In this document: piece after piece, positions 1 through 54,524 of the stretch
Layout of the letters: each line of letters starts with the position of its first letter
Numbering within the stretch: position 1 is the stretch's first letter
Source of the DNA: a virus
Taxonomy: Duplodnaviria > Caudoviricetes
Reading direction: 5' to 3' (one strand)
Virus record (IMG/VR): IMGVR_UViG_3300031951_000211
Span: 1-54,524 of that record
Length of the DNA stretch: 54,524 nucleotides
Program-made: the position numbers and the translations under genes
The notes under the pieces: model-generated
Seen by the model: only the letters and a program-made list of their open reading frames with translations
The model's database searches: none
What the model was told of the DNA's origin: nothing

Positions 1-2
1 GT

Positions 3-530
3 GCTAATCAATTAAAAGACCGTGAACCGCTAAGTGAGAGCGTTGTGTTACGAATGTACTCGTTTTTTGCAAGACATGAAGTAGACAAAAAAGCAACGGG
101 CTTTCGCAGCGGTGAAGAAGGTTTTCCAAGCAAAGGTCGTGTAGCTTGGGATTTGTGGGGCGGCGACGGTGGCTACTCATGGAGCACAGCCAAGCGTAAT
201 CAAATTATGCGTGCACGTGAAGCCAAAGCACTGCACTTGGTAACTGTAACCAAATCGCAGATTCCACACACAATGTTGATGGCTGCTGCACAAACGCTAG
301 AAGACTACGCCAATGAGTACATTTCAGAAGAGCTAGATGCTTTTGGTCAGTTTATGTACCATGCACAGCTGCTACGCAACAACCACTTGGATACTTACTT
401 ACTAGACTTGCACTTGGTGGAACAACCATATCGCGATATACTAGTACTAGTATTCCACGAACTAGCACCAGAAGACGTAATCGACTACGAAGATGTAGAC
501 GACGAAGACAGCTTAGAAGACACACAATAA
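3..530 (+). CDS. Conserved phage protein, 5'-truncated by window edge
   Basis: Frame is open from base 3 (ANQLKDREPLSESVVLRMYSFFARH...GRVAWDLWGGDGG), a motif I recall from phage head-associated proteins; acidic tail. Confidence 0.6.
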   Translation, partial: ANQLKDREPLSESVVLRMYSFFARHEVDKKATGFRSGEEGFPSKGRVAWDLWGGDGGYSWSTAKRNQIMRAREAKALHLVTVTKSQIPHTMLMAAAQTLEDYANEYISEELDAFGQFMYHAQLLRNNHLDTYLLDLHLVEQPYRDILVLVFHELAPEDVIDYEDVDDEDSLEDTQ

Positions 531-533
531 AAG

Positions 534-568
534 AAAACCCGCAACCATTACTAGTTGCGGGTTTTTTT
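534..568. terminator. Bidirectional intrinsic terminator
   Basis: AAAACCCGCAAC-loop-GTTGCGGGTTTTTTT between convergent genes. Confidence 0.85.
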
Positions 569-1004
569 ATGGTTGCATTGATGAGTATAACATCCAACCG
601 TGTTTGCGGTGTTCGTCAATACGTTCACTTAGAAAAGCACTTAAACCGTGTTCAGCATATTGTTCTGCTAAAGCATAGGCTGCTAATAGTTCTACGTGCA
701 CTTTTCCGTTGTCAACGTATAGCGTGCGCAGCATTTCATTTTTAGGTAACACTTCCAAAGTATCTGCAATCGCCGAGTGCTCTGATAACTGTGAAAAGCT
801 AGCAGGCACATAACAACGCATAGCGCGAACGCGCTCAGCAAAATCATCAAGTTCATCATCTACCTCGTCGTATATTTTGCCAAACAATTCATGATACTGC
901 AAAAAGTCCGGGCCTGTTACGTTCCAGTGAAAGTTTTCAGCTTTTACTAAAAACGCATAAGTTGTTGCAAAAGCGCGTTTAAGCGCCATTTTTAAATCTT
1001 CCAT
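567..1004 (-). CDS. dps: Dps/ferritin-like protein
   Basis: HWNVTGPDFLQYHELF...DDFAERVRA Dps signature; KHGWML C-terminus. Confidence 0.93.
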   Translation of the reverse strand: MEDLKMALKRAFATTYAFLVKAENFHWNVTGPDFLQYHELFGKIYDEVDDELDDFAERVRAMRCYVPASFSQLSEHSAIADTLEVLPKNEMLRTLYVDNGKVHVELLAAYALAEQYAEHGLSAFLSERIDEHRKHGWMLYSSMQP

Positions 1005-1014
1005 TTTTATTCCT

Positions 1015-1614
1015 TTAGATTGTCCACCAGTTACCATTGCTGTAAATTACATTAAGCGACTCATAAGGAGTCGTCATGGTAATTGCAGTAACGCCGTTTA
1101 TTAGTGCTGGTGATTCTGGTTGTACGGTTAATTTTCGATTACCAACTGGTGCACCAAATTCTAATTTGATTGCATACTTGGTACCGTCAGGCACTGACTT
1201 AGGTAATGTAACCGTTGCCTTTTCTTTTAGTTGTGCACCAATATAGCAATCGGTTTCTGTAGCACAATAGTCCTCAGTAATGGTTGTGGTATTGCAAACA
1301 CAACCACCACCAGGTCCAGGTGGTCCAGGTGGTCCAGGTGGTCCAGGTGGTCCGATTACAGGTCCTGCATTAATTATAGTACCATCAGTTAACAGTATTA
1401 ATAAGTCTCCTGGGTTAGGGGTTACTTCTGCTGATGCAACTGCTACACCTGCTTCGCCTTGGGGTCCGGTAGGTCCTGTGGGCCCTGTGGGTCCTGGCAT
1501 ACCTGCGCCGCCGTTTACCACACTGTTTATAAACAAATCTCGGTCATCGATTATTGGAGGTAATGTCAAGTAATTTGGTAAAGGCCAACCAAAAGGCATT
1601 GTTTGATATTGCAT
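1015..1614 (-). CDS. Collagen-like (GPT/GPP repeat) protein with C-terminal beta domain
   Basis: Two Gly-X-Y runs (GPTGPTGPTGPQGE; GPPGPPGPPGPPGP). Confidence 0.8.
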   Translation of the reverse strand: MQYQTMPFGWPLPNYLTLPPIIDDRDLFINSVVNGGAGMPGPTGPTGPTGPQGEAGVAVASAEVTPNPGDLLILLTDGTIINAGPVIGPPGPPGPPGPPGPGGGCVCNTTTITEDYCATETDCYIGAQLKEKATVTLPKSVPDGTKYAIKLEFGAPVGNRKLTVQPESPALINGVTAITMTTPYESLNVIYSNGNWWTI

Positions 1615-1627
1615 ATTAGTTCCTTAA

Positions 1628-1663
1628 CAAAAAAGCCCCCACGACTTGTGGTCTTGGGGGCTT
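1628..1663 (-). terminator. Intrinsic terminator
   Basis: AAGCCCCC...GGGGGCTT hairpin with minus-strand T-tract. Confidence 0.8.
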
Positions 1664-1670
1664 TACCTAA

Positions 1671-2606
1671 TTAACGAATGTTAGTATTAGTGTTTGCTGG
1701 GTTAGCAGTTTGTGTACCGCTTCCAACGTTGATTGCAGCATTGCTGTTTTGAATGTTTTGACCTAGAGTCCAGATCAAATTGGCCAGTTGGCCATACTGT
1801 TGCTGTTGTTGCTGTTGTTGTTGCATCTGGTTGATGTTGTTAGTTGTAGTAACTTCAACACCGCGAGTTGCAGCAGCTAGTTCTTGCTTGTTGCGAAGTG
1901 CAATAATTTCTGCATTAGCATCGCTAAGTTGACGATTTAGAGTTGCCTCGTACTGTGCAGTAATTAGTGCACGAGTTTTTTCGCCGTCATCTTTTACAGC
2001 AGCAGTTAACACGCCTGTTTGAACCGCTATGTTACGATCAACATTAGCAATACTTGCGTTAATTCCAGCTGTTTCACGTAGAACGTTGTTTTCAATTTGA
2101 TTTAAGTTTTGTACTTGAGCGGCAAAACCTGCTTGAGTTACAGTTTGTGCTTGAAAAATGTTTTGCTGTAGTGCGTTTTGTTGTGCTGCTAGTGCAGCTT
2201 GTAGACTAGCTTCGGCTAATGGAACAGCAGCTTTTAGGTCTGCTAGTTCTTGTTGTATAGCGCTTTGGTTAACAACGCTTTGTACACCAGCTTGTGTAGC
2301 CACTGCACCTATGTTACCATCACCATTACCGCCAAATAAGTTTCCGTTGTTGCGTAGTAGACTGCCTAGGATAAGGCCGCCGATTAAACCGCCACCAGCA
2401 CCAAACATATCTCCGCCGCCACCGCCCATCATAATACCACCGGGTGTCATAATTTCTGCCATTTTATCTTCCTTAAAAGTTTCTTTAACTTGAGATGCTA
2501 GTTTTTTGTAATAATCTTCCGCAAAACTAGCTTGTTTTTTAAGCGCTTCCATTGCTTCTTCAGCTGCCGCTGTAGAAATAGGTACGCCAGTCGTTGTATC
2601 ATCCAT
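1671..2606 (-). CDS. Gln/Ala/Asn-rich coiled-coil protein with Gly-rich hydrophobic segment
   Basis: 311-aa ORF; GGGLIGGLILGSLL, DGEKTRALI, polyQ; second in-frame start (MAEIMTPGG) with its own RBS. Confidence 0.75.
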   Translation of the reverse strand: MDDTTTGVPISTAAAEEAMEALKKQASFAEDYYKKLASQVKETFKEDKMAEIMTPGGIMMGGGGGDMFGAGGGLIGGLILGSLLRNNGNLFGGNGDGNIGAVATQAGVQSVVNQSAIQQELADLKAAVPLAEASLQAALAAQQNALQQNIFQAQTVTQAGFAAQVQNLNQIENNVLRETAGINASIANVDRNIAVQTGVLTAAVKDDGEKTRALITAQYEATLNRQLSDANAEIIALRNKQELAAATRGVEVTTTNNINQMQQQQQQQQQYGQLANLIWTLGQNIQNSNAAINVGSGTQTANPANTNTNIR

Positions 2607-2684
2607 AGTGTATAAAATTCCTGTAGTGGATGTATATGATACTGCGTATCATCGCGCAGCCCTTAAAATTTAAGAACTGATATA

Positions 2685-2713
2685 ATTATACAACAAAATG
2701 GTATGTACTGCAA
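2685..2713 (-). promoter_or_regulatory. Sigma70-type promoter
   Basis: TTGCAG-17-TATAAT. Confidence 0.6.
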
Positions 2714-2816
2714 CCTTACTTTTAGGGTTCCAGGAGCAAAAATGCACGGTAATAAGAAATTATGCTGGATATTTTTGGGCAACAGCACAGATGCAGGCTA
2801 TGAAATTTTGACGACA

Positions 2817-2856
2817 AAAAAGCCCCCGAATCTTTTGATGCGGGGGCTTTTCTTTT
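2817..2856. terminator. Intrinsic terminator
   Basis: AAAAAGCCCC...GGGGCTTTT. Confidence 0.8.
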
Positions 2857-2863
2857 GGCTAAA

Positions 2864-3037
2864 TTATTGCTCGGTTTCTGGTGTATCCGGTTCAGCTAAT
2901 TGCTCACGAGCTTGTTGCTGAATCTTTGCAGTCAGAGGGTTAGATGCTTTAGCTGGTAACTCTTGTAGACCTGCTAATATTAAGTTAGCTTCTTCAATAG
3001 TTATTTTAAATGTTAGTTCTGTTGAATTTAAAATCAT
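2864..3037 (-). CDS. Small hypothetical protein
   Basis: EEANLILAGLQELPAK...NPL..KIQQQA, a common small phage protein; follows RNR. Confidence 0.6.
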   Translation of the reverse strand: MILNSTELTFKITIEEANLILAGLQELPAKASNPLTAKIQQQAREQLAEPDTPETEQ

Positions 3038-3038
3038 A

Positions 3039-5006
3039 TTATTTAATAGGGCAACTTCCGGTTGCACATTCAGCATCGGTGATTTCATCAAATGAGTTGG
3101 TGTTGTTTAGGTCAACGTCTGTAACCGTGGCAACATACTCGCGGTAAGTTTGTTCGTCTACAACTTCTTGTGGAAGGTATAGGTAACCTAAGTCTTTGGC
3201 AGTTTTTGTTGGGTCTGTGCGGTAAATAAAACTCACGCCAACATAACAATCCCAGTTGTCTAGCAACCAATCAATGATTTGAGGAATCTCACCTGGATCA
3301 TAACTAATAGTTACTGATGTGTTTTGCTGATTCCAAGAAGTTTGCAGCAGCTTGTAACGCTCCAATTGCGTAACAGCCGACTCTAGGTTAACTTCTTTGC
3401 CATCAACCTTATCAAACGGAACGCCATCCCACATTACTGGGAACGTAACAAGAACTCCAGAATCATCAACAGGATGATTAATAACACGGTAACCCGCTTG
3501 ACGTAGCTTTTCAACCACCGGGTCATGTTTGCTAAACTGAACATTATTGAAAATATACTTTCCTAGTGGTTTGTGCACACCCTCAGTTGTATCCATGATC
3601 TTGCTTAGTGTACCGCTCGGCTTGATACAAGTTACATTTTTAGGAGCAGGTAAACCCAACTCTAAACTCATACCAACTGCGGCACTTGTAGCAGTACGCT
3701 TTAGGTATTCATAATCGTATGAGCCCATATCAGGACGCATTGCAATACCTGTTAAGCCTACACCGCAAAGTCGTAGGAAATAGTTGTTAAGATGCCAAGA
3801 TTCTTGAAGAATGCCGTCCTGAAGATTAACACAGGTTTGTCTGTAGTTGGCACGAGCTGCCAGTCGTATAGCGTTGTGCAAACCGGCAGTGTCGCCTTTG
3901 AACTTGGCAATGTCAGTTTCGGTAAGGTTACAGAAAGCCTTATTACCGAGTAAGATTTCAACGCATGGATTGGCTCCCTTAAACCACGGTGCGCGTCGGA
4001 GTGCTTCAACTTCATTGATAAATCCAGGTTCCGAACCGCCTGCCTCAGTCATCATTGCAAAAATGCGTTCTAAGTCAGCTTTTAGCGGCTTCTTTTTAAA
4101 TACTAGCGAATTGTTTGATTGTGTGCGGTGCTGATTGTTGTGCAACCACCAGTCTTTTTTGGCTACTGCAAATTCTTCCCACTCCGGCTGGTCATAATCG
4201 AAAAGTGCGATTTCAGCACTTCTGCGGCTACTAAGAATGGTGCCAAGATGATTAACAATATCAAGGATATCCATGCGAGTAAGCAGACTATCAGCACGAC
4301 CATTAAGTATATTGGCGATAGCGGTATAAGCAGTACTAATAGCACTATCACCCGAGCTAATCCATCCATAACCTTTTAGCCTTTCACCAGCAGGTCGTAG
4401 TTGACTAAAATCAAGAACCAAAGTATCAGCAGGGTACTTACCCGCAAGCAGCTTGCCAATAGACTTTGCCCAAGCTTCTGCACTGTCTCCGACTTGAATA
4501 GTCCAAGTTTTTGTTTCAGCATCCCAAGTTTCGGTATTGTGCTCATTACCACCTTTTTCAGTACGGGTACTACGCACTACCCTGATATTTTTAATTGGCT
4601 TTGAAAATCCGTTTAGCGTACCAACAATTGGTTTAAAGCCAACGCCACAACCTTGTAGCAACAGCCATAGCACATCTACTACGTCATAAATAGTTTCAAC
4701 GTGTGTAAACGAGCAGTTAAACTGTGATGCTTCACGAGTTTTAGCTACGTTTGTGCCACCAAGCCAAAGTGTACGTCCACTCATTAGCACTTTACGATCT
4801 AGCATTAGCTGTTCCAGATCATACAGTTCTGCGTACTCAACGTCGTTTAAGTCACGACCTACTGCCCGCTCCCACAACCACTGCTGGTGGTCAATAACTC
4901 GGGCTACTGTTTCTTGCCATGTTTCAAATTCTTTACCGTCGTCTGAGGTAGGGCGATTATATGTACGACGTGTGATTACTTGTGCTCGTGTGCTTACTGC
5001 TGTCAT
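3039..5006 (-). CDS. nrdJ: Class II (B12-dependent) ribonucleotide reductase, monomeric RTPR type
   Basis: FNCSF, GANPCVEI, TCIKPSGT, C-terminal ECATGSCPIK; no R2 subunit nearby. Confidence 0.92.
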   Translation of the reverse strand: MTAVSTRAQVITRRTYNRPTSDDGKEFETWQETVARVIDHQQWLWERAVGRDLNDVEYAELYDLEQLMLDRKVLMSGRTLWLGGTNVAKTREASQFNCSFTHVETIYDVVDVLWLLLQGCGVGFKPIVGTLNGFSKPIKNIRVVRSTRTEKGGNEHNTETWDAETKTWTIQVGDSAEAWAKSIGKLLAGKYPADTLVLDFSQLRPAGERLKGYGWISSGDSAISTAYTAIANILNGRADSLLTRMDILDIVNHLGTILSSRRSAEIALFDYDQPEWEEFAVAKKDWWLHNNQHRTQSNNSLVFKKKPLKADLERIFAMMTEAGGSEPGFINEVEALRRAPWFKGANPCVEILLGNKAFCNLTETDIAKFKGDTAGLHNAIRLAARANYRQTCVNLQDGILQESWHLNNYFLRLCGVGLTGIAMRPDMGSYDYEYLKRTATSAAVGMSLELGLPAPKNVTCIKPSGTLSKIMDTTEGVHKPLGKYIFNNVQFSKHDPVVEKLRQAGYRVINHPVDDSGVLVTFPVMWDGVPFDKVDGKEVNLESAVTQLERYKLLQTSWNQQNTSVTISYDPGEIPQIIDWLLDNWDCYVGVSFIYRTDPTKTAKDLGYLYLPQEVVDEQTYREYVATVTDVDLNNTNSFDEITDAECATGSCPIK

Positions 5007-5021
5007 CTAATATCTTTCTCG

Positions 5022-5498
5022 TTATTGTCCGGTACTGCCAAATCCGCCAGTACCTCGTTGTGTGTCATTCCAAATATCCTTAAATTCCGGCAGCAATACT
5101 GGCATAACCACTAGCTGAGCAATTCGGTCGCCGGGCTCGATAACATAAGGGTCTTCGCCAATATTTTTTAGCAAAACTTTTAAATTTCCACGATAATCAG
5201 AATCAATGACTCCAACCGAATGTGGGATTGTAATGCCTTTTTTCCCTTGCGAGCTCCTATTGAAAATAAAGCCCCCATAGCCTTCTGGAATTTTAATGGC
5301 TACTCCTGTATCAACAAGTTTTTGTTCGCCAGGATAAATTTCATGTGAGTCAAATGCAAATAAATCTGCACCTGCATCAGTGGGGTGTGCACGCTTTGGA
5401 AGTTGTGCTCCTGGCTGTAATTGACAATCCAGTACTTGGGTTATTGCTACTCCACGATTGTGGTCGTAGTCTCGGTTAATATTAATATAATTGCTCAT
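5022..5498 (-). CDS. dut: dUTPase (trimeric)
   Basis: AGADL, RSS, GVIDSDYRG, RGTGGFGSTG motifs. Confidence 0.96.
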   Translation of the reverse strand: MSNYININRDYDHNRGVAITQVLDCQLQPGAQLPKRAHPTDAGADLFAFDSHEIYPGEQKLVDTGVAIKIPEGYGGFIFNRSSQGKKGITIPHSVGVIDSDYRGNLKVLLKNIGEDPYVIEPGDRIAQLVVMPVLLPEFKDIWNDTQRGTGGFGSTGQ

Positions 5499-6328
5499 TT
5501 TAAGTAAAGTTCTAGTGTTTGGTCGATTTCGGCTATGTTTTCTTCACCAATAGCTTCGCGGCAGTGTGTTACCAAGTCCATTAGCTGGTAGTTAAGTAAC
5601 AACAAGTCGCGGCACTGGTTTAGTTCTTGAATATATTTGTACTTACCGGGTAGTGGAATGTTTGCAATAATGTCGTAAGTACTGCCGTACTCAGCCACAA
5701 GTGAAACTGCTCGTTTAGGCCCAATGCCAGGGACGCCAGCAACATTATCGCCGCTGTCACCTGTAAGGCACTTAATACTAATGTAATCTTCAGGATTGAA
5801 ATCATAATGGTCATTCCAGTTGTCAATGGTAACTTCTTTGCGTGTAACGTAACTAAATCGGCTAACGCCAGGCCTAATTAAAAGATCATAGTCTTTATCA
5901 CTTGAAATTAACCAAATATTTCTATTAGTTACTTTACTACAGATATAAGCACATATGTCATCAGCTTCTACGCCCTGAAATCGAAGAACAGGATATTTTC
6001 CTTGTTCTTCAATAAGTGCCATAGTTCTTTCAAACTCTTCAAAAAACAGTGCAAAAGCAGCGGCTTCGGCCTCTGTTTGTAGAGCTTGCTTGTCTTTTCG
6101 ATTTTGCTTATATTCAGGACTTAGCGTTTTTCTATAAGAACTAGATCCCTTATCACAAGCTATGATTACTTTATCTGCCTTATAAGACTTTTTAAGACTT
6201 TCAACTGTTTTTATGTAGTCTTCCGCAAAGTCTACGGCTCCGCTGTGCTTCCAACGAAAACCTAGGTTGATAGCGTCCACTATTAGCAGAGTACCATCAG
6301 ATTCTGTAACCTGTTTAAATGTTTTCAT
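5495..6328 (-). CDS. Flap endonuclease / 5'-3' exonuclease (T5 D15-like)
   Basis: YKQNR, GVEADD, SSDKD, GDSGDNVAGVPGIGPK. Confidence 0.93.
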   Translation of the reverse strand: MKTFKQVTESDGTLLIVDAINLGFRWKHSGAVDFAEDYIKTVESLKKSYKADKVIIACDKGSSSYRKTLSPEYKQNRKDKQALQTEAEAAAFALFFEEFERTMALIEEQGKYPVLRFQGVEADDICAYICSKVTNRNIWLISSDKDYDLLIRPGVSRFSYVTRKEVTIDNWNDHYDFNPEDYISIKCLTGDSGDNVAGVPGIGPKRAVSLVAEYGSTYDIIANIPLPGKYKYIQELNQCRDLLLLNYQLMDLVTHCREAIGEENIAEIDQTLELYLK

Positions 6329-7010
6329 ATTTTTCTACTAAACTCCAGCCCATGGTTGAAGCTCTTTTTCCTGTTATTACTTTTGATAAATTAGATGTTT
6401 GTATATTATTAGTTCTGCAAAATTCCGAGTATTTACCAGATATTAGTTTAACTACTCTACCGTCCACATGCTGTAATACTACTGTACTTTTACCCCTAGT
6501 ATTAGGGGCTTTTTGTCTTATCAGCTTATCGTACTTTTCGGGGTAGAGTTCTTTCATTTCCGTAAAGGCTCTGTTTCTTCCAGCACTTATATCATGAACA
6601 GTATTAATATCTATACCTACAAAATCTGCTACTTCTTTGTGAAGAATTCCAGGATTTTCTACAAGTAGTAAAAAAACTAACTCTATATCAGAACTAAGAT
6701 ATTTGGAAGTAAGCGCATTATATCCAAAATTAGAGTCTCCGCCTGCTTTAATGTTTAAGCAAAGATTATTACTTAAATCAATTAAAGCATTTTCATGGGT
6801 ATTTAGTTCTGAAGTGTTACACTCTATTTCTACTATAAATTCCGGCAACTCTTTTAATTTATCGTATAATTCTTGAACTTTGTAGTTATGATGATTACCT
6901 AGTAGTAATAATCTATAATGCTCTTTTTTTCGTATATCTAAATTTACGGTTTGGCCTATATAAAAAGCCCCGGTTTTAAACAGTAATTTATATATGCCTG
7001 ATTTTTGCAT
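6315..7010 (-). mobile_element. Free-standing GIY-YIG homing endonuclease
   Basis: N-terminal SGIYKL...FYIGQT; C-terminal NUMOD-like segment; AT-rich; own promoter. Confidence 0.85.
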
Positions 7011-7030
7011 AAATCTCCTTTGTATGAACT

Positions 7031-7059
7031 ATTATACTACATATAACAATCATTGTCAA
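7031..7059 (-). promoter_or_regulatory. Consensus sigma70 promoter of the homing endonuclease
   Basis: TTGACA-17-TATAAT. Confidence 0.85.
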
Positions 7060-7078
7060 GGAATAAATTTTGTTTGCT

Positions 7079-7537
7079 TCAAGTTACAAATTCCGGGTGC
7101 TCATGTTGCAACCAGTCTTCTAGTAGTGCAACATAAAACTCATGCGACTCGTGATTGTAGTAAATACAACGATAGTTTTGTGAATTAGGCATATCTTCAA
7201 AAGCCACAAATATTTTGCTACGATTAAATTTAAATATTAACAGGGGCTTTTTGTCAACTTGCTGGCCTTGACGTATAGTTTGCTGCCAAAACTCTATTAA
7301 CTGTGGAGTTTTGGATGTAAGCAACTGTGAGGTAAGGTGATCTTCGGCATAACCTTTTACTTCAACACACCACAGGTTAGTGCGGCCTGGAATATACAAA
7401 TCACCTTTTAACAAGTGTTTTGCGTCCAGTGCCCCACTACCAGGTATGCGCTCCCACCCTAAACCGGTATGTTTGCGTAGTAGGTCACGTACTACAGTTT
7501 CGGTACGTGCACCTTTTGCACGTGCATCAACGACCAT
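7079..7537 (-). CDS. Holliday-junction resolvase-like PD-(D/E)XK nuclease (T5 D14-like)
   Basis: RAKGARTE, RIPGSGA, KGDL, VEVK; T5 synteny. Confidence 0.85.
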   Translation of the reverse strand: MVVDARAKGARTETVVRDLLRKHTGLGWERIPGSGALDAKHLLKGDLYIPGRTNLWCVEVKGYAEDHLTSQLLTSKTPQLIEFWQQTIRQGQQVDKKPLLIFKFNRSKIFVAFEDMPNSQNYRCIYYNHESHEFYVALLEDWLQHEHPEFVT

Positions 7538-7842
7538 TACGCTTGCGGTGTTTTGGCAGTTTTACGTGCAGGTTGAATGATTTGCTTGCCAGGCGGGGCG
7601 GTAACAATAGTGGCGGGGTCTGGTACTGCGTCAACAACTGGTGCTGGAGCGGGCTGTTTGGCTGGTTGAAAGTCAATGGTTTTAACCTCCATTTCATCCA
7701 CGCTGTACAAAATACTGCCGCTGTCAGCTGTTAGACTTGCCAATTCTTCCTCACTAATAGTCATGTTTAGTGTTGCTGGTTGGCGCTTACCATTTCGCAC
7801 TATTGTAGCATTTGTTGCCGTGCTTCGTTCAATTTTAATCAT
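7537..7842 (-). CDS. Hypothetical protein, Pro/Ala-rich tail
   Basis: ORF filling the gap between D13 and D14. Confidence 0.6.
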   Translation of the reverse strand: MIKIERSTATNATIVRNGKRQPATLNMTISEEELASLTADSGSILYSVDEMEVKTIDFQPAKQPAPAPVVDAVPDPATIVTAPPGKQIIQPARKTAKTPQA

Positions 7843-7843
7843 G

Positions 7844-9682
7844 TTATACCTCGATTTGTGATATGTTGTTGTGCTTAACAACATTTACCTTTTCCAGCAG
7901 TGGATGTGTAAATCCGTGTGATACTAAAAAGGTGTTTAAATGTTCTTCTCGCAGTAGAACTTCTACTAGTCGCTCTTTGCCGTCTACGTCAAGTGCTTCA
8001 ACGGTTTCATCTAGTATTAGCAAGTTAATTCTGCTCGAACTTAGGGTCTGCATTAGTTTGCGAATTGCAAGCAGTGTGGCTACGTTTACACGGGCACGTT
8101 CACCACCACTTAGTGCAAGCATTTCAATGTCACGACCATTGTCAGTGATAACAACATTTAGTTTATCACTAGCTGATATTTTAAAACTGATTTGAAAACG
8201 GCCGTCTGACAAGTCTACCAAGTAGCTGTTAGTGATTTCTTCCAGGTCTTTGACTAAGCACTCAATTTTGTAAGCAACTAATCCAGTTGTTGAAAAAGTT
8301 TTAGTTAGTACATTAACAATACTCATGCGCTCTGATAGCTCATGTAAGTTGTTACTGTAAGTTTCTAACTCAGCATTCATTTCTGTGATTTGTGCACTCA
8401 ATGACTCTACACGAGCATTATGTGCACTAGCAGCTAAGTTATGCTTTTCAGCTTGTGCAATTGCAGTTTTTAAGTTGCTGATTGCCGTTTGTAGTGCCTT
8501 AAACTTCGAGTCTAGCTCATTTTTGTCTAGTAGATCTTCACCTAACTCAGGGTCTATTAGTGCATGGTACTTTTCCCACTCTTCACGGGATTTGTTGGCT
8601 GAATCCCATACTTGCATACGCTTGGCAATATCTGCACGTAGCAGATCTAAGTCACCTATACGTGTTGTTAAGATAACATTACTTGCTTCAGCACTTTGTT
8701 GAATAGTTTGCTGCTCAGCTACTAATTCAGCAATTTTAGCTTCGTCAATTTCTTGCAAACAAGTTGGGCACGTTCCGTGCAGTGCAGCAATCTTTTTAAC
8801 AAATGCTTGCGAATCACGAATTGTTTTTGAGTGCTCAACCACTTGTTTATCTAGTTGTGCACTTTCCAAAACCAGTGGCTTTAAATCTTCAGTAGGCTTT
8901 TCAGGAATGGGGAATAGTTTGATCTTGGACTGTACTTGGCGGTAAGTATTGTTTTGCGTAATCTTTTTGTTAATAGAGTCAAGACCAGTGATCTGAGCTT
9001 CTAGTTCTGCACTGCCAGTTACCAAGTCATCCGGAATAGTGGGAACAGGCTGCAGCGGCTTTGGATTTAAGTCAGTTTTAGCGTATTTGTCTAGCCAGCT
9101 GTTTACAGTGGAGACTTGCGCTTGGACTTTGGCAATGTCTTTGCTTAGTTCTTGTGCAGTTTCTTTGAAAACTTCTTGTGCCTGAGTATACTTGCCTAAA
9201 TTTAGGATTTCAATTAAAAACTTTTTACGTGCTGTGTCAGGTGCTGTTAAAAACTCTAAGCTACCTGCATTTGACTGATAAACAATCTGCGAAAAAGTTT
9301 TGTGGTCAAAGCCTAGTATGTCCTCAATAGCTTTGTAGGTTTGTGTGCTTGTGTGTGCACTAATATCTGTTTCACCGCGATACAGCTTAACAGTTTGTGT
9401 TGAGCCACGGCGAGTTTTAATTGTGTACTCTACACCGTCTTTTTCAAACACCAGTGAAATTTCATAGTGTTTGTCGTCAACATAGCGGTTGATAATATCT
9501 GCTTTTTTAATTGACTTTGAGTTCTTGTTAAACAGCACTTCTTCTAGGATAAGTGCTATAGAACTTTTACCGTGACCGTTTTTACCTACTAGCTGTGTTA
9601 ATTGTGCTGCTGAAAAGTCGATTGTGTTGTCTGCGCCGTAACTAAAGGCATTAGACCATGCTAGTGTTTTTATTGTTATCAT
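7844..9682 (-). CDS. SbcC/Rad50-like recombination ATPase (T5 D13)
   Basis: Walker A GKNGHGKSS, CPTC zinc hook, LSGGE, LILDE. Confidence 0.93.
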   Translation of the reverse strand: MITIKTLAWSNAFSYGADNTIDFSAAQLTQLVGKNGHGKSSIALILEEVLFNKNSKSIKKADIINRYVDDKHYEISLVFEKDGVEYTIKTRRGSTQTVKLYRGETDISAHTSTQTYKAIEDILGFDHKTFSQIVYQSNAGSLEFLTAPDTARKKFLIEILNLGKYTQAQEVFKETAQELSKDIAKVQAQVSTVNSWLDKYAKTDLNPKPLQPVPTIPDDLVTGSAELEAQITGLDSINKKITQNNTYRQVQSKIKLFPIPEKPTEDLKPLVLESAQLDKQVVEHSKTIRDSQAFVKKIAALHGTCPTCLQEIDEAKIAELVAEQQTIQQSAEASNVILTTRIGDLDLLRADIAKRMQVWDSANKSREEWEKYHALIDPELGEDLLDKNELDSKFKALQTAISNLKTAIAQAEKHNLAASAHNARVESLSAQITEMNAELETYSNNLHELSERMSIVNVLTKTFSTTGLVAYKIECLVKDLEEITNSYLVDLSDGRFQISFKISASDKLNVVITDNGRDIEMLALSGGERARVNVATLLAIRKLMQTLSSSRINLLILDETVEALDVDGKERLVEVLLREEHLNTFLVSHGFTHPLLEKVNVVKHNNISQIEV

Positions 9683-9923
9683 TTAGGAGTTTTCGTTTTA
9701 ATTCTTGCAAGCCGCCTACGTACTCACCGTCTACAAAAATCTGTGGAACACTACGTGCATGCGGAACCACATCAATTAAGTCTTTTTTAGTGTAACCGTT
9801 AACGCCTAACATACGTTCTTCGATTTGTACGCCAAGTTGATCTAGCAAACGCTTGGCTTCTGTGCAAGCTGGGCAGTTAGTTTGTGACCATACTTGCGCT
9901 GATTTAGGAGAGTTTTTCTGCAT
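9651..9923 (-). CDS. Glutaredoxin
   Basis: CPAC, SVPQIF, YVGG. Confidence 0.9.
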   Translation of the reverse strand: MQKNSPKSAQVWSQTNCPACTEAKRLLDQLGVQIEERMLGVNGYTKKDLIDVVPHARSVPQIFVDGEYVGGLQELKRKLLNDNNKNTSMV

Positions 9924-10854
9924 GATTTTGCATTTCCTTTAAAACTTTATCTACAGTAGGTTCTGGTAGTTCTAGTATGTAAGTTAAGTACTCGCGTACT
10001 TCTTGATCTAGTGACATTTCAGGGTCAAGCATTAGTGCTGAATCACTATCACGCTTGATAACTTTTGAGGCAATCAGTTCTGAATCGGCTAATTCTCCGA
10101 GTTCTTGCATATCGCCTTGGACTTCGTAGACGGTATGGTCAAAGTCTGTAGGAATTGGCGTCTCGTCTGCGGCGATTGTTCGTTTAATGAGTTGCGGCAA
10201 GTTGAATTTAAGCCACCTATGCTCCAAGCTACCAGCATCAAGCAAAATAGCACCGGTATCAACCCTGGAACGATGGAAACTAGTAGTATAAGGACTACCA
10301 GGGTATAGAATATTTCTTTGAGAATTTTCATAACTATGCAAGTCACCTGCTAAAACTACATTCCAGCGATCAAAAAGAGCCAAATCAAGCTCTGGTTTAA
10401 CGTGCGGCGGAATCTCGCCACGAACGTGTGTGCAAAGAATCTTGTTGTTTAGCGCACAGCCGTTTTTCTCAAAGTCTTTTAGCTTGTTGTAAGGAATAAT
10501 ATCAACCACATCATTTGAGTAGTATTCATCAACCACACTTACCAGTGGGTTTAAACGATGTGTGGACTTTTTTAAGTGCGTTAAGAAAGTTGTATCTTTC
10601 TTTAACATTTCGTGATTGCCAGGATAGATCAGTGTTGGCTTAGTAAATGACTCTACAAAATCAAAGTAAAGTTCTACTTCGTCCATTGTTGGCAATCTGT
10701 CAAAAACGTCACCGCCTATTACCACTAAGTCTGCTTCACTTTGCATTTCTGCAAACTGCTCAATAAACAACTTAAATCTGTTTTTAGCCCAATCCAGCGG
10801 AACGTTTTTCTGACCTAGTTTTATGTGTACATCTGCTGTAAAAAGTATTTTCAT
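9904..10854 (-). CDS. SbcD/Mre11-like nuclease (T5 D12)
   Basis: ADVH, GGDVFD, GNHE, AGDLH, YPGSP. Confidence 0.92.
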   Translation of the reverse strand: MKILFTADVHIKLGQKNVPLDWAKNRFKLFIEQFAEMQSEADLVVIGGDVFDRLPTMDEVELYFDFVESFTKPTLIYPGNHEMLKKDTTFLTHLKKSTHRLNPLVSVVDEYYSNDVVDIIPYNKLKDFEKNGCALNNKILCTHVRGEIPPHVKPELDLALFDRWNVVLAGDLHSYENSQRNILYPGSPYTTSFHRSRVDTGAILLDAGSLEHRWLKFNLPQLIKRTIAADETPIPTDFDHTVYEVQGDMQELGELADSELIASKVIKRDSDSALMLDPEMSLDQEVREYLTYILELPEPTVDKVLKEMQNHAEKLS

Positions 10855-10867
10855 ATTATACGAGACA

Positions 10868-10902
10868 AAATAGCCCGCTAAGCTTTTACCTTTAGCGGGC
10901 TA
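10868..10902 (-). terminator. Intrinsic terminator
   Basis: TAGCCCGCTAA...TTAGCGGGCTA hairpin. Confidence 0.75.
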
Positions 10903-10909
10903 CGTGTTT

Positions 10910-11551
10910 TTAACCTAGTTCTTTAACAGCTTCTTGCTCGGCTTCGTCGCCTGAGTCACCGTCTTCAGTGTTTGTGGTAATCTTTTCCAACAGTGCCAGC
11001 ACTTCGGCTTCAGTTGGACGTGGGTACTTTTCGTCAATGGACTTGGCTTCAGCAGCTGCTGCACGCTCGGCTTCGGTTAGTGGGCGTGGCTTGCAACGCA
11101 GTACTGAGAGGTCATAGCTGATGTTAAAAGCCAATGGGCCTGTTTTGCTACGCTTGAACACAACATCCCAGCCAGTGTCTGGATCGGTTGGATCACCAAG
11201 ATCTTCTGCTGCTGACACAATCTGCTCAAACAGTTTCTTTTTCAAGTTCAGGGCTTTTACTTTACCGTCTTTTGGGTCAATACAGTTAACTGTATAGCTC
11301 CATGAGCACTTCAAGTCAGGGAAAAATGCTGGAACGTGGTCTTTTTCCAAGTTGTCAAACTTTTCCTTGTCACGGCTAAAAGCAAGGCACTCAACTGGAA
11401 TATCTTTGTTGTTTGCGCCTTTTAGCCAGTAGATGTAACGTGGAAGAACACCACCGATTAGGCGAACTGTATTTTCGCCGTCTTTGTACTCAAAAGCCTC
11501 AACTTTGTTGGATTGTGCTTTGCCTTTGGTATTTTTAAATGAAATTGCCAT
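10910..11551 (-). CDS. ssDNA-binding protein (T5 D11-like)
   Basis: KDGENTVRLIGGVLPRY.YW, DPTDPDTGWD, acidic tail; synteny. Confidence 0.8.
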   Translation of the reverse strand: MAISFKNTKGKAQSNKVEAFEYKDGENTVRLIGGVLPRYIYWLKGANNKDIPVECLAFSRDKEKFDNLEKDHVPAFFPDLKCSWSYTVNCIDPKDGKVKALNLKKKLFEQIVSAAEDLGDPTDPDTGWDVVFKRSKTGPLAFNISYDLSVLRCKPRPLTEAERAAAAEAKSIDEKYPRPTEAEVLALLEKITTNTEDGDSGDEAEQEAVKELG

Positions 11552-11553
11552 GT

Positions 11554-11928
11554 TTAATTCTCGTATTTGAAATATATTTTGTTTTGTTTTATTTGGAGCA
11601 GGGGATTTAATGCAATAGTGTTTAAGTCTAGGTCTTTAAAATAACTTAAGTCTAGGTAAGTAACTTTGTACAATCTGTATAAGCTATAGTCCCTCCGGCC
11701 TGCTAATCGAATATACTGTGCTTTAAAAGCTATATCCGTGGGGTCGTCAAAAAGTGAAGCGGCATCTAACAAGAAACTGTGTCCGACAAGGTTGCGGTAA
11801 TTATTTGTGTCGCGATGGTTTTTCGGTATTAGTTTTTTGCCAAAGTGCCGTTCCAACATTAAAAGCATTAATTTAGGGTCACAGTTGGTTTCAGACTCCA
11901 GTAGTTCTAAGTTGAAGAATAGGGCCAT
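11554..11928 (-). CDS. Conserved T5-like hypothetical protein
   Basis: Position between D10 and D11; NPLL C-terminus. Confidence 0.65.
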   Translation of the reverse strand: MALFFNLELLESETNCDPKLMLLMLERHFGKKLIPKNHRDTNNYRNLVGHSFLLDAASLFDDPTDIAFKAQYIRLAGRRDYSLYRLYKVTYLDLSYFKDLDLNTIALNPLLQIKQNKIYFKYEN

Positions 11929-11947
11929 AATGTGTTGCTAAGACTAT

Positions 11948-11985
11948 ATTATACTACATTGACCAACGTTTGACAAGTGTAAATT
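11948..11985 (-). promoter_or_regulatory. Phage promoter with AAATTTACAC-TTG upstream element
   Basis: TTGTCA-17-TATAAT. TTG-17-TATAAT promoters, most with a related upstream tract, also at about 16090, 20428, 21432, 24516, 25778, 33083, 38152, 39246, 40845, 52462. Confidence 0.75.
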
Positions 11986-11987
11986 TG

Positions 11988-13283
11988 TCATACCGTTATT
12001 ACTTGCCAGCCTTTACGTAAGTAAAGCGCAAGCCTGTCATTATTTTGTTTCTTATCTGCATATCCAGCAAAGTTAATGTCCACTACTAGTGGGTCTAGTT
12101 TGCCGTCATGCATACGTTGTACACGACCCACAATTTGTTCTAGCAGTGAGTCATTGCTCATTGGAGCAGCTAGGATAACACAGGACAAGCTGTTAATAGA
12201 TATGCCTTCTGAGAAGATTTGCCTGCTACCGCAAATGGCTTTTTTCTCTCCTGAGAGCACTTGCTGTTTAACAAGTTGTCGTTCTTCGTATTCGGTGTCG
12301 CCTGTAACAACCGCGCAATCTTCACCAATGTATTCCTTTACTTTGTGTAGAAACTCTACTCGATCTGCAATAACCAGTACCGAATGACCATTGCTAATAT
12401 GCATTTGTGCAAGGCCAGCAATAAACTGTCGGTAGTTTTCAGACTCTAGTAGTTCTGTTACTTTTTCAACCCAAGGCACGCCAGGTTTAAGCGTAATTCC
12501 ACTTTTAACAATGTGCACTGTGGGTGTTAGTGTATGCGACTGTGGCGGTTTGTAGACTAGTGGGCCAAAGTAGTCGCCGAATAGGATGTGTTTGCCGTCT
12601 TTGCGAATCATTGTGCCACTAAGGGCGATTCGGTAACGAGCATGAAAAGCGTCCACTGTTTGTGCAAATGTAGTGGCAGGACAGTGGTGGGCTTCGTCCA
12701 AGATAATAGTCCCAAACTCCTTAGCCAGGTCACCAGTGTGTTTGCTGAGCGTCTGTATATTGGCCACTGTGATAAAGTGGTCTTCGTGGTCAACTCGTCC
12801 ACCACCAATAACGCCTGGTTGTATCCCGAATAACACTTCGACTTCTTCGCACCACTGGTCTCGAAGTGCTGCGGTATGGGTGATAACAAGAGTTTTTTGT
12901 CCAAACTTGTGTGCAAGGTGTAAGGCTGTAAAAGTCTTTCCCCATCCCACAAGGGCATTGATAAAGCAGGTGTCGTCGATTGGGTCATAAACCACTTGCT
13001 GTTCGGGTCGTAAACCAAATTTAGGCGTTGGGAAAGGCACATCCTCAAGCACTCGTTTATCAATGATTTCATAGTCTTCGGGCACTAAATCTAGTCTGCC
13101 TTGCGGTATGCTGAGTATACCTTTTGGCAGGACTTTGTAGTTTTTGATAGTTTCTACTGGTGAGAACTTTTTAGCGCCAGTGTCTTTTTTGATTTTGTAC
13201 GTAAGTGCACTAATAATCTTTTTGGTATGTTCCACACCAGGATTATCCATGTAAATACGGTTTGATATTACTGCTTTAGGCAT
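11988..13283 (-). CDS. SF2 DEAH helicase (T5 D10-like)
   Basis: GWGKT, DEAHH, LSGT, QIVGRVQR. Confidence 0.92.
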   Translation of the reverse strand: MPKAVISNRIYMDNPGVEHTKKIISALTYKIKKDTGAKKFSPVETIKNYKVLPKGILSIPQGRLDLVPEDYEIIDKRVLEDVPFPTPKFGLRPEQQVVYDPIDDTCFINALVGWGKTFTALHLAHKFGQKTLVITHTAALRDQWCEEVEVLFGIQPGVIGGGRVDHEDHFITVANIQTLSKHTGDLAKEFGTIILDEAHHCPATTFAQTVDAFHARYRIALSGTMIRKDGKHILFGDYFGPLVYKPPQSHTLTPTVHIVKSGITLKPGVPWVEKVTELLESENYRQFIAGLAQMHISNGHSVLVIADRVEFLHKVKEYIGEDCAVVTGDTEYEERQLVKQQVLSGEKKAICGSRQIFSEGISINSLSCVILAAPMSNDSLLEQIVGRVQRMHDGKLDPLVVDINFAGYADKKQNNDRLALYLRKGWQVITV

Positions 13284-13813
13284 TAGACCATTCTCCAACT
13301 ATCTGGCTCTAGTTTTTCACAAAAGCCATAAAAAATAAATCCCATGCCGTGCTGCAACACTCTGGCATAACTTTCGAACTCACCTGGGTGTCGCATACAT
13401 TTAAATCGTGAACTAATGCCACATAATTCAACAACACACCCTAGACCATCTGCAGGTAAAACTTGTTTTATCTTCTTTGTTGTTAGTTTGGCGCGTAGCG
13501 TTTTTCTGTACTGGAATACGTGTCCGCTACTATCAATAAACCAAGTCTTTGATTTTGCCAACTTAACCAAGTCTGCTAAAAAATAAACCGCAGTGCGAAT
13601 TGCAAACAGCTTTTCGTCCTGCGATTTTAGTTGTAGACGACGTAATCCTAGTGTTGCACCAGGCACCGATTTATCGTCTACAACTTTAAAGCTAACAGCA
13701 GGCTGGTTTTGTTCGTCAACATAGTTAACCAAGTAGTATACCACACCATCACGCTGTTGAGGCTCACGCTCACCCAGCTTGAACACGGGCCAGGTTATTT
13801 CCGTTAAATTCAT
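13283..13813 (-). CDS. Conserved T5-like hypothetical protein
   Basis: WPVF, TLGLRRL, WFIDSSG; between pol and D10 as in T5. Confidence 0.7.
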   Translation of the reverse strand: MNLTEITWPVFKLGEREPQQRDGVVYYLVNYVDEQNQPAVSFKVVDDKSVPGATLGLRRLQLKSQDEKLFAIRTAVYFLADLVKLAKSKTWFIDSSGHVFQYRKTLRAKLTTKKIKQVLPADGLGCVVELCGISSRFKCMRHPGEFESYARVLQHGMGFIFYGFCEKLEPDSWRMV

Positions 13814-16067
13814 AGAACTTTTCCCAGTCACCAAAACTGTAGTCATTGCCAACGTCTTGGTCAACACCAATAGGTGTGCCAGGAATCTCACAGCCCCATT
13901 CGTGCTGAGTGTTACGCTTTAGGATCTCGCAGTATTCCACCACATCTTCGTCTTTTACAAGCGCAACAATCGAGTCATGAACCAACATAAAGATTTTAGC
14001 ATCTAAGCCCTTTGCTGAAATCTCATTTGCTGTTCGCATAGCTCCAAGTAAGTTAACGTCACTGGCGAGACTTTGGACTTCTGCGTTGATTCCACTACGG
14101 ACTTCGTGAGCTGCAATGCCTTTATCTGAGCTAAACACATTAGGTAGTCTGCGTTTGCGGCCGAAAAAGGAATAAGTGTATCCGTTTTGCTCAATAAACT
14201 GTTTTCTGTCATTTAGCCACTGTTTTAGTTTGTTGAATTTTGTAAAGTATGCTTTGATATCATCACGGGCTTGTTCAACCGGATAGGTTTCACCTTCAGG
14301 TAGACCCTTGGTAACTGTTTCGGCAACTTTGTTAGCACCTGAACCGTACAAAATACCGAATGAAATAGCCTTAGCACTCTGACGCATATTGCCGTATAGT
14401 TTTTTAACATCTTCAACTGGACAAGGCAGTGAAAACACCATTTTAGCAATTGTTGAGTGAAAGTCGCCACCGCTGGAGAATACCTTTTGCAGGTTCTTGT
14501 CGCCTGACAACACAGCAGCATAGTACATTTCAGCTGTTGTCAAGTCTTGCGATACAATTTTATAGCCAGCTGGAGCCTGTAAGCAACCTTTGATAATAGG
14601 GTTGTCCCTAGGTATTTGCTGAGCGTTGAACTTGCCACTACTAGACAGGCGACCACTAGTAGTAAAGATAAGATTAAAATTTGTACGGATACGACCATCA
14701 CGGTCAATTTCCGGTAAAATCTTGGAAATATAGGTATTTTGAATCTTGCCAAGTTGACGTACCTTTAAAATCGCCGCTGGCAATGCATGCTCTTCGGACA
14801 ACTCACCGAGCACTTCTGCATCGGTTGAGACGGCTCCGGTAGCAGTCTTTTTACCAGTAGGATTGAGTCCCAAATAATCAAATAACACAACACGAAGCTG
14901 CATAACTGAGTTGGGGTTAAATATTTTTCCGGAATCTTTTTCATACTGCTTTACCGCATCAAAACTGTAAACCAGCTTTTTGGCTTCTTCAATTTCACTG
15001 TCCAAGTACTTTTCAGCAGCTGCCATACGCTCACGGCTAACAGGAATACCTACTTCTTCCATGTCCATTAGGAACAGTGTACCAGGAATCAGGATTTCTT
15101 CATAGACTTTGCGTAGCTTGGGGTTGGCTTGAACAATAGGCCAGAACTTGTGGAATAGATCAAAAGTAACCGCAGTGTCAATCGACGCGTATTCGCTGAT
15201 TACATCAAACGGAATCAAGTCGTAAGTAAAATCTTCTTGCAACATACCATGCTGTGCACAGTATGCTTTTTTGTACTCGTCTAGCGGTGTATCGTAATCG
15301 CCGTAATCGGTGTACTTTAGGGCCAAAGGCTTCAAACCATGACTATCAGTTTCATCCAGCACATAGTGCATTACCATTGTGTCATGTACACGACTACGTG
15401 GAAAGTCGATGCCAAGATGATACTTAATCATCTTGAAGTCAAACTTCATGTTGTGAAACACTGGATGGAATGTATCAGCAATTTTTTGCAGCAGTGCAAT
15501 ACATTCTTCATCTAAGCAGTCAGTTTCAATGTACCTGCCCTGATGAGTTTTGTAGGTTAATGACAAGCCTAGCACATAACCATCACGAGGGTAAAGTGCA
15601 GTTGTTTCCGTGTCCCAAGCAACATAGCCTTGGGCATTGTCTAAGATTTCCTGCAAGTAACGCTTGGCTTCTGCGGTATCTTGAATACCTGCATAGTCGC
15701 CAACCACTTTGGTGGCTTTTAGTTCTCCACTTACGTACTTGTGAATTTTATCGCAAGCACGTTGAAAGTCTGGTTTGCCTTCTGGCTTAAACGCCAGCAT
15801 AGCTGGATTACTAATGGCGATAAATTTATCGTCTACTAGTTGTCCAGCCATGTTTGTTACTGACGTAATCTTGGCGTATTCCTTGGCGGCTTCTGCACCT
15901 ACTAAGATAACAAAGTCGTAAGGCTCCAAGTCAACTACTAAGTCCACATCTTTTTTCAGTAGTTTTGTAACTGGTACACTACTCATATGGTAGTGGTCAA
16001 ATTCAAACTGAAAGTAGTCTGTGTATCTAGTACGATTAGGTGCTTTGTCAATTAACGCAATTTTCAT
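13770..16067 (-). CDS. DNA polymerase, family A, with 3'-5' exonuclease
   Basis: DTETT, HNMKFD, TSGRLSS, RQSAKAISFGILYG, LVHDS. Confidence 0.96.
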   Translation of the reverse strand: MKIALIDKAPNRTRYTDYFQFEFDHYHMSSVPVTKLLKKDVDLVVDLEPYDFVILVGAEAAKEYAKITSVTNMAGQLVDDKFIAISNPAMLAFKPEGKPDFQRACDKIHKYVSGELKATKVVGDYAGIQDTAEAKRYLQEILDNAQGYVAWDTETTALYPRDGYVLGLSLTYKTHQGRYIETDCLDEECIALLQKIADTFHPVFHNMKFDFKMIKYHLGIDFPRSRVHDTMVMHYVLDETDSHGLKPLALKYTDYGDYDTPLDEYKKAYCAQHGMLQEDFTYDLIPFDVISEYASIDTAVTFDLFHKFWPIVQANPKLRKVYEEILIPGTLFLMDMEEVGIPVSRERMAAAEKYLDSEIEEAKKLVYSFDAVKQYEKDSGKIFNPNSVMQLRVVLFDYLGLNPTGKKTATGAVSTDAEVLGELSEEHALPAAILKVRQLGKIQNTYISKILPEIDRDGRIRTNFNLIFTTSGRLSSSGKFNAQQIPRDNPIIKGCLQAPAGYKIVSQDLTTAEMYYAAVLSGDKNLQKVFSSGGDFHSTIAKMVFSLPCPVEDVKKLYGNMRQSAKAISFGILYGSGANKVAETVTKGLPEGETYPVEQARDDIKAYFTKFNKLKQWLNDRKQFIEQNGYTYSFFGRKRRLPNVFSSDKGIAAHEVRSGINAEVQSLASDVNLLGAMRTANEISAKGLDAKIFMLVHDSIVALVKDEDVVEYCEILKRNTQHEWGCEIPGTPIGVDQDVGNDYSFGDWEKFYEFNGNNLARVQAG

Positions 16068-16114
16068 GTAATAATCCTTGTGATACTTTATTATAGCGTA
16101 TCTGGGCTAATAGT

Positions 16115-16282
16115 TCAAGTTTGTTTTTGTTCTCTGGCTGCTAAAATACGATCAAGTAGTTTGTACTCTGTTTCAGCTATCCAGTAATGTGGACGCTGTA
16201 GCCATATATCTTTCCACTCATCACGCAGCTGTTTAATGCGTTCAGCGGGCAGCGAATTTAAATATTCTTCTTTTGTGCTCAT
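16115..16282 (-). CDS. Small hypothetical protein (55 aa)
   Basis: MSTKEEYLNSLPAERIKQLRDEW...; start overlaps primase stop; below ORF-track cutoff. Confidence 0.55.
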   Translation of the reverse strand: MSTKEEYLNSLPAERIKQLRDEWKDIWLQRPHYWIAETEYKLLDRILAAREQKQT

Positions 16283-17133
16283 TTGTTTACATACTCTGCA
16301 ATACTTCGCACATTTTCGGCATCTAATTCGCCTGGGTCTGTGCCGTCTGGTAAGTCGATGATTTCAACAACAAAGCCTTCTGCTTCGAGCAATGGTTTGA
16401 GTTCACGGGCGGCACTGTTACCGGCAGCATCCCCGTCAAAAAGCAAGTAAATGTGCGTGATTCCTTGAGCTCGGAATGGTAGCAATTTTTGTTTTGTGTC
16501 ATTTTGAAGTGTTTTAGTACCAAAAGCGCAAACAACGTTTTCGCAACCGTTGTCGTATAAGTTAAGCATATCAAACATACCTTCCACTATTACCATTGAC
16601 GAGTACCCACTGGGTAAGTGTGCAGGAAATAGCGGAATTTTTACACCACTAGGGTAGTTTATATATCGTGGATTACCGGCACTCATGGTGTGGCGACCAA
16701 CAAACACTACTGTTTTTTGTGTAATGTCACGAATAGGGAACACAATACGATCTTGTAGCTTTTCAACTTGATTGGTATAAAAAGCACCAAAGTGTTTTAA
16801 TGTTGCTGGTGAAACACCACGAAATGTTTTTGTCCAAGGTGTGTAGCCTTGCGGCAATTCTAATTCTTGACCAAATGCTTTTAGTGCTGCTAGTTTTTCT
16901 TTTAGTTGTGCAATCTTCATTGGTACGGGGTTGGTAAAAACTCCGTAAAACTTAAAAAGATTGGTTTTAAAGCCACAAGCAAAGCAGTGGGCAACTCCCG
17001 ACACCCTGTCAACTCGAAAACTGGGATTTGAGTCAGGATGCTCTGGGTTTAAGCATTTGATAAGATAATCACGACCCGACACTTGATAGCCTAGGCCGTT
17101 CTTTTGTAGTAGTTCTAGTACTGGGTCGCTCAT
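16279..17133 (-). CDS. DNA primase
   Basis: CLNPEHPD...CFAC zinc finger; VEGMFD and FDGD TOPRIM motifs. Confidence 0.92.
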   Translation of the reverse strand: MSDPVLELLQKNGLGYQVSGRDYLIKCLNPEHPDSNPSFRVDRVSGVAHCFACGFKTNLFKFYGVFTNPVPMKIAQLKEKLAALKAFGQELELPQGYTPWTKTFRGVSPATLKHFGAFYTNQVEKLQDRIVFPIRDITQKTVVFVGRHTMSAGNPRYINYPSGVKIPLFPAHLPSGYSSMVIVEGMFDMLNLYDNGCENVVCAFGTKTLQNDTKQKLLPFRAQGITHIYLLFDGDAAGNSAARELKPLLEAEGFVVEIIDLPDGTDPGELDAENVRSIAEYVNK

Positions 17134-18521
17134 TATGCATTCCAAGGTAAATCAGCACCACTATCAGGCACTGCAACTACTTCTTCACTATTTTTCTTTG
17201 CACGTTTTACCGCTTCTTTAGCAGCAGGTTTGTCCACGCTCTGTGGCGAGATGCGTAGTGTGTCCCAGTCAATCGGGCATGTAAACGCCATTTCCTTGCC
17301 GCCTCGGATCTTAGTGGTTTCAAAAGAAACTGCATTGGTTTCTTTGTCGTGAGCTTCCATTGTAAGTGCGATATCTGCGGCATCCAAAATACCTTTGGCA
17401 AAACGGGCTTCTCCGTCTTTGTCGATCTGATACGGGCTAACCATAACGATCTCGTACTTACGGGCCAAGTTTTTAAGTTTCTTGGAGACTTCAATTTGTG
17501 GTTTCCAATCATACTGATCGTTTCCTTCTAGCACAATTTGGTTTAAGTAGTCAACTACCGCAACCTTTAGCTTGTCACCGAACTTTGCTTTGGCTTTGCC
17601 AATGTGCAAGTCGATACTGCTTAGGGTCAGGTCACGATCGTCAACAATAATCATTTGGTTGTCAGCTTTTAACTGAAAGTTACGTACTAGTGTTTCTTCA
17701 AATTTAAATCTGTCACGATGACGCAAGAACTCGCCAACAGTGTCATCAGCGTTTTCAAACATTCCTGCTCTTGCACGTACCACTCTTAGTACTTCTTCAT
17801 CTGTTAATTTGTGTTGCTTTAGGTTCTGAAGATTAACATTGGCTAAAATAGCCAAGTTACGCTCCATGGTCTCTTTTGCAGTCATTTCAATACTGAAATA
17901 AATACAACTGTTACCAGACTCATATTGATTAATAAAAAGATTGCTACAACTAATAGATTTACCGGAGCCCCGCTTACCCCCAATGAGAATGAGTTCCTGG
18001 CGAGCAACCCCACCAAGAACACTGTCAAAGCTATTATTAAGGCCAAGGTAAACACGTTCGCGCTCCAAGTCTTCAGGATGGCTAAACATCATCATGTCAG
18101 CCATTGTAAACACCTTTTCACTGGTGTGAGTTTTTTCTTCGATTGTTAGCGCAATTGTCGCTAAGTTTTCTTTTATTTCATTTGTGTCGTATAGGGGTAA
18201 TTTATCTACGAACTTATCTAGTAATTTTACCGTTTCACTTTGAGTGTACTGGTCGATTAGTGCGTCCAGTGCAACTTCTGCTGAAACGTCTGGTACCTCG
18301 GTTAACCGGAGAGTTGCCAGTGTTTTTGACGCCGGACCCTCCCTTAAGGTTAGTTCGAGTTCATCGAACGACGGAATAGCGCTGTACTTTTCATAGTACT
18401 TGTTTACCACGCTATACAAGGAAGAATACGCAGGATCTAAAAACACTAACTTGAGTTTGGCCCAGATATCCAGGTTACGTTCTGTTAGTAATTTATTTAA
18501 GACTACTGCTGATGTATCCAA
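17133..18521 (-). CDS. Replicative DnaB-like helicase
   Basis: GGKRGSGKS, FSIEM, VVDYLN. Confidence 0.9.
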   Translation of the reverse strand: MDTSAVVLNKLLTERNLDIWAKLKLVFLDPAYSSLYSVVNKYYEKYSAIPSFDELELTLREGPASKTLATLRLTEVPDVSAEVALDALIDQYTQSETVKLLDKFVDKLPLYDTNEIKENLATIALTIEEKTHTSEKVFTMADMMMFSHPEDLERERVYLGLNNSFDSVLGGVARQELILIGGKRGSGKSISCSNLFINQYESGNSCIYFSIEMTAKETMERNLAILANVNLQNLKQHKLTDEEVLRVVRARAGMFENADDTVGEFLRHRDRFKFEETLVRNFQLKADNQMIIVDDRDLTLSSIDLHIGKAKAKFGDKLKVAVVDYLNQIVLEGNDQYDWKPQIEVSKKLKNLARKYEIVMVSPYQIDKDGEARFAKGILDAADIALTMEAHDKETNAVSFETTKIRGGKEMAFTCPIDWDTLRISPQSVDKPAAKEAVKRAKKNSEEVVAVPDSGADLPWNA

Positions 18522-18522
18522 G

Positions 18523-18822
18523 TTACCCTACTTTCGCTTCATTGTCTATAATAACTTGATCTACGATTTCAGTAACTTTGTACATTATCTGATCTCGTAA
18601 CTTTTTTAAATCTTGCTGATATGTTGCACCACTGTCATACAGCAAACTCAACTGCTCGTGAGTTATCAACTGCTGTAGTCCAAAGTAAATGTGGTCATAA
18701 GCCATTGTAGATTCTGGTGTGATTTCTACGTGTGCGGCTTTGCCGTAGTTGTGTACAGCTTGCTTTACAACTTCTTCCATTGTAAACGATTCGTTGTCGT
18801 GGTATGTGATTGTAACACGCAT
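18523..18822 (-). CDS. Hypothetical protein
   Basis: ORF with GGAGG RBS. Confidence 0.7.
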   Translation of the reverse strand: MRVTITYHDNESFTMEEVVKQAVHNYGKAAHVEITPESTMAYDHIYFGLQQLITHEQLSLLYDSGATYQQDLKKLRDQIMYKVTEIVDQVIIDNEAKVG

Positions 18823-18842
18823 ACTTTGACCTCCTAAAACAG

Positions 18843-18877
18843 AAAAAGCCCGGGAGCTTTATGGGACTCCCGGGCTA
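18843..18877 (-). terminator. Intrinsic terminator after D5
   Basis: AGCCCGGGAG...CTCCCGGGCT plus T-tract. Confidence 0.85.
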
Positions 18878-18892
18878 TTGGTTTAAACCAAA

Positions 18893-19642
18893 TTAAGCAG
18901 CTGCTTTAGCTTCGGCTTTGGCTTTCTTAGCTGCACCATCATAGTCTGCAACTTTAATGCCACGGCGAGTCAGCAATGTACGCAGACCACGCTCTGTTTT
19001 GTCAACTGCTTGAGCAATTTCTGCAACAGTCATAGTGTGGATACGGTCACCAAGTGCAACCACTGGATCAACGGACTCTTTGGCATGAGATTCGCGCTGT
19101 GCTGGAATCTTGCTGATCTGACCTTTACGAGTCAGGCTCAGTGCCTTACCACGAACTGAAGCAACAGTTTTGTTTAGCTTAGCGGCAATATCTTCGATAA
19201 AGTTACCGGCATCAGCCATTTTCACAAAAGTAGCTTCTTCGGCTTCTGTGTAAGTACGTGCAACTTCTACTTTTTCAGCAGGCTTTACACTACCAGTTAG
19301 TTCCAGGGCCAACAGCTTGCCTTGGATTTGTTTTGCAGAGAACTTGCCGTCAGCAAAGTTTTCAGCGATTTCTTTGTAAGTCAAGTTACCGGCATTTGCC
19401 TGAACGAAATCGGCAAGATCAGCGCCTTCGTCAGCAGTAAATGCACTGGTTTTTTCTTTTGCAAGACTAGCAACTTCACGGTCAAGTTGACGCAGTTTGC
19501 TAGCGATACTGCGAGTGGTTTTACCCAGTTGTTCAGCAGCACGCTCAACGCTATCAACGCTAACAGGGCTTTCGTTACCAACGATTTGCATCAATTGGTC
19601 AACAGCTTCGTCAGACCAGTTCTTAGTGGCTTTTTCAGTCAT
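18893..19642 (-). CDS. DNA-binding protein with tandem HTH repeats (T5 D5-like)
   Basis: Repeated W/Y-T-x-E...IA..L.KT..S units; synteny. Confidence 0.85.
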   Translation of the reverse strand: MTEKATKNWSDEAVDQLMQIVGNESPVSVDSVERAAEQLGKTTRSIASKLRQLDREVASLAKEKTSAFTADEGADLADFVQANAGNLTYKEIAENFADGKFSAKQIQGKLLALELTGSVKPAEKVEVARTYTEAEEATFVKMADAGNFIEDIAAKLNKTVASVRGKALSLTRKGQISKIPAQRESHAKESVDPVVALGDRIHTMTVAEIAQAVDKTERGLRTLLTRRGIKVADYDGAAKKAKAEAKAAA

Positions 19643-20402
19643 TTGTATTTTCTTTCAAGAAAGTATTTAAGTTTGTTATAATTGGGATGCCAAGTGATTC
19701 GGCTTTTTTGCGTTTTGTACTAGCCTTATCTTCTTCATCAACTAAATAGTCTGTTGTTTTAGTAACAGACTCTACTGCTCTGTAACCGGCAGCTTCCAGT
19801 GCGGTGTACGCCTCTGCTTTGGTTTTGTAAGAAGATAATTTTCCTGTGATACAAACAGTCTTGGAATTATTATTACTGATTGTATTGGAATTGAGATTAG
19901 ACTTAAAAGAGAACGGCAAAAACTCTCGCAAGTCAGGAAAATCAGTTTGTAACCAAGTAATTAGGTTTTCGGTTACTTTATCACCTAAACCTGCGCTTTT
20001 GCAGGTTTCGTATGTGATTTGGTCAATATGCTCAACCACTTCACAAATCTTTTTACTAGCGGTGTTACCTACCAGTGGAATTGAAAAACTGGCAAGCACT
20101 GTGGCTAAGTCAGCGGATTTAGCACGATTAATTTCATCAAGGAGTTTAGCCGCTGTTTTTTCACTGCCTAGTGCCACGGCTACACTATCCAAATCTAAAT
20201 AAAACAGCTCAGTTAAATCTTGCAAATCAAGTTTTTCAATTGACTTTGGGCCCATACCTTTGATGCCTAGTGTCTTGCAAAAGTGTTCAACTTTTTTACC
20301 AAGTTGAGCACCGCAAGCCGTGTTGCGACAAAAGAGTTGATCGTTGACCAATTCTAATGGGTAGCTACAGCAAGGGCAGGTTGTTGGGATTTCGATCTTC
20401 AT
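19635..20402 (-). CDS. NAD-dependent DNA ligase subunit B (Zn finger, HhH, BRCT)
   Basis: CPCC...C...C, IKGMG, VCITGKL...VTKTTDYLV. Confidence 0.9.
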   Translation of the reverse strand: MKIEIPTTCPCCSYPLELVNDQLFCRNTACGAQLGKKVEHFCKTLGIKGMGPKSIEKLDLQDLTELFYLDLDSVAVALGSEKTAAKLLDEINRAKSADLATVLASFSIPLVGNTASKKICEVVEHIDQITYETCKSAGLGDKVTENLITWLQTDFPDLREFLPFSFKSNLNSNTISNNNSKTVCITGKLSSYKTKAEAYTALEAAGYRAVESVTKTTDYLVDEEDKASTKRKKAESLGIPIITNLNTFLKENTND

Positions 20403-20473
20403 GGTGTTTTATTGCTTTGTAGACTATATTATACCGGTTTGGGAGTGCTGTGACAAGTGTAAATTTTTATTGC

Positions 20474-21424
20474 TTAAGCATCAACTTTATGTAAAATGCA
20501 AGGAATGATTTCGCCTGCTCTGATAACGGCAACTGTGTCACCAATTTGCAGGTCTAGCATTTCAATAAAGCCTGGGTTGTTTAGTGTGGCTCGTGATACT
20601 AGAGCATCGCCGATTAGCACAGGCTGTAGGATAGCAACTGGACTTACTTTACCACTCTTGCCGACCTGCCACTCAACACCAAGCAGTTGTGTTTCAACAT
20701 GGGCTGCACGTTCTTTTTTAGCGTAAGCACCACGAGGATGTTTGGCTGTGTAGCCCATTTCATAAAACTGAACATTATCATTAACACGGAACACAACACC
20801 GTCACAAGGAAAGATTTTGTCCAAGTCTGGTTCATTGATTACACCAAAGCCTGCGCTTTTAAGCAGTTCTAAATCTTGGTTAAAGGTGGGGGTTAGAATT
20901 GGCTGAACACCATAAGCAAAGAAGCTGAGTGCTCGTGACCGGAACTCCGCCACATCTTTTAGGTTTAGTGCACCAGCTGCGTAGTTACGAGCGTTTTCAA
21001 TGTTGATTGGAGCAACAATCTCACCAGTAATCTGGTAAATACCGCTAAACGGCACTGTTTGCGGAACAATCGGGTTGCCCAAGAACTTATCAGTTACAAT
21101 TTGACCTTCTACACCATCCCCACGGGTAAGAACTCGAACAAGATTACCGTCAACATAAAGTAAGCTGAGAGCTGCCCCATCCAGCTTAACACTTGTAGCA
21201 ATGCCTCGAATGCCTTGGAGAGGTTGGACTCCTTCATCTTCGTAATACTTTTGTAGTGAGTACATCTGATACAGATGTTTCTCGGTTTTGGAATTTTGCT
21301 TAGCACCCACAGCACCGTAACCCACTGAATCAGCAAGCGCATCAAACTGTGCGTCACTGATAAATGGGCTACCTGCGTAATACGCGGCTGAAGCTGAGTC
21401 GAGATATTGTGTGATTTTGTTCAT
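20474..21424 (-). CDS. NAD-dependent DNA ligase subunit A (adenylation + OB)
   Basis: KLDG, TRGDG, DGVV, WQVGKSG, RATLNN; split ligase as in T5. Confidence 0.93.
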   Translation of the reverse strand: MNKITQYLDSASAAYYAGSPFISDAQFDALADSVGYGAVGAKQNSKTEKHLYQMYSLQKYYEDEGVQPLQGIRGIATSVKLDGAALSLLYVDGNLVRVLTRGDGVEGQIVTDKFLGNPIVPQTVPFSGIYQITGEIVAPINIENARNYAAGALNLKDVAEFRSRALSFFAYGVQPILTPTFNQDLELLKSAGFGVINEPDLDKIFPCDGVVFRVNDNVQFYEMGYTAKHPRGAYAKKERAAHVETQLLGVEWQVGKSGKVSPVAILQPVLIGDALVSRATLNNPGFIEMLDLQIGDTVAVIRAGEIIPCILHKVDA

Positions 21425-21431
21425 AGCAACT

Positions 21432-21460
21432 ATTATAGCAGTTTAGGGTCATTGAATCAA
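21432..21460 (-). promoter_or_regulatory. Ligase promoter with the 13-mer motif in its spacer
   Basis: TTGATT-caatGACCCTAAACTGC-TATAAT. Confidence 0.75.
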
Positions 21461-21466
21461 GTGTAT

Positions 21467-21751
21467 TTATTCAATACCCTTGATCTTGTTGTAATAATGC
21501 TGTATAATTTCTTCACCTTCGGCCTGGGCACAAATATCCAGCATACCATCAATAATGGCTCTCATATTTTCCATAGATGCTGGAATTGAGACACCTTCGC
21601 GACTAGGGACCCACTCACCTTCGTAACTTAAAAAGTATTTACGTAGTTGAATGTACGTAGTTTCACGAAAGTCGTTTACCACTAATCGAACCTGAAAACC
21701 TTTGTCCATGTTTTCTTCGATTAGTTTTTCGTACTGAATATTAGTGTCCAT
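21467..21751 (-). CDS. PC4/p15-like ssDNA-binding protein
   Basis: VNDFRETTYIQLRKYF...GEWVPSREGVSIP. Confidence 0.8.
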   Translation of the reverse strand: MDTNIQYEKLIEENMDKGFQVRLVVNDFRETTYIQLRKYFLSYEGEWVPSREGVSIPASMENMRAIIDGMLDICAQAEGEEIIQHYYNKIKGIE

Positions 21752-21753
21752 AA

Positions 21754-21999
21754 TTATTCCAGGTTTGGCGCAGATATGATTTTCTGCAAGCTTTCGTGAT
21801 CTGCTGGCCATGCCCAGTGTGTAGCAGCCCAATCAGTAATACAATTATTTTCTGAGATTTGCGACTCTCGACCTACTGCACGCATGGTACTAGACCAATA
21901 GTCCCAGTAGGTGTCTAAGATAGCACGATCTGAGTAAATCTGGTATACTGCTTCGCTGGAAGTTTCTGAGGCTGGCTCACAGTAAATCCAGTATCTCAT
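21754..21999 (-). CDS. Hypothetical protein
   Basis: Trp-rich ORF in operon. Confidence 0.6.
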   Translation of the reverse strand: MRYWIYCEPASETSSEAVYQIYSDRAILDTYWDYWSSTMRAVGRESQISENNCITDWAATHWAWPADHESLQKIISAPNLE

Positions 22000-22000
22000 A

Positions 22001-22798
22001 TTATTTTGGCATCATTAGTGCGTTAAAGTTGCTCGGCACAACAATGGTTTGAACTTTACCGGCTTTAATACCTTCGGAAATATTCAACATAGCTTGTGCT
22101 TGCATAAAGGCAATTGAGCTACTACTATTATTGGCCAGGGCCGCCATACGACGTGCTTCTGCTTCAGCAGTTTTGACTTCAACTTCTTTTTGCTTTAGTT
22201 CATTCTTGCTACGAACCAAATCGTTGGCACTTGCAACCACACTGTCGGCTGGCACAACATTACGGATTAGAACCTGGGCGATACTGATGCTACCATCCAG
22301 CTTTTCTTCTGCAAGGTTACGAATGATTTCTTCTTTAATGAAGTTCTCCATTTCGCTACGATTGTCTGCCATATCAAGAGCTTCGTACTTACGCGCAGCT
22401 TTGTAGATAGCGTTACGTGCATTTTGAACAATGTAGTTGTACATCAAATAAACATCGCCCTTGAACTCTGCGTGAAAGGCACGATTCTTTTGACTGTAAA
22501 GCTCAGCTACTTGCTGACTGTTGATGTTGTAAACAACTACGGCATCAAAGTCCTTCATAGTTGAGTTATCTTTAGCCACAGGCGTCATGTCGTTTAGAGC
22601 AACATTAACGTCCTTGATCGGAAATGTAAGCACATTGCCAACCAAGGTTTGATTAAATGAACCTGGCAATAGTTCTCCTTGCTGAACTTGTTTGTCAAAT
22701 CCAACACGTACACCAACCTCACCAGTTTCGATACGGGTACATCCCGTAGCGGCAACAACAATAGCAGACAAGGCAAGAAGTTTAAAAGTATTTTTCAT
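22001..22798 (-). CDS. SPFH/band-7 (prohibitin-like) lipoprotein
   Basis: Lipobox ATGC, RIETGEVGV, coiled-coil C-terminus. Confidence 0.85.
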   Translation of the reverse strand: MKNTFKLLALSAIVVAATGCTRIETGEVGVRVGFDKQVQQGELLPGSFNQTLVGNVLTFPIKDVNVALNDMTPVAKDNSTMKDFDAVVVYNINSQQVAELYSQKNRAFHAEFKGDVYLMYNYIVQNARNAIYKAARKYEALDMADNRSEMENFIKEEIIRNLAEEKLDGSISIAQVLIRNVVPADSVVASANDLVRSKNELKQKEVEVKTAEAEARRMAALANNSSSSIAFMQAQAMLNISEGIKAGKVQTIVVPSNFNALMMPK

Positions 22799-22963
22799 TT
22801 AGAATAAAAGTGTGATAATAACAAGAATTAGTGCGGAAGCCAAGGCAGCAGCCACAATTTTAAACGCAAGTTTGTACTCGCGCAGGGTAAAAGTACTAAC
22901 ACTATGATATGCAAAAGCTACCAATAGTGTAACTAGTACAAATGATACTAGTATTTGAATCAT
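22799..22963 (-). CDS. Small two-TM membrane protein
   Basis: MIQILVSFVLVTLLVAFAY...LILVIITLLF, 54 aa, upstream of SPFH. Confidence 0.6.
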   Translation of the reverse strand: MIQILVSFVLVTLLVAFAYHSVSTFTLREYKLAFKIVAAALASALILVIITLLF

Positions 22964-23589
22964 ATACGAACTCCTAGATCGCGTAAGTGTTGTAAACTGG
23001 CGAGTTCACTAGCGGGCTGATAAGCACTTTGCAACCACTTATCGCTTAGTAGATATATAGCATAAACCCAACCATGTACTGGATGGTTTTCACGCTCAGC
23101 ATCAATCCTAGCAGTAGAGTCGTAGCGAGAACTATAAACAACTTCACCGACTTTGAATCGATCACGTACTGCACCATCTGGAATAAGCTGTGGGTTAAAG
23201 TAGCTGTGGCCAGGTACACGCATAGGGACTGCGTGTGTTTCTAGCAAGTTTTTAATAAATGTAGGTGAACGATAAGTCATTTTTGAAATACCATCCACTG
23301 TTTCACCGTTTAAGTACTCAGTGATAATGTACACAATATCTTCGTGGCTAGCAGGTTTGCCACGCAGTTCAGCACGACGTTTGGCACTACGAGCCTGAGC
23401 TTTTTTAAATTCCTCAATGATCGTACCAAGTCGTGTGGTGTTATAACTCATGCCTAGAATCTGACAGGCATCTTTTTTAGTAATAGGCTTGACGCCTTCG
23501 TCTTGAGGCTCAAGCAAACGAATAACCCGACTAATGTTAGCAGGAGTCATTAGTTCTTCTTCACTAGCGGATTTCTTTCGTGTTGCCAT
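22960..23589 (-). CDS. T5 D2-like DNA-binding protein
   Basis: TKKDACQILG, EYLNGE...YRS, IPDGAV..RFKVGE resemble T5 D2 (from memory). Confidence 0.8.
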   Translation of the reverse strand: MATRKKSASEEELMTPANISRVIRLLEPQDEGVKPITKKDACQILGMSYNTTRLGTIIEEFKKAQARSAKRRAELRGKPASHEDIVYIITEYLNGETVDGISKMTYRSPTFIKNLLETHAVPMRVPGHSYFNPQLIPDGAVRDRFKVGEVVYSSRYDSTARIDAERENHPVHGWVYAIYLLSDKWLQSAYQPASELASLQHLRDLGVRI

Positions 23590-23789
23590 TATTTTGCCTT
23601 TACGCCGTATTTTTCTTGGTGATTGGATTTTTGTTTAGCAGTATACACAGCAATGGCTGTGCGTACTTCTTGTAACAGTGCCTCGTCGTCCCAAGACAAC
23701 TCGGTTTTACCGTTTTCATAGGTAGTAACTGTTAAGTGTTTGCCCTTAACTACTTTTGGCCACACTTGTTTTGTTTTCTTAGTTGCCAT
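23589..23789 (-). CDS. Hypothetical protein
   Basis: ORF in operon. Confidence 0.55.
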   Translation of the reverse strand: MATKKTKQVWPKVVKGKHLTVTTYENGKTELSWDDEALLQEVRTAIAVYTAKQKSNHQEKYGVKAK

Positions 23790-23820
23790 AATAACAAAGG
23801 CGGCACTAGGCCGCCTGGGA

Positions 23821-24189
23821 TTAACCTTTGATAACGCCCAAGAAGTAAACAGCGGCTTTGCCAGTTAGTTTACTCAAGATATCAGCGTCAACTGTTTTAC
23901 CGGCTTCTTCAATAGCAGCAGTTAGTTCTGCAATAGCCGACTCTTTTGATACGCGAGCAGGCTTGTCACCAGTGCTTGCAGTTTTGGTTTTGCCTGCAGG
24001 AGCAGCACCTGGGTCTTTTTTCACATACACACCAGCTTGCACTAGTACCATACGCACGCCGTTAGGCGACATTTCGATTTCTTCGGCAATGTCTTTGATA
24101 ATTTCAGTGGAATTTTCAGGAGTTGGGCCAGCACCTTCGTACTTGGCAATAACTTCTTGTTTCAATTCATCAGTCCATGTAGCAGCCAT
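23821..24189 (-). CDS. T5 D3-like DNA-binding protein
   Basis: WTDEL, SPNGVRMVLVQAGVYVKK, KLTGKAA. Confidence 0.85.
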   Translation of the reverse strand: MAATWTDELKQEVIAKYEGAGPTPENSTEIIKDIAEEIEMSPNGVRMVLVQAGVYVKKDPGAAPAGKTKTASTGDKPARVSKESAIAELTAAIEEAGKTVDADILSKLTGKAAVYFLGVIKG

Positions 24190-24210
24190 TTTGTTTTCTT
24201 TCAGTTTTGT

Positions 24211-24483
24211 TTAAATGTGGTTTGTAGTTACGTCGGTCATTTTTTCTGGAAGGAATCGACGATAGTTATGCTTTAAGTCATACTTTTGCATAATACTAAT
24301 TTTAGCATTATACTGTTCAGCAAGCAAGTCACGATATTCACTGGTGAACTCAGCGAACACATCTTCTGGCATATCAGAAATGTCAATGCCTTCAAAGTGC
24401 TTGCAGGGTTGCAGTACTTCGATTACAGCACGCTCGCTGGTTGTGCCGTCTGCTTTTGTGTATTTGAATTCTACGAGTTTCAT
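24211..24483 (-). CDS. Hypothetical (WYL/SH3-like) protein
   Basis: FKYTKADGTTSER...YRRF. Confidence 0.55.
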   Translation of the reverse strand: MKLVEFKYTKADGTTSERAVIEVLQPCKHFEGIDISDMPEDVFAEFTSEYRDLLAEQYNAKISIMQKYDLKHNYRRFLPEKMTDVTTNHI

Positions 24484-24555
24484 ATGGTTTGCCTTTTGTA
24501 TCAATCTAAGCCTATATTATACAGGGATTGACTGTATGCTTCAAGTTAGAAATTT

Positions 24556-24816
24556 TTAATCTTGTTTGAAGATTTCACGGTGTAGGCCAGCTTGAAATCG
24601 CTCGGCCATTGTTTCACTTAGCATTGGCGGCACAAGCAGTGGAGCAACTACTGTGCTTATTAGTATGTACACTACTGAGCTAATTTTGGGATATTCTGTA
24701 AAGCTGTTTTGAACGCCAGCAGCACGAGCCTGCTGCACCATTGGCCAAAACCATAAATAACACGCGGCAATTGCAGTACTAAGTGCAAAAAGCAAATAGT
24801 ATCCAATCAATTCCAT
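24556..24816 (-). CDS. Membrane protein
   Basis: Two hydrophobic segments. Confidence 0.6.
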   Translation of the reverse strand: MELIGYYLLFALSTAIAACYLWFWPMVQQARAAGVQNSFTEYPKISSVVYILISTVVAPLLVPPMLSETMAERFQAGLHREIFKQD

Positions 24817-25193
24817 GTGTTAGCCTTACGCATAAAAGCACGAGCGCCTAGTGAAAAGTCTACTTTGCCTACTGGCAAGTTAACAAATTGCTTGGTACTT
24901 GGTGCACTTAGTGCCGCTTGCTGCACTTTAGGGTTGCTTGAAAACAATTCTTTTGGAGCACTGCCGCGAAAATACTTAAATAGTTTGGCTAGGCGAATAT
25001 TGCCGTGTGACCACTGTGGTGTGTTTGGCTTTTTACGAGCCTGACCTGTTTCTAACACAGCGTTTTGCAGCTGTTTGTTGTTGGGTTGCTGCTTTAGCAG
25101 TTTTAATAGTCTGCGTTTGCGATTAGCTTGAGTACGGGCTACTCCTGCTGGTGTGCTTGTGGTGGCTGCTGGTTTTTGTGATTTTGTTGCCAT
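24807..25193 (-). CDS. Basic hypothetical protein
   Basis: NRKRRLLKLLKQQPNN. Confidence 0.65.
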   Translation of the reverse strand: MATKSQKPAATTSTPAGVARTQANRKRRLLKLLKQQPNNKQLQNAVLETGQARKKPNTPQWSHGNIRLAKLFKYFRGSAPKELFSSNPKVQQAALSAPSTKQFVNLPVGKVDFSLGARAFMRKANTWN

Positions 25194-25495
25194 TACATTA
25201 GCTTTCGTATTTTAAATTGGGTTGCGTCGCCGTTAAGCGGCACAAGTTCTACTGCACGGGCTTGTGCTAAAAACTCCAGTGTTTGAAAAGCTTCACCGTA
25301 AGTTTGAATCATTTCTCCGTGCATATTTACTGTGTTGGTTACTTGTTCTAGTAAGCCTAGTGTAACCGGCTGAAATTCATCAGTAAATATCTCGTTCAGC
25401 AATTTCGTGAACGGATTCGGGGTCGTGTCGGACTCGGTCATTTTCCACATAAGCTTCTGAGGTACTTTCTGCATACATTTCAAGTTGTCGGGCAA
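25193..25495 (-). CDS. Hypothetical protein (true start probably internal)
   Basis: ORF partly overlapped by the upstream gene. Confidence 0.45.
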   Translation of the reverse strand: MPDNLKCMQKVPQKLMWKMTESDTTPNPFTKLLNEIFTDEFQPVTLGLLEQVTNTVNMHGEMIQTYGEAFQTLEFLAQARAVELVPLNGDATQFKIRKLM

Positions 25496-25742
25496 GGGTC
25501 AAGGTATCACTAATACGTGCAACTTCTGAAAGTGCTGCAATTAGGTCTGGAATATTGTTAACTGAAATGGGCATAAAACGACCACAACCATCTGTGATGG
25601 CTACTTCTTCAACACCGCCTGGGTTAGTGCCAAATTCTAGGTAGTTGTAGTAAAAGTTGCCGTTTACATCAGGGCCAAAAAGACCATCATCACCAAAGGT
25701 GTCAACGTCGTTGGCGGGAACTTGTGCGAAATTAATTTTCAT
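25380..25742 (-). CDS. Hypothetical protein
   Basis: ORF after promoter at 25778-25806. Confidence 0.7.
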   Translation of the reverse strand: MKINFAQVPANDVDTFGDDGLFGPDVNGNFYYNYLEFGTNPGGVEEVAITDGCGRFMPISVNNIPDLIAALSEVARISDTLTLARQLEMYAESTSEAYVENDRVRHDPESVHEIAERDIY

Positions 25743-25824
25743 GTGATTTTCTAGTAGAGTTGCGTTGTTAAAAAATAATTATATCAAAAAGTATTCGAGA
25801 TTTCAAGTGAATATTTCCACAAAC

Positions 25825-25849
25825 AAAAAACCCACCTTGACGGTGGGTT
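25825..25849 (-). terminator. Terminator ending the tRNA transcript
   Basis: AACCCACC-GGTGGGTT hairpin plus T-tract. Confidence 0.8.
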
Positions 25850-25854
25850 AAGTG

Positions 25855-25931
25855 TGGTACGCCGAACAGGACTTGAACCTGTGACCAACCGATTATGAGT
25901 CGGCTGCTCTGACCAACTGAGCTATCAGCGC
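25855..25931 (-). tRNA. tRNA-Ile2/Met (CAT)
   Basis: Cloverleaf with CCA; GAGCAGCCGACTCATAATCGG resembles lysidine tRNA-Ile2. Confidence 0.9.
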
Positions 25932-26080
25932 AAACTATCCATTATTTGCTGTCTTTGCTCTGGAGTGTAGTATTGCCACTCCACTATTTGTTTTAGTGTT
26001 CTGCCACAAGCTACACACTGTTGCAGTTTAGGGTCAAGATTGCACCTTTGGACGCAAGGACTTTCAATCTTCGAACTCAA
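25925..26080 (-). CDS. DUF1289-like small Cys protein
   Basis: SPCVQRCNLD...CVACGRTLKQIVEW; TTG start; not in ORF track. Confidence 0.75.
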   Translation of the reverse strand: MSSKIESPCVQRCNLDPKLQQCVACGRTLKQIVEWQYYTPEQRQQIMDSLR

Positions 26081-26198
26081 CGTAGTCTTCCTTGCCTACG
26101 CCGCACTCAGGGCACTCAAAGTCGTCAGGCAGATCTTCCCAACGACCTTCTAGTTCTTCATTGTGAACATGGTCACATACTACGCAAATATGTGTCAT
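26064..26198 (-). CDS. Rubredoxin
   Basis: MTHICVVCDHVH...WEDLPDDFECPECGVGKEDY, 44 aa. Confidence 0.9.
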   Translation of the reverse strand: MTHICVVCDHVHNEELEGRWEDLPDDFECPECGVGKEDYVEFED

Positions 26199-26647
26199 TT
26201 TACTGTCTCCCAAACTTGTTGATATGCCTCTGCATGACGTTGCTCTACGCGCTTTAGTGCAGCAAAACGTTTTTCGGCTTTTCTGAGCACTGCCAAAAAT
26301 TGTTCCGCGTGTTCACGAGATTCAGCGGCTTGAGCATTTGCTTCTTTGGCAGCTTCGTAATTACCTTCACGAATTGCTCGGGCTTCAAACGTAGGATACA
26401 TTTCTGTGTACTCATAGGTTTCGCCTTCGATTGCTTTTTCTAAGCAAACTTTGGTTGAGGGTCTACCGATAAGCAGCTCTAGGTGGCCCCAAGCGTGTTT
26501 TAGTTCTTGCGCTGCAGTGTGCTCAAAGTGTTTTGCAACATCTTCAAAGCCGTCTTCTCTGGCGATACGTGCAAAGTATAAATACTTTACGTGTGCCATT
26601 GATTCACCGGCTAGTGCACTTTCTAAGTTTTGTAATGTTACTGACAT
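26195..26647 (-). CDS. Rubrerythrin (short form)
   Basis: ALAGESMA..KY..FA, ELKHA, GETYEYTEMYP, ESREHA. Confidence 0.9.
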   Translation of the reverse strand: MSVTLQNLESALAGESMAHVKYLYFARIAREDGFEDVAKHFEHTAAQELKHAWGHLELLIGRPSTKVCLEKAIEGETYEYTEMYPTFEARAIREGNYEAAKEANAQAAESREHAEQFLAVLRKAEKRFAALKRVEQRHAEAYQQVWETVK

Positions 26648-26670
26648 TGGTTTCTAACTTTCAGTGTTGT

Positions 26671-26745
26671 TGGTACCTTGTGACGGGATCGAACCGCCGA
26701 CCTACTCCGTGTAAAGGAGGCACTCTACCGCTGAGTTAACAAGGC
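26671..26745 (-). tRNA. tRNA-Val (TAC)
   Basis: Cloverleaf, CCA. Confidence 0.95.
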
Positions 26746-26746
26746 A

Positions 26747-27052
26747 TTATAATGGTGATATTTTTCTTAGTGTGCTGATTTTATGACCCACAATAGTATC
26801 TGTGGCTTCGTACTTGCCGTCTGAGTTAGGCCTGTATACTCGAATTAGTGCACCTGGGTCTTCTGGTGTGCCAGTAATAGTAAAACTACTACCAGGAACG
26901 GCTTCGCTACCTGAAGTAATGACTTTAGTTACTTTTCCACGAGCAGTACCTCCGCTACTGTTCCAGCTAACGCTGTCACCACGTTTAATACTCTTTGCTT
27001 CCTTGATAAGAGCATCAAGGGCTTGAATATAGTGTTGTGTTTGATTTGTCAT
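26747..27052 (-). CDS. Hva1/DUF2945-type TUDOR-like protein
   Basis: GDSVSWNSSGGTARGKV...VGHKISTLRKI. Confidence 0.65.
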   Translation of the reverse strand: MTNQTQHYIQALDALIKEAKSIKRGDSVSWNSSGGTARGKVTKVITSGSEAVPGSSFTITGTPEDPGALIRVYRPNSDGKYEATDTIVGHKISTLRKISPL

Positions 27053-27066
27053 AGACAACCTTTATT

Positions 27067-27140
27067 TGGAGCGGGGTACGAGGATCGAACTCGTCTCAGA
27101 AGCTTGGAAGGCTACGGCACAGCCACTATACCAACCCCGC
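27067..27140 (-). tRNA. tRNA-Gly (TCC)
   Basis: Cloverleaf, CCA. Confidence 0.92.
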
Positions 27141-27143
27141 GGT

Positions 27144-27353
27144 TTAACTTAACATTTGTGGCACATATCCAGTATCTGGGCCACTAGCACCTGGCTTGCC
27201 TACCATGTTGGCATAATCTGAAACCATGGTAACATAAAGCATTCCGCTTTTGCGTAAAAACTCGCAACATTCCAGTGCATTAGACAAAACACTTATGTCT
27301 TGCCAACCAGCAATGTGCGGCAGTTTAGGGTCGGTGTAATAAACTCGGTACAT
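27144..27353 (-). CDS. Hypothetical protein
   Basis: MYRVYYTDPKL... between tRNAs; the longer ORF-track start overlaps tRNA-Gly. Confidence 0.6.
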   Translation of the reverse strand: MYRVYYTDPKLPHIAGWQDISVLSNALECCEFLRKSGMLYVTMVSDYANMVGKPGASGPDTGYVPQMLS

Positions 27354-27364
27354 AGTGTTTTGTG

Positions 27365-27439
27365 TGGAGCAGGATAGGAGGGTCGAACTCCTGACATTCT
27401 CGTTGGCAACGAGACATTCTACCACTGAATTAATCCTGC
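27365..27439 (-). tRNA. tRNA-Gly (GCC)
   Basis: Cloverleaf, CCA. Confidence 0.95.
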
Positions 27440-27440
27440 A

Positions 27441-27749
27441 TTAAAAAGGAACATCGTCATCTTGAATACTGCGAATCATTTCACGTTCGCGTTTAACCAA
27501 GTCGTCTTCAAACCAAGGTTTTATTTCTTCTTCGTAATGAACTTGCCACTTGGCAAAACTAGCTTGCTCTTGTATTAGCTCAACCACTTCAGGTTGAAAC
27601 TTAACAAATCCGGACTTTTCAGCCCAGATTAAGTATTCGTAGTGATCTTGTGCAACATCACATATTCTGCATCCAGCTAATTTACCAAATGTAATTGTGT
27701 CTGTTAAACCCAGTTTGGGGTTTTTTAGTTTTGAGAATCCAATAGCCAC
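27441..27749 (-). CDS. ExoX C-terminal-like domain protein with DDDVPF tail
   Basis: ITFGKLAG..I.DV...YEYLIW; GTG start with GGAGG. Confidence 0.6.
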   Translation of the reverse strand: MAIGFSKLKNPKLGLTDTITFGKLAGCRICDVAQDHYEYLIWAEKSGFVKFQPEVVELIQEQASFAKWQVHYEEEIKPWFEDDLVKREREMIRSIQDDDVPF

Positions 27750-27907
27750 TACCAGTGCCTCCATACGCCTGCAACAATAAAGCAATTTGTGCCTATATAG
27801 CAAAGTACAATTAAGGTGCGTATAATGGCTACTGCATCGGCTTCTGCATCAGTTTTTCCGGCTTTGGCGCCGAGGGCGTTTGCCCATAGTCTCCAAAGTT
27901 TTTTCAT
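27749..27907 (-). CDS. Small membrane protein
   Basis: MKKLWRLWANALGAKAG...EADAVAIIRT...VAGVWRHW, 52 aa. Confidence 0.7.
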   Translation of the reverse strand: MKKLWRLWANALGAKAGKTDAEADAVAIIRTLIVLCYIGTNCFIVAGVWRHW

Positions 27908-27913
27908 AGTATC

Positions 27914-28005
27914 TGGCGGGTGGCAGAGGAGTCGAACCCCATCCCATTTCTGAGAACCTGGTTTTCAAGGCCAGTCGCAGGACCAACCCCGCTGCATTAC
28001 CACCC
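27914..28005 (-). tRNA. tRNA-Ser (TGA), 8/4 fold
   Basis: 8-bp acceptor GGGTGGTA/TGCCACCC, 4-bp T stem, long variable arm, G73, CCA. Confidence 0.88.
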
Positions 28006-28010
28006 ACTGG

Positions 28011-28610
28011 TTATTCTGTTGTTTGTGTTGCTTCAGCCGCTTTTGTTCTGGCTTCCTGCAATTTTTCTAGCCGTGTCATAACTTCGTTGGAAGTCATCCA
28101 AATGTCTTTGTTGTTTAGCATTGAGTGGATTTCTTCACCAGTCAAAAAGTCTTTGTACACAGCTGTCATAAAGTTTTCCGACCACTTGCGCTCAAATTGC
28201 AGTTGATCGTACATTTCGCCACCTTTGCCAAATGTACCGGCTGAATAGTTGTGAAACATAAACAGCGAGTGTGGCGTGATTTCGTGGTTATGGCCGTGTA
28301 GAAAGATCATGGTTGCTGCACTCATGCAAGCGCCTTCTACTGAAGTAATAATGGTAGCTTCAGTGTCTGACATTACTCGCAAAAATTGTAGTGTGGTGTA
28401 CAAATCACCACCAGGCGAGTTTATGTAAATACGAATTGTATCTACTGCCGATGCGTTGCGGATTATGTCAAACCATTCAACGTATTCTTCTGCGTCCAAA
28501 ACAGGGCCGCTTAGGTAAAACTCATGAAGTTGTGCAACTGGCTTTGAAAAGTTGTTAACATACTTTTCCGGCTGAAACAGTTTAGGGTCGAAGTTATTTG
28601 TTTTCTTCAT
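28011..28610 (-). CDS. ClpP-like serine protease
   Basis: IYINSPGG, GACMSAATMIF, FMFHNYS. Confidence 0.88.
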   Translation of the reverse strand: MKKTNNFDPKLFQPEKYVNNFSKPVAQLHEFYLSGPVLDAEEYVEWFDIIRNASAVDTIRIYINSPGGDLYTTLQFLRVMSDTEATIITSVEGACMSAATMIFLHGHNHEITPHSLFMFHNYSAGTFGKGGEMYDQLQFERKWSENFMTAVYKDFLTGEEIHSMLNNKDIWMTSNEVMTRLEKLQEARTKAAEATQTTE

Positions 28611-28627
28611 GTGTTCCTTTAATATAG

Positions 28628-28707
28628 TTTAATACTCTAGTTAGGATTCAAACCCAGTTCTAGTCTTGTCGATCTGCGCTTCTCACAGTGCTGACCAGAG
28701 TATTAAA
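28628..28707 (-). ncRNA. tRNA-like small RNA with 14-bp closing stem, no CCA
   Basis: TTTAATACTCTGGT/ACTAGAGTATTAAA stem enclosing a T arm (TGGG-TTTGAAT-CCTA). Confidence 0.6.
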
Positions 28708-28711
28708 GTAT

Positions 28712-28900
28712 AGTGCCAGTATTCTGTTACGAGGAACTGGCAGAACCCTAAGCGGCAATTAAGCTGCTAATGCGTAAACTTGATCGTTTGCGTTTATTTT
28801 TGTTTTGCTGCTGCGGCCAGGAATCCCCAACCCTACGGCTTTCACATTGCCGAGTTGTCTGCTATTTTACTCTTTGCCCTGTCGAAACCATGACTGGCCC
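28712..28900 (-). ncRNA. ssrA: tmRNA coding piece (permuted two-piece tmRNA)
   Basis: 5' GGGCCAG-TCATGGTTTCGAC; tag frame 28791-28759 = ANDQVYALAA*; 3' end approximate. Confidence 0.93.
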
Positions 28901-29019
28901 ATTAGGAAACTCTCTGAGGTACTTGAAACCACGGTAACCCATCTTCCTGGCTGGTCCTTGCTCTGTCTAGAATTCGCAAGTATTTCAGTTGTTCCAGTGT
29001 AGTTACTCAGAAAGTTTTC

Positions 29020-29082
29020 TGGTGGACCAGGCGGGAGTCGAACCCGCGTCCAAGACACTTTTCTCGTTGCTTCATACAACCA
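29020..29082 (-). ncRNA. ssrA: tmRNA acceptor piece
   Basis: GGACGCGGGTTCGACTCCCGCCTGGTCCACCA pairs with GGGCCAG to give G3-U70; lies upstream of the coding piece. Confidence 0.93.
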
Positions 29083-29085
29083 TAA

Positions 29086-29346
29086 TTAAATTGCTTCTAT
29101 AGTTTTAGAAACAATTGTTTTACCGTATTTTTCTGCTAAACTTGTAACGTAGTCTAACCACTGTTGTGCACTGGTTTCGTCCTGAAATTCAATAGTTGCA
29201 CTAAAATTAGTGTTATTAATAGTCGGTATACCTGTGGTTTTTTCTATTGCTACTAAACTGTTTAAAAATGCTCTTCTTTCAGAAACAAATTGTTCGTTAT
29301 CGTACAAATCTGACTTTGTAGCCCACTGTACTGTAGTTCTAAACAT
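29086..29346 (-). CDS. Hypothetical protein
   Basis: AT-rich cassette; weak similarity to 29771-30028. Confidence 0.65.
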   Translation of the reverse strand: MFRTTVQWATKSDLYDNEQFVSERRAFLNSLVAIEKTTGIPTINNTNFSATIEFQDETSAQQWLDYVTSLAEKYGKTIVSKTIEAI

Positions 29347-29349
29347 ATA

Positions 29350-29769
29350 TTACTTTCTTATCTGTCTGCTAAGCTTTTTGGCGTAAGCACCATTTGGTAT
29401 CATTTCTGGAGAAATAATATCGTCTGATACGTCAGTGTCTCGCAAGCCATGTACGCAGTAGGCTGTTGTATTAGGCTCAAGTGCTGTTAACTTATGTTCT
29501 ATATCTTTGTTTATATAAATCATTGCAGGAGCAGTAAAGATTGTTGTTTCTTGTCCTACTTCTACTAATAGTTTACCTGTTGCAAGTAGTGTTAAATGAT
29601 CGAAACTATGTTTATGCCCCTGCTCGGTATGGCCTGCTTGTTTAAAACACATTTGACGAACAAACATATTTGCAACACACCCAAGTGCCACTTGTGGGGC
29701 GTCAGTTCTTGTTGATCCTGGATAAAATACCTCTATACCAGAAGAGGCTGCTGTAGGTGGCTCTATCAT
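29350..29769 (-). CDS. Cupin-domain protein
   Basis: GHKHSFDHLTLLATG...IEHKLTALE...YCVH. Confidence 0.8.
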   Translation of the reverse strand: MIEPPTAASSGIEVFYPGSTRTDAPQVALGCVANMFVRQMCFKQAGHTEQGHKHSFDHLTLLATGKLLVEVGQETTIFTAPAMIYINKDIEHKLTALEPNTTAYCVHGLRDTDVSDDIISPEMIPNGAYAKKLSRQIRK

Positions 29770-29770
29770 A

Positions 29771-30028
29771 TTATAGTAATTCTATATTTAGTATTGCAAT
29801 ACTATCTTGGTAGGACTCGTATATTGCCGTAGCTTCAGTTACAAAAGCTTCTCCGCTTGCTATATCTATAAATCTTATTTCAATAGTGCTATCATCTATA
29901 AGAATAAAGTCACCTATTATTTTGCCTTGTGATTTATACCTTTGAAGCAGCTGTACTATAGCATTCTTTTTGGCTACAGAACTTTCTTCTCCAATAGGCG
30001 TACCTATTTTTGCTACTACTGATATCAT
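29771..30028 (-). CDS. Hypothetical protein
   Basis: AT-rich cassette ORF. Confidence 0.6.
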   Translation of the reverse strand: MISVVAKIGTPIGEESSVAKKNAIVQLLQRYKSQGKIIGDFILIDDSTIEIRFIDIASGEAFVTEATAIYESYQDSIAILNIELL

Positions 30029-30555
30029 ACTATTTTTCTTGTAATATCAACATAACCCTGATGGGTATACGCATCAGGGTAATATTTTTTAATCATAGCT
30101 TCATGTACTGGCCCATCACTTTGACCTTTCCAGTTTACTGAAGCAGACGTCATCTGAACACCATTACGCCATTTTTCAATGGCTAGGAAAACGGCTCCAG
30201 CATCTGTGTTGAATGCAGCACCATGACTGCTATCAGCGGTAAGCAATGGCCCTGCTTTTCCTAATACGGCCATAGTATTCATAGCCCCTATTTGAACCAT
30301 AAATAGCTCTATATCAGGATGGTAATGTTCAGCAGCTTTAGTGTGTGGATTTACTAAGTAAAGTTCTACCTGATAAACATCGTGTCTAAAAATAACTATT
30401 GATGTAACTTGACCTGTGTTATATACAGCAGATTCTGCAGGTATTCTAATAGGTACTTTGTTATCTAAATACCAACGACTGAATTCTTTTAAAGAATCCC
30501 AAGTTTTTGGTACTTGTAAGGATTCGTGATAGTTGAAAAAATTTATAGAACTCAT
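30025..30555 (-). CDS. Cupin-like protein
   Basis: YQVELYL, EHYHPDIE, SHGA. Confidence 0.65.
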   Translation of the reverse strand: MSSINFFNYHESLQVPKTWDSLKEFSRWYLDNKVPIRIPAESAVYNTGQVTSIVIFRHDVYQVELYLVNPHTKAAEHYHPDIELFMVQIGAMNTMAVLGKAGPLLTADSSHGAAFNTDAGAVFLAIEKWRNGVQMTSASVNWKGQSDGPVHEAMIKKYYPDAYTHQGYVDITRKIV

Positions 30556-30568
30556 TTTTATTTATAAA

Positions 30569-30681
30569 ACCATATTTTAGCACACTACCCAAGCTAGGTG
30601 CTCCTAGTTACCCGCGGAAGGTGTGCGTACGTTTACTCCGCATTTATGCATTAAGTGGCAAGTAATGTGCTAAAATATGGT
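30569..30681 (-). ncRNA. CCA-paired trailer element 3' of tRNA-Thr
   Basis: 20-bp inverted repeat ACCATATTTTAGCACATTAC/GTAGTGTGCTAAAATATGGT. Confidence 0.75.
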
Positions 30682-30751
30682 GCCCCAGTAAGGAATCGAA
30701 CCTTCTTTTGATGCTTACAAGGCAACTGTAATACCAATATACTACAAGGGC
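30678..30751 (-). tRNA. tRNA-Thr (TGT)
   Basis: Cloverleaf, CCA. Confidence 0.9.
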
Positions 30752-30866
30752 ATGGGCAACAGTTTTTATAGAACCGCTGCGATAAAACTACTAACTGTGA
30801 ACTTATGCCTTCTCCGTTAGCGATTGGGCAGCCCGTATTTTTTGCCATCAGGGACTTTGGCTAAAC

Positions 30867-30943
30867 TGGAGTTGGTGACAGGACTCGAACCTGCATAAAA
30901 CGGATTTGCAATCCGTGGCCTAGCCGTTCGGCTACACACCAAC
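30867..30943 (-). tRNA. tRNA-Cys (GCA)
   Basis: Cloverleaf, U73, CCA; lengthened acceptor-D linker. Confidence 0.9.
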
Positions 30944-30944
30944 A

Positions 30945-31148
30945 TTAAATTTGACGAGTACGCACACAGGTTTCAAAACTATCCCAGCAACGCTCAAATT
31001 TCATTTGATACATTTGCTTGAGTCCGATCAAGTAGTTTTGCTTTTGATCTTCATCTAGCTTATCCCAATGATCTAACATTAGCTGAATGTCATCACAAAC
31101 ATTCCAGCACTGCATAATATTTTGTTCTAAGTCAAAGCGGTCAGTCAT
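30945..31148 (-). CDS. Hypothetical protein
   Basis: DRFDLEQNIMQCWNVCDDI, a common phage ORF. Confidence 0.7.
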   Translation of the reverse strand: MTDRFDLEQNIMQCWNVCDDIQLMLDHWDKLDEDQKQNYLIGLKQMYQMKFERCWDSFETCVRTRQI

Positions 31149-31149
31149 T

Positions 31150-31620
31150 TTAGTTTGCTAATATAAATTTTAGTCGGTCAGCAGCATAGCTTGCTGCAAA
31201 AGCATTGGGTTTAACTTGAGCATCTACGTTACAAGTACCTTTGATATAACCAATAGCTTGTTGTACAACACAGCTAGAGCCGTATAGCAAATTAGGGTTA
31301 ATATCTAAATGCACCTCAACATGACGATCTTGTAACACATCACTTAGCTCATGAAATAGGTCTGATACTTTGTAAACTTCTTGCATTAAGCGTAAGGCAG
31401 GCTTTGACACTTTTTGGTCAAAGTCGCGTTCTCTGGTAATAGTTCCAAAAATTTTGCAACCGTGATTGCCGTCAATGTGTACTACCACTGCTAGCGTGTA
31501 GTCAGCGTGCCATACACCATTAACTTTAACACGCTCTGAATCGGCACCAAGATAAATCTTAGTTTCTGGTGATTGTGCTGCAATAAAGTCTCGGACTTCT
31601 TGTAAGTTAAATTCGTGCAT
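31150..31620 (-). CDS. RNase H-like YkuK-family protein
   Basis: IYLGADS, RLMQEV, EVHLDIN, KPNAFAASYAAD. Confidence 0.85.
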   Translation of the reverse strand: MHEFNLQEVRDFIAAQSPETKIYLGADSERVKVNGVWHADYTLAVVVHIDGNHGCKIFGTITRERDFDQKVSKPALRLMQEVYKVSDLFHELSDVLQDRHVEVHLDINPNLLYGSSCVVQQAIGYIKGTCNVDAQVKPNAFAASYAADRLKFILAN

Positions 31621-31633
31621 GATAGTTGTTGTG

Positions 31634-31710
31634 TGGAGGGTCTGGAGGAAGTCGAATCCCCAACCTCTTGGTTCGTAGCCAAGTGCTCTCATCCATTGAG
31701 CTACAGACCC
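31634..31710 (-). tRNA. tRNA-Arg (ACG)
   Basis: Cloverleaf, CCA. Confidence 0.93.
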
Positions 31711-31715
31711 GTATG

Positions 31716-31789
31716 TGGCAGAGGGACTAGGGATCGAACCTAGAACGCATGAATCAAAATCGTGTGTGATACCATTTCACCATCCCCCA
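31716..31789 (-). tRNA. tRNA-Gln (TTG)
   Basis: Cloverleaf, CCA. Confidence 0.9.
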
Positions 31790-31790
31790 A

Positions 31791-31947
31791 CAAATTTTAT
31801 AGCTGTTCTACTGTGATTTTAAGGAGATTAGTCTCCACCTATATGTATGTTACAACACTTTGTACACCATGTGCGCCGGTGCTATAGGCTAGGTATACCC
31901 TAGTAGATAGGCTGTGCACTCATTTTCTTTCACAGCTATAAAATTTG
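31791..31947 (-). ncRNA. CCA-paired trailer element 3' of tRNA-Asn
   Basis: 16-bp inverted repeat CAAATTTTATAGCTGT/ACAGCTATAAAATTTG. Confidence 0.7.
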
Positions 31948-32020
31948 GCTCCACAGGCAGGGATCGAACCTACGACCAATTGATTAACAGTCAACTGCAC
32001 TACCGCTGTGCTACTGTGGA
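31946..32020 (-). tRNA. tRNA-Asn (GTT)
   Basis: Cloverleaf, CCA. Confidence 0.95.
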
Positions 32021-32148
32021 ATATTATTTTAGCATACAACATACGCTAAAATAATAGTGCTGCTTACGATATACAGCGTGACATTGTCGTAGTCACCGAT
32101 TGGGTTACGGACGCTCTAACCGGAACATCACGGACCTAAGGCAGGTTT

Positions 32149-32223
32149 TGGCGGTCTTAAGGGGTAACGATCCCCTTCTTCAAGCGTGACAGGCTTGTGT
32201 GCGTCCATGAACACTTTAAGACC
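32149..32223 (-). tRNA. tRNA-Asp (GTC)
   Basis: Cloverleaf, CCA. Confidence 0.9.
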
Positions 32224-32228
32224 ATATT

Positions 32229-32312
32229 TGGTACGACTGGAGGGACTTGAACCCTCAATCAATGAAGCGGCAGATTTTAAGTCTGCTGTGTATACCATTC
32301 CACCACAGTCGC
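32229..32312 (-). tRNA. tRNA-Leu (TAA)
   Basis: Cloverleaf, CCA. Confidence 0.93.
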
Positions 32313-32317
32313 GTTAT

Positions 32318-32399
32318 TGGTGGAGAAGGAGGGGATCGAACCCACTTGCCGAAGCCACGACTTTACAGGCCGCTGTCCTACCATTAGAACATCTTCTCC
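32318..32399 (-). tRNA. tRNA-Tyr (GTA)
   Basis: Cloverleaf with variable arm, CCA. Confidence 0.88.
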
Positions 32400-32451
32400 G
32401 CTTTAAAAGATAATTATACCCGATTCAGCAATCTGCGGCAAATCTAAATTT

Positions 32452-32526
32452 TGGCACGCCCCCACGGACTCGAACCGTGACTAATAGTTTTGGAGACTAA
32501 CGTGCTGCCAATTACACTAGGGACAT
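32452..32526 (-). tRNA. tRNA-Trp (CCA)
   Basis: Cloverleaf, CCA. Confidence 0.9.
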
Positions 32527-32585
32527 ATAATTGCCCCACACTTCTAACACCAGACTGACTACTGGCTAGGGTCGTGGGATTCTGT

Positions 32586-32660
32586 TGGTGGTTTTGGTGG
32601 GATTCGAACTCACGACCAACGCCGTATGAAGACGGTGCACTACCGCTGTGCTACAAAACC
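32586..32660 (-). tRNA. tRNA-Met (CAT), elongator
   Basis: Cloverleaf, CCA. Confidence 0.9.
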
Positions 32661-33001
32661 AAAAAGCCAGAGAAAGTCTCTGGCCAGTAAAATTTGGGCC
32701 GGTTACATTCTCCGGCGACACATTTCGTTGTGCCTGAAGACATTGACGCTGTTTAAAGTCCATTAAAGGGGCATAGTCTGTAGCCTTAAGTAAACAGATA
32801 CATAGTTATTTTTGTGTCAGGAAAACTTTAACCCCGTGAGAGCAGCCCATCTTGTTTTCGCTTCAGCGGACGCAGGATAATGCCTTTTCGCATTAATTTG
32901 TATACAAGCCTGCAATTGTAGTTAACTGGGTACTAATCTCCCTGTATAGCCGGAGCACACCGGTAGCTTACGCTAGTCTAGCAATACGTGCTTTTACAAT
33001 T

Positions 33002-33072
33002 TGGTTGCGGGGGAAGGATTCGAACCTTCTAGGCGGAGCTTATGAGACTTGCCTCTACCCTGACTCCCCGCG
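33002..33072 (-). tRNA. Degenerate initiator tRNA-fMet (CAT)
   Basis: CGCGGGG/CCCCGCA with C1-A72 mismatch; shrunken D arm. Confidence 0.75.
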
Positions 33073-33122
33073 ATATATTAATATTATACCGGAATTGCTA
33101 AATATATTCAAGTATAAAATTT

Positions 33123-33338
33123 TTATGGCAAAGCTGTAAGTTTTTCGTTTACTGAGCTTAACAATGCTGGGTCACTTGGTGACTGGTATATTCTGTCAAA
33201 TTTTAGTTCGTAGGTATCCAACTGTTTAAAGACACCTTCAGCAATTTCTTGCGTTATACTAACCCTAACCGTTGTTTCGTGGGGTAAGCTGTTAGTGCTC
33301 ATATAAACAATAGTTACTATTTTGTTTGATAAATCCAT
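33123..33338 (-). CDS. Hypothetical protein
   Basis: Last ORF of the AT-rich six-gene cassette. Confidence 0.6.
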   Translation of the reverse strand: MDLSNKIVTIVYMSTNSLPHETTVRVSITQEIAEGVFKQLDTYELKFDRIYQSPSDPALLSSVNEKLTALP

Positions 33339-33790
33339 TATAAAAAACTCCAAATTCTAGCAGTATATCTTAAATATATTGACGTTTGTCCGGGTATTAT
33401 ATCCCCATAATTAGTTCTTCGGTAAGTAGAAAATCTTAAAGTATTATTTATCGAATCAATACATAATGCTTCGCTGTCTACTGCAGCCTGATTACTTACA
33501 TTTCTTCCAAAAAAATCTACAAGAATCGGACCACTAACAGGAATTTCTCTATTAATTAATGCAGAGTTTAGGTCAGCTTGACCACTAGCACTTAGAATTT
33601 TAATTGTTAGTACTAATATATCTTGTGGCTGTAGAGTTTCTAATCCAACAAAACTCACACTATTAGGCCCCACAAAAACTTCCTGATTTCTATACAGTCT
33701 TTGATACAATAACTTATTATTGCTATTGAATTTTTCCACTCCAAAGGAGTTATTTATTTTAATTAAGGAGTCTGATACTACTACGGTCAT
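33338..33790 (-). CDS. Tail-tip/fibre-like beta protein
   Basis: IKINNSFGVEKFNSNNKLLY N-terminal motif. Confidence 0.5.
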   Translation of the reverse strand: MTVVVSDSLIKINNSFGVEKFNSNNKLLYQRLYRNQEVFVGPNSVSFVGLETLQPQDILVLTIKILSASGQADLNSALINREIPVSGPILVDFFGRNVSNQAAVDSEALCIDSINNTLRFSTYRRTNYGDIIPGQTSIYLRYTARIWSFL

Positions 33791-34521
33791 GGTGTTACTG
33801 CCAATGCTATTTTTATTGGATTTCTAGAAATATACATAGATTGTGGTCTAACAAAAACACCCAGGCTATTATAGGGGGCTAGTTGAGCTAGAGTAACTAC
33901 TGTAGCATTGTTATAACCGTCTACCACAGTAGTTGTATAATTAACGTGTTCGTTGGCTTGATAGTTAAGTAGAAATATTCCACCTGCAGGATTTATTGGA
34001 CCAGGCGGCAAGTTAAGTATAATGGGGTATATCATAAGACTAATTGTATTATACGCCCTATTGCCGTACTGATCAGTAAGACCTTCATTTCTACCAAAAA
34101 GGGATACTTGCCATTTATAAATAGCTTGAGTGCTCTCAGTTATTCCTGTATTGTTATTATAATAAGTAACACTTCGCCAACTAGGGGTTTCAAAAACTCT
34201 AGACCCTGATGTACGCTCCCAGGCACGGCTAAATTGTAAACTTGCGCTTCCGGTCAGGTTTGGCACTTCGTAGCCAATGTCTCTGCTAAAATTAGTATTA
34301 AAAGGAGCGTAAAAGTAATTAGTACCTGAAAAAAAGCCGCTGGTTGTGTCGTCGACGATACTATTTTGCCCATAGATCATAGGGCTTCGGGTGTTGCCGC
34401 CAGCAAATAACTCACCGCTTGGATCTGTTTTTAAGTACAAATTATTAGTATTAAAAGTTATATTTCCATTTGCATTGCGTGTTATTATTTGTTGAGGAGT
34501 AATGCTTATTCGTTCACTCAA
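33787..34521 (-). CDS. Tail-tip/fibre-like beta protein
   Basis: IITRNANGNITFNTNNLYLK; Asn/Thr/Tyr-rich. Confidence 0.5.
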   Translation of the reverse strand: MSERISITPQQIITRNANGNITFNTNNLYLKTDPSGELFAGGNTRSPMIYGQNSIVDDTTSGFFSGTNYFYAPFNTNFSRDIGYEVPNLTGSASLQFSRAWERTSGSRVFETPSWRSVTYYNNNTGITESTQAIYKWQVSLFGRNEGLTDQYGNRAYNTISLMIYPIILNLPPGPINPAGGIFLLNYQANEHVNYTTTVVDGYNNATVVTLAQLAPYNSLGVFVRPQSMYISRNPIKIALAVTP

Positions 34522-34780
34522 TTACAAGTACCTCCACATTGGGCAAACTAAAAGCAGGTATATCTTCGCCATAAGCAATTGTTTGACACGCAACAAAAAT
34601 ATTACCTGTTGCAGCATCAAAAGTACCATAAAATGTACGATAACCACCTGCGTAGGTTACTCTATACCCATTAGCATATTCTACACCATTAACAACAAGC
34701 ATTATGTAAGGATTAGGTATCGTGGTGTTTCCAACGTATATTTCTTCTATTCTTTGACTTGGTACAAAAGCTGAACCCAT
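34514..34780 (-). CDS. Hypothetical beta-rich protein
   Basis: Translationally coupled ORF. Confidence 0.6.
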   Translation of the reverse strand: MGSAFVPSQRIEEIYVGNTTIPNPYIMLVVNGVEYANGYRVTYAGGYRTFYGTFDAATGNIFVACQTIAYGEDIPAFSLPNVEVLVIE

Positions 34781-34788
34781 ATATTTCC

Positions 34789-35355
34789 TTAAACTATTTC
34801 GCCAGTTTCACGAATAAATTTGGTATCTGTGCCAAGTACATCAAATACTTTCATCCAAAGCTTCTTAAGTGGAGTAAATATCCAACCCCAGCTATTATAA
34901 CCATAGTACCACTTTGCATAATAAACCGCAGGAGTGGCAAAAGTAGCAATAATTAAAAACTTAATTAATTTGTATTCTCGCATTAGTGGAACCACAACTT
35001 CTGCTAGTTTATAGTACCCACGTTTGTTTCTTTCAGTAATGTGTTCGTCTCTGTATCGTCTAATAACGGCATCTAATACTCCTGTGCCATATCTTGCCTC
35101 TAATACAATAAAACAGCATCCACTACAACCCTTACTTCCATCCTCCCAACTAAAAACACCACGAGGTTGGGCAGGAAAAGTTAGTGTGCCTGTGTTTATT
35201 TTTTGACGAATTTGTACATAGGGTAGATTGCTGTGAAAAAATAAGTTTTGTCGATTAGCAATTGGGTTACTAATGGCGTTAGCAACATTTATATCGGCTG
35301 TGCCAATAAGCATTGTGCCACTATTTCCATCTACATACAGCCTTCTAGTTGACAT
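34789..35355 (-). CDS. Protein with CFI-box-CTERM-like domain
   Basis: GCSGCCFIVLEARYG...IRRYRDE...GYY; N-terminal FFHSNLPYV. Confidence 0.6.
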   Translation of the reverse strand: MSTRRLYVDGNSGTMLIGTADINVANAISNPIANRQNLFFHSNLPYVQIRQKINTGTLTFPAQPRGVFSWEDGSKGCSGCCFIVLEARYGTGVLDAVIRRYRDEHITERNKRGYYKLAEVVVPLMREYKLIKFLIIATFATPAVYYAKWYYGYNSWGWIFTPLKKLWMKVFDVLGTDTKFIRETGEIV

Positions 35356-35881
35356 ATCTATAACACCCTAATATTTTATTATAATCAATTGTGTCTATGC
35401 TAGATAGTCTGCCAGGTAAGTGGTGCAGTATTTTATTTTCTGCTACGCAAACACCAACATGATTATTTGGAATAACTTCTGTTACGGCATCTGCGTACAC
35501 TAAGCAATCCCCTCTAGCAGGGTTGCTAACTTCGCAAAAATTGTTGTCTTCATACCACAAACGCATACCTGATTTGTAGTATTTTAAGAATTGTTTATTT
35601 GAAATAGTATTATAGATATTTCCAAAACTTGTGTGCAAGTGATCGTCAAGCCACTCTGTAAATAAGGTAATACAGTCAGAGCGTTTTAACACGTAAGCTC
35701 TAGCCAAGTAACTCTTTTCGGGTGCTATTGGCGCCCATGTTTTTTGTTGCTTGTTTAAGTATATTGAGTACTGTTTAAACTCGTAGGATACGGTAAATAG
35801 TCCACACTCGTCTTCAACTAACAGTCCTCGAACTAAGGAGAATTGCTTGCCTACCTTGTCTGCAAAAAAGTTATAATCCAT
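35345..35881 (-). CDS. NlpC/P60 peptidase (lambda tail K-like)
   Basis: SDCITL, GDCLVY, NHVGVCV...ILHH. Confidence 0.8.
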   Translation of the reverse strand: MDYNFFADKVGKQFSLVRGLLVEDECGLFTVSYEFKQYSIYLNKQQKTWAPIAPEKSYLARAYVLKRSDCITLFTEWLDDHLHTSFGNIYNTISNKQFLKYYKSGMRLWYEDNNFCEVSNPARGDCLVYADAVTEVIPNNHVGVCVAENKILHHLPGRLSSIDTIDYNKILGCYRYVN

Positions 35882-35886
35882 AGACT

Positions 35887-35920
35887 AAAACACCCCAAAC
35901 CTAAATTTGGGGTGTAAAAA
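35887..35920. terminator. Hairpin / possible terminator
   Basis: ACACCCCAAA...TTTGGGGTGT. Confidence 0.55.
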
Positions 35921-36103
35921 TTAAATCATTGTGGTATGTTTGTGAGTTTCTACTGCTTTGCTGTATTTTTCGTACTGCTCAATCCAGTAATTTAACTCTT
36001 TACTGTTTTGTGGATTTTTCGATTCCAAGTACGTTTCAAGCAGCTCGTGCTCTGGTCTAAACACTGATTTAAGCACACGCAGTGCATAGTTTAGGCCGCT
36101 CAT
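35921..36103 (-). CDS. Small hypothetical protein
   Basis: LETYLESKNPQNSKELNYWIEQYE. Confidence 0.6.
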   Translation of the reverse strand: MSGLNYALRVLKSVFRPEHELLETYLESKNPQNSKELNYWIEQYEKYSKAVETHKHTTMI

Positions 36104-36333
36104 TTTTGATTTACGAATTCGTAAAACTGTTTTGACTTAGCCAACACTTCACCAAAGTCAAAAGGCTTTGGCATAAACTTTTCCATCATTTCTTTGTTGG
36201 CAAGAGTTTTGTCAGTGATGTTATCAAACATTTCTTGTGCAAATTCTAGGTTTGCTGCATACTCAGCTTGCATAAGCTCAGCAGTCATCTTCAAGATTTC
36301 AAGACGAATTTCAAAAGGAGATTTATTACTCAT
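36100..36333 (-). CDS. Conserved small phage protein
   Basis: KSPFEIRLEILKM...FYEFVN. Confidence 0.7.
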   Translation of the reverse strand: MSNKSPFEIRLEILKMTAELMQAEYAANLEFAQEMFDNITDKTLANKEMMEKFMPKPFDFGEVLAKSKQFYEFVNQK

Positions 36334-36403
36334 TGTAGTTCCTGTGTGTTGTGTGTAAAGTGCAGGCTTTTCACCTGCTTGGAGCGCTATTTCAGCTCAT
36401 GTG

Positions 36404-36478
36404 TGGTACTGAGGGAGGATTCCGAGACCTCGACCTATCGCTTATCAAGCGAGTGCTCTGCCGCTGAGCTACCCCAGT
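36404..36478 (-). tRNA. tRNA-Ile (GAT)
   Basis: Cloverleaf, atypical T loop, CCA. Confidence 0.88.
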
Positions 36479-36487
36479 AAAATTGTG

Positions 36488-36563
36488 TGGTGCCTCGAAC
36501 TGGAGTCGAACCAGTGACACACGGATTTTCAATCCGCTGCTCTACCGCCTGAGCTACCAAGGC
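36488..36563 (-). tRNA. tRNA-Phe (GAA)
   Basis: Cloverleaf, CCA. Confidence 0.95.
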
Positions 36564-36777
36564 CTTGCCAAGTATTAATAGTTTGCCACTGTTCGGCTTC
36601 GTAGCTGTCGCAGTCAATACGCCAAGGGCAGGTGCTTAGTATCTGTGTTGAGCAGTCGTCGTTGCCCCAGCAAACTGGCGGTTCTGTGCCACGTAGTACC
36701 ACTATTTGTTTGTGTACTAATTCACGTCGATTAGCTAAACTAGCTTCTTTGTCTAAGAGTTCTTGGATGTTTGACAT
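36529..36777 (-). CDS. Hypothetical Cys-containing protein (3' end runs into tRNA-Phe)
   Basis: PPVCWGNDDCSTQILSTCPWRIDC. Confidence 0.45.
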   Translation of the reverse strand: MSNIQELLDKEASLANRRELVHKQIVVLRGTEPPVCWGNDDCSTQILSTCPWRIDCDSYEAEQWQTINTWQGLGSSGGRAAD

Positions 36778-36986
36778 TGGCAATTTCCTGGGCAGACAGT
36801 CGAGTTTCGATCTCGGTCTACGACTTTCACAGAGTCGGGTGCTTCCATTACACTACCTGCTGCATTGTTTTTGGGCTTGGCATGAATAGCGGCTTCTGCT
36901 GCTCGGCACGCTTTTAGGGTGTCAAACTGACAGCGACCACGTTCGCCATACTTCCACTTACCGTTAGCACATTTCATGCAAGGCAT
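36753..36986 (-). CDS. Small Cys-rich protein (frame reads through tRNA-His)
   Basis: MPCMKCANGKWKYGERGRCQFDT with AAGGA RBS. Confidence 0.45.
   Translation of the reverse strand: MPCMKCANGKWKYGERGRCQFDTLKACRAAEAAIHAKPKNNAAGSVMEAPDSVKVVDRDRNSTVCPGNCQCQTSKNS
36789..36863 (-). tRNA. tRNA-His (GTG)
   Basis: G-1:C73, bulged acceptor stem, CCA. Confidence 0.82.
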
Positions 36987-36999
36987 AAATTCCTTTGTT

Positions 37000-37087
37000 T
37001 GGCGGAATACGTAGGAATCGAACCTACCCACCCATTACTGAATGACAGATTAGCAATCTGTTGCCTTAACCGCTCGGCCAGTATTCC
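37000..37087 (-). tRNA. tRNA-Ser (GCT)
   Basis: Cloverleaf with long variable arm. Confidence 0.95.
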
Positions 37088-37096
37088 ATATTTATT

Positions 37097-37188
37097 TGGT
37101 AGCCCCACCGGGAGTCGAACCCAGATGAACCAATTATCTGTTGCTTACGGGATATAAATCCGCCGTTTTACCATTAAACTATAGGGCC
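37097..37188 (-). tRNA. tRNA-Ile (TAT) with 22-nt variable region
   Basis: GGCCCTA/TGGGGCT acceptor, GCGGA-TT-TAT-AT-CCCGT, CCA. Confidence 0.78.
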
Positions 37189-37193
37189 GTAAG

Positions 37194-37294
37194 TACCATA
37201 TAGAAACACACTATCTTCACTCACTTACGATTGTCGTAACCAGCGGAAGTTAGCAATCTGCTCATGTATTGCTATAATGTGTTTTTATATGGTA
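37194..37294 (-). ncRNA. CCA-paired trailer element 3' of tRNA-Lys
   Basis: 21-bp inverted repeat (one mismatch, one G-U) TACCATATAAAAACACATTAT/ATAGTGTGTTTCTATATGGTA. Confidence 0.75.
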
Positions 37295-37364
37295 GACGCA
37301 CAGAGAATCGAACTCTGATTTGCTGGTTAAAAGCCAGCTACTTTAGCCGTTAAGTTATACGTCC
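37290..37364 (-). tRNA. tRNA-Lys (TTT)
   Basis: Cloverleaf, CCA. Confidence 0.93.
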
Positions 37365-37477
37365 AGTGTGCGCTTCCATTTGCCACGAAGCTGCTTGTGG
37401 CTTTTTTGATGTGAACCACTGCCACCACGCTTCATTAAAGCTAGTGCAACATGGTTCCGAGGTTTTCGTGTTTTCAT
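37355..37477 (-). CDS. Small basic peptide (40 aa)
   Basis: MKTRKPRNHVALALMKRGGSGSHQKSHKQLRGKWKR; AAGGA RBS. Confidence 0.6.
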   Translation of the reverse strand: MKTRKPRNHVALALMKRGGSGSHQKSHKQLRGKWKRTLDV

Positions 37478-37487
37478 ATATTCCTTT

Positions 37488-37563
37488 TGGTGGAGAATAC
37501 AGGGATCGAACCTGCGACCTACTGCTTGCAAAGCAGCCGCTCTCCCAGCTGAGCTAATTCCCC
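37488..37563 (-). tRNA. tRNA-Ala (TGC)
   Basis: Cloverleaf, G3-U70. Confidence 0.95.
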
Positions 37564-37569
37564 AAATTG

Positions 37570-37653
37570 TGGTGCGTCGAGAGAGACTCGAACTCTCAAT
37601 CCTTTCGGCACTGGCTTCTAAGACCAGCGTGTATACCATTCCACCACCAACGC
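37570..37653 (-). tRNA. tRNA-Leu (TAG)
   Basis: Cloverleaf, CCA. Confidence 0.95.
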
Positions 37654-37818
37654 ATTATACTTTTATGTCTACGTTTACGCCTTTGGTTGTATCAACTGAT
37701 CTGTAGTACACTGTTTGTTGCACAAACTGAGCACCATTGTTGTCAACTTTAGTTGCATAAACTATCTCACGTATTTTATCAAAATACGGAGTAAATGTTC
37801 TTGAAACGCTTTTTGTTT

Positions 37819-38004
37819 CCATATTGTTGTACCTACTGTTTACTACCCGCCCCGCTAAGGGCGTGTTTCTGGTTTATTGTGTTCATGACTCACACCTGTA
37901 CCAGAACTCAAACCATACCCACTAACTTTCCCGGGTGTTAATGTTCTCAAGCCTGCAATGTTCCATAACTGAATTGGACACTAGCAGTAGGTACAACAAT
38001 ATGG
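37819..38004 (-). ncRNA. CCA-paired trailer element 3' of tRNA-Pro
   Basis: Perfect 20-bp inverted repeat CCATATTGTTGTACCTACTG/CAGTAGGTACAACAATATGG enclosing 146 nt. Confidence 0.8.
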
Positions 38005-38075
38005 TCAAGGCGGCAAGAATCGAACTTGCGCTACAACGTCCCAAACGTCGGGTGATGCCATTTCACTACGCCCTG
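38002..38075 (-). tRNA. tRNA-Pro (TGG)
   Basis: Cloverleaf, CCA. Confidence 0.92.
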
Positions 38076-38196
38076 ATATGTTAGTTTATTGAAGCAAACT
38101 AACAAAACTTACTGGAGTACGCATAACTGTCCAGTGCAACAAAGAATAATAATTATACTTGAAAAAGCATTTTACCACAAGTGTAAAATTTTAAAG

Positions 38197-38267
38197 CCAT
38201 AATTTAACACACTAAACTACTTAGGCCGCAAAAGGGGCCATTGTTCATAAAATGTGTTAAATTATGG
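38197..38267 (-). ncRNA. CCA-paired trailer element 3' of the tRNA-like RNA
   Basis: Perfect 15-bp inverted repeat CCATAATTTAACACA/TGTGTTAAATTATGG. Confidence 0.75.
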
Positions 38268-38442
38268 TGGATCAGGCAGGACTCGAACCTGCTTCCTAAA
38301 ATTATACAACACACGACCATGTATTCGAACTCAGGCTGAACTGTAGTTGAATGTACCGTTGCGGCGGTCACAGGGTCAACACTCCACATTCAAAGGTGTT
38401 GTATGCCGGCTTTGTGCTTTAACCATGTTAAGCTACCGATCC
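38265..38442 (-). ncRNA. 178-nt tRNA-like RNA with about 100 nt inserted in the anticodon arm
   Basis: Acceptor GGATCGG/CTGATCC-ACCA, D arm, GCAGG-TTCGAGT-CCTGC; insert closed by ATACAACAC/GTGTTGTAT. Confidence 0.8.
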
Positions 38443-38499
38443 ATATATTAGCACACTATAAAATATGCTAATATATGGAGACACTCCCTAAAGTGTCCA

Positions 38500-38665
38500 C
38501 ATATAGTCTTATTACCGAGGGCGACAGCCCCGCTGTATCTTAGAATATCCAAACATTCCCTCTACAGCGGCGGGACGTTTATTTTAATGACGGAGCTTGC
38601 ATCCGCCTCGCTCGAATTGTGCTGCCACATACTAGGGATGTATGTGGCAAGCCTAAGCGGGACTT
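38500..38665 (-). ncRNA. Candidate structured ncRNA
   Basis: Hairpins TGCCACATAC/GTATGTGGCA, GGCGGA/TCCGTC, CCGCTGTA/TACAGCGG; no ORF. Confidence 0.5.
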
Positions 38666-38667
38666 AA

Positions 38668-38865
38668 TTATAAACTATTTTTGTAGACTCGGATTGCTTC
38701 AGCATCTAAACTGGCATATGTACGGAAGCTGTCACGACCTACTCGATCATAAAGATCGTTTGCCATTTGTTCTAGATGTACAAGCTGCTCAATAGTAATC
38801 AGAGTACATTTAATGTATCGTGACATAAAAGCATCAATTAAAAAGTCTCGTGAATAGCCACTCAT
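38668..38865 (-). CDS. Hypothetical protein
   Basis: ORF with GGAG RBS. Confidence 0.65.
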   Translation of the reverse strand: MSGYSRDFLIDAFMSRYIKCTLITIEQLVHLEQMANDLYDRVGRDSFRTYASLDAEAIRVYKNSL

Positions 38866-38877
38866 AATATCTCCAAA

Positions 38878-39222
38878 TCAGCCTATATTATAAGGCATTT
38901 CGGTTACTTCGTCAAGTGTCAAAACACGAATGTGGGTATCACCACGCTGATCAGCTTGTTTTAGCCAGTTGTCGAGCACACCATGCATCAAGCCACTCAT
39001 GTGATAGTTGCCTGCACCACAGCGGTAAGTGCTGCCCGAATAACCATCAAACTCAAACCAGTCGCCACTACGACGTACTGCAACAATACCTGAGTTCAGT
39101 TTCCACGAATTCGACCCAGCAAAGCCACCGTACCAGCCAGCAAATACTTTGCGGAGTGGAACCTCTAAGTCTGGGTGGTCGAATTCTAGTACGACCCAAA
39201 CGTCTGGTGTGTAGATACTCAT
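38878..39222 (-). CDS. Conserved phage protein
   Basis: YTPDVWVV...KVFAGWYGGF..SNSWKLNSGI. Confidence 0.75.
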   Translation of the reverse strand: MSIYTPDVWVVLEFDHPDLEVPLRKVFAGWYGGFAGSNSWKLNSGIVAVRRSGDWFEFDGYSGSTYRCGAGNYHMSGLMHGVLDNWLKQADQRGDTHIRVLTLDEVTEMPYNIG

Positions 39223-39286
39223 ATTATTTCTCCAAATCAGACTATATTATAATCTGATTCAGGCAAATACTCAAGTGTAAATTTCT

Positions 39287-39361
39287 TGGCCCGGCTAGCA
39301 GGAATCGAACCCACATTAAGGGCTTAGAAGACCCCTGTATTATCCGTTATACGATAGCCAG
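39287..39361 (-). tRNA. tRNA-Arg (TCT)
   Basis: Cloverleaf, CCA. Confidence 0.92.
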
Positions 39362-39366
39362 ATGTA

Positions 39367-39810
39367 TTACTGTTTAAAAGTTACTGGGCTGTACACATCG
39401 AACAGTTCAGTTTCAAAGTGCAAAACTAGACCACGTTCCATGTACTCGTAGTTGTCTGGAATATCTAGTACAATTTGCTTTTGCTCAATCTGTGTTAGCA
39501 ACTCACGGTGGCCTAAAAAGTTATCTTCTAGTTGCCACAAGTTTTCACGATTAACAAACACAATTTTTTGCGCCCAGTTAACTAAGTTGGCACTGCAAGG
39601 AATAAGTGCGTAGTTAAAGTTTGATCCACACGATCTGGCATTAATACCACGCTGCACTGCCATAGCTGCGCCTGTTGGTGAGCGAAGCAATCCAGCACTG
39701 CAAACAAACAACCAACGCGGAGCTTCGCCTTGATACTGGTTGGCATACGGTGCTGATGTTTTAAAAATTGCGTCGTTTTTACTGCCTTGAGCAAATGGTG
39801 TGTTTGTCAT
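39367..39810 (-). CDS. Low-molecular-weight phosphotyrosine phosphatase-like protein
   Basis: LFVCSAGLLRSPT P-loop, LDIPD. Confidence 0.85.
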   Translation of the reverse strand: MTNTPFAQGSKNDAIFKTSAPYANQYQGEAPRWLFVCSAGLLRSPTGAAMAVQRGINARSCGSNFNYALIPCSANLVNWAQKIVFVNRENLWQLEDNFLGHRELLTQIEQKQIVLDIPDNYEYMERGLVLHFETELFDVYSPVTFKQ

Positions 39811-40814
39811 AGTGTGGTTTTGTAGTTGTGTAGGGCAAAGCTGGCTGTGTTTTTTTGTTTTGATTCGCACATAATGTCTGCATAGGGATTAAAGCTAAGT
39901 GCCCAATCATTGCAGGCTTGGTTCCAGTAAAACTCTGAGTGTGCACGAAGTTTGGCTGCAGTAAAGCCCATTGTTTTAAGTTGCCGTAAGTCTGGGCGAA
40001 CCAGTGGGTCGTGGTCTACTAAGCAATCTTCTCGACTTACTGAATAGTGAATAGTAGGGCGAACACCACGCCAAGAGTCTACAACACGCTTAAACTTAGG
40101 GTCATCAGGTGTGATATACTCACCGCTGTAAATCCAGTGGTGGTGAATGTCTAGTACAAGTGCACAAGTGTCTGCTAGTTCTAGACTATGGTCAATGCCC
40201 CAGGTAAACTCGGCGTTTTCTATGGTTAAACAGTTACGTGCTTCGGGTGAGAGACGACGCAGTGCGGCTTTGATACCGTCTGGGCCACGCTTACCGCCGA
40301 TATGTACGTTGCACTTAAAGTCTTGAAACTCACGACCAAAGCCCATGTAACGGATCAAGTCGCAGTGATACTCAAACTCGGTAATTGAGTTTTCGATTAC
40401 GTGGTCTTGCTCCGATGCCAGCACACAAAACTGACCAGGGTGGAATGAGAGCTTGATATCCAGGTCGCGAGCACGTTGGCCGATTTTCGACAGATTGGTT
40501 TCAAGAAACTGCACAACTTCCGGCTGGAAGTAAAAAGGCATCCAGTCGTCATGTGTGTAAGCTGGTAGTAAATCGCTGGTAATGCGAAACATACGCAACT
40601 CAGGCACTTGACGGCCGATATATTCAATCTGACCGGCCAGGGCTGCAACGTTGGCACGCATAATATCCCACAGTCGTTCACGAGCACGATCAGGTGTTTG
40701 TGAACTGAGCCATTTGATAGTTGTGCCTGACTGATTCAGTTTAGGGTCTGCTTTAGACTCCGAAACTTGAACTTTACAGGCGAAACCAATGCGTTGGATA
40801 TTTTGATTGAACAT
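39807..40814 (-). CDS. uvsE: UV-damage endonuclease
   Basis: RIGFAC, FRITSDLLP, SFHPGQF, IENAE, VLDIHHHW, RAHS. Confidence 0.93.
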   Translation of the reverse strand: MFNQNIQRIGFACKVQVSESKADPKLNQSGTTIKWLSSQTPDRARERLWDIMRANVAALAGQIEYIGRQVPELRMFRITSDLLPAYTHDDWMPFYFQPEVVQFLETNLSKIGQRARDLDIKLSFHPGQFCVLASEQDHVIENSITEFEYHCDLIRYMGFGREFQDFKCNVHIGGKRGPDGIKAALRRLSPEARNCLTIENAEFTWGIDHSLELADTCALVLDIHHHWIYSGEYITPDDPKFKRVVDSWRGVRPTIHYSVSREDCLVDHDPLVRPDLRQLKTMGFTAAKLRAHSEFYWNQACNDWALSFNPYADIMCESKQKNTASFALHNYKTTL

Positions 40815-40881
40815 TTTTGTGCGGTATTTGTGTGTTAATTGATTATTATACTATAAACAGTGCTGTGTGTCAACTTTAAAA

Positions 40882-41115
40882 TTATCTGCCCACTAGCCCA
40901 AAGCAGATTCGGCAAACAGGAAAGTCGTCGACGTCAGTTTTATGATCTGTGCCCCAGATTCCACAATGTGAGCATTCTTTGCACCATTGCTCTAACAAGT
41001 AGTCGTCTACGTCTTCTATATCTATGCCTGCATCTATGCAGGCTTGGGTAAGTGTTTTGCGAGTACCTGACAACTGTTTAGTTAGTCGGCGGTACGTTTG
41101 GTCGATATCGGTCAT
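40882..41115 (-). CDS. Small Zn-ribbon protein
   Basis: CSHCGIW...CRIC. Confidence 0.55.
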   Translation of the reverse strand: MTDIDQTYRRLTKQLSGTRKTLTQACIDAGIDIEDVDDYLLEQWCKECSHCGIWGTDHKTDVDDFPVCRICFGLVGR

Positions 41116-41515
41116 CTAGGTGTCGGTGAGTTTTCTCAAATTCTAAAAGGAACATAATACAGCAAGCTGCATGAGCCAGGTGCGATAAGCCCGACTCGGG
41201 GTCTTTGTCTTCACCATCATTAAATGCTGTAATGTGTCGCATTGCTGCGGCTAAGGGTCGGCTCCAGGCAAAGCCTGCACGCCAGTTGTGTGCTGCGTAC
41301 TTTTTTGCACCAAATGCCAACACTGCGGCTGTTTGGTTCATTGCTTCAGTACTCAGTAAGTTAAGAGGTAGTTTGTTGGTATCGAACTTTAGTGCTGTGC
41401 CTGCTGTTTTTGCTATTTGTTCAAGCTGGGTTTTATTTAGTGGGCCGTTGTCACCTGGGTAGTTAGGTGCAGAGCCAAATACTGTGATATGTTCGATTTC
41501 GTCTAATTTAGGCAT
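41078..41515 (-). CDS. dATP/dGTP diphosphohydrolase-domain protein (DUF5664-like)
   Basis: KFDTNK, FGAKKYAAHNWR, DPESGLSHLAHA. Confidence 0.85.
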   Translation of the reverse strand: MPKLDEIEHITVFGSAPNYPGDNGPLNKTQLEQIAKTAGTALKFDTNKLPLNLLSTEAMNQTAAVLAFGAKKYAAHNWRAGFAWSRPLAAAMRHITAFNDGEDKDPESGLSHLAHAACCIMFLLEFEKTHRHLDDRYRPNVPPTN

Positions 41516-41663
41516 TGTTTTCTGTTGATTTTGGTTTTAGTAGTGCACACACTTTTACTGGAGCAACTTCTTTTATGTCTACTACAGGTTCTAGTTTATT
41601 TCGCTTGCAATAATCAAGATACGCTTGTAATGCGTAGGTTTTAATAAACTCACTTAGTTTCAT
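41508..41663 (-). CDS. Hypothetical protein
   Basis: First ORF after promoter 41695-41723. Confidence 0.5.
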   Translation of the reverse strand: MKLSEFIKTYALQAYLDYCKRNKLEPVVDIKEVAPVKVCALLKPKSTENNA

Positions 41664-41694
41664 AAATAAAAGGCCCAGATGTGCTAGATTTGTA

Positions 41695-41797
41695 ATTATA
41701 TCACGGCGGTACAGCCAAGTCAACACAAAATTTTTTTGTGGTTTGGCGCACAGCACGAAAATTTTGACTTGCCCCAGCACGGTGTTTGAGTTATAAT
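41695..41797. promoter_or_regulatory. Divergent promoter pair at the strand switch
   Basis: TTGACT-17-TATAAT (-) and TTGCCC-17-TATAAT (+) sharing an A/T tract. Confidence 0.75.
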
Positions 41798-41827
41798 GTA
41801 ACTCTAAGCAATTTTTTAAAAGAAAAT

Positions 41828-42091
41828 ATGGACATTAATTGGCTCGTACAACGATTAACGCACGGAGATAGTTATACAGTACAAGATGGTGACAACGATC
41901 CTTACCAAGTAAATACTCCGCCTACACATCTAACCATTAAAGCAGCAGCTGTAATAGTTACACTAAGTAATCAACTACAGCAATCTAATATAGCAATGCT
42001 TAACCTACAACGTCAACATGAGGAGTTAGCTGATCAATATGAAACCCTTCGAAACACTAGCTCTACTGCAGCAACTGGCACTAAAACTTGA
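41828..42091 (+). CDS. Hypothetical coiled-coil protein
   Basis: ORF after + promoter. Confidence 0.6.
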   Translation: MDINWLVQRLTHGDSYTVQDGDNDPYQVNTPPTHLTIKAAAVIVTLSNQLQQSNIAMLNLQRQHEELADQYETLRNTSSTAATGTKT

Positions 42092-42150
42092 CGGTGGAAG
42101 TGGAACTGATCTAGAGCAGCGCAGCTTTGACTGCATCTTGGAGATCTTAA

Positions 42151-42612
42151 ATGAAAACATTAAAAACAGGAGTGCTAGCAGCCACGCTGTTGGCATCACT
42201 AACACTGGGTACTGGAACATTAGCTCCAGTGTACCCAGTTAAAGCAAGTGCTAAAGACATAGAGTGCTTGGCTAAAAACATTTACCACGAATCTCGCGGT
42301 GAATCACTACTTGGACAAATAGCTGTTGCCCAAGTTACACTAAACCGTGTTAACAGTGGTTTATTTCACAGCACCGTATGCGGCGTTGTTTATGCACACC
42401 GACAGTTTTCGTGGACATTGGACAAAACAAAGCGAGTGCGTGACACCAAAGCTTGGCAAAGTGCACAAGAAGTTTCTCGTGCAGTATTAACACAAACTGT
42501 TGCTTTGCCGAACTTTACTGCCACGCACTTTCACACAAAACAAGTAAAACCATATTGGGCCAAAACCAAAACACGTGTTGCAGTTATTGGAAACCACATT
42601 TTTTACAGTTGA
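42151..42612 (+). CDS. Cell-wall hydrolase (SleB/Hydrolase_2)
   Basis: CLAKNIYHESRGE, VTLNRV, QFSW, IGNHIFY. Confidence 0.92.
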   Translation: MKTLKTGVLAATLLASLTLGTGTLAPVYPVKASAKDIECLAKNIYHESRGESLLGQIAVAQVTLNRVNSGLFHSTVCGVVYAHRQFSWTLDKTKRVRDTKAWQSAQEVSRAVLTQTVALPNFTATHFHTKQVKPYWAKTKTRVAVIGNHIFYS

Positions 42613-42659
42613 AGCGCCCAGCTTAATGTGTTATAATAAACACATTAAGGAATAAAATT

Positions 42660-43415
42660 ATGAAAATCAGACTTCTTTCAGACCTGCACACAGAATTCCG
42701 TTTACCCTACAAAACTCACGCCATGAGTGAATATCGTGGCGAGGATGTACTTGTGCTTGCTGGCGACATTGCCAGCGGTTCAACCAACACTGTACAAGTT
42801 ATCAAACACTTTAAAGACTTGGGTTTTCCACACATTGTGTATGTGCCAGGTAATCACGAGTACTATGGTGGCGACTTTGACGACTTTAACCACAAAATGA
42901 TGCAAAAGTGCGCACAGCTTGACGGCGTGCACTACTTAAATCCAGGCAGCGTTGAAATTGACGGCGTGTTGTTTGTTGGAGCTACACTGTGGACTAACTT
43001 TGCTGAAAACCCTTTCTCGCAATCGGCAGCCAAGCGTGGCATTAACGACTTCCGTGTAATCAAAGGCTTTGATGTGAACCGTTGTGCACAAACTTACTAC
43101 CAGCACCTAGACCATATCAAGTACAAATATGAAAATCGTGGTGATAAGAAGGTAGTGGTTGTTACACACTTTTTGCCAGCCCGTGAGTGCATTGCACCAC
43201 GCTTTCGTGGACCGGACCTAATCAATGACTACTTTGCTAATAACCTTGGTGAGTATATTTCTACTATGTCTGACACTACTTGGCTTTTTGGCCACACACA
43301 TGATGCTACAGATATTGTCATTGGTGATACTCGTGTGGTTGCTAATCCTCATGGTTACTACAATGCCATGAATGACGGTGTTGGGTTTGACGCACACAAA
43401 ATAATTGAGGTCTAA
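42660..43415 (+). CDS. Metallophosphoesterase
   Basis: SDLH, LAGDI, GNHEYY, GHTH. Confidence 0.92.
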   Translation: MKIRLLSDLHTEFRLPYKTHAMSEYRGEDVLVLAGDIASGSTNTVQVIKHFKDLGFPHIVYVPGNHEYYGGDFDDFNHKMMQKCAQLDGVHYLNPGSVEIDGVLFVGATLWTNFAENPFSQSAAKRGINDFRVIKGFDVNRCAQTYYQHLDHIKYKYENRGDKKVVVVTHFLPARECIAPRFRGPDLINDYFANNLGEYISTMSDTTWLFGHTHDATDIVIGDTRVVANPHGYYNAMNDGVGFDAHKIIEV

Positions 43416-43416
43416 C

Positions 43417-43584
43417 ATGAAAATGGGCGACTACTTACACAATATGCTTGTAGCACTACTAGGTGACCCAAAATTGGTTATGACCTGGTGGACTACTCCC
43501 AACAAAGCATTTAATGGGCAATGCCCACAAGATGTTGACGAAACCACAGTTAAAAATTACCTAGAAAGCCATTGCTTTAGATGA
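43417..43584 (+). CDS. MbcA/ParS/Xre antitoxin C-terminal-like small protein
   Basis: LLGD...WWTTPNKAFNGQCP...V.NYL, 55 aa. Confidence 0.55.
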   Translation: MKMGDYLHNMLVALLGDPKLVMTWWTTPNKAFNGQCPQDVDETTVKNYLESHCFR

Positions 43585-44507
43585 AGACCGCAAAAGAACT
43601 TATTACAGCACGTATCCTAGCCGACTCGGTGTCCCCCCGTGGTCAGCGTATGACCACCATGGAAATCGAGTATCCACGGTTTATTTTAGCTGAGTTGAAC
43701 ACACACCGTATGCTATCAAAGAATAGTGCATCTAGCCGCGCTATTCCGGTTAAGGCTATGCATCAGCACATGACTGAAAATCCTGCACGGCCTGTGCACT
43801 GGGGCAAAAATCAGCCTGGTATGCAAGCCAAAGAAGAATTGGCTGGCATGAACTTAACTGATGTACAGTTTATGTGGCAACGTGCACAGCAAGATGCAAT
43901 GCATTGGGCACAGCAAATGTCGGAACGTGCTGGTTTGCACAAACAAGTAGCCAACCGTATTACAGAGCCTTGGATGATAATGAAAACTGTTATTTCAGGA
44001 ACAGAGTGGGCTAACTTTTGGTGGCTGCGTGCTCATGCCGATGCACAGCCAGAAATCCACGAATTGGCTATGAAGATGTGTAATGCTTATAACAAGAGTA
44101 GTCCACAACTGCTGCAACCAGGTGAGTGGCACTTGCCTTATGTAAAGTCGCACCGCTTAAGCAGTGGCGAGTTAATTTACTTGGACGCAACCGACACACC
44201 AATTACCACAGAACAAGCCAAGATCATTTCGGCTAGCTGCTGTGCACAGGTTAGTTACCGCAAAAGTGACGACAGCTATGAAAAAGCACACAAGATTTTT
44301 AAACAGCTGATCGAATCACAACCTTGCCATGCGTCACCAGTTGAGCATCAAGCTACACCCATGGACTTGACCACTTATGCTAATTACGAGCCAGAAACCT
44401 GGGAGCCGGGTGTTACCCATGTAAGTGCCAATGGTGATTTGTGGTCAGGCAACCTTCGTGGTTGGATTCAACATCGCAAACTTATTGCTGGAGAAGCACA
44501 ATGGTAA
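43581..44507 (+). CDS. thyX: FAD-dependent thymidylate synthase
   Basis: PRFILAELNTHRMLSKNSASSRAIP, HKQVANR. Confidence 0.92.
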   Translation: MKTAKELITARILADSVSPRGQRMTTMEIEYPRFILAELNTHRMLSKNSASSRAIPVKAMHQHMTENPARPVHWGKNQPGMQAKEELAGMNLTDVQFMWQRAQQDAMHWAQQMSERAGLHKQVANRITEPWMIMKTVISGTEWANFWWLRAHADAQPEIHELAMKMCNAYNKSSPQLLQPGEWHLPYVKSHRLSSGELIYLDATDTPITTEQAKIISASCCAQVSYRKSDDSYEKAHKIFKQLIESQPCHASPVEHQATPMDLTTYANYEPETWEPGVTHVSANGDLWSGNLRGWIQHRKLIAGEAQW

Positions 44508-44695
44508 AGCCAGAATATGAGTATGAAGCATTTGATCGTTGGTTTAACCAACCAGAAGAATATGGACTAAGATCAGAACGGTTTTATGACTTAGTAAATA
44601 ACACAACTGACCCGCTGAAGCGGTTTGAAATTATTACGCAGTGGATGACAGCGGCATTTGATGCTGGTCGTCATCCAGAACACAGGTATGTATAA
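44501..44695 (+). CDS. Hypothetical protein
   Basis: FDRWFN..E.YGLRSERFY...AAFDAG. Confidence 0.6.
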   Translation: MVKPEYEYEAFDRWFNQPEEYGLRSERFYDLVNNTTDPLKRFEIITQWMTAAFDAGRHPEHRYV

Positions 44696-44905
44696 ATGAA
44701 TGTTTCTAATCCATATTCATTTAATTTATCTGTTGGTGAAGTTACTCCAGATATATTCAATGTACGCAGTAATGTCGCAAAAGAAATAATCAGGATTACT
44801 CCAACAGGAGAAATCTACTGGCACGGTAAATTAGTAGAAACTAATGAAGATTTCAAAACCAGTATGTTGGAGTTGGCAGAGTATTTTAAAGGACGAAAGC
44901 CATGA
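44696..44905 (+). CDS. Hypothetical protein
   Basis: ORF in operon. Confidence 0.55.
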   Translation: MNVSNPYSFNLSVGEVTPDIFNVRSNVAKEIIRITPTGEIYWHGKLVETNEDFKTSMLELAEYFKGRKP

Positions 44906-45264
44906 ACGTTGTGCTTTACACCCAAGACTTTGAAGCCATTACTGTACTAGACTTGCCACAATGGTTACTGGAACAATTAGAGCGTCAGGGTGCAGTACGT
45001 GTTGCTGTGTTGCGACCTGTGCAGTTTGGTGAGAACCCAAACGTAGCAATTGGTTCAGTTGAGGGTCCACAAACAGTTACTATTTATTGTGAAAAGCTGC
45101 GTTGGCGAGATGGAACTCTTAAGACCATTTTAGTAACACACGACGAAGAACTTGCACTTGCATTACGACCTCACTGGCTGCCAGGCCAGCAAGCAACTGT
45201 GCAAAGCTACCGCAAAGCAATTCGTCACCTTACTGACCAACTTGTCCGTGTAATGCGAAAATAA
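44902..45264 (+). CDS. Hypothetical protein
   Basis: ORF in operon. Confidence 0.65.
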   Translation: MNVVLYTQDFEAITVLDLPQWLLEQLERQGAVRVAVLRPVQFGENPNVAIGSVEGPQTVTIYCEKLRWRDGTLKTILVTHDEELALALRPHWLPGQQATVQSYRKAIRHLTDQLVRVMRK

Positions 45265-45322
45265 ACTGTTGAAGTCTCTGAGCCATTATGATATAATAAT
45301 TCATATTTCGGAGACTTCAATC

Positions 45323-45517
45323 ATGTATTTTTGCGTAAAATGTTCAGATGACGTAAACCCACGCCGTTGGGCATTAGGCAAACACACTTGTTTGCCTTGT
45401 GGTGAGAAAGTTGCACGTGCCTTTAAGCACTGCATTGTGCCAATGGCAAAGTCTAATTACCAACCAGTAACCGACCTTTCAACACTCAAACAACTCAACA
45501 AATATGCTAGAACTTAA
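45323..45517 (+). CDS. DksA/TraR-like C4 zinc-finger protein
   Basis: CVKC..V.PRR.ALG..TCLPCG; own promoter. Confidence 0.6.
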   Translation: MYFCVKCSDDVNPRRWALGKHTCLPCGEKVARAFKHCIVPMAKSNYQPVTDLSTLKQLNKYART

Positions 45518-45710
45518 AATTACTTGCCAAGATGCTGATGAAGCCAGGATCTACCTAAATGCACCGCAGTACCACAACTTGCTAGATGATCTACGCAATG
45601 CACTTCGCAATGCACAAAAGCATGGCAGTGATAGTGATGTTGTTCGTGTTGTGCAAAACTTTTTTCCTGATATTACCATTGCTTGTGACAACCACCAAGG
45701 GCCATACTAA
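45504..45710 (+). CDS. Hypothetical protein
   Basis: ORF in operon. Confidence 0.6.
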   Translation: MLELKITCQDADEARIYLNAPQYHNLLDDLRNALRNAQKHGSDSDVVRVVQNFFPDITIACDNHQGPY

Positions 45711-45843
45711 TGATTTTCAAACTACTAGACCAAGTATTTGTTTTATTTATTAAAACCCTAAGCTATATAGCTATTGGTTTGGTAGTAAGTCTTTGGTTCT
45801 TAGTGGCACTTGCCATTGTCGTTAACATTTATAAACTTTTTGT

Positions 45844-46158
45844 ATGAAACAGCCCAAATATAACATTACTCGTGAATTCAATAACTGGTTTTTTGACGAA
45901 GCCTATCCAGATACTGGTAGCAATCGTGCACAAGTTTACATGAGTGGCAATCCTGGTAACAAAGAGAATCGTGACTACTGGATGCGTCAGGCATTTGTAG
46001 CTGGAGCCAACTCTATGTGGGACGAAATCAACTTGTGCCTGGCTCAGTACGCTTGTGCAGTTGAGGGTCTAGACCCAGAACTGGTAACTCCCAGCGAAGT
46101 CTATGATCGTGCTCGTGAAAACTTGCACAGCCACATCAATCAGCTGGAGCTGTTTTAA
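45844..46158 (+). CDS. Hypothetical protein
   Basis: ORF in operon. Confidence 0.6.
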   Translation: MKQPKYNITREFNNWFFDEAYPDTGSNRAQVYMSGNPGNKENRDYWMRQAFVAGANSMWDEINLCLAQYACAVEGLDPELVTPSEVYDRARENLHSHINQLELF

Positions 46159-46373
46159 TGAAGCTACGCAAAATGCGTCGCCGAGCCAACCAAAAGCGTG
46201 GCTTTGGTTATGGCAAACGCTGCTCAGAATACTTTCGTGGATGTATAGTTTGCGAAGCCTACCACTACTACGACGAACACAAACGTTGGCCTACATTTGA
46301 AGAAGCCAGCGAAATTTGTAAGCAACACATTTTTGAGGATTGTTATGAAAGTAAAGATTGGACCGTACCCTAA
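46158..46373 (+). CDS. Hypothetical protein
   Basis: RC.EYFRGCIVCEA. Confidence 0.5.
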   Translation: MKLRKMRRRANQKRGFGYGKRCSEYFRGCIVCEAYHYYDEHKRWPTFEEASEICKQHIFEDCYESKDWTVP

Positions 46374-47019
46374 GTGGGTGGGACCTTACCAAATCGCAGA
46401 AGCACTCTGCTTTTGGGCTAAGCCACAAACTGACGAACATGGCTTTAAGGTGAAGCCTGACTGGGTTCACGACTTTGGTACTTGGCTGGCTGAGAACCAA
46501 GATGGTTCGGATAGCTGGATTACCAAAACCTGTCAGTGGATTCAAGACCGCCGTCAACGCCAGGTTTATGTTCACATTGACAACTACGATGTGTGGGGTG
46601 CTGACCATACACTAAGCCTAATCGCACTGCCACTGCTGGAAAAACTAAAGCAGCACAAGCACGGTTCACCATGTGTTGACGACGAAGATGTTCCCGAAGG
46701 TCTGGGACTACGCTCAACCGAAGCGCCGCCAAAGGAAAATGACTGGGATATTGACGATAATCACCACGATCGCTGGGACTGGGTCTTAGACGAAATTATC
46801 TGGGCACACCGCCAAGAAGCGCTTGGTGATCCAGATCAAGATGCTTGCTGGCAACACGATGTACCTGATGAGTGCTGGCCGTTTCCAAGCGGCAAAACTG
46901 GCATTGACAAAATGTTGGGCAACGTCAAATGCGATGATGAAGCACTTGAGGCTTTTACAAAGCGTAAACAAAACGGATTTCGTTTATTCGGCAAATACTA
47001 TCAAGCACTGTGGGATTAA
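46345..47019 (+). CDS. Conserved phage protein
   Basis: MKVKIGPY, DHTL..I.LP.L, GFRLFGKYYQALWD. Confidence 0.75.
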   Translation: MKVKIGPYPKWVGPYQIAEALCFWAKPQTDEHGFKVKPDWVHDFGTWLAENQDGSDSWITKTCQWIQDRRQRQVYVHIDNYDVWGADHTLSLIALPLLEKLKQHKHGSPCVDDEDVPEGLGLRSTEAPPKENDWDIDDNHHDRWDWVLDEIIWAHRQEALGDPDQDACWQHDVPDECWPFPSGKTGIDKMLGNVKCDDEALEAFTKRKQNGFRLFGKYYQALWD

Positions 47020-47022
47020 ACT

Positions 47023-47283
47023 ATGACACTTTTAACTATTGTAGCAATAATTTGTTTGGCGACAATTGTTGGTGGGCTGACATGGTGGGCACTAAATGAT
47101 CGCACACTAAACTGCACCAACAACGGTTGTACTCAAGACTGTGATCAAGGACGTCGTTGCACTTGTGGTTGGCCTGGTACAACTGAGCAGTGCGCTACCA
47201 CTTGTTATAAAACTCAACGCCAGCATCAACTTGAAGACGAGTTTAACAACTCAAACTGGCCGTTTCCAGTTAACAAACCCTAA
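47023..47283 (+). CDS. Membrane-anchored Cys-rich protein
   Basis: TM + GCTQDCDQGRRCTC + WPFP. Confidence 0.6.
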   Translation: MTLLTIVAIICLATIVGGLTWWALNDRTLNCTNNGCTQDCDQGRRCTCGWPGTTEQCATTCYKTQRQHQLEDEFNNSNWPFPVNKP

Positions 47284-47380
47284 ATGTTGTTTTTCGGCAA
47301 CACATAAAAGCCACAATTGCAGAAATGCACTTGTGGCTTTGTGCTTTTTGGGTTATAATATATACTTAAACGGAGAAATT

Positions 47381-47635
47381 ATGATTAAACCTGGAACACT
47401 TTGTATGATTCGTGGCGTGCCAAGCAAACAACTTGGCCACGACTGCAACGGCAAGATTGTGGTTGCTGAGCAAAACATTTTTGACGATGTGTGGAAGATT
47501 ACGCCAGAGGTGGTTACCGCCGTAGGCGGCGGACTGCGGAGCTTGTTTGCCAGCAAAGCCAAGTACTTGCACCCACTGGACAATCCACCAGAAGATGCTG
47601 TAGATGAATACTCAACCCGAAAGGAACTAGCATGA
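47381..47635 (+). CDS. Hypothetical protein
   Basis: Promoter 47331-47359 and GGAG RBS. Confidence 0.6.
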   Translation: MIKPGTLCMIRGVPSKQLGHDCNGKIVVAEQNIFDDVWKITPEVVTAVGGGLRSLFASKAKYLHPLDNPPEDAVDEYSTRKELA

Positions 47636-47835
47636 AATTTGCACAACGCAGAACAGTTTACGCTGATCTCAAAGATTACTGCCACCTGGCTAGGCCAGTT
47701 GACATGGTAGAAGTATGTGAGTGGGCAAACGGCGAAGGCTGGGATGTTGCACTTGGTAACAGAACTTTTCAGTTAACACACGGCGAGCTGCAAGCTCTCG
47801 CAGTGCTTTGCAATGTTGCACATCCAAAGGAATAA
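47632..47835 (+). CDS. Hypothetical protein
   Basis: EVCEWANGEGWDV. Confidence 0.65.
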   Translation: MKFAQRRTVYADLKDYCHLARPVDMVEVCEWANGEGWDVALGNRTFQLTHGELQALAVLCNVAHPKE

Positions 47836-47836
47836 C

Positions 47837-48187
47837 ATGACACAAAAAATTGTAATCAATGCTTGCCACGGCGGGTTTGGCCTTTCAGATGCAGCCACTG
47901 AATTGTACGGCAAGTTAACACACCAAAACTTAGTACGAGGCTCAGAATCACTTTTTGGTAAAAGCAGTTGGTATGTCAATGAAATTGCAGACGAAAACTT
48001 CTTTTATGACGGAAACATTCCACGAGACTGCCGATACTTAGTGCAGGTTGTCCAACAACTTGGTCTAGCCGCCAATGGCCGCTACAGCACTTTAAAAGTT
48101 GTGGACGTGCCAGATGACGTTGAGTGGTTTATTGCCGAATACGACGGCTGGGAACACGTAGCTGAAATGCACAGAACTTGGGGTTAA
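47837..48187 (+). CDS. Conserved phage protein
   Basis: KIVINACHGGFGLS...EYDGWE. Confidence 0.7.
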   Translation: MTQKIVINACHGGFGLSDAATELYGKLTHQNLVRGSESLFGKSSWYVNEIADENFFYDGNIPRDCRYLVQVVQQLGLAANGRYSTLKVVDVPDDVEWFIAEYDGWEHVAEMHRTWG

Positions 48188-48188
48188 C

Positions 48189-48503
48189 ATGAACCTAAAA
48201 CAAATACTAGACCAAACACCAAGACTGCGAGCCTGGGCTGCAATCGGCCCAGTGCAACACGCAGAATTAACGCAGTTTGCTGAAGCAGTGCTAAACCAAC
48301 GTGCTGCTGGTGTTACTGCTGATGGATTTTTCGTGGAACCAGGCAATCGTGTATGGATACTAGACAGCTTGGGTTCGCCTAAACCCACCACAGTGCAAAA
48401 GACTCAAGCACTCACAGACTACTACTTATTCGGCCAGATTCCAGTTTCGGAAAGCTGGCTAGACCAACAAAACCTACTAAACCACATTAAACACAACAAA
48501 TGA
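48189..48503 (+). CDS. Hypothetical protein
   Basis: ORF in operon. Confidence 0.6.
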   Translation: MNLKQILDQTPRLRAWAAIGPVQHAELTQFAEAVLNQRAAGVTADGFFVEPGNRVWILDSLGSPKPTTVQKTQALTDYYLFGQIPVSESWLDQQNLLNHIKHNK

Positions 48504-48685
48504 GCCACTTTTACAAATCTATCGCGCCGCCTCAAGCAAACTGGCGTTGGAGTTTTGGGAATAGCACAGATGTGTACTTTCAGTTTTACATCGCTAAACC
48601 ACCAAACCGACTACAACGCTGGCTAACACACAAACTACTAGGCATCCGCTGGGAACCTGTACCACCTACTAAACCACAACTATGA
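48500..48685 (+). CDS. Hypothetical protein
   Basis: ORF in operon. Confidence 0.55.
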   Translation: MSHFYKSIAPPQANWRWSFGNSTDVYFQFYIAKPPNRLQRWLTHKLLGIRWEPVPPTKPQL

Positions 48686-48999
48686 AATCCACACACAAAA
48701 TTGCTTACAACTACTGCATGGCCAACATTCAGCAACGAGCTGGGGAGGAGGCCGTCAGCCAAGCTTTTGCCGCCTTAGGGTCGGATAACTCGATCTTTGG
48801 TCTAGCAGAACCCATTGAAGGTGCTTATACAGAACTTGTCGAACAGCTACTTGGCCCAGAACTTTTTGAGTGGCTGATGTGGTGGATGTATGAAACTAAC
48901 TGTGGCACTAAAGCTATGGGTTTTGAAATTGATGGTGTAGACTACGACCCCACACAAATGACACTGTTTAAATTCTTGGAGATTGTTGATGCTGAATAA
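48682..48999 (+). CDS. Hypothetical protein
   Basis: EWLMWWMYETNCG. Confidence 0.6.
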   Translation: MKSTHKIAYNYCMANIQQRAGEEAVSQAFAALGSDNSIFGLAEPIEGAYTELVEQLLGPELFEWLMWWMYETNCGTKAMGFEIDGVDYDPTQMTLFKFLEIVDAE

Positions 49000-49149
49000 A
49001 TTACCGCCCATTAAAGTCTGTGTAGCCATTGCTGTCTTGGTAGCAATGCTGGTAGCGGCAGTAATAACAACACCAATTATAGGTGGAGTACTGGTGGTTG
49101 CACTGCTGTTAGTCTGGTCTATTAACACTCTGGTAGAGCACTACATTCA

Positions 49150-49407
49150 ATGAGCTATAAAATTCAATACCTAACAGCCAAACTACAAGAAGAAGCGGCT
49201 GAAATAATTCAAGCGGTTTCGAAAATTAACCGCTTTGGTGAAAACAACAAGCACCCAGATCGTACAACCACTAATCTCCAAGAACTGGTAGGCGAACTCG
49301 AAGATTTTCTTGCAATTGTCGCGGCTCTTGAGCACTATCAATACATCGACTTGACCCTAAGCCGAGACCAAATAGCCGTCAAAGCAAAAGCATTACTACA
49401 AGGCTAA
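49150..49407 (+). CDS. MazG-like nucleotide pyrophosphohydrolase
   Basis: LQEEAAEIIQAVSK..RFG...ELED. Confidence 0.7.
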   Translation: MSYKIQYLTAKLQEEAAEIIQAVSKINRFGENNKHPDRTTTNLQELVGELEDFLAIVAALEHYQYIDLTLSRDQIAVKAKALLQG

Positions 49408-49408
49408 A

Positions 49409-49684
49409 ATGTTCACAAATACACGAGATTACACAAAAACCTGGCATACTTTTGCTGGCTACGATTTCTTGGGAAATCCACAATTCACAACAGAAACGCA
49501 GCACGTGCTAATTGGCAGATTCGATGAATTCTTTATTCATTACCTAAGCGACCATTTAGCACACCTACAAATAAACCCCAATGACGACGGGCTAGAACGT
49601 GCCGAACAGTTCCGGGAATTGTATATTCAATGCCGCTTGGATTGTCAGCACGAATACGAAAAAGACCAGGCCGTATCCCCATAG
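49409..49684 (+). CDS. Hypothetical protein
   Basis: ORF in operon. Confidence 0.55.
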   Translation: MFTNTRDYTKTWHTFAGYDFLGNPQFTTETQHVLIGRFDEFFIHYLSDHLAHLQINPNDDGLERAEQFRELYIQCRLDCQHEYEKDQAVSP

Positions 49685-49748
49685 AAAAAATACACCTTGC
49701 TTTCTTCCAAAAAGTATGCTATAATTTAATATAACTTCTAGAGAGTTA

Positions 49749-49872
49749 AGATTGTAGTTATAGTGATAAATTCACTAAATGCGGTAGCTTGAAACTTAGG
49801 AGCCCTGTCGACGTTAGGTTTCAACGGCTGCTGCAATTTAGGGTCAATTTATCTAGTATAACTAAACAATCT
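49749..49872 (+). ncRNA. Long imperfect hairpin RNA candidate
   Basis: AGATTGT..AGTTATA..GATAAATT..CTAAAT..GCGGTAGC..TTGAAACTTA pairs segment-wise with its mirror; promoter about 49697-49725. Confidence 0.55.
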
Positions 49873-50013
49873 CGCATTGCTGATTGGGGCAACTTTTTTG
49901 TTTTTTATTGCTTTGTGTATTTGTTATGTACCAAAGCAATTTTTGTGGGTTGAGTATTCGTCCCACCTTTTCCACCCGACACGGTTCGGGATTTTTTATT
50001 TTTAGGCGTTATT

Positions 50014-50826
50014 ATGTCATTTTTAAATCGCTACACAGGAGTAGTGTTAACAAAGCAGGATATTTCAGCATATCCTTTTGAAGAGTTCGCGGAAGCCACC
50101 TTAGAACAACTAGAAGAAGTTGCACAGCGTCAACGGATTCCACAGTATAATTCGTGGATGATGCCACAAATGCTTGCTAAGTTCGGCAGCTTTAAGCCAG
50201 TGTGGAAGGATTCAAAGATTGATGCAGCACAAACACTTATGCAGAATTTGGGTTCCGACCCTAAACTGCGCGGTATGTACTTGGTAGCCACAAAACTTTC
50301 ACGTGGTCAGCTAATCCAAAAACAAAGCTCGCCACAAGGTGCTCACTATGGAGCACTAGTACCGCTTGTGTTGGCAGCCTTTAAAAAGTACCAGAACATT
50401 CCTTATAGTTCATGGAGTCGTGACGATATCAAGTATGTTGTAGACAAAAATCTAGCACAAGCCATGATGCTAACAGAAGTTCCACAACTATCACTAGAAC
50501 GACTACTAGAAATTCGTGAGATTGGTTTAACAGCCAAAAGTGGTCGAACTGAGGGTCAGACCAAGAACCCGCTTTCAACATGGTCCCTGACTGGTATCCA
50601 AGATACCGAATTGGGTCACCTGCCTAAGCTGGCGGTCACAATGCTTACACAAATTTGGTTAGCACACCCAACCATTCGCAACGAATATATGGTACTAGAC
50701 CCTGTTAATTGGGACAATGTTCCACAGCCGCTAGTATCCAACGATATTTTTAAGCCGGCAGCACCAGTTGCGCCAGTTAAGACTCCAACAAAGCAAGACA
50801 ACAGTTACTTGCCTTGGGAGGTTTAA
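50014..50826 (+). CDS. Conserved T5-like early protein
   Basis: YGALVPLVLAAFKKYQNIPY..W, MLTQIWLA. Confidence 0.7.
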   Translation: MSFLNRYTGVVLTKQDISAYPFEEFAEATLEQLEEVAQRQRIPQYNSWMMPQMLAKFGSFKPVWKDSKIDAAQTLMQNLGSDPKLRGMYLVATKLSRGQLIQKQSSPQGAHYGALVPLVLAAFKKYQNIPYSSWSRDDIKYVVDKNLAQAMMLTEVPQLSLERLLEIREIGLTAKSGRTEGQTKNPLSTWSLTGIQDTELGHLPKLAVTMLTQIWLAHPTIRNEYMVLDPVNWDNVPQPLVSNDIFKPAAPVAPVKTPTKQDNSYLPWEV

Positions 50827-50827
50827 A

Positions 50828-51154
50828 ATGCGTTATACCAAAGAAATTTGTGACCACATGGTCCAACAGTACACTGCAGGTGTTTCGGTGCCGGACCTAG
50901 CTTTAGAGCTTGACGTGCCAGAGCGGAGCGTAATTGCCAAGCTGAGCAGCCTCGGGGTGTACCAAAAAAAGTCATATGTCAACAAGCGCGGTGAAATTCC
51001 AGTTAAAAAGTCAGAGCACATCGAACGAATTGCACATTTGCTCAACACCAACCTAGAATTGCTGGAATCGCTGGAAAAGGTGAACAAAACAGTGCTGGTA
51101 ATGATTGAGCGTGCTTTATCTGACCCTAAATCGACACAATCGGACAAAATTTGA
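50828..51154 (+). CDS. T5 A2-like DNA-binding protein (paralog 1)
   Basis: YT.E...Y.AG.SV..LA..L....RSVIAKLS..GVY...ESLEKVNK. Confidence 0.75.
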   Translation: MRYTKEICDHMVQQYTAGVSVPDLALELDVPERSVIAKLSSLGVYQKKSYVNKRGEIPVKKSEHIERIAHLLNTNLELLESLEKVNKTVLVMIERALSDPKSTQSDKI

Positions 51155-51176
51155 CTTAATTTTTGTTAAATGCAGC

Positions 51177-51211
51177 AAAGCCCCACTATCTTCGGATAAT
51201 GGGGCTTTTTT
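51177..51211 (+). terminator. Intrinsic terminator
   Basis: AAAGCCCCA...TGGGGCTTTTTT. Confidence 0.85.
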
Positions 51212-51259
51212 ATTGCCTCGAATTTGCCACGGCTTAGGGTCAGATAAGTGAATATCCAC

Positions 51260-51298
51260 TTGACAGGATAGGTTACCCACTGGTATAATTTGGCGCAG
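51260..51298 (+). promoter_or_regulatory. ORF-less sigma70 promoter + TTGGCGCAG (copy 1 of 4)
   Basis: TTGACA-18-TATAAT-TTGGCGCAG; also 53087, 53363, 54418. Confidence 0.7.
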
Positions 51299-51327
51299 AC
51301 TGGGCAACACAAGTTAGGCAACCAAAA

Positions 51328-51365
51328 CAAAAGCCCCTGGCAGGGCGACTGCGCAGGGGCTTTTG
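51328..51365. terminator. Bidirectional terminator closing the large ncRNA
   Basis: CAAAAGCCCCTG...CAGGGGCTTTTG. Confidence 0.8.
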
Positions 51366-51904
51366 AACTCTCGAGGTTTTTTACTCTGTTCAGGAACATT
51401 ACTGCGGAGTAACCAACTCCGACTCTTACTACCTGACCCTAAAGTATAGCAGTCGTGCCTGGTGTTGTGGTTAATTCCAGAGTACGCTTGTCTTTTGTGG
51501 GGAGTTTGGGTTGCACGTTTCAGTCCTGGGTGCGTCTCGGGCATTGTCCAGGATATCCGTGACTTACAGTATTGGTTCGGGTCTTCACCCCACCACATTT
51601 TTTGCGACTTTGGGCTTTGTCGGCTTACGGGTCCACCGCTTAGCAACCTCACATAATTTTTAATGACCCTTGTGTGGTTTGGGGTCGTGCTTTGTTACGG
51701 TTGGCTCCGACTAGATAATTTTACGAACCCTCTGCAGTTTAGGGTCGAACAACCTTACGGGTTGTTATTGCTCGGGCACTATATAGTCCGCCACACTAGC
51801 TATTTATAAGACCTTTTAACGTGGGTACAGGATAAGACGACATGGGATATAGGGACGGTTCCCTAGCATTACTCATTTCCAGAACAAGTCTGGGTTTTCA
51901 TCCT
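51365..51904 (-). ncRNA. Large structured ncRNA candidate (about 540 nt) downstream of the hammerhead cut
   Basis: No credible ORF, many hairpins, bounded by ribozyme site and terminator. Confidence 0.55.
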
Positions 51905-52001
51905 GACCCTAAACTGCGCCAGCGAGCGATTTGGGAAGATCGCTGCAAACTGTTGCTGAGGTTTAAGGTTTCGCACAACTTGCATGTGCTCATCAGAGGG
52001 T
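51878..52001 (-). ncRNA. Type I hammerhead ribozyme
   Basis: CCT-CTGATGA-GCACA-TGCAAGT-TGTGC-GAAA-CCTTAAAC...GTTTAGG-GTC^AGG; loop II GCAAGT complementary to ACTTGT (51884-51889). Confidence 0.85.
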
Positions 52002-52076
52002 TGGTACTCCCGAACGGTTTCGATCCGTCTTTTCCGCCTTGAAAGGGCAGCGTCCTAGCCAGTAGACGACGGGAGC
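52002..52076 (-). tRNA. tRNA-Glu (TTC)
   Basis: Cloverleaf, CCA; isolated from the main cluster. Confidence 0.92.
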
Positions 52077-52265
52077 ATGTAAGTTGGCTGGTGGTAGAGG
52101 CCTTCGCCACCAATTAAGTTGTTATCCAGATGCGCACAGAGCTGGTCTCATAACACCGAATTCTTTAGGGCTGTGGCTCGGTGATTTCCCACAATTAAGA
52201 CGGTATCACATAGCAGTAATATATCGCTGTGTCCGCTGTCACCCAATCTATTAATTTATATAAGT

Positions 52266-52294
52266 ATTATACAGTAATCAAGGAAAAGAATCAA
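52266..52294 (-). promoter_or_regulatory. Promoter of the tRNA-Glu/hammerhead transcript
   Basis: TTGATT-17-TATAAT. Confidence 0.75.
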
Positions 52295-52446
52295 CAAAGA
52301 AATTCCAATCGTTTCCCATAGACTAGCTTCGCAGGTGAGACGTCATTCAGTGACTGGTTAGTGGTTGCGGCTGCTTGGGCAGAACTGGCACCGGTTGAGT
52401 AATCACACGGTATTCATTAAGCCATTCCCGATTGGGGTTCTTTGTT
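52293..52446 (-). ncRNA. Candidate ncRNA of about 155 nt
   Basis: Closing stem AACAAAGAA..CCAATCG/CGATTGG..TTCTTTGTT; own promoter 52462-52490. Confidence 0.55.
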
Positions 52447-52521
52447 AATTTCTAAGATATTATTATATCAAAAGTGGATTGAGGCATCAAGTTAAAATTT
52501 CTTGACCCTCAACCGTGGCAG

Positions 52522-52833
52522 TCAGGCCAGTTCGGCAACAAGTCGTTCCAAGACTTCGTGGTTGGCTTTTTCCAGAGATTCAAACACTTCTGGAGCCACA
52601 CCGCAAGCGTGTGCCAGTTTGTCAACCAGCTCAGACTTTTTCACACGAGCCACACCGACCTGGCGGGTCTTGGCCACGTACACGCCTTCGCGCGACAGCT
52701 TAGCCACAACCGACCTGACAGTTTTGCCCAGGGTCTCGGCGAGTTGTTCCACGGTCTTACCCGACTGGTAGCCAGTAACGAGTTCAACAGTTTGTTCAGG
52801 GGTGTAATTTTGAGTGGTTGCTTTAGTCATCAT
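52522..52833 (-). CDS. T5 A2-like DNA-binding protein (paralog 2)
   Basis: NYTPEQT...LGKTVRSVVAKLSREGVYVAK...ESLEKAN. Confidence 0.8.
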   Translation of the reverse strand: MMTKATTQNYTPEQTVELVTGYQSGKTVEQLAETLGKTVRSVVAKLSREGVYVAKTRQVGVARVKKSELVDKLAHACGVAPEVFESLEKANHEVLERLVAELA

Positions 52834-52879
52834 ATGTCCTTTGATTGGTTTCTGCGCTGTTTAAGATATTATTATACTG

Positions 52880-53014
52880 TTAAAAGGGAACATCGTCAAA
52901 TTCAAAAATTTCGACTTGTGGAGTAGTATCACAAAACATTTCGCGGAGTTCTGCTTCCACAAATTCCGAGTAGTGCTCACTATGAAAATCTGCGAAAAAA
53001 TCACGTGTTGTCAT
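52880..53014 (-). CDS. Acidic 44-aa peptide ending EFDDVPF
   Basis: MTTRDFFADFHSEHYSEFVEAELREMFCDTTPQVEIFEFDDVPF; promoter 53042-53070, AAGGA RBS. Confidence 0.6.
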   Translation of the reverse strand: MTTRDFFADFHSEHYSEFVEAELREMFCDTTPQVEIFEFDDVPF

Positions 53015-53274
53015 CTGCCATTCCTTCTAAGTAATATAAATATTATACAAAACTTGATCAAACACTTCAAATAAAAAAATTTTCTCTTGACAATTTCGAT
53101 TCGGCACTGGTATAATTTGGCGCAGGTCCACCACTTGGCCGGAAAGCTCAAGGTTTTGCACTTGAAGGTTTCGCACTGGCGCAGCACCACTGTGCATGCG
53201 TACTAAAGTACACATATAAGCGTTTGCTTATATAAGTGCATGATTATATAAGCATACACGCAATTGCGAATGCA

Positions 53275-53293
53275 AATGAGAATGATTCGTATT
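53275..53293. promoter_or_regulatory. Fur-box-like site
   Basis: AATGAGAATGATTCGTATT, preceded by further AATGCA hexamers. Confidence 0.55.
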
Positions 53294-53302
53294 CCGCGTG
53301 GC

Positions 53303-53318
53303 GCAAGAATCGTGCCAA
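53303..53318 (-). promoter_or_regulatory. Sigma54 -24/-12 site
   Basis: TTGGCACGATTCTTGC. Confidence 0.6.
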
Positions 53319-53340
53319 GTGGCAGAAAAACAACACCCAA

Positions 53341-53446
53341 TTGTAACAGTTTGTAACAGTGCTTGACACGGGCGAAAATTATATGATATAATTTTGGCGC
53401 AGTTTTGCAAACAAAAGTATTCATTTTGGGTTTGCAAACAAAAGTA
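53341..53446. repeat. Short direct repeats
   Basis: TTGTAACAGT x2 (53341-53360); GCAAACAAAAGTA at 53406, 53434 and 54489. Confidence 0.8.
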
Positions 53447-53462
53447 GTAATTTGTGGGCAAA

Positions 53463-53492
53463 ATAAAACCCGCATTATAGCGGGTTTATTTT
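53463..53492. terminator. Bidirectional terminator
   Basis: AAACCCGC-ATTATA-GCGGGTTT. Confidence 0.75.
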
Positions 53493-53739
53493 ATTCAACT
53501 AATGCTGATCTGGGGATTTTAATTAATCCTGCGAGATAATCAATTTCCCATTCATAATGCGCGAATGTCTCATAATCACGATCGCCCGTTATTTCCAAGA
53601 AATAATCAGCGGCAATATTAATATATTCCGGCCTGATTTTTGAAAATGGCAAACCATTATAATCGCTGGGATTAATTCCCAGTTGCTGAAATGTGAGAAT
53701 TAGGGGTTTATCTGCAAATGAGGGAAAGTTAATCATCAT
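53491..53739 (-). CDS. Hypothetical protein
   Basis: AAGGA RBS. Confidence 0.6.
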   Translation of the reverse strand: MMINFPSFADKPLILTFQQLGINPSDYNGLPFSKIRPEYINIAADYFLEITGDRDYETFAHYEWEIDYLAGLIKIPRSALVE

Positions 53740-53787
53740 TTTGGTTTCCTTTTAAAATTAAAATAATGGGGCATAATGCCCCATTAA

Positions 53788-54120
53788 TCAAATTGGCTTT
53801 GAATTTGCCAATGCAGAGAAAATCTTTTCCAATGCTGTTTTATTAGCTTTTGTAAGACTTTCGATTTCAGCTTCAGTCATTTTGAGAATCGCACCGATTG
53901 CATCGGCATGGGCATCCTTTTTAACTACTGGAGCGCCAGTTTTTGAAACGTAAGTTTTAGCCACATACACTTTTTCACGGCTAAGTTTTGCAACAACCGA
54001 ACGAACAGTTTTGCCCAAATTTTGGGCAATGGTTTCAACTGCAACACCAGCCTGATAATCGGCCACCATTTTGGTGGTTTGCTCTGCGGTATAATTTACC
54101 GCTTTAGTAGTCTTTTCCAT
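53788..54120 (-). CDS. T5 A2-like DNA-binding protein (paralog 3)
   Basis: NYTAEQT...LGKTVRSVVAKLSREKVYVAK...ESLTKANK. Confidence 0.8.
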   Translation of the reverse strand: MEKTTKAVNYTAEQTTKMVADYQAGVAVETIAQNLGKTVRSVVAKLSREKVYVAKTYVSKTGAPVVKKDAHADAIGAILKMTEAEIESLTKANKTALEKIFSALANSKPI

Positions 54121-54152
54121 TTTGATTTCCTTCACGTTAAAAAACAATTATA

Positions 54153-54335
54153 TCACACAATTTCAACATTTGCAACCCTGCCAAGCCCCAAATAGTCAAA
54201 TTTTACCTTGACTACTTTGGTATTAAAAAACTTCATAGTCATTTCACGCTGAGTTGCACCAACGTAAACAGTAAGTTTACCATTTACAATGGTGGCAAAG
54301 CCACGGCTTTTTGGAAGGGTTTTTGTTTTCATCAT
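54153..54335 (-). CDS. Hypothetical protein
   Basis: ORF after promoter at about 54343-54371. Confidence 0.55.
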   Translation of the reverse strand: MMKTKTLPKSRGFATIVNGKLTVYVGATQREMTMKFFNTKVVKVKFDYLGLGRVANVEIV

Positions 54336-54524
54336 GTGTTCTATTATACAGACAAAACAGCCAAAAAACAAGTGTTTTTTAAAATTTGCGAAAATACAAC
54401 ATAGGTGAAAACCCCTATTGACAGCTTTTCAGCCGTATGGTATAATTTTGGCGCCAGGCCTGTAATGCTTTGGTTCACAGAAATCGTCGCAAACAAAAGT
54501 ATTCATAAAATTTTTGGCGCGCCG

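Follow-up and report, generated by a model that had tools for sequence, protein, structure and literature searches.

The window, a 54,524-nucleotide genome fragment of an uncultured freshwater T5-like phage, carries one short asymmetric word at many scattered places, which raises the question of what keeps the word there and which molecule reads it. The original prediction had offered two answers: docking sites on mRNAs for a guide RNA end liberated by a hammerhead ribozyme, or an operator, nick or loading site for a phage protein. Our analysis indicates that the word is most likely a docking site of a phage protein rather than the target of a ribozyme-made RNA guide. The word, hereafter the box, reads GACCCTAA(A/G)(C/T)TG and spans approximately 12 bases, with GACCCTAA as its core. 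The window holds 18 cores, 6 of them within exact 13-mers, and all of the exact 13-mers, 12-mers, near copies (as cores) and the one opposite copy reported earlier were recovered. The copies to the left of a cluster near the right end are:

8041-8048, minus strand: core, sense, in an SbcC-like gene (7844-9682) at offset 1634; same place in relatives G001 and G004
11873-11880, minus strand: core, sense, frame 0, codon 17 of a 124-aa ORF (11554-11928)
17621-17628, minus strand: core, sense, in a DnaB-like helicase gene (17133-18521), under synonymous constraint
21438-21450, minus strand: exact 13-mer in the ligase promoter spacer; arrangement kept in relatives while other spacer bases vary
26023-26035, minus strand: exact 13-mer in the tRNA region, ~90 nt upstream of tRNA-Met
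27320-27332, minus strand: exact 13-mer, 33 nt downstream of tRNA-Gly(GCC)
28577-28589, minus strand: 12/13 box, sense, codon 8 of a ClpP-like gene (28011-28610), ~80 nt downstream of the tmRNA gene
40096-40103, minus strand: core, sense, in a UvdE-like endonuclease gene (39807-40814)
40736-40748, minus strand: 12/13 box, sense, codon 23 of the UvdE-like gene
48775-48782, minus strand: core, antisense to an ORF (48682-48999)

The box is far more frequent than composition or coding content predicts. Exact 13-mers match 6 times in the window and never in 100 dinucleotide shuffles, and 13 matches with up to two mismatches compare with a mean of 1.15 in such shuffles; no word of 9 to 13 letters recurs in the window as often as the core and its extensions. 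Within genes, 10 sense copies were observed against 2.06 expected from synonymous shuffling and 0.85 from codon permutation, and none of 1000 codon-preserving shuffles of the window genes reached 10. The excess thus outlives the shuffle that the original prediction had itself named as able to refute it. Boxes occur in two reading frames as well as in non-coding DNA.

The orientation of the copies is less informative. The box does follow the direction of its genes, as had been claimed, and across 80 related loci ~300 copies outside the cluster lie on the gene strand versus 1 on the opposite strand; all 54 distinct contexts outside ORFs of at least 80 aa, again beyond the cluster, are also co-oriented with transcription. 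However, co-orientation with genes says little, because codon usage alone predicts ~30 sense copies per antisense copy (only 0.07 antisense in-gene copies are expected in the window under synonymous shuffling), so that the in-gene sense bias is largely what codon usage leads one to expect. A flip of orientation with the gene strand, placed at 41.7 kb here, shows clearly in whole relatives, whose late genes carry their copies on their own strand. In the window it is weak: the plus-strand gene block at 41.8-49.1 kb has 0 sense copies and, in antisense, one exact core (48775) and two degenerate copies (45055 and 46057), and sense copies on plus-strand genes begin only beyond it, at 49353, 50257 and 51122.

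Comparison across this uncultured family of T5-like phages shows that the box is maintained by selection at the nucleotide level, at roughly 15-30 places per genome, and is lineage-specific, linked to promoter registers and clustered. All nine whole relatives carry 14-31 cores per ~100 kb versus 1-8 copies of a reversed control word; the T5 genome has 2 cores, and the 10 of Vibrio phage pVp-1 form no cluster. For the window and three whole relatives, synonymous shuffles give 2.2-4.1 in-gene sense copies where 10-14 are observed, the observed counts being reached in none of 300-1000 shuffles, and in whole relatives the 12-17 sense sites within genes per genome make up the majority of dispersed copies. 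Across 80 related loci and the window, Asp-Pro-Lys/Asn is written GAC CCT AAN in 147 of 183 cases against 18% expected; GAC CCT is used for 80% of Asp-Pro pairs before Lys or Asn versus 21% (132/632) before other residues. Synonymous sites are also conserved in the DnaB-like helicase: 43 of 64 orthologues have the core, with ACC for Thr in 51/58 and CTA for Leu in 52/60, whereas adjacent synonymous codons vary freely. The core at codon 17 of the 124-aa ORF is kept in 11 of 48 orthologues, and the box persists down to 61% ligase identity. In a logo of 120 non-redundant contexts, information is confined to positions -3 to +12 and the flanks are unconserved; in non-coding boxes, positions 11-13 vary beyond what wobble pairing covers. 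For comparison with oriented words of host genomes, such as Chi, KOPS and uptake sequences, which are highly repeated there, a 14-mer was matched against prokaryote genomes, one for each species; the 80 stretches listed, of at least 120, were all single hits.

The ligase promoter illustrates how the box is placed. As originally proposed, one copy fills its spacer (21460-21432, minus strand): TTGATT at 21460-21455 is followed by a 17-nt spacer ending in the box, TATAAT at 21437-21432 and the ligase ATG at 21424. Sigma-70 promoters hold 28 of the 191 non-redundant sites, at two exact registers: a -10-like hexamer starts 13 nt past the box start in 17 and 21 nt past it in 11, against an expectation of 1.12 sites per offset. 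In some promoters the box shares bases with the -35 hexamer (TT+GACC), and in others it fills the spacer up to an extended -10. Since box-bearing promoters already have near-consensus -35 and -10 elements, repression fits better than activation.

Near the right end of the window, eight cores lie within 2.6 kb (49353-51917) in both orientations and in an order conserved in relatives:

49353-49360, plus strand: core, sense, in a MazG-like ORF (49150-49407)
49833-49845, minus strand: 12/13 box (core from 49838); plus-strand complement in the 3' arm of a long hairpin (49749-49873)
50257-50269, plus strand: exact 13-mer, sense, frame 0 (D-P-K-L), inside a 270-aa ORF (50014-50826)
51122-51129, plus strand: core at the 3' end of a small A2/D5-like helix-turn-helix gene (50828-51154); offset 294 also in G001 and G003
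51234-51241, minus strand: core, 19 nt upstream of the -35 of a consensus promoter (51260-51289)
51435-51442, plus strand: core in the non-coding cluster
51734-51746, minus strand: exact 13-mer in the non-coding cluster; the copy at 51905, 158 nt away, is its perfect inverted partner
51905-51917, plus strand: exact 13-mer; its minus-strand complement supplies hammerhead stem III with its 3' strand and provides the GUC cleavage site

Box orientations alternate here within 100-300 bp, and antisense in-gene copies near the cluster number 1-2 against 0.07-0.36 expected from codon-preserving shuffles; box orientation therefore appears free where coding and promoter constraints are absent. The hairpin lies downstream of a promoter at 49697-49726 and has a fold z-score of -4.39, and the 270-aa ORF had no family match in PHROGs and Pfam scans. 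Contig depth steps up near 50-51.7 kb, from 16 to 25.5 in run X1 and from 8.9 to 12.6-13.4 in run X3, which is the only hint of a terminal-repeat boundary at the cluster.

The last box of the cluster overlaps the ribozyme on which the guide proposal was built:

51902-52001, minus strand: hammerhead-type self-cleaving ribozyme candidate (CUGAUGA, stem II, GAAA, long stem III, GUC)
52002-52076, minus strand: tRNA-Glu(UUC), immediately 5' of the ribozyme candidate

Comparative evidence supports this element (52000 to 51905, minus strand, directly 3' of tRNA-Glu) as a real and conserved hammerhead and a candidate for self-cleavage, with the predicted cut between 51905 and 51904. The core (CUGAUGA ... 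GAAA) and the cleavage triplet are invariant columns in 19 of 19 distinct sequences. In stems II and III, 95.7% of cells are paired, versus 84.2% when shuffled (0/500 as high) and 22-45% with slid partners, and 7 pairs show changes on both sides; stem I offers only 3 testable pairs, all invariant. Rfam hammerhead models gave no match at the gathering score in the window, nor at E values up to 5 in 48.5-54.5 kb. The two predicted RNAs said to carry the complement of the box both do so, at the end of the hammerhead 5' product and in the 3' arm of the 49833 hairpin.

It is at this point that the guide proposal, in which cleavage releases an RNA ending in GCAGUUUAGGGUC that would bind the boxes of many mRNAs through this 3' end, becomes very improbable. 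In its favour, the conserved hammerhead has a predicted 5' product that ends, in the window, in GCAGUUUAGGGUC, a perfect 13/13 complement of the box 13-mer, and 15 of the 19 distinct relatives keep TTAGGGUC at the tail end, where the stem III 3' strand equals the anti-box. Yet in the other four (L215, L223, L224 and L230) the tail has become TGTGGGTC, TGGGGGTC, TTGGGGTC or TGAGGGTC, with the enzyme strand compensating, while 5-10 unchanged GACCCTAA cores remain per locus. No box variant tracking the altered tails was found in these drifted-tail loci, including downstream of the tails, and adjacent inverted boxes showed no partner-specific extended complementarity. The guide model is not supported because the tail drifted while the boxes stayed the same, and RNA-RNA pairing as the constraint is argued against because inverted boxes lack extended pairing and the tail drifts alone. 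Furthermore, the tail is locked in a 9-bp intramolecular stem, the variation at box positions 11-13 falls outside wobble pairing, and the copies embedded in promoters are left unexplained. A broader RNA-level role, as a transcript site for an RNA-binding protein or sequence-specific endoribonuclease acting in processing, decay or translational control, possibly with stable RNAs that neutralise or present the box by pairing it with anti-box, is unlikely, though less so than the guide. Dispersed copies all lie on the transcribed sense strand; several fall in the first 8-25 codons or ~40 nt past a start site (ClpP-like, UvdE-like and 124-aa genes); three separate contexts have a box 20-35 nt past the 3' end of a tRNA; and the box or its complement forms one stem arm in hammerhead stem III, a tmRNA helix of relatives, a tRNA-adjacent hairpin and the 49.8 kb hairpin. 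However, the sense bias is already predicted by codon usage, an RNA signal has no need of exact -35/-10 registers, promoter copies lie upstream of their own start sites, and alternation in the cluster puts half of the copies on the wrong strand of any transcript. No RNA-binding protein or ribonuclease family was matched among the ~47 of roughly 120 window ORFs covered with PHROGs and Pfam.

Recognition of the box by a phage site-specific nicking or cutting enzyme, as a counterpart of the T5 virion DNA interruptions, seems a shade less probable again. T5-like phages are known for such nicks, which are site-specific and, according to PMC10644984, occur on one strand only. The annotated major T5 nick at 9748/9749 lies within the T5 repeat cluster at the terminal repeat end, and a short asymmetric site with free flanks would suit a nicking enzyme. 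T5 nicks comprise a few major and many minor ones, and 14-31 boxes per genome resemble their number. Against this, the strand of the box depends on gene direction and changes back and forth within the cluster, the sequence TTGCCC(T)GCGC shared by two annotated T5 nick sites is unrelated both to the box and to the T5 13-mer, and the exact registers in promoter spacers are unexplained. The least credible account gives the word no function and treats it as a by-product of codon usage, a shared D-P-K-L motif or common descent of the contigs. Codon usage does favour the sense word ~30-fold over its complement, and many loci are related, so that cross-locus counts are not independent. This account is nevertheless ruled out by counts above every codon-preserving shuffle, by a GAC CCT choice specific to Asp-Pro before Lys or Asn and by the synonymous constraint in the helicase; it also conflicts with boxes in two reading frames and non-coding DNA, with the retention of a box in a promoter spacer that is otherwise variable, and with its persistence to 61% ligase identity.

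We favour, with a probability of about 0.45, an asymmetric site at which a DNA-binding phage protein from the D5/A2 helix-turn-helix family would dock, and which would work like the operators and stoperators of mycobacteriophage L5. Among the originally proposed operator, nick or loading sites, a protein site in general is the better-supported family, given the exact promoter registers, the two orientations in the cluster and the flanking helix-turn-helix paralogues, although the following are candidate binders only:

18893-19642, minus strand: D5-like transcriptional regulator (phrog_323, E 6e-40)
23821-24189, minus strand: A2-like DNA-binding protein (phrog_1725, E 2.8e-23)
50828-51154, plus strand: small A2/D5-like helix-turn-helix paralogue beside the cluster (phrog_1725, E 5.5e-4, weak)
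52522-52833, minus strand: small A2/D5-like helix-turn-helix paralogue beside the cluster (phrog_323, E 4e-7; phrog_1725, E 1.6e-5)
53788-54147, minus strand: small A2/D5-like helix-turn-helix paralogue (phrog_323, E 2.6e-5; phrog_1725, E 3e-4)

T5 A2 itself matches phrog_1725 at E 4e-52. The D5-like gene belongs to the operon that the box-bearing ligase promoter drives, and its product has weak sigma-70 region-4-type helix-turn-helix matches (25.9 bits against a Pfam cut-off of 25.7). The three small paralogues flank the cluster with weak family matches. D5-like, A2-like and PC4-like genes occur in 33 of 33 full-length related loci, and because all candidate genes are universal, gene presence against box count is uninformative on the binder.

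We infer that DNA is the molecule recognised, and likewise the identity of the binder and the effect of binding. The ~12-bp box would be recognised in double-stranded DNA by a sequence-specific protein of the phage lineage, the likeliest being one of the D5/A2-family helix-turn-helix proteins. Bound at a promoter box, this protein could block or modulate host RNA polymerase, since the box overlaps the -35 hexamer or fills the spacer to the extended -10; bound within genes or just past start sites, it may act as a roadblock or anchoring point. In the non-coding region beside the A2-like genes, the dense two-orientation cluster would form a binding array of high occupancy. It could insulate transcription units from one another or switch between them, and it may also correspond to the array of repeats found in T5 where the terminal repeat ends on its inner side. 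The confinement of information to -3 to +12 with free flanks looks like that of protein sites; exact -10 registers, for which an RNA signal has no obvious need, and the L5 repressor precedent, of apparently the same anatomy, also argue for a protein site. Against it, the exact box occurs in only 1 of the 34-53 strong sigma-70-type promoters in each set examined (window and three sequenced relatives), most dispersed copies lie deep in genes with no obvious operator role, co-orientation outside the cluster is predicted equally well by an RNA-level signal, the box or its complement recurs as a stem arm in structured RNAs, and the small paralogues match A2/D5 weakly while the D5-like sigma-70 region-4 match is at the cut-off.

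Several known systems share parts of this arrangement. The ribozyme candidate resembles type I hammerheads of phages and bacteria in its CUGAUGA and GAAA cores and GUC triplet, and the pattern scan that was run for this element also found compact hammerheads with the same CCCU-CUGAUGAG start in unrelated viral contigs; unlike known hammerheads, it has a ~45 nt stem III insertion, is Rfam-negative and abuts a tRNA 3' end. The phage P1 C1 operators, T4 MotA boxes and the lambda PR' Q-binding element are short phage-specific words set at or between promoter elements, at many promoters or dispersed sites, but they are not known outside promoters or at more than one register, whereas the box has two registers and an in-gene majority. 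T5 nick sites are likewise short, sequence-specified and scattered over a T5-like genome; the T5 record note gives their consensus as NPu pGCGCN, and unlike them the box lacks GCGC, follows the gene strand and alternates in the cluster. A further parallel is the T5 direct repeat DRD, located in repeat region 3, the injection-stop region, in the account of Davison (bioRxiv 10.1101/866236). In the T5 sequence, DRD is the 13-mer GTGCAAATCCGAC. About 9 copies sit in non-coding DNA where the terminal repeat ends on its inner side, adjoining the region of the pre-early A2 gene; only 3 others are dispersed, one at 12154 and two in tandem within D13, the SbcC-like gene. Both are lineage-specific words with a cluster beside A2-like genes and a copy in an SbcC-like gene, but DRD is unrelated in sequence and all its copies point in one direction.

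The L5 repressor, according to PMC9283540, binds more than 20 asymmetric 13-mers, in promoters and elsewhere, in the orientation of transcription. Most dispersed boxes lie inside genes, unlike the L5 sites in short intergenic spaces, and L5 is not described there as having a dense two-orientation array like the one seen here. The orientation bias of the box may stem from codon usage and promoter-element overlap instead of a mechanism, and both orientations occur in the cluster. L5 is temperate, while the phage here is T5-like and T5 relatives are virulent. The box resembles the L5 operators and stoperators in being asymmetric, 12-13 nt long and present at many sites (14-31 per genome here), in overlapping promoters at 28 of 191 sites and in its co-orientation with genes outside the cluster.

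The claim that exact copies of a 13-mer recur across the window was borne out, with six found against none in 100 shuffles, and 13 occurrences with up to two mismatches against 1.15 expected. The 8-nt core of this asymmetric word (hereafter the box), GACCCTAA, is present in 18 copies, and together with its extensions it tops the window's repeated words at k = 9-13. A logo built on 120 non-redundant contexts from the window and 80 related loci reads yyT-GACCCTAA-R-Y-T-G, where conservation stops. Core density is 14-31 per ~100 kb in every one of the nine whole or near-whole relatives, compared with 1-8 for the reversed control word, and their copies outside a non-coding cluster are scattered over early and late genes. 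Phage T5 has two cores (control three) and Vibrio phage pVp-1 has ten (control three) without a cluster. The top repeated word of pVp-1 was rejected as a counterpart of the box, being a promoter plus 5' leader cassette and not a free-standing word. Elsewhere in the window, two degenerate boxes lie back to back at 46057-46084, flanking a GGGTCTAGACCC palindrome within ORF 45844-46158.

The window (54.5 kb), which comprises the entire IMG/VR record, is a fragment of a T5-like phage whose family A DNA polymerase shares 50% identity with the polymerases of T5-like Vibrio phages (Demerecviridae). Other products include ribonucleotide reductase, an SbcCD-like nuclease, helicases, a primase, a split NAD-dependent ligase, a D5-like regulator and A2-like proteins, alongside 25 tRNA genes and a permuted tmRNA gene. 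Genes were called as greedy longest ORFs, of which small ones may be spurious, and protein-family scans covered ~47 of the roughly 120 window ORFs. Individual features include:

567-1037, minus strand: ferritin/Dps-like ORF, annotated in PHROGs as a DNA-binding protein
6315-7010, minus strand: homing-endonuclease-like ORF between exonuclease and RusA-like genes
19635-20402 and 20474-21424, minus strand: NAD-dependent DNA ligase as two ORFs
28668-29112, minus strand: permuted (two-piece type) tmRNA gene with the tag ANDQVYALAA, among tRNA genes

Among clan models the tmRNA fits the betaproteobacterial one best, a possible pointer to the host. A DNA-level search found no cultured phage close to the window. 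Scanning prokaryote genomes with a 14-mer gave one match per genome among the matches listed and no host clue, and a 14-mer scan of IMG/VR matched once in each of the 80 listed of at least 115 stretches. Since this IMG/VR scan was uninformative, relatives were gathered via the ligase protein, which returned 103 IMG/VR stretches encoding relatives (the best 80 at 61-99% identity), many belonging to contigs of ~100 kb. Thirteen studies contained the phage DNA, in metagenomes of freshwater and in samples carrying the label fungus metagenome; the 20 sequencing runs containing it are DNA metagenomes in which it occurs as contigs, with no RNA run among those listed. Reads of the one raw-read run gave no coverage of the phage. 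Four overlapping copies of GGACCACCTGGAC (1314-1353, minus strand) form a 9-nt tandem repeat encoding collagen-like G-P-P, within an ORF at 1015-1614 that weakly matches tail fibres.

The enrichment of the box persists under codon-preserving shuffling, the test to which the original prediction had exposed it. Ten sense copies in the window's 74 ORFs of at least 80 aa compare with 2.06 expected under synonymous shuffling and 0.85 under codon permutation, and none of 1000 shuffles reached ten; three whole relatives gave 10-14 sense copies against 2.6-4.1 expected. The shared D-P-K codons noted previously are also apparent across the window and 80 loci, where Asp-Pro-Lys/Asn is encoded as GAC CCT AAN in 147 of 183 cases (18% predicted by codon usage), and Asp-Pro followed by any other residue uses GAC CCT in 132 of 632. 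The DnaB-like helicase gene contains the box in a different frame (..G ACC CTA A..). Its core is kept in 43 of 64 distinct orthologues (58-98% identical), with Thr as ACC in 51/58 and Leu as CTA in 52/60, and the adjacent Asp, Arg and Leu codons are free. Only 11 of 48 orthologues retain the core at a second site checked, in the gene of a 124-aa protein. Counts over related loci carry phylogenetic dependence, and the effect is nevertheless large. The box enrichment is nucleotide-level selection, and a box without function is barely conceivable.

Orientation is a different matter. Boxes do run with transcription as originally described, but this is a weaker argument than it looks, as codon usage predicts it. 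Across the 80 loci, ~300 copies lie on the gene strand and one on the opposite strand. For genes, the shuffles predict just 0.07-0.36 antisense copies, ~30-fold below sense, because the complement requires a stop codon or rare codons; therefore, the ~300:1 count is largely what coding constraints give any selected word. The reported flip at 41.7 kb is weak within the window and clear in whole relatives, in which late-gene copies are found on the late-gene strand. More generally, motif-gene co-orientation can arise through codon usage alone, which calls for caution.

The copy said to fill the ligase promoter spacer does so: TTGATT is followed by a 17-nt spacer ending in the 13-nt box, TATAAT, and the ligase ATG 7 nt on. 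Across relatives the box in this promoter is constant and the remaining spacer bases differ. At 17 of 191 non-redundant sites (drawn from 80 loci, three whole genomes and the window) the start of a -10-like hexamer follows the box's first base at exactly 13 nt, and at 11 sites the distance is exactly 21 nt; chance predicts 1.12 per offset. The +13 class represents complete promoters with the spacer filled by the box, whose terminal TG produces an extended -10 (TGnTATAAT), and in the +21 class the preceding TT plus GACC constitute the -35 hexamer. Hexamers resembling a -10 element that precede the box by 15 or 37 nt were discarded as classes of their own, being mostly A/T-rich upstream promoter parts. 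Box-bearing promoters form a small class: of the 34-53 with the form TTGNNN-N16-18-TATAAT in the window and in three whole relatives, just 1 has the exact box, and a few further promoters have CCCTAAA-like spacers in the same register. By eye, no -10 element was seen at the right distance from window copies inside genes. The operon under the box-bearing ligase promoter includes the D5-like regulator gene, a layout that an autoregulated repressor would show.

The ligase start codon, 7 nt past the -10 hexamer, has no Shine-Dalgarno sequence (21420-21437, minus strand) and relatives are alike, so that the mRNA from this promoter looks leaderless. Another promoter between the two ligase ORFs (-35 at 20456) has a degenerate box, CCCAAACCGG, in its spacer. 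The window also contains a family of perfect TTGACA/TATAAT promoters:

51260-51289, plus strand: TTGACA/TATAAT promoter
53087-53116, plus strand: TTGACA/TATAAT promoter
53363-53392, plus strand: TTGACA/TATAAT promoter
54418-54446, plus strand: TTGACA/TATAAT promoter

Each is followed by a common start region, T(T)TGGCGC, and about seven to nine family members occur in each of two whole or near-whole relatives (G001 and G003). The spacer CGGGC..AAATTAT.TG. is shared by most such promoters in three whole relatives and by the window copy at 53363. At least one in the window, whose unit from 53393 to about 53495 (plus strand) has a terminator at 53466-53487, may yield a small RNA.

Most of the nine relatives have a cluster of some 8-13 boxes in both orientations within 2-3.5 kb, matching window positions 49.3-51.9 kb; the exception is relative G006, with only about five copies over 4.6 kb. 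Two structured elements belong to this region:

49749-49873, plus strand: imperfect hairpin of ~125 nt, with a promoter upstream at 49697-49726
51902-52001, minus strand: candidate hammerhead-type ribozyme directly after the encoded CCA of tRNA-Glu

The cluster starts with the tRNA-Glu gene and then the hammerhead, from which site order and approximate spacing are kept in about 20 relatives. The sites lie at approximately +88, +250-415, +470-690, +690-860 and +790-1040; the first, third and fifth run against the ribozyme strand and the second and fourth run with it. The intervening DNA is no more than 65-90% similar. Complementarity flanking neighbouring inverted copies does not exceed that of non-neighbouring ones and usually spans 0-3 nt, with a few exceptions such as window pairs of 13 and 14 nt. 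The boxes behave as independent copies of a short word and not as arms of conserved long helices. Products of small genes around the cluster (50828-51154, 52522-52833 and 53788-54147) match the T5 A2/D5 families weakly; BLASTP of the 108-aa protein found no similarity to T5 A2 (E 9.1), only the profile match being weakly positive. Mean k-mer depth of contigs rises rightward over about 50000-51700, from 16 to 25.5 in run X1 and from 8.9 to 12.6-13.4 in run X3; a collapsed terminal repeat could have its inner end here. Contigs from public runs break at 51681-51710 and 51912-51989.

The hammerhead was identified through pattern and covariation; Rfam did not detect it and found no family in the cluster beyond tRNA. 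It consists of CUGAUGA, a 5-bp stem II, GAAA, a long stem III with an insertion of ~45 nt, and GUC. An IMG/VR pattern scan recovered the same hammerhead in relatives, as well as compact canonical hammerheads in unrelated contigs. In 19 distinct sequences 95.7% of cells are paired, compared with 84.2% in shuffled sequences (0/500 as high) and 22-45% in the slid-partner control. Seven pairs have changes on both sides and the catalytic core is invariant; stem I was tested on only three pairs, all invariant. One 100-kb relative (G001) has two diverged hammerheads near either contig end, at 532 and 99964 (L197 and L201), which are either paralogues separated by about 1 kb if the map is circular, or imperfect terminal redundancy.

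The predicted complementarity of the hammerhead end to the 13-mer was recovered at 13/13 positions in the window, formed by the 3' strand of stem III and the cleavage triplet, and this strand complements the core in 15 of 19 relatives. The original prediction went on to propose, as one of two readings, that the ribozyme-freed end guides itself to boxes in mRNAs; the other was an operator, nick or loading site for a phage protein. In the other four relatives (L215, L223, L224 and L230) the tail is altered to TGTGGGTC, TGGGGGTC, TTGGGGTC or TGAGGGTC; the enzyme strand compensates in three and only partly in L224. Unchanged cores persist in the loci with these tails (10, 5, 8 and 9 copies, respectively), and no box variants fitting the altered tails lie downstream in those loci. 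Since the tail drifts and is compensated with the boxes unchanged, its constraint is that of the ribozyme's own stem, not box pairing. We take the coincidence of tail and box to mean that an arm of the ribozyme was built on one array copy or overlaps it. The guide proposal failed both the covariation and the inverted-pair extension tests, and is very improbable.

A broader RNA-level role for the box is unlikely, and several observations favour it. All dispersed copies are sense in one transcript or another, several come early in genes (the first 8-25 codons), and the box is found 20-35 nt past a tRNA 3' end in three separate contexts. The box or its complement is a stem arm in four places, including the hammerhead. 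It also forms an arm of the tmRNA 3'-part helix in several relatives, not in the window, and of a small hairpin near tRNAs (TTAGGGT-8 nt-ACCCTAA). The long hairpin at 49749-49873, downstream of its promoter, has a box/anti-box arm (z -4.39; MFE -53.4 kcal/mol over 180 nt), and the anti-box previously placed at 49833 indeed sits in the 3' arm opposite a degenerate box. TAGGGT occurs within 80 nt upstream of 16/191 sites against about 3.5 expected, an excess that we cannot explain under a DNA model except as closely spaced inverted sites. It is improbable, on this evidence, that the box is read in RNA (with or instead of DNA) as a recognition word of phage transcripts throughout the lineage, and that stable RNAs hold it in box/anti-box stems, with cleavage or refolding exposing or hiding anti-box ends and linking pre-early RNA processing to mRNA fate. 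If true, the hammerhead next to tRNA-Glu, the tmRNA and the 49.8 kb hairpin RNA would couple that processing to at least a dozen early and late mRNAs.

The best-supported reading, to which we assign a probability of about 45%, is that the box is a sequence-specific double-stranded DNA site for a predicted phage protein. It would serve as an operator in a subset of promoters and as a roadblock or anchoring point elsewhere, and the cluster would be a high-occupancy array between transcription units. Comparing box counts with the presence of D5-like, A2-like and PC4-like genes was uninformative, as these genes occur in 33/33 full-length loci (47 of the 80 loci, with incomplete flanks, were left out). 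A nick or cut site is quite unlikely. T5-type nicks are described as falling on one strand (PMC10644984), and the two annotated T5 nick sites have TTGCCC(T)GCGC in common, which is unrelated to the box or to the 13-mer of the T5 injection-stop region.

T5-like phages are a classical model whose temporal programme, two-step DNA entry and injection-stop repeats are still poorly explained. The present result shows that, in a large freshwater branch of the group that is uncultured, selection maintains a short asymmetric word at promoters, in essential replication genes and in a conserved array beside A2-like genes. If it is a protein site, one 12-bp sequence and five or six candidate helix-turn-helix proteins offer a cheap handle on a genome-wide control or DNA-handling system. 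Six candidates are encoded at 18893-19642, 21467-21832, 23821-24189, 50828-51154, 52522-52833 and 53788-54147. This would be a virulent-phage system resembling the network of operators and stoperators, which has until now been described for temperate mycobacteriophages. The closest precedent is the L5 repressor, for which asymmetric 13-mer operators and stoperators are described (PMC9283540). The box system may work like that network, and we do not class it as a member because most of its sites fall within genes, the phage belongs to the T5-like group and the binder is putative.

The box also prompts a comparison with T5 itself (NC_005859; L372-L378), whose injection-stop region has its own 13-mer, GTGCAAATCCGAC, in nine copies (0-1 mismatch) that all point the same way and span the inner boundary of the left terminal repeat. 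Further copies are found at 12154-12166 and as a tandem pair at 78936-78963 in the SbcC-like gene D13. This 13-mer was dropped as a nick-site analogue, since the annotated nick sites have a different word. We take the nine copies to be the 'nine DRD repeats' that Davison describes in T5 repeat region 3 without an assigned function there (bioRxiv 10.1101/866236). The DRD array and the box are alike in place and kind, whereas the box differs in its sequence, orientation and wide dispersal.

Follow-up and report, generated by a model that had tools for sequence, protein, structure and literature searches.

The tRNA gene cluster of an uncultured T5-like phage contains long hairpins whose 5' arm begins on the CCA encoded at a tRNA end; small folded RNAs lie inside them, and the following RNA starts where they stop. 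Compensatory change preserves them as sense-strand RNA helices, which are anchored at CCA ends and confined to phage tRNA clusters. Most likely, the hairpins mark the cut points of a long precursor transcript, as seems to be so for the long-known stable RNAs of phage T5. In our judgement there is about an even chance that host RNase III processes them as 'punctuation' cassettes in a polycistronic transcript that joins the tRNAs, tmRNA and small RNAs of this T5-like phage. We infer the cleavage, RNase III as the enzyme and the accumulation of the enclosed RNA (the cargo).

An earlier note on the window (the whole 54,524-nt stretch of DNA analysed) had described seven inverted repeats, all of which are present. 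All window tRNAs lie on the minus strand, and the features concerned are as follows.

28623-28712, minus strand: related stem at the 3' end of the permuted tmRNA gene; arms 19-22 nt, loop 46-52 nt
30569-30681, minus strand: tRNA-Thr trailer, box-type stem; arms 20 nt, 95% complementary
31791-31947, minus strand: tRNA-Asn trailer, stem without the box; arms 16 nt, 100% complementary
32022-32056, minus strand: 'empty' stem; arms 15 nt, 93% complementary
37194-37294, minus strand: tRNA-Lys trailer, box-type stem; arms 21 nt, 90% complementary
37819-38004, minus strand: tRNA-Pro trailer; arms 20 nt, 100% complementary, 146 nt in between
38197-38267, minus strand: trailer of a tRNA-like RNA, box-type 17-bp stem; arms 15 nt, 100% complementary, 37 nt enclosed
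38268-38442, minus strand: tRNA-like gene; Rfam tRNA match, 37.7 bits
38440-38479, minus strand: minihelix trailer, box-type 18-bp stem without cargo; arms 14 nt, 100% complementary, 4-nt loop
38476-38498, minus strand: minihelix GGACACU-UUAGGG-AGUGUCU-CCA, read from the sequence

The 5' arms start 1-4 nt ahead of the tRNA end called by ARAGORN, on C74/C75 or on the discriminator. A start at the CCA, as claimed in the earlier note, was borne out for the tRNA, tRNA-like and minihelix trailers, and the empty stem is the exception. The arms of the Thr trailer (ACCAUAUUUUAGCACAUUAC / GUAGUGUGCUAAAAUAUGGU) surround a conserved structured cargo of 73 nt, and the 3' arm stops 14 nt short of the ATG of ORF 30025-30555. 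The Asn stem (16 bp, 125 nt enclosed) ends 2 nt upstream of tRNA-Gln, and the Lys stem (59 nt enclosed, with a conserved A.C mismatch at position 8) ends 6 nt upstream of tRNA-Ile(UAU). The enclosed RNA of the Pro element forms four internal hairpins within a closing stem of 20 bp; the ATG of ORF 37655-37822 falls within the Pro 3' arm. On the minus strand, tRNA-Asp is followed by a conserved 92-nt RNA and then by the empty stem (15-16 bp, loop 3-5 nt), which ends 2 nt upstream of tRNA-Asn. Cargo length had been put at 12 to 146 nt; the upper value holds and the lower does not, loops starting from 4 nt with G-U pairs counted (minihelix trailer).

The tRNA-like RNA has canonical acceptor, D and T arms and a 109-nt insert in the anticodon arm. 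It drew no call from ARAGORN, unlike the Rfam tRNA model, and is kept in four relatives at 77-89% identity. Its CCA (38265-38267) opens the trailer stem, whose arm starts on C74 at 38267; the minihelix-trailer stem ends in the first 3 nt of the tRNA-like RNA. The minihelix is the 3' end of a conserved GC-rich RNA region (approximately 38499-38720). The region upstream of the minihelix is conserved in the related loci L038, L041 and L042; in L042 the minihelix before the CCA differs in sequence yet stays self-complementary.

Four window elements, the Thr, Lys, tRNA-like and minihelix trailers, form one family with a 17-bp stem (CCAUAU-WWW-ARCACAYU), scoring 74.2, 63.5, 56.8 and 47 bits, respectively, with the covariance model of the family (R1). 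The motif occurs eight times in the record, as four pairs, and its reversed-pattern control not at all, which agrees with the consensus that the earlier note had ascribed to four elements. The single trailer family proposed there stands for these four. It does not extend to the Pro, Asn and empty stems, which gave no R1 match at E ≤ 1 and are separate families; the window tmRNA-end stem gave none at this threshold either. Rfam holds no match for the box-family element. Pairing is kept in 97.8% of cells of the box family, versus 86.7% in shuffles and 30-49% with the partners slid. Compensatory change was found at 9 of the 17 stem pairs, and none of 500 shuffles reached any of these measures. 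Across 30-32 elements drawn from at least three phage lineages, the inner 8 bp (ARCACAYU and its partner, the box) hardly vary, whereas the middle 3 bp are free to covary. At stem position 16 a U.G pair is conserved in 16 of 30 sequences, where the other strand would give a C.A mismatch.

A search of phage genomes with R1, a step suggested in the earlier note, gave 49 matching places spread over 15 of 17 phage records, and 48 of these places lie within tRNA clusters. The cultured Vibrio phage Thalassa contains one of the 49. The box occurs in T5-like, jumbo-like and Vibrio-phage records. In bacterial genomes (596 Gb) the motif is at chance level, with 116 single hits versus approximately 139 expected by our own estimate. 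Among 80 bacterial loci fetched, none lay at a tRNA 3' end and none had a convincing partner arm (three had a 16-nt partner with four mismatches).

Anchoring was assessed in a survey of 98 long stems in 334 kb from 15 related tRNA-cluster loci. Of these stems, 33 begin within -5 to +1 of a tRNA 3' end (0.6-1.1 expected), and 16 of the 33 also finish within -5 to +12 of the 5' end of the next tRNA; stems of this kind span the entire spacer between two stable RNAs. Each locus has 1-4 of its 5-26 tRNAs clamped, except for two loci with none. Over the 15 loci G-U exceeded A-C by 50:7 among motif-like stems and by 104:36 when all long stems were counted, bearing out the earlier argument from minus-strand G-U pairs. 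This strong bias, together with the compensatory changes, reveals selection on the single-stranded sense form. Window stems are more stable than shuffled sequence (z -4.5 to -7.9; none of 200 shuffles equally stable). Within the window alone, the energy gap between strands is small, the sense strand being better for three of the four elements folded both ways and the antisense slightly better for Thr.

An alignment of six orthologs of the Pro element has 56 pairs, 36 of them compensatory, and 10 of the 20 pairs that close the stem are among these. In contrast to box stems, those of the Pro type are free to change in sequence. No homolog of the Asn element was found in 16 other loci. When the same junction was compared in relatives, as the earlier note had advised, the Asn-to-Gln spacer was 156 nt in the window versus 7 nt in L038, L039, L045 and L047; the window element is an insertion relative to these four. 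Similarly, the Phe-to-Glu spacer measures only 16 nt in L041, against 181-184 nt in L038 and L045. The tmRNA-end stem does not start on a CCA; its counterparts in relatives are box-like, for example UAAAUUUUAGCACAUUA in L047 (R1, 29.7 bits).

Stems outlast their cargo: the one that is empty in the window holds 21-70 nt of cargo in relatives, and orthologous sites differ in cargo. The Thr cargo is conserved in five relatives, with 9 of 39 pairs compensatory. It has CUUCCGC-N-GGU-N-AC in common with the Lys cargo, confirming the shared sequence seen earlier, and in the Thr family this stretch makes up one side of a hairpin that covaries. Cargos also change position. A Thr-type cargo is found behind Asp in L044, and the Lys cargo of L041 sits upstream of Tyr in L040. 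Two neighbouring elements at 38.2-38.5 kb swap cargo, that of the tRNA-like trailer being found in L041 and L042 in the element following the minihelix instead. Many cargos are without a homolog in close relatives.

A processing cassette of this kind would be an RNA hairpin whose 5' arm lies on the encoded CCA of the upstream stable RNA, whose 3' arm reaches the start of the following RNA or gene or stops a few nucleotides short of it, and whose loop is a variable, often structured small RNA. A host endonuclease specific for double strands, most likely RNase III, would cleave both strands of the 16-25-bp helix. The upstream tRNA would then be freed with a short A/U-only 3' tail, which exonucleases could trim to the CCA, and the short leader left on the downstream tRNA would fall to RNase P. 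The enclosed RNA would be released, with the inner half-stem as its cap, as a stable small RNA like T5 RNA III, IV and 2H. The size of the closing helix (median 18 bp, at least 17 bp in 37 of 48 elements) suits a double-strand nuclease. Counting against RNase III, only 13 of the 48 helices attain at least 20 bp, and a purely structural role leaves the conserved 8-nt box unexplained. The RNA runs considered were all assembled contigs, a form that does not reveal transcript ends. The first C downstream of the CCA lies exactly 8 nt on in 38 of 46 elements. As RNase T is inhibited by C residues directly after the CCA, according to PMC4176162, such a tail would suit exonuclease trimming. Escherichia coli RNase III participates in T4 tRNA maturation, as stated in PMC4810235 (citing McClain 1979 and Gurevitz & Apirion 1983). 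No phage-encoded RNase III (PF14622) was found in five records, three of them 93-100% complete, so the enzyme would be that of the host.

The nearest precedent for the arrangement, which the earlier note did not recognise, is phage T5 (AY543070), in which rnaIII, rnaIV and rna2H are annotated as 'stable RNA with unknown functions'. Each sits within a stem of at least 20 bp, and that of rnaIII starts on the GCCA end of RNA I and finishes in the 5' end of tRNA-His. The RNA ends annotated in GenBank fall mid-stem with 3' overhangs of 2, 1 and 2 nt, which is the signature of RNase III. For rnaIII, the annotated 3' end falls on the RNase P site of tRNA-His and is therefore explicable without RNase III. 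As R1 found no match in the whole T5 record, the link with T5 is one of analogy and not of homology. The earlier note had offered three readings, namely RNase III cassettes, CCA shields and tiny mobile elements; the first is the best supported, by way of the sense helices, the filling of whole spacers and the staggered T5 ends.

The helices may instead act without RNase III, keeping tRNA folding separate and protecting against 3' exonucleases, and their removal would be left to RNase P and/or RNase E, cleaving directly past the CCA. We regard this as fairly unlikely. Its precedent is E. coli valU, lysT and leuX, where hairpins 2-7 nt past the CCA are removed by RNase P and, for valU, processing is unaffected in RNase III mutants (PMC4176162); this also counts against RNase III in the window. 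The 3' arm adjoins an RNase P site in 16 of 33 cases, and the stem base, which is a weak helix of A and U alone and lacks C for 8 nt past the CCA, could open for RNase E. In context, the minimum-energy fold of tRNA-Lys keeps cloverleaf and hairpin side by side. However, the annotated 3' ends of T5 rnaIV and rna2H lie mid-stem and not at a tRNA 5' end, so RNase P acting at a tRNA could not produce them, and insulation alone requires neither a conserved 8-nt box nor a fixed 17-bp length. Alternatively, the conserved box stem could be a shared handle, bound by a phage or host protein and marking a family of functional small RNAs. The variable cargo would then be the function (for example, decoys or regulators), and the CCA clamp would merely tie release to tRNA maturation. 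The near-invariant inner 8 bp beside a freely covarying middle, the several conserved and structured cargos with compensatory change and the same cargo behind different tRNAs are consistent with a handle, and the box would stay on the released RNA if the cut were placed as in T5. It is nevertheless unlikely: the minihelix trailer (4-nt loop) is a cargo-less member, many cargos lack homologs in close relatives, and box-less stems (Pro, Asn, Phe, Glu) serve the same structural job. All-against-all comparison of ORFs from 17 loci gave no protein common to all box lineages, the jumbo-like records being fragments.

Movement of cargos between tRNAs, the presence or absence of elements at the Asn-to-Gln and Phe-to-Glu junctions and the spread of the box over T5-like, jumbo-like and Vibrio-phage records would also fit small mobile or recombination cassettes that insert at, or recombine through, the tRNA 3' end, RNA folding being secondary. 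The mobile-element reading of the earlier note is partly compatible with these observations. Against it, the Asn junction shows no direct target-site duplication, no genome contains identical or near-identical copies (arms are conserved and cargos differ), no transposase-like gene is linked, and the G-U bias and compensatory changes reveal selection on the sense form. Indels and homologous exchange between conserved arms would yield an identical pattern, and we consider mobility improbable. A very improbable proposal is that the 3' arm is an extended -10 promoter (TGnTAAAAT / TGnTATAAT) of the next gene, with the hairpin a by-product or part of a terminator-plus-promoter cassette. Certain 3' arms do read TGTGCTATAAT or TGTGTTATAAT, approximately 6 nt upstream of the next RNA. 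Yet when the 32 unique elements are put in a common register, A occupies the -11-equivalent position in only 15, while all keep their pairing. A promoter scan gave 32 sites versus 31.4 expected, with one in the Asn 3' arm, one across the minihelix and the 5' arm of its trailer, and none in the Thr and Lys arms. Real cluster promoters are canonical (TTGAC-17-TATAAT) and located elsewhere, for example in the Trp-to-Tyr spacer, and A/U-rich stems without a U tract are not intrinsic terminators. Equally remote is a protective role, in which the stems would conceal the CCA of precursor tRNAs from nucleases of host defence or from toxins that modify CCA. Nothing was found in its support beyond the pairing of the CCA, and often of the discriminator, and the description in PMC11464382 of phage tRNA clusters as counter-defence tools. 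A clamped tRNA cannot be charged, so the clamp has to come off anyway, and few tRNAs per locus are clamped. We know of no defence acting on precursor tRNAs. Moreover, stems with the same box are also found behind the tmRNA coding piece, which has no CCA at its end, so clamping the CCA is not the common denominator.

Among known systems, T5 RNA III, IV and 2H resemble the window elements in lying in the tRNA cluster of a T5-type phage, with 80-170 nt enclosed between stable RNAs, and according to the annotation they accumulate as discrete species. They differ in having no conserved box and in that only one of three stems starts on a CCA, whereas the design seen in the window is repeated at 4-7 sites per genome. 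The 3'ETS-leuZ sponge of E. coli and rnaC and rnaD of T4 are likewise non-tRNA RNAs co-transcribed with tRNAs and freed by the tRNA-processing machinery; to our knowledge, they have neither a CCA-anchored closing stem nor a shared handle. T4-type PeSL cassettes and integron attC sites share the theme of repeated hairpin boundaries around exchangeable cassettes in plastic genome regions. PeSLs, however, contain a functional early promoter, and attC sites are marked by R/L boxes and served by an integrase; neither a promoter consensus nor a recombinase was found for the window elements. Established RNase III processing stems (16S/23S rRNA leader-trailer stems, T7 early-RNA sites and the T4 tRNA step) are also long flanking helices that excise a stable RNA from a polycistronic precursor. 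In the window, by contrast, the functional CCA end of a tRNA serves as one arm, the RNA inside is small and variable or missing altogether, and cleavage is predicted. The valU, lysT and leuX hairpins of E. coli, described in PMC4176162, are similar as stem-loops a few nucleotides past the CCA that are removed endonucleolytically before 3' trimming. They differ in being Rho-independent terminators, rich in GC, that stand at the ends of operons and are taken off by RNase P; the window stems are A/U-rich, without a U tract, internal and paired with the CCA itself.

The inverted repeats described in the earlier note were all found in the window, with 5' arms that start on the CCA of the tRNA or 1 to 2 nt earlier, at the discriminator, on the minus strand. 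Compared with shuffled sequence, the folds of these stems gave z-scores of -4.5 to -7.9. Arms (terminal inverted repeats) are 14 to 24 nt long across elements, and the Lys hairpin, when folded between its two flanking tRNAs, forms beside an intact cloverleaf. A scan of IMG/VR with the shared motif gave 29 loci, 15 of which lie in tRNA clusters, on 14 contigs. From these contigs, three of which appear to derive from much larger phages (estimated 6 to 20% complete), 20-kb tRNA regions were fetched. The gene order of the window (Trp-Tyr-Leu-Asp-Asn-Gln-Arg-Cys-Thr-tmRNA-Gly) is shared by several of the related clusters.

A census of the window and the 14 regions (334 kb, 307 tRNA or tmRNA calls) yielded 98 stems that have 14 or more Watson-Crick pairs and span no more than 340 nt. 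Thirty-three of them start within -5 to +1 of a tRNA 3' end, where 0.6 to 1.1 would be expected. Of this group, 16 also end within -5 to +12 of the first base of the next tRNA, showing that the hairpin occupies the entire spacer. G-U pairs outnumber A-C pairs by 104 to 36 overall and by 50 to 7 in motif-like stems, the detector having treated both alike, which indicates folding of the sense strand and agrees with the earlier proposal that G-U pairs on the minus strand reflect RNA structure. Since CCA is the 3' end of 274 of the tRNA calls, the clamp (the stem pairing over CCA) is confined to few tRNAs, with one to four per locus and none in two loci.

The window record (54.5 kb, estimated completeness 52%) carries a T5-type gene set, including family A DNA polymerase, ribonucleotide reductase, an SbcC-like protein, DnaB, an SNF2 helicase, a ClpP-like protease and UvdE. 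Its polymerase shows 50% identity to those of Vibrio Demerecviridae, for example phage Thalassa, and a near-identity search with an 8.4-kb region found no near match among 50,697 cultured-phage records. The 25 tRNA genes called by ARAGORN and the permuted tmRNA gene are all on the minus strand; thus, RNAs of the window run from high to low coordinates. Features in and around the cluster are as follows.

27918-28005, minus strand: weak tRNA-Sec-like match (35.4 bits, short of the 47 needed for gathering), with the ClpP-like gene on one side and small ORFs on the other
28011-28610: ClpP-like gene, just downstream of the tmRNA gene
28668-29112, minus strand: phage-borne permuted (two-piece) tmRNA gene, tag ANDQVYALAA
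31150-31692, minus strand: PF04308 RNase H-like (YkuK type) ORF inside the cluster, in the tRNA-Arg/tRNA-Cys interval
32057-32148, minus strand: conserved 92-nt RNA-like stretch directly 3' of the tRNA-Asp CCA, followed by the 'empty' stem
32400-32451, minus strand: canonical promoter (TTGxxx-17-TATAAT) in the Trp to Tyr spacer, conserved in 9 loci
32661-33002, minus strand: 340-nt non-coding stretch between the uncalled tRNA-like sequence and tRNA-Met
33003-33075, minus strand: uncalled tRNA-like sequence in which a clear T arm (GAAGGUUCGAAUCCUUC), a 3' strand resembling that of an acceptor, and CCA can be recognised, from reading of the sequence only
37095-37366, minus strand: segment comprising tRNA-Lys, its trailer and tRNA-Ile
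38268-38442, minus strand: tRNA-like gene; acceptor, D and T arms canonical, anticodon arm enlarged by a 109-nt insertion
38499-38720, minus strand: conserved GC-rich non-coding region whose 3' end is the minihelix-CCA

The PF04308 family was found in 8 of 15 related records, with a match in the same Arg-Cys interval in fetched relatives, and a role in RNA processing is conceivable. It was set aside as a candidate linked nuclease; all eight records belong to the core T5-like group, and absence from fragments is uninformative. In relatives the tmRNA gene is directly 3' of the tRNA-Thr trailer (the element 3' of the tRNA), while in the window about 1.4 kb with four ORFs lies between them. The stretch at 32057-32148 is 92 to 98% identical in three relatives. 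The sequence at 33003-33075 was not called by ARAGORN and had no Rfam match at E ≤ 1. The adjoining 340-nt stretch is 86 to 90% conserved in two related loci (L041 and L038), is predicted to be strongly structured, with a terminator-like hairpin at its end, and has no Rfam match; its ends (AACCAA and UUGGUU) could again pair over the upstream CCA. An RNA-run contig overlapping approximately position 32824 had very high word depth, which does not measure expression.

Twenty sequencing runs contain part of the stretch. Most of it is present in DNA runs labelled freshwater metagenome or fungus metagenome, and RNA runs contain just 5 to 8% of the sampled words. The four RNA runs that were aligned consist of assembled contigs, uninformative on ends, strand or level, and represent mainly 90 to 95%-identical relatives and cross-matching tRNAs. 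One RNA contig terminates at 37837, within the Pro 3' arm, but the sequence adjoining this end is presumably library adapter and it was given no weight.

A common design was seen in 32 unique CCA-anchored stems. Positions 1 to 6 are CCAUAU, positions 7 to 9 are A/U and covary, and positions 10 to 17 form a nearly invariant box (ARCACAYU) paired with its partner. About half of the sequences have a U.G wobble at position 16, and Lys-type stems, including that of the window, have an A.C mismatch at position 8. In an alignment of 30 box-type elements, 97.8% of the cells of the 17-pair helix are paired, compared with 86.7% in column shuffles and 30 to 49% with slid partners. Nine pairs show compensatory change and none of 500 shuffles matched any of these measures. 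A covariance model of the kind proposed earlier was built and run on the fetched loci and 17 whole records, and compensatory changes are present in homologs.

The calibrated covariance model built from this alignment, R1, found 54 places in 411 kb of fetched loci. On whole records it found 49 places in 15 of 17, with 48 inside tRNA clusters and the other a 28-nt palindrome (record G008); there were none in T5 or in record G014. Vibrio phage Thalassa has one place, directly 3' of tRNA-Val, where the trailer lies at MG649967.1:77955-78089. In the window R1 matched the Thr (74.2 bits), Lys (63.5), tRNA-like (56.8) and minihelix (47) elements, all of which are in its training set; about 20 matched places lie outside that set. 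The consensus ascribed in the earlier note to four elements therefore holds for these four, but the wider grouping of all the elements as one family does not, as Pro, Asn and the empty stem gave no R1 match at E ≤ 1. Box-type stems also occur in L043, L049 and L050 (records G006, G012 and G013), tRNA arrays with different gene order on contigs of apparently much larger phages, estimated to be 6 to 20% complete, indicating that the family spans phage lineages.

This motif is phage-specific: across 596 Gb of genomes from bacteria and archaea there were 116 occurrences, single every time, where we estimate that about 139 occurrences would be expected by chance, and in 80 fetched bacterial or archaeal loci there was no convincing partner arm and none was at a tRNA 3' end. 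A distant blastn search with the Thr element gave only seven matches, at chance level (E = 4). Rfam 15 at gathering threshold found tRNA and tmRNA alone in the whole window and, at E ≤ 1 across 25000-40500, no match on any stem or cargo (the RNA between the stem arms), so these are not members of a family already described there.

The box is missing from the empty stem and from the trailers of Pro, Asn, Phe, Glu and Trp, none of which R1 matched. The Pro element forms a family of its own, with six orthologs that have a 141 to 148-nt interior; 36 of its 56 predicted pairs show compensatory change and 10 of its 20 closing pairs covary. The tRNA-like gene matches RF00005 (37.7 bits, threshold 29) in a permissive scan only and was not called by ARAGORN. 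It is conserved in four relatives (77 to 89% identity), and its 109-nt insertion may be an intron or an expanded arm. The non-coding region at 38499-38720 is 75 to 88% conserved in three related loci (L038, L041 and L042) and has no Rfam match.

Some cargos are structured RNAs that are conserved, and others are orphans. Five relatives have the 73-nt Thr cargo, with paired strands that change in a compensatory way (GCGGAG/CUUCCGC to GUGGAG/CUUCCAC, for instance), whereas neither the Asn element nor the window Lys cargo has a homolog among the 16 other loci. Cargo can be exchanged: Thr-type cargo is found behind tRNA-Asp in L044, the Lys cargo of L041 is upstream of tRNA-Tyr in L040, and the cargo of the tRNA-like trailer of the window is inside the minihelix trailer in L041 and L042. 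Cargos of copies within one genome are unrelated. Stems outlast their cargo, the empty stem of the window containing 21 to 70 nt in relatives. Presence and absence at the same tRNAs, which the earlier note wished to see compared, is polymorphic among relatives: the Asn to Gln spacer is 156 nt in the window and 7 nt in four relatives, and the Phe to Glu spacer is 181 to 184 nt or 16 nt.

Such presence and absence, together with the cargo swaps, fits mobile elements, as suggested earlier, or recombination, and the terminal inverted repeats are those of a MITE-like element. However, there is no direct repeat at the filled versus empty Asn to Gln junction, near-identical copies within a genome were not found in the fetched loci, no enzyme was found, and the strand-specific covariation shows selection on the folded sense strand. 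A reading of the 3' arm as an extended -10 sigma-70 promoter fails, since the essential A at the -11 equivalent is present in only 15 of 32 unique elements and a promoter scan showed no enrichment (32 sites, 31.4 expected). Genuine promoters in the clusters are canonical and situated elsewhere; that conserved in the Trp to Tyr spacer shows promoters to be present within the cluster, as they are in T5. Intrinsic terminators, which have a GC-rich stem and then a U tract, were also rejected: none of the seven stems was listed as terminator-like, and they are A/U-rich and followed by a tRNA or ORF. A shield of the CCA against end-cleaving defences, also suggested earlier, receives no support: box-like stems follow the coding piece of tmRNA too, which has no CCA, making CCA the usual docking point rather than the essence of the design.

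The elements are instead inferred to be processing cassettes of the tRNA-cluster transcript, by analogy with T5. In the T5 GenBank record (AY543070), several RNAs that lie between tRNA genes are labelled 'stable RNAs with unknown functions', and three of these (rnaIII, rnaIV and rna2H) coincide with stems of at least 20 bp enclosing 80 to 170 nt. The rnaIII stem runs from the GCCA end of RNA I to the 5' end of tRNA-His, a layout as in the window; T5 has no R1 place and the link is one of analogy. RNase III needs roughly 20 bp of helix, or about two turns (11 bp or so at the least); it cuts both strands to leave 2-nt 3' overhangs, and this cleavage depends on rnc. By their coordinates in the record, the three T5 RNAs end mid-stem on each arm, and the 3' overhangs are 2, 1 and 2 nt, which resembles the signature of RNase III, although RNase P might just as well have produced the rnaIII 3' end. 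The median length of the closing helix in minimum-energy folds is 18 bp (of 48 helices, 13 have 20 bp or more, 24 have 17 to 19 and 11 have fewer than 17).

In a processing cassette, one double cut would free the upstream tRNA with a short A/U tail, leave a short leader on the downstream RNA and release the cargo capped by the box helix. There is no C in the 8 nt after CCA in 38 of 46 elements, and RNase T is inhibited by C residues (excerpt of PMC4176162), so a tail from a cut there should be a good RNase T substrate. PF14622 was found in none of five records; lacking an RNase III gene of their own, the phages would rely on the host enzyme, and RNase III is reported in T4 tRNA maturation (excerpt of PMC4810235). 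A rival to be taken seriously is processing by RNase P or by RNase E, or an insulating role alone, as E. coli RNase P removes hairpins 2 to 7 nt after CCA with RNase III dispensable (PMC4176162). Ligation or circularisation, for which the hairpin 3' end would abut the tRNA 5' end, was rejected because the arm is mostly not flush with the RNase P site (the Lys 3' arm stops 6 nt short of it). For CCA closure, the lysT operon of E. coli K-12 is not a robust host precedent: its 132 to 149-nt spacers fold strongly, but CCA pairing in the minimum-energy folds relies on three G's from the following tRNA that were included in the folded sequence.

The invariance of the box, in contrast to the drift of Pro-type stems, would be accounted for if the box were a handle bound by a protein. 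However, no partner protein emerged from ORF comparison: all-against-all blastp of 2126 ORFs from 17 loci, in which jumbo-like records are 6 to 20% fragments, found none common to all box lineages. It is possible, but we consider it improbable, that the box stem is the shared handle of modular small-RNA cassettes in which cargo is exchanged via the handle and maturation and release are one event. The conserved 17-bp clamp on CCA would then dock diverse cargo RNAs onto tRNA genes, cargos would be swapped between phages by recombination through it, and the single event might be regulated, for example in timed tRNA activation or the release of decoy RNAs against host defences.

Clusters of tRNA genes in phages are currently viewed as counter-defence and translation-tuning modules. 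A widespread hairpin family with clear covariation and a precise CCA anchor, absent from Rfam, bears on how their long transcripts are cut and on the role of inter-tRNA RNAs, a question since the catalogue of T5 stable RNAs. Should the stems prove to be RNase III sites, the ends of mature RNAs in phage tRNA arrays could be annotated by a simple rule; should the box prove to be a handle for a protein, the elements would represent a new class of small RNAs in phages. A literature search outside the older T5 papers found no description of CCA-anchored hairpins in phage tRNA arrays or of the processing of T5 stable RNAs. Phage tRNA clusters are known to contain processing stems and spacer RNAs, of which the stems described here would be a variant; the present analysis contributes the precedent of T5, where RNA ends are RNase III-like, a family member in the cultured phage Thalassa, a calibrated model with counts, the separation of box-type from other stems and the evidence against a promoter.

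Follow-up and report, generated by a model that had tools for sequence, protein, structure and literature searches.

A hammerhead ribozyme family predicted to release a conserved noncoding RNA in phages

Why should a hammerhead-like core follow a phage tRNA gene, and why should the sequence that this core can bind be repeated downstream? Both features lie on the minus strand of a viral DNA of 54,524 nt (IMG/VR record IMGVR_UViG_3300031951_000211, Caudoviricetes; hereafter the window), in which the 12-mer TTTAGGGTCAGG is found exactly twice, at 51902-51913 and 51432-51443, 470 nt apart. A sequence-only reading proposed a tRNA-Glu-linked hammerhead whose single core might cut at both copies and release a 470-nt RNA that could circularise. 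Its minus-strand features were all found where it had placed them, and they are collected with others in Table 1. Our best overall explanation, to which we give about three chances in four, is that 52294 to ~51328 is a single conserved noncoding transcription unit of a ~100-kb phage with T5-like replication and regulator genes, that one hammerhead cut most likely frees a stable, conserved, structured RNA of ~550-575 nt, and that the second 12-mer (site 2) has a structural role, being one copy of a 13-nt box that recurs through the genome.

Table 1. Features of the ribozyme locus, in coordinates of the window
Feature	Position	Strand	Basis or remark
Sigma-70-type promoter TTGATT-17-TATAAT	52294-52266	minus	10/12 consensus positions
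Conserved leader RNA	52077..52259	minus	Invariant 14-mer GUCUUAAUUGUGGG at 52201-52188
tRNA-Glu(UUC)	52076-52002	minus	ARAGORN; Rfam tRNA 49 bits
Type I hammerhead ribozyme (predicted)	51893..52006	minus	Sequence and covariance model
Hammerhead stem I, 5' strand CCU	51999-51997	minus	
Hammerhead core CUGAUGA	51996-51990	minus	
Hammerhead stem II GCACA/UGUGC	51989-51985 with 51977-51973	minus	
Hammerhead GAAA	51972-51969	minus	
Hammerhead stem III, 9 bp	51969-51961 with 51914-51906	minus	Includes A15.1-U16.1 (A51969-U51906); one G.U
Predicted self-cleavage site GUC^A	51905/51904	minus	GUC 51907-51905, C17 = 51905; hammerhead consensus position
Hammerhead stem I, 3' strand AGG	51904-51902	minus	
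Released noncoding RNA (predicted), ~550-575 nt, cut to terminator	51328..51904	minus	RNA contigs; 22 homologous relatives
Anti-box GACCCUAAACUGC	51734..51746	minus	13/13 complement of cleavage-site strand 51917-51905
Site 2, second copy of UUUAGGGUCAGG	51432..51443	minus	Structural element of released RNA
Hairpin after site 2	51390..51436	minus	Outer UCAGG/CCUGA, apical loop UGGUU
Inner helix CGGAGU/ACUCCG of that hairpin	51421-51416 with 51410-51405	minus	
Intrinsic terminator hairpin, then U-run	51365-51328	minus unit	A-run and U-run on either side, bidirectional in form
Extra box copies beyond the transcript	51130-51119; 51234-51243	minus; plus	Around the terminator of the convergent gene

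In the predicted fold stem III encloses an insertion of 46 nt, and stem I has three pairs, with C.A at the fourth position. Eleven core nucleotides agree with the hammerhead consensus, and the minimum free energy fold of the ribozyme region recovers stems II and III. Single-sequence folding of the region, at z = -0.48 against shuffles, says little by itself, and the bare CTGATGA..GAAA pattern occurs twice in the window versus 0.95 expected, which is not significant; support for the fold comes from conservation and covariation in relatives, not from chance statistics of the bare pattern.

The hammerhead was found in related sequences, viral or metagenomic, of which 42 are distinct. A pattern search yielded 39 viral loci and, independently, five of six gene-synteny loci carry it. 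The core C3-U4-G5-A6-N7-G8-A9, G12-A13-A14, the pair A15.1-U16.1 and an N-U-H triplet are present in all 42, a count to be read knowing that the search patterns fixed part of the core; stem II was unconstrained beyond G...C. Stem II is paired in 97.8% of cells, with double-sided changes in four of its five pairs (variants AU 13, UA 13, CG 7; GC 14, CG 13, UA 5, AU 2). Stem III is paired in 84.7%, with such changes in four of nine pairs, and its covariation reaches inside the cleavage-site strand, and with it the box, in L064, L106, L152 and L112, four relatives from a search that left the site strand unfixed. The covariation score of 0.225 compares with 0.103 for shuffled alignments and was reached by none of 500 shuffles; when partners were slid by one column, pairing dropped to 44.5% (stem II) and 39.1% (stem III). 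Stem I CCU was outside the first search pattern, yet it was invariant there (34/34); all 42 family sequences keep CCU/AGG. At the fourth position 21 of them have UA and 2 have CG, and the other 19, the window included, have a non-standard pair. Stem I spans 3-6 bp (5-6 bp in short-form relatives), the stem III insertion measures 42-55 nt in long forms and 31-32 nt in short forms, and a conserved ACGAAA(A/C)CCC follows AGG. Covariation in related phages, which the sequence-only reading had named as a check on its hammerhead, is thus present in stems II and III. Judged by these patterns of change the hammerhead is real; taken with the RNA contigs described below, it is very probably active as a self-cleaving RNA.

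Our own covariance model, R1, scores the window ribozyme at 99.4 bits, the sole strong match there; the only other match (10.6 bits, E 0.46, 17535-17640) is without the core, and by this model the window holds no further core, whether close to site 2 or elsewhere. As a control we searched 596 Gb of prokaryotic genomes, where nine of ten pattern matches had no stem II and no model score. The tenth is a true family member (103.9 bits) on a 1-kb MAG contig; no host or prophage copy of the family was found in these genomes.

Known models and collections do not capture the locus. At gathering threshold, Rfam hammerhead models gave no match in the window, where tRNAs and tmRNA alone were returned; the best hammerhead score, 15.7 bits for Hammerhead_3 (gathering cutoff 48.5, E = 5.8), is in a different register. 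No credible Rfam family was found for leader, ribozyme or long RNA over 51100-52500 at E up to 10, nor for the loci of 11 relatives at E up to 1. GOLLD and ROOL, which we take to be contained in the Rfam copy searched, had no match over 51100-52500 at E up to 10 or in the window at gathering threshold, so that none of the models proposed earlier for comparison matches at threshold. The Rfam miss probably reflects the length of the stem III insertion together with a stem I that is short and open; hammerheads of this build would then be a blind spot. In blastn against the GenBank phage collection the tRNA alone matched and there were no close named relatives. The box sequence retrieved unrelated primer and siRNA papers from open-access text, and the hammerhead, phage, tRNA and noncoding RNA literature, as open-access text without supplements, does not describe the arrangement; the supplement of Perreault et al. 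2011 may nevertheless list this hammerhead family already.

The failure of the Rfam hammerhead models could be taken to mean that there is no ribozyme activity, the boxes acting at the DNA level as operators or iterons and the RNA end coming from a separate promoter or from cleavage by a host RNase. The locus is also the densest box cluster of the window, with five copies in 800 bp, and genes for D5-like DNA-binding proteins flank it; three D5-like paralogs lie at 50768-51154, 52522-52833 and 53788-54147. Such an account leaves the double-sided changes in stems II and III without a DNA-level explanation, and the fit of the eleven core nucleotides also speaks against it; as for a separate promoter, the search of the minus strand from 52266 to 51905 found nothing promoter-like. 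We consider it highly improbable.

For fast cleavage at physiological Mg2+ a hammerhead needs a stem I of useful length and, besides, either a pseudoknot or a tertiary contact that joins stem I to loop II. The 6-bp pairing of loop II with a downstream loop that had been noted from the sequence does exist in the window, but relatives have not conserved it: their best duplexes average 4.1 bp versus 4.5 bp in cross-locus controls; a kissing or pseudoknot contact of loop II with the downstream hairpin was rejected as a family feature. With a 3-bp stem I and no conserved tertiary contact, activity could be slow or need a partner. In the relative L004 the leader is present along with a downstream RNA, but the hammerhead is absent, so the ribozyme appears dispensable in some lineages.

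The transcription unit would run from the promoter through ~180 nt of conserved leader, a tRNA-Glu inserted in this lineage, the type I hammerhead and the ~575-nt RNA to the terminator. Of 26 relatives examined, 24 have a comparable promoter, with at least 10 of 12 consensus positions, at 134-545 nt 5' of the ribozyme core. The 14-mer of the leader is exact in 22 of 156 loci, the hammerhead-less relative among them; the leader is without cover by metatranscriptome contigs from four studies. At the other end, the terminator flanks UUCAAAAGCCCC and GGGGCUUUUGUUUUG are near-unchanged in 23 aligned downstream RNAs, a few rows having one or two substitutions. The tRNA-Glu does precede the hammerhead in the window, but the link drawn from this is not general: tRNA-Glu stands 5' of the ribozyme in 5 of 35 distinct loci, in three of those five at 100 nt from the core. 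From this distribution it is apparently an incidental, optional passenger of the leader. A theta-like role in tRNA 3'-end processing was considered and rejected, given the rarity of the tRNA and the place of the predicted cut, which is not at the tRNA end; the core begins 5 nt (ACCCU) after CCA and the cut would fall 97 nt after CCA.

Expression and extent of the downstream RNA were shown from RNA data. Freshwater metatranscriptome contigs of 100% identity, in four of four runs from four studies, have their cover confined to 51360-51888; in the same runs contig cover of 51000-51359 and 51889-52500 is zero, although the absence above 51888 alone proves nothing. The upper contig ends, at 51872-51888, fall 16-32 nt below the predicted cut with nothing upstream; contigs cannot show true RNA ends, and their coincident stops hint weakly at one. 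Uncut precursor was not seen among the RNA contigs of the four runs.

Homologs of the downstream RNA exist in 22 relatives and share sequence blocks as well as helices that covary. Described earlier as ORF-free, it is overlapped by a 112-aa GTG ORF at 51314-51652, but no ORF is conserved across the 22 relatives, in which the longest sense ORFs (31-85 aa) occupy other places and frames. The single-sequence fold of the long RNA is no better than that of shuffles (z = -1.28), and no tandem repeats were found in it. RNAalifold predicted 22 pairs over 19 long RNAs, 10 of them with compensatory changes, on a MAFFT alignment of 1216 columns that is too gappy for a full structure to be offered. Two GACCC..GGGUY hairpin modules occur in the window, both within the released RNA.

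The fate of site 2 decides between one cut and two. It might be that the single core docks on both UUUAGGGUC^AGG copies, cuts at 51905/51904 and 51435/51434, and so frees a 470-nt RNA that circularises. Besides the exact duplication, this is favored by pairing, since the core arm in the window could form 8 bp + 3 bp with site 2, and by persistence: the second 12-mer, whose loss in relatives the sequence-only reading would have counted against excision, is conserved. Of 23 long-form relatives, 20 have a box copy inside the transcript at 396-603 nt below the cut, and in 15 of these AGG comes next. What is kept, though, is a local covarying helix and not pairing with the ribozyme. UCAGG at 51436-51432 pairs with CCUGA at 51394-51390, and the helix has compensatory variants in 20 of 20 relatives (an alignment-anchored count, used because a naive 5-mer partner search was noisy); in 5 of the 20 the flank reads AAG, AACG, GAUG or AGC, and the downstream strand compensates while the invariant ribozyme CCU is unchanged. 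In all four relatives with a drifted site 1 (L064, L106, L152 and L112) the arm tracks site 1, leaving it mismatched to the canonical site 2, with pairing down to 4-5 bp; L064 and L152 are also without AGG. The RNA contigs of all four runs cross 51435/51434 and run on for 60-75 nt to the terminator, with no back-join reported, though rare forms can be missed. After the first cut, moreover, the arm would be locked in its own 9-bp hairpin, and the motif is also found outside the transcript and genome-wide. Site 2 is structurally embedded and is not a cleavage site; its conservation is, by this covariation, structural. With the arm and the contigs as they are, there is no support for one core cutting both sites, nor for the release of a 470-nt RNA that may circularise; we hold that outcome to be very remote, and a self-excising or circular hammerhead RNA was rejected as a description of the locus. 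An attractive claim is thereby removed as unsupported.

Nor do the two 12-mers stand as a pair. Beside the two exact copies there are three with one mismatch, giving five at up to one mismatch versus 0.21 expected (0 of 100 shuffles reach five). The 13-nt box GCAGTTTAGGGTC, at up to two mismatches, has 13 copies in 54.5 kb versus 1.4 expected, a roughly ten-fold excess, and its 8-mer core 18 versus 1.1. Three complete ribozyme-bearing relatives hold 13-25 boxes each versus 1 for controls, and a ribozyme-less relative 6 versus 2 for its control. Copies recur in promoters, in the tRNA/tmRNA region, in mRNAs and in noncoding regions; the two beyond the transcript keep the same places in L002-L007. 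By its sequence, site 2 is one more copy of the box GCAGUUUAGGGUC, and its 5' part can pair with the anti-box GACCCUAAA. The box thus doubles as ribozyme substrate strand and as a recurring promoter and noncoding motif.

This abundance raises the thought that the locus acts in trans, either by the ribozyme cleaving UUAGGGUC^N sites or by the released RNA pairing with GACCCUAAACUGC boxes in phage transcripts. Gene orientation is in keeping with it, 13 of the 18 8-mer copies appearing to be transcribed as the complement of the ribozyme substrate strand, as are the box excesses in the window and in the three complete ribozyme-bearing relatives. Yet the ribozyme-less relative keeps its boxes, the sense-orientation copies elsewhere are without AGG, the ribozyme arm would be closed by its own hairpin, and one box occupies the spacer between TTGATT and TATAAT (17 nt) of a promoter, as a DNA operator might. 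Action in trans is in our view very unlikely.

The anti-box lies 158 nt downstream of the cleavage-site strand, closes a local hairpin with GGGUU (51730-51726), and could compete with stem III; in relatives, equivalent anti-boxes lie 160-320 nt below the cut. Release could then be regulated, strand 51917-51905 pairing either with the arm (active) or with 51746-51734 (inactive, 13 bp), with transcription speed or a box-binding factor setting the outcome. Regulated cleavage has been raised for phage hammerheads in the available text of Perreault et al. 2011 (PMC3088659). Complementarity over 13 nt is perfect in the window, and in L002, L025 and L029 it extends 5-6 nt past the 8-mer; L006 has its partner upstream instead. 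Every box/anti-box pair is, however, complementary by construction, since each member repeats the one 13-mer. Within the largest subgroup (L012, L013, L016 and others) the 5' flank of site 1 differs and gives no extension with any anti-box, versus up to 6 nt for site 2, and the lack of uncut precursor among the RNA contigs also weighs against a switch. We rate it as unlikely, if less so than action in trans.

In the favored one-cut reading, the ribozyme would fold during transcription, with stems II and III (the latter with its 46-nt insertion) closed and the 3-bp stem I open, and make a single cut in its own strand at 51905/51904, just past GUC. Leader, tRNA precursor and ribozyme would make up the 5' product, with a 2',3'-cyclic phosphate at its end. 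The long RNA would be the 3' product, begin with a 5'-hydroxyl and be the species that accumulates, its 5' end coming from the ribozyme and not from a host nuclease; the 5'-OH may aid its persistence. Our leading guess for its role is a protein- or RNA-binding decoy or a regulator, built around the box. More speculatively, and with the odds clearly against it, the ~550-575-nt RNA would found an undescribed class of large structured phage RNAs, put together from hairpin modules with box GCAGUUUAGGGUC and its complement, and would act in trans, as a decoy for a box-binding regulator (for example the neighboring D5-like proteins) or by pairing with box-bearing transcripts, the ribozyme itself having been built from a box/anti-box pair.

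If this holds, a phage hammerhead gains a concrete proposed job, the separation of a stable structured noncoding RNA from the leader and tRNA that precede it. The family is well supported, has natural expression data, and is missed by current Rfam models; a widespread group of ~100-kb freshwater phages carries a conserved ~550-nt RNA that is seen in metatranscriptomes.

Hammerhead cleavage leaves ends that can be ligated. Retrozymes, viroids and viroid-like circles share with this locus a hammerhead and a cleavage-site sequence repeated on either side of a few hundred noncoding nt. Unlike in retrozymes and viroids, there is here one core and not one per site, site 2 is unmatched by the core in relatives, contigs cross site 2 without a junction, and a dsDNA phage carries the unit as a single copy. 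GOLLD and ROOL are large structured phage-associated RNAs of several hundred nt, with no conserved ORF, found next to tRNA genes. The RNA described here resembles them in size, in the lack of a conserved ORF, in its conserved blocks and covarying helices, in being phage-encoded, in adjoining a tRNA gene and in being abundant enough for metatranscriptome assembly; it differs in having no Rfam match, a 5' end predicted to be made by a hammerhead, and a build around copies of a box that occurs throughout the genome.

Closest in kind are the phage and prophage hammerheads for which Perreault et al. 2011 (PMC3088659) proposed, in the available text, a role in processing long phage transcripts. The canonical core (CUGAUGA, GAAA, GUC), the three-way junction and the phage setting are shared, and a type I layout with CCU/AGG is also frequent among other viral contigs. 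As far as that text describes them, those ribozymes differ from the present family, which has a stem III insertion of 42-55 nt (31-32 nt in short forms) and a stem I of 3-6 bp, for which no conserved loop-loop contact was found, which all Rfam hammerhead models miss, which separates two conserved noncoding RNAs and not protein-coding genes, and which has for its substrate strand one of the copies of the 13-nt box found genome-wide. Theta (HDV-like) ribozymes adjoin phage tRNAs, and their cut falls where the tRNA ends on its 3' side (Kienbeck et al. 2024, PMC10879173, in the main text of which the word hammerhead is absent). They too are small self-cleaving ribozymes 3' of a phage tRNA on the same transcript; relative to that account, the ribozyme here is of another class, would cut well past CCA so that it stays on the tRNA trailer, and accompanies a tRNA in only a minority of its loci.

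The minus-strand unit is a conserved noncoding operon, and all of the elements that the sequence-only reading had listed in it (promoter, leader, tRNA-Glu, hammerhead core, terminator and both copies of a 12-mer) are confirmed on that strand. Their positions are collected in the table, together with those of other features discussed here.

Features of the window and of two related loci (positions for L004 and L006 are those of the loci themselves)
Feature	Position	Strand	Remark
Promoter	52294-52266	minus	followed by leader
tRNA-Glu	52076-52002	minus
CUGAUGA	51996-51990	minus	starts 5 nt past tRNA CCA
Stem II GCACA/UGUGC, then GAAA		minus	3′ of CUGAUGA
Stem III, 9 bp		minus	GUC ends at 51905
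12-mer, two copies	51913-51902; 51443-51432	minus
Terminator	51365-51328	minus	3′ end of unit
Box copies, examples of 13	21438-21450; 26023-26035; 27320-27332; 50257-50269; 51734-51746; 51905-51917
Promoter TTGATT-17-TATAAT	21430-21470	minus	before gene starting at 21424
Permuted two-piece tmRNA	28668-29122	minus	tag ANDQVYALAA; within 14-kb cluster of 25 tRNA genes
Unit with promoter TTGCTT-17-TATAAT	49697-49900	plus	about 170 nt without ORF, hairpin and U-run; sense-orientation box copy at 49833-49845
Three paralogous small proteins flanking the noncoding unit	50768-51154; 52522-52833; 53788-54147	plus; minus; minus	PHROG matches
Promoter TTGACA-18-TATAAT	51260-51289	plus	perfect consensus, extended -10 TG; aimed into long-RNA terminator
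L006, short-form example	7240-7370	minus
L004, locus without hammerhead	7300-7930	minus	leader block and terminated noncoding RNA; no sense-orientation box in transcript

The bare core pattern is no rarer than chance in the window (2 found, 0.95 expected), so the case for the hammerhead rests on comparison with relatives. By that comparison the hammerhead is real, its cleavage being predicted. Six loci were found through the 270-aa protein encoded next to the unit, and five of them have the same core in the same place, including relatives at only 34% protein identity. Viral contigs scanned with a pattern yielded 39 loci (34 distinct sequences), and a second scan with the cleavage-site strand left free added more members. 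Because the patterns prescribed CTGATGAG and CGAAAC, and the first scan TTAGGGTCAGG as well, these segments are invariant by design; that first scan placed no constraint on stem II, distal stem III or the stem I CCU. The sequence-only reading had looked to Rfam and to covariation for support. Rfam missed the ribozyme both in the window and in 11 relatives. Covariation is present: in a covariance-model alignment of 42 distinct sequences, pairing reaches 97.8% in stem II, where four of five pairs have changed on both sides, and 84.7% in stem III, where four of nine have. The covariation score is 0.225 versus 0.103 in shuffles, none of 500 shuffles reaches it, sliding the partners by one column collapses the pairing, and a MAFFT alignment gives the same picture. 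As a control, a relaxed pattern was run on 596 Gb of prokaryotic genomes. It matched ten times: nine matches lack stem II and have no model score, and the tenth scores 103.9 bits and is a genuine family member, located on a MAG contig of 1 kb.

Stem I is the weak point of the hammerhead. CCU/AGG is invariant, but 19 of the 42 sequences, the window included, have a non-standard fourth pair, and the proposed 6-bp pairing of loop II with a downstream loop is not conserved in relatives. Large viral contigs (100-280 kb) contain a separate type I hammerhead family, which is abundant (loci L059, L065, L070, L074, L081 and about 20 more), with stem II GUCUU/AAGAC, a short hairpin as stem III and the same CCU/AGG start of stem I.

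Of 26 relatives, 24 have a sigma-70-type promoter 134-545 nt 5′ of the core, and the invariant leader block GUCUUAAUUGUGGG is found in 22 of 156 loci, among them L004. The link to tRNA-Glu holds in the window, but only five of 35 distinct loci have this gene, which is therefore a passenger. Homologous RNA follows the cut in 27 of the 35 (long forms); it is 371-720 nt long in the 23 with complete downstream sequence, ending at a nearly invariant terminator. The eight short forms lack this long RNA, and six of them have a terminator hairpin within about 45 nt of the ribozyme. The window's long RNA, taken earlier to be ORF-free, does contain a 112-aa ORF, but the ORF is not conserved in relatives. 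Direct reading of the alignments finds compensatory changes in several long-RNA hairpins, for example UAGGGA/UCCCUA versus UAGUGA/UUACUA, and CGUC/GACG versus CGCC/GGCG and CGUG/CACG; these are single examples, not a complete fold.

The first bases of the long RNA, AGGA(C/U)GAAA(A/C)CCC (51901-51890 in the window), are nearly invariant in long forms and similar to the ribozyme's own CGAAAC-CC segment. RNAalifold pairs their CCC with the GGG of site 2, the second 12-mer copy, with no covariation. In six distant relatives (L005, L006, L007, L009, L015 and L019) the hammerhead, with a stem I of 5-6 bp, sits immediately 5′ of the terminator of a ~420-nt RNA, where a cut would remove the terminator hairpin without freeing downstream RNA. 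The plus-strand promoter facing the long-RNA terminator is kept in L002-L004, L006 and L007; it would yield a ~70-nt transcript or an antisense to the long RNA, and it has no cover from RNA contigs.

Of 22 public runs listed, 20 contain the stretch wholly or partly, and in 14 at least half of it is present. RNA libraries number six, and five of these contain 35-45% of the stretch's words. Four RNA runs from four studies, mapped as contigs onto 51000-52500, cover 51360-51874, 51368-51888, 51370-51885, and 51375-51710 with 51681-51872, all at 100% identity. Cover is zero on both flanks (convergent gene, leader, tRNA and ribozyme), which argues against DNA carry-over. The upper boundary falls 16-32 nt 3′ of the predicted cut and the lower at the terminator foot; contigs give no exact RNA ends, and their coincident stops count as a weak hint. 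The extents, concordant in four independent studies, match what a single cut at 51905/51904 predicts.

We give a probability of roughly 0.75 to the following mechanism. The hammerhead would fold co-transcriptionally and cut once at 51905/51904; the 5′ fragment (leader, tRNA precursor and ribozyme) would be processed further or degraded, and the 3′ fragment, ~575 nt long and beginning with a 5′-OH, would be stable and abundant. A 5′-OH end escapes 5′-monophosphate-stimulated decay (RNase E), and the released RNA may profit from this. A competing 13-bp helix of the cleavage-site strand with 51746-51734 may modulate cleavage, or may be a by-product of box copies.

The sequence-only reading had one core cutting both 12-mers, to release a 470-nt RNA that could circularise. 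The second 12-mer is conserved: 20 of 23 long forms have a copy of the 13-mer to which it belongs, GCAGTTTAGGGTC (the box), within the transcript and 396-603 nt 3′ of the cut. Contigs nevertheless cross 51435/51434 in all four RNA runs, with no joints or loose ends. As judged from the alignments, three tests (local helix, drifted relatives and anti-box pairing) show that site 2 is not a ribozyme substrate. In 20 of 20 relatives, U16.1-C17 of site 2 and the three bases after them form a helix with a strand located 20-40 nt further 3′, and this helix changes as a unit (UCAGG/CCUGA, UCAAG/CUUGA, CAACG/CGUUG, CGAUG/CGUCG, UCAG/CUGA), so that the AGG of site 2 is held by it; where this AGG is lost (5/20), the ribozyme CCU is unchanged. 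Four relatives have an altered site 1, the cleavage-site strand (UGUGGGUC, UGGGGGUC, UGAGGGUC, UUUGGGGUC). All four have a correspondingly altered stem III 5′ arm that fits it (ACUCACAGU, ACUCCCAGA, ACUCUCAGU, ACCCCUU), and site 2 is still canonical and mismatched to the arm. An anti-box (box complement) lying 200-320 nt upstream covaries with the 5′ flank of site 2 in many relatives (ATCGTG/CACGGT, ACTGTG/TACAGT, GTCGTA/TACGAT, GTCGTT/AGCGGT), which suggests long-range pairing within the mature RNA; the extension reaches 5-6 of 6 in 9/20 relatives, is only 1 in the window and is not universal. Double excision and circularisation by a single core are thus highly improbable.

With up to two mismatches the box occurs 13 times in the window versus 1.4 expected, a roughly ten-fold excess, and its 8-mer core 18 times versus 1.1. 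Complete relatives hold 13-25 copies versus 1 for controls in each, and the ribozyme-less relative six versus two for its control. Strand bias is strong: the region from 8 to 41 kb has nine copies, every one of them on the plus strand, opposite to its ORFs of at least 250 aa and tRNA genes, where present. Five copies cluster within 51119-51912. One exactly fills the 17-nt spacer of the TTGATT-17-TATAAT promoter, placed as an operator would be. Ribozyme stem III looks like one box/anti-box pair put to use. The box may act on DNA, as an operator for the D5-like proteins encoded nearby, or as a pairing element at the RNA level. The three flanking paralogues, putative box binders, match PHROG 'D5-like transcriptional regulator' or 'DNA binding protein' and, weakly, a GcrA-like Pfam family. 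Another small RNA may be encoded by the plus-strand unit at 49697-49900.

The window, a fragment of 54.5 kb from an uncultivated virus, has 25 tRNA genes and the tmRNA, and its proteins include a DNA polymerase of family A, a ribonucleotide reductase, an SbcC-like protein and the small D5-like DNA-binding proteins; complete relatives are ~98-102 kb with direct terminal repeats. The tRNA cluster lacks tRNA-Glu, which is located in the ribozyme unit instead. No named phage in the GenBank phage collection matches the locus outside the tRNA.

We found no description of the hammerhead family, the long RNA or the box in open-access full text, and an earlier listing, for example in supplements, is possible. 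Theta ribozymes (PMC10879173) are HDV-like and tRNA-adjacent, and form the nearest tRNA-linked case; they cut at the tRNA end, unlike the window hammerhead. Phage hammerheads are already known, with processing of long transcripts proposed as a role, and a search for circular or spliced products came out negative (Perreault et al. 2011, PMC3088659). It is the long RNA and the box that could turn out to be more novel.
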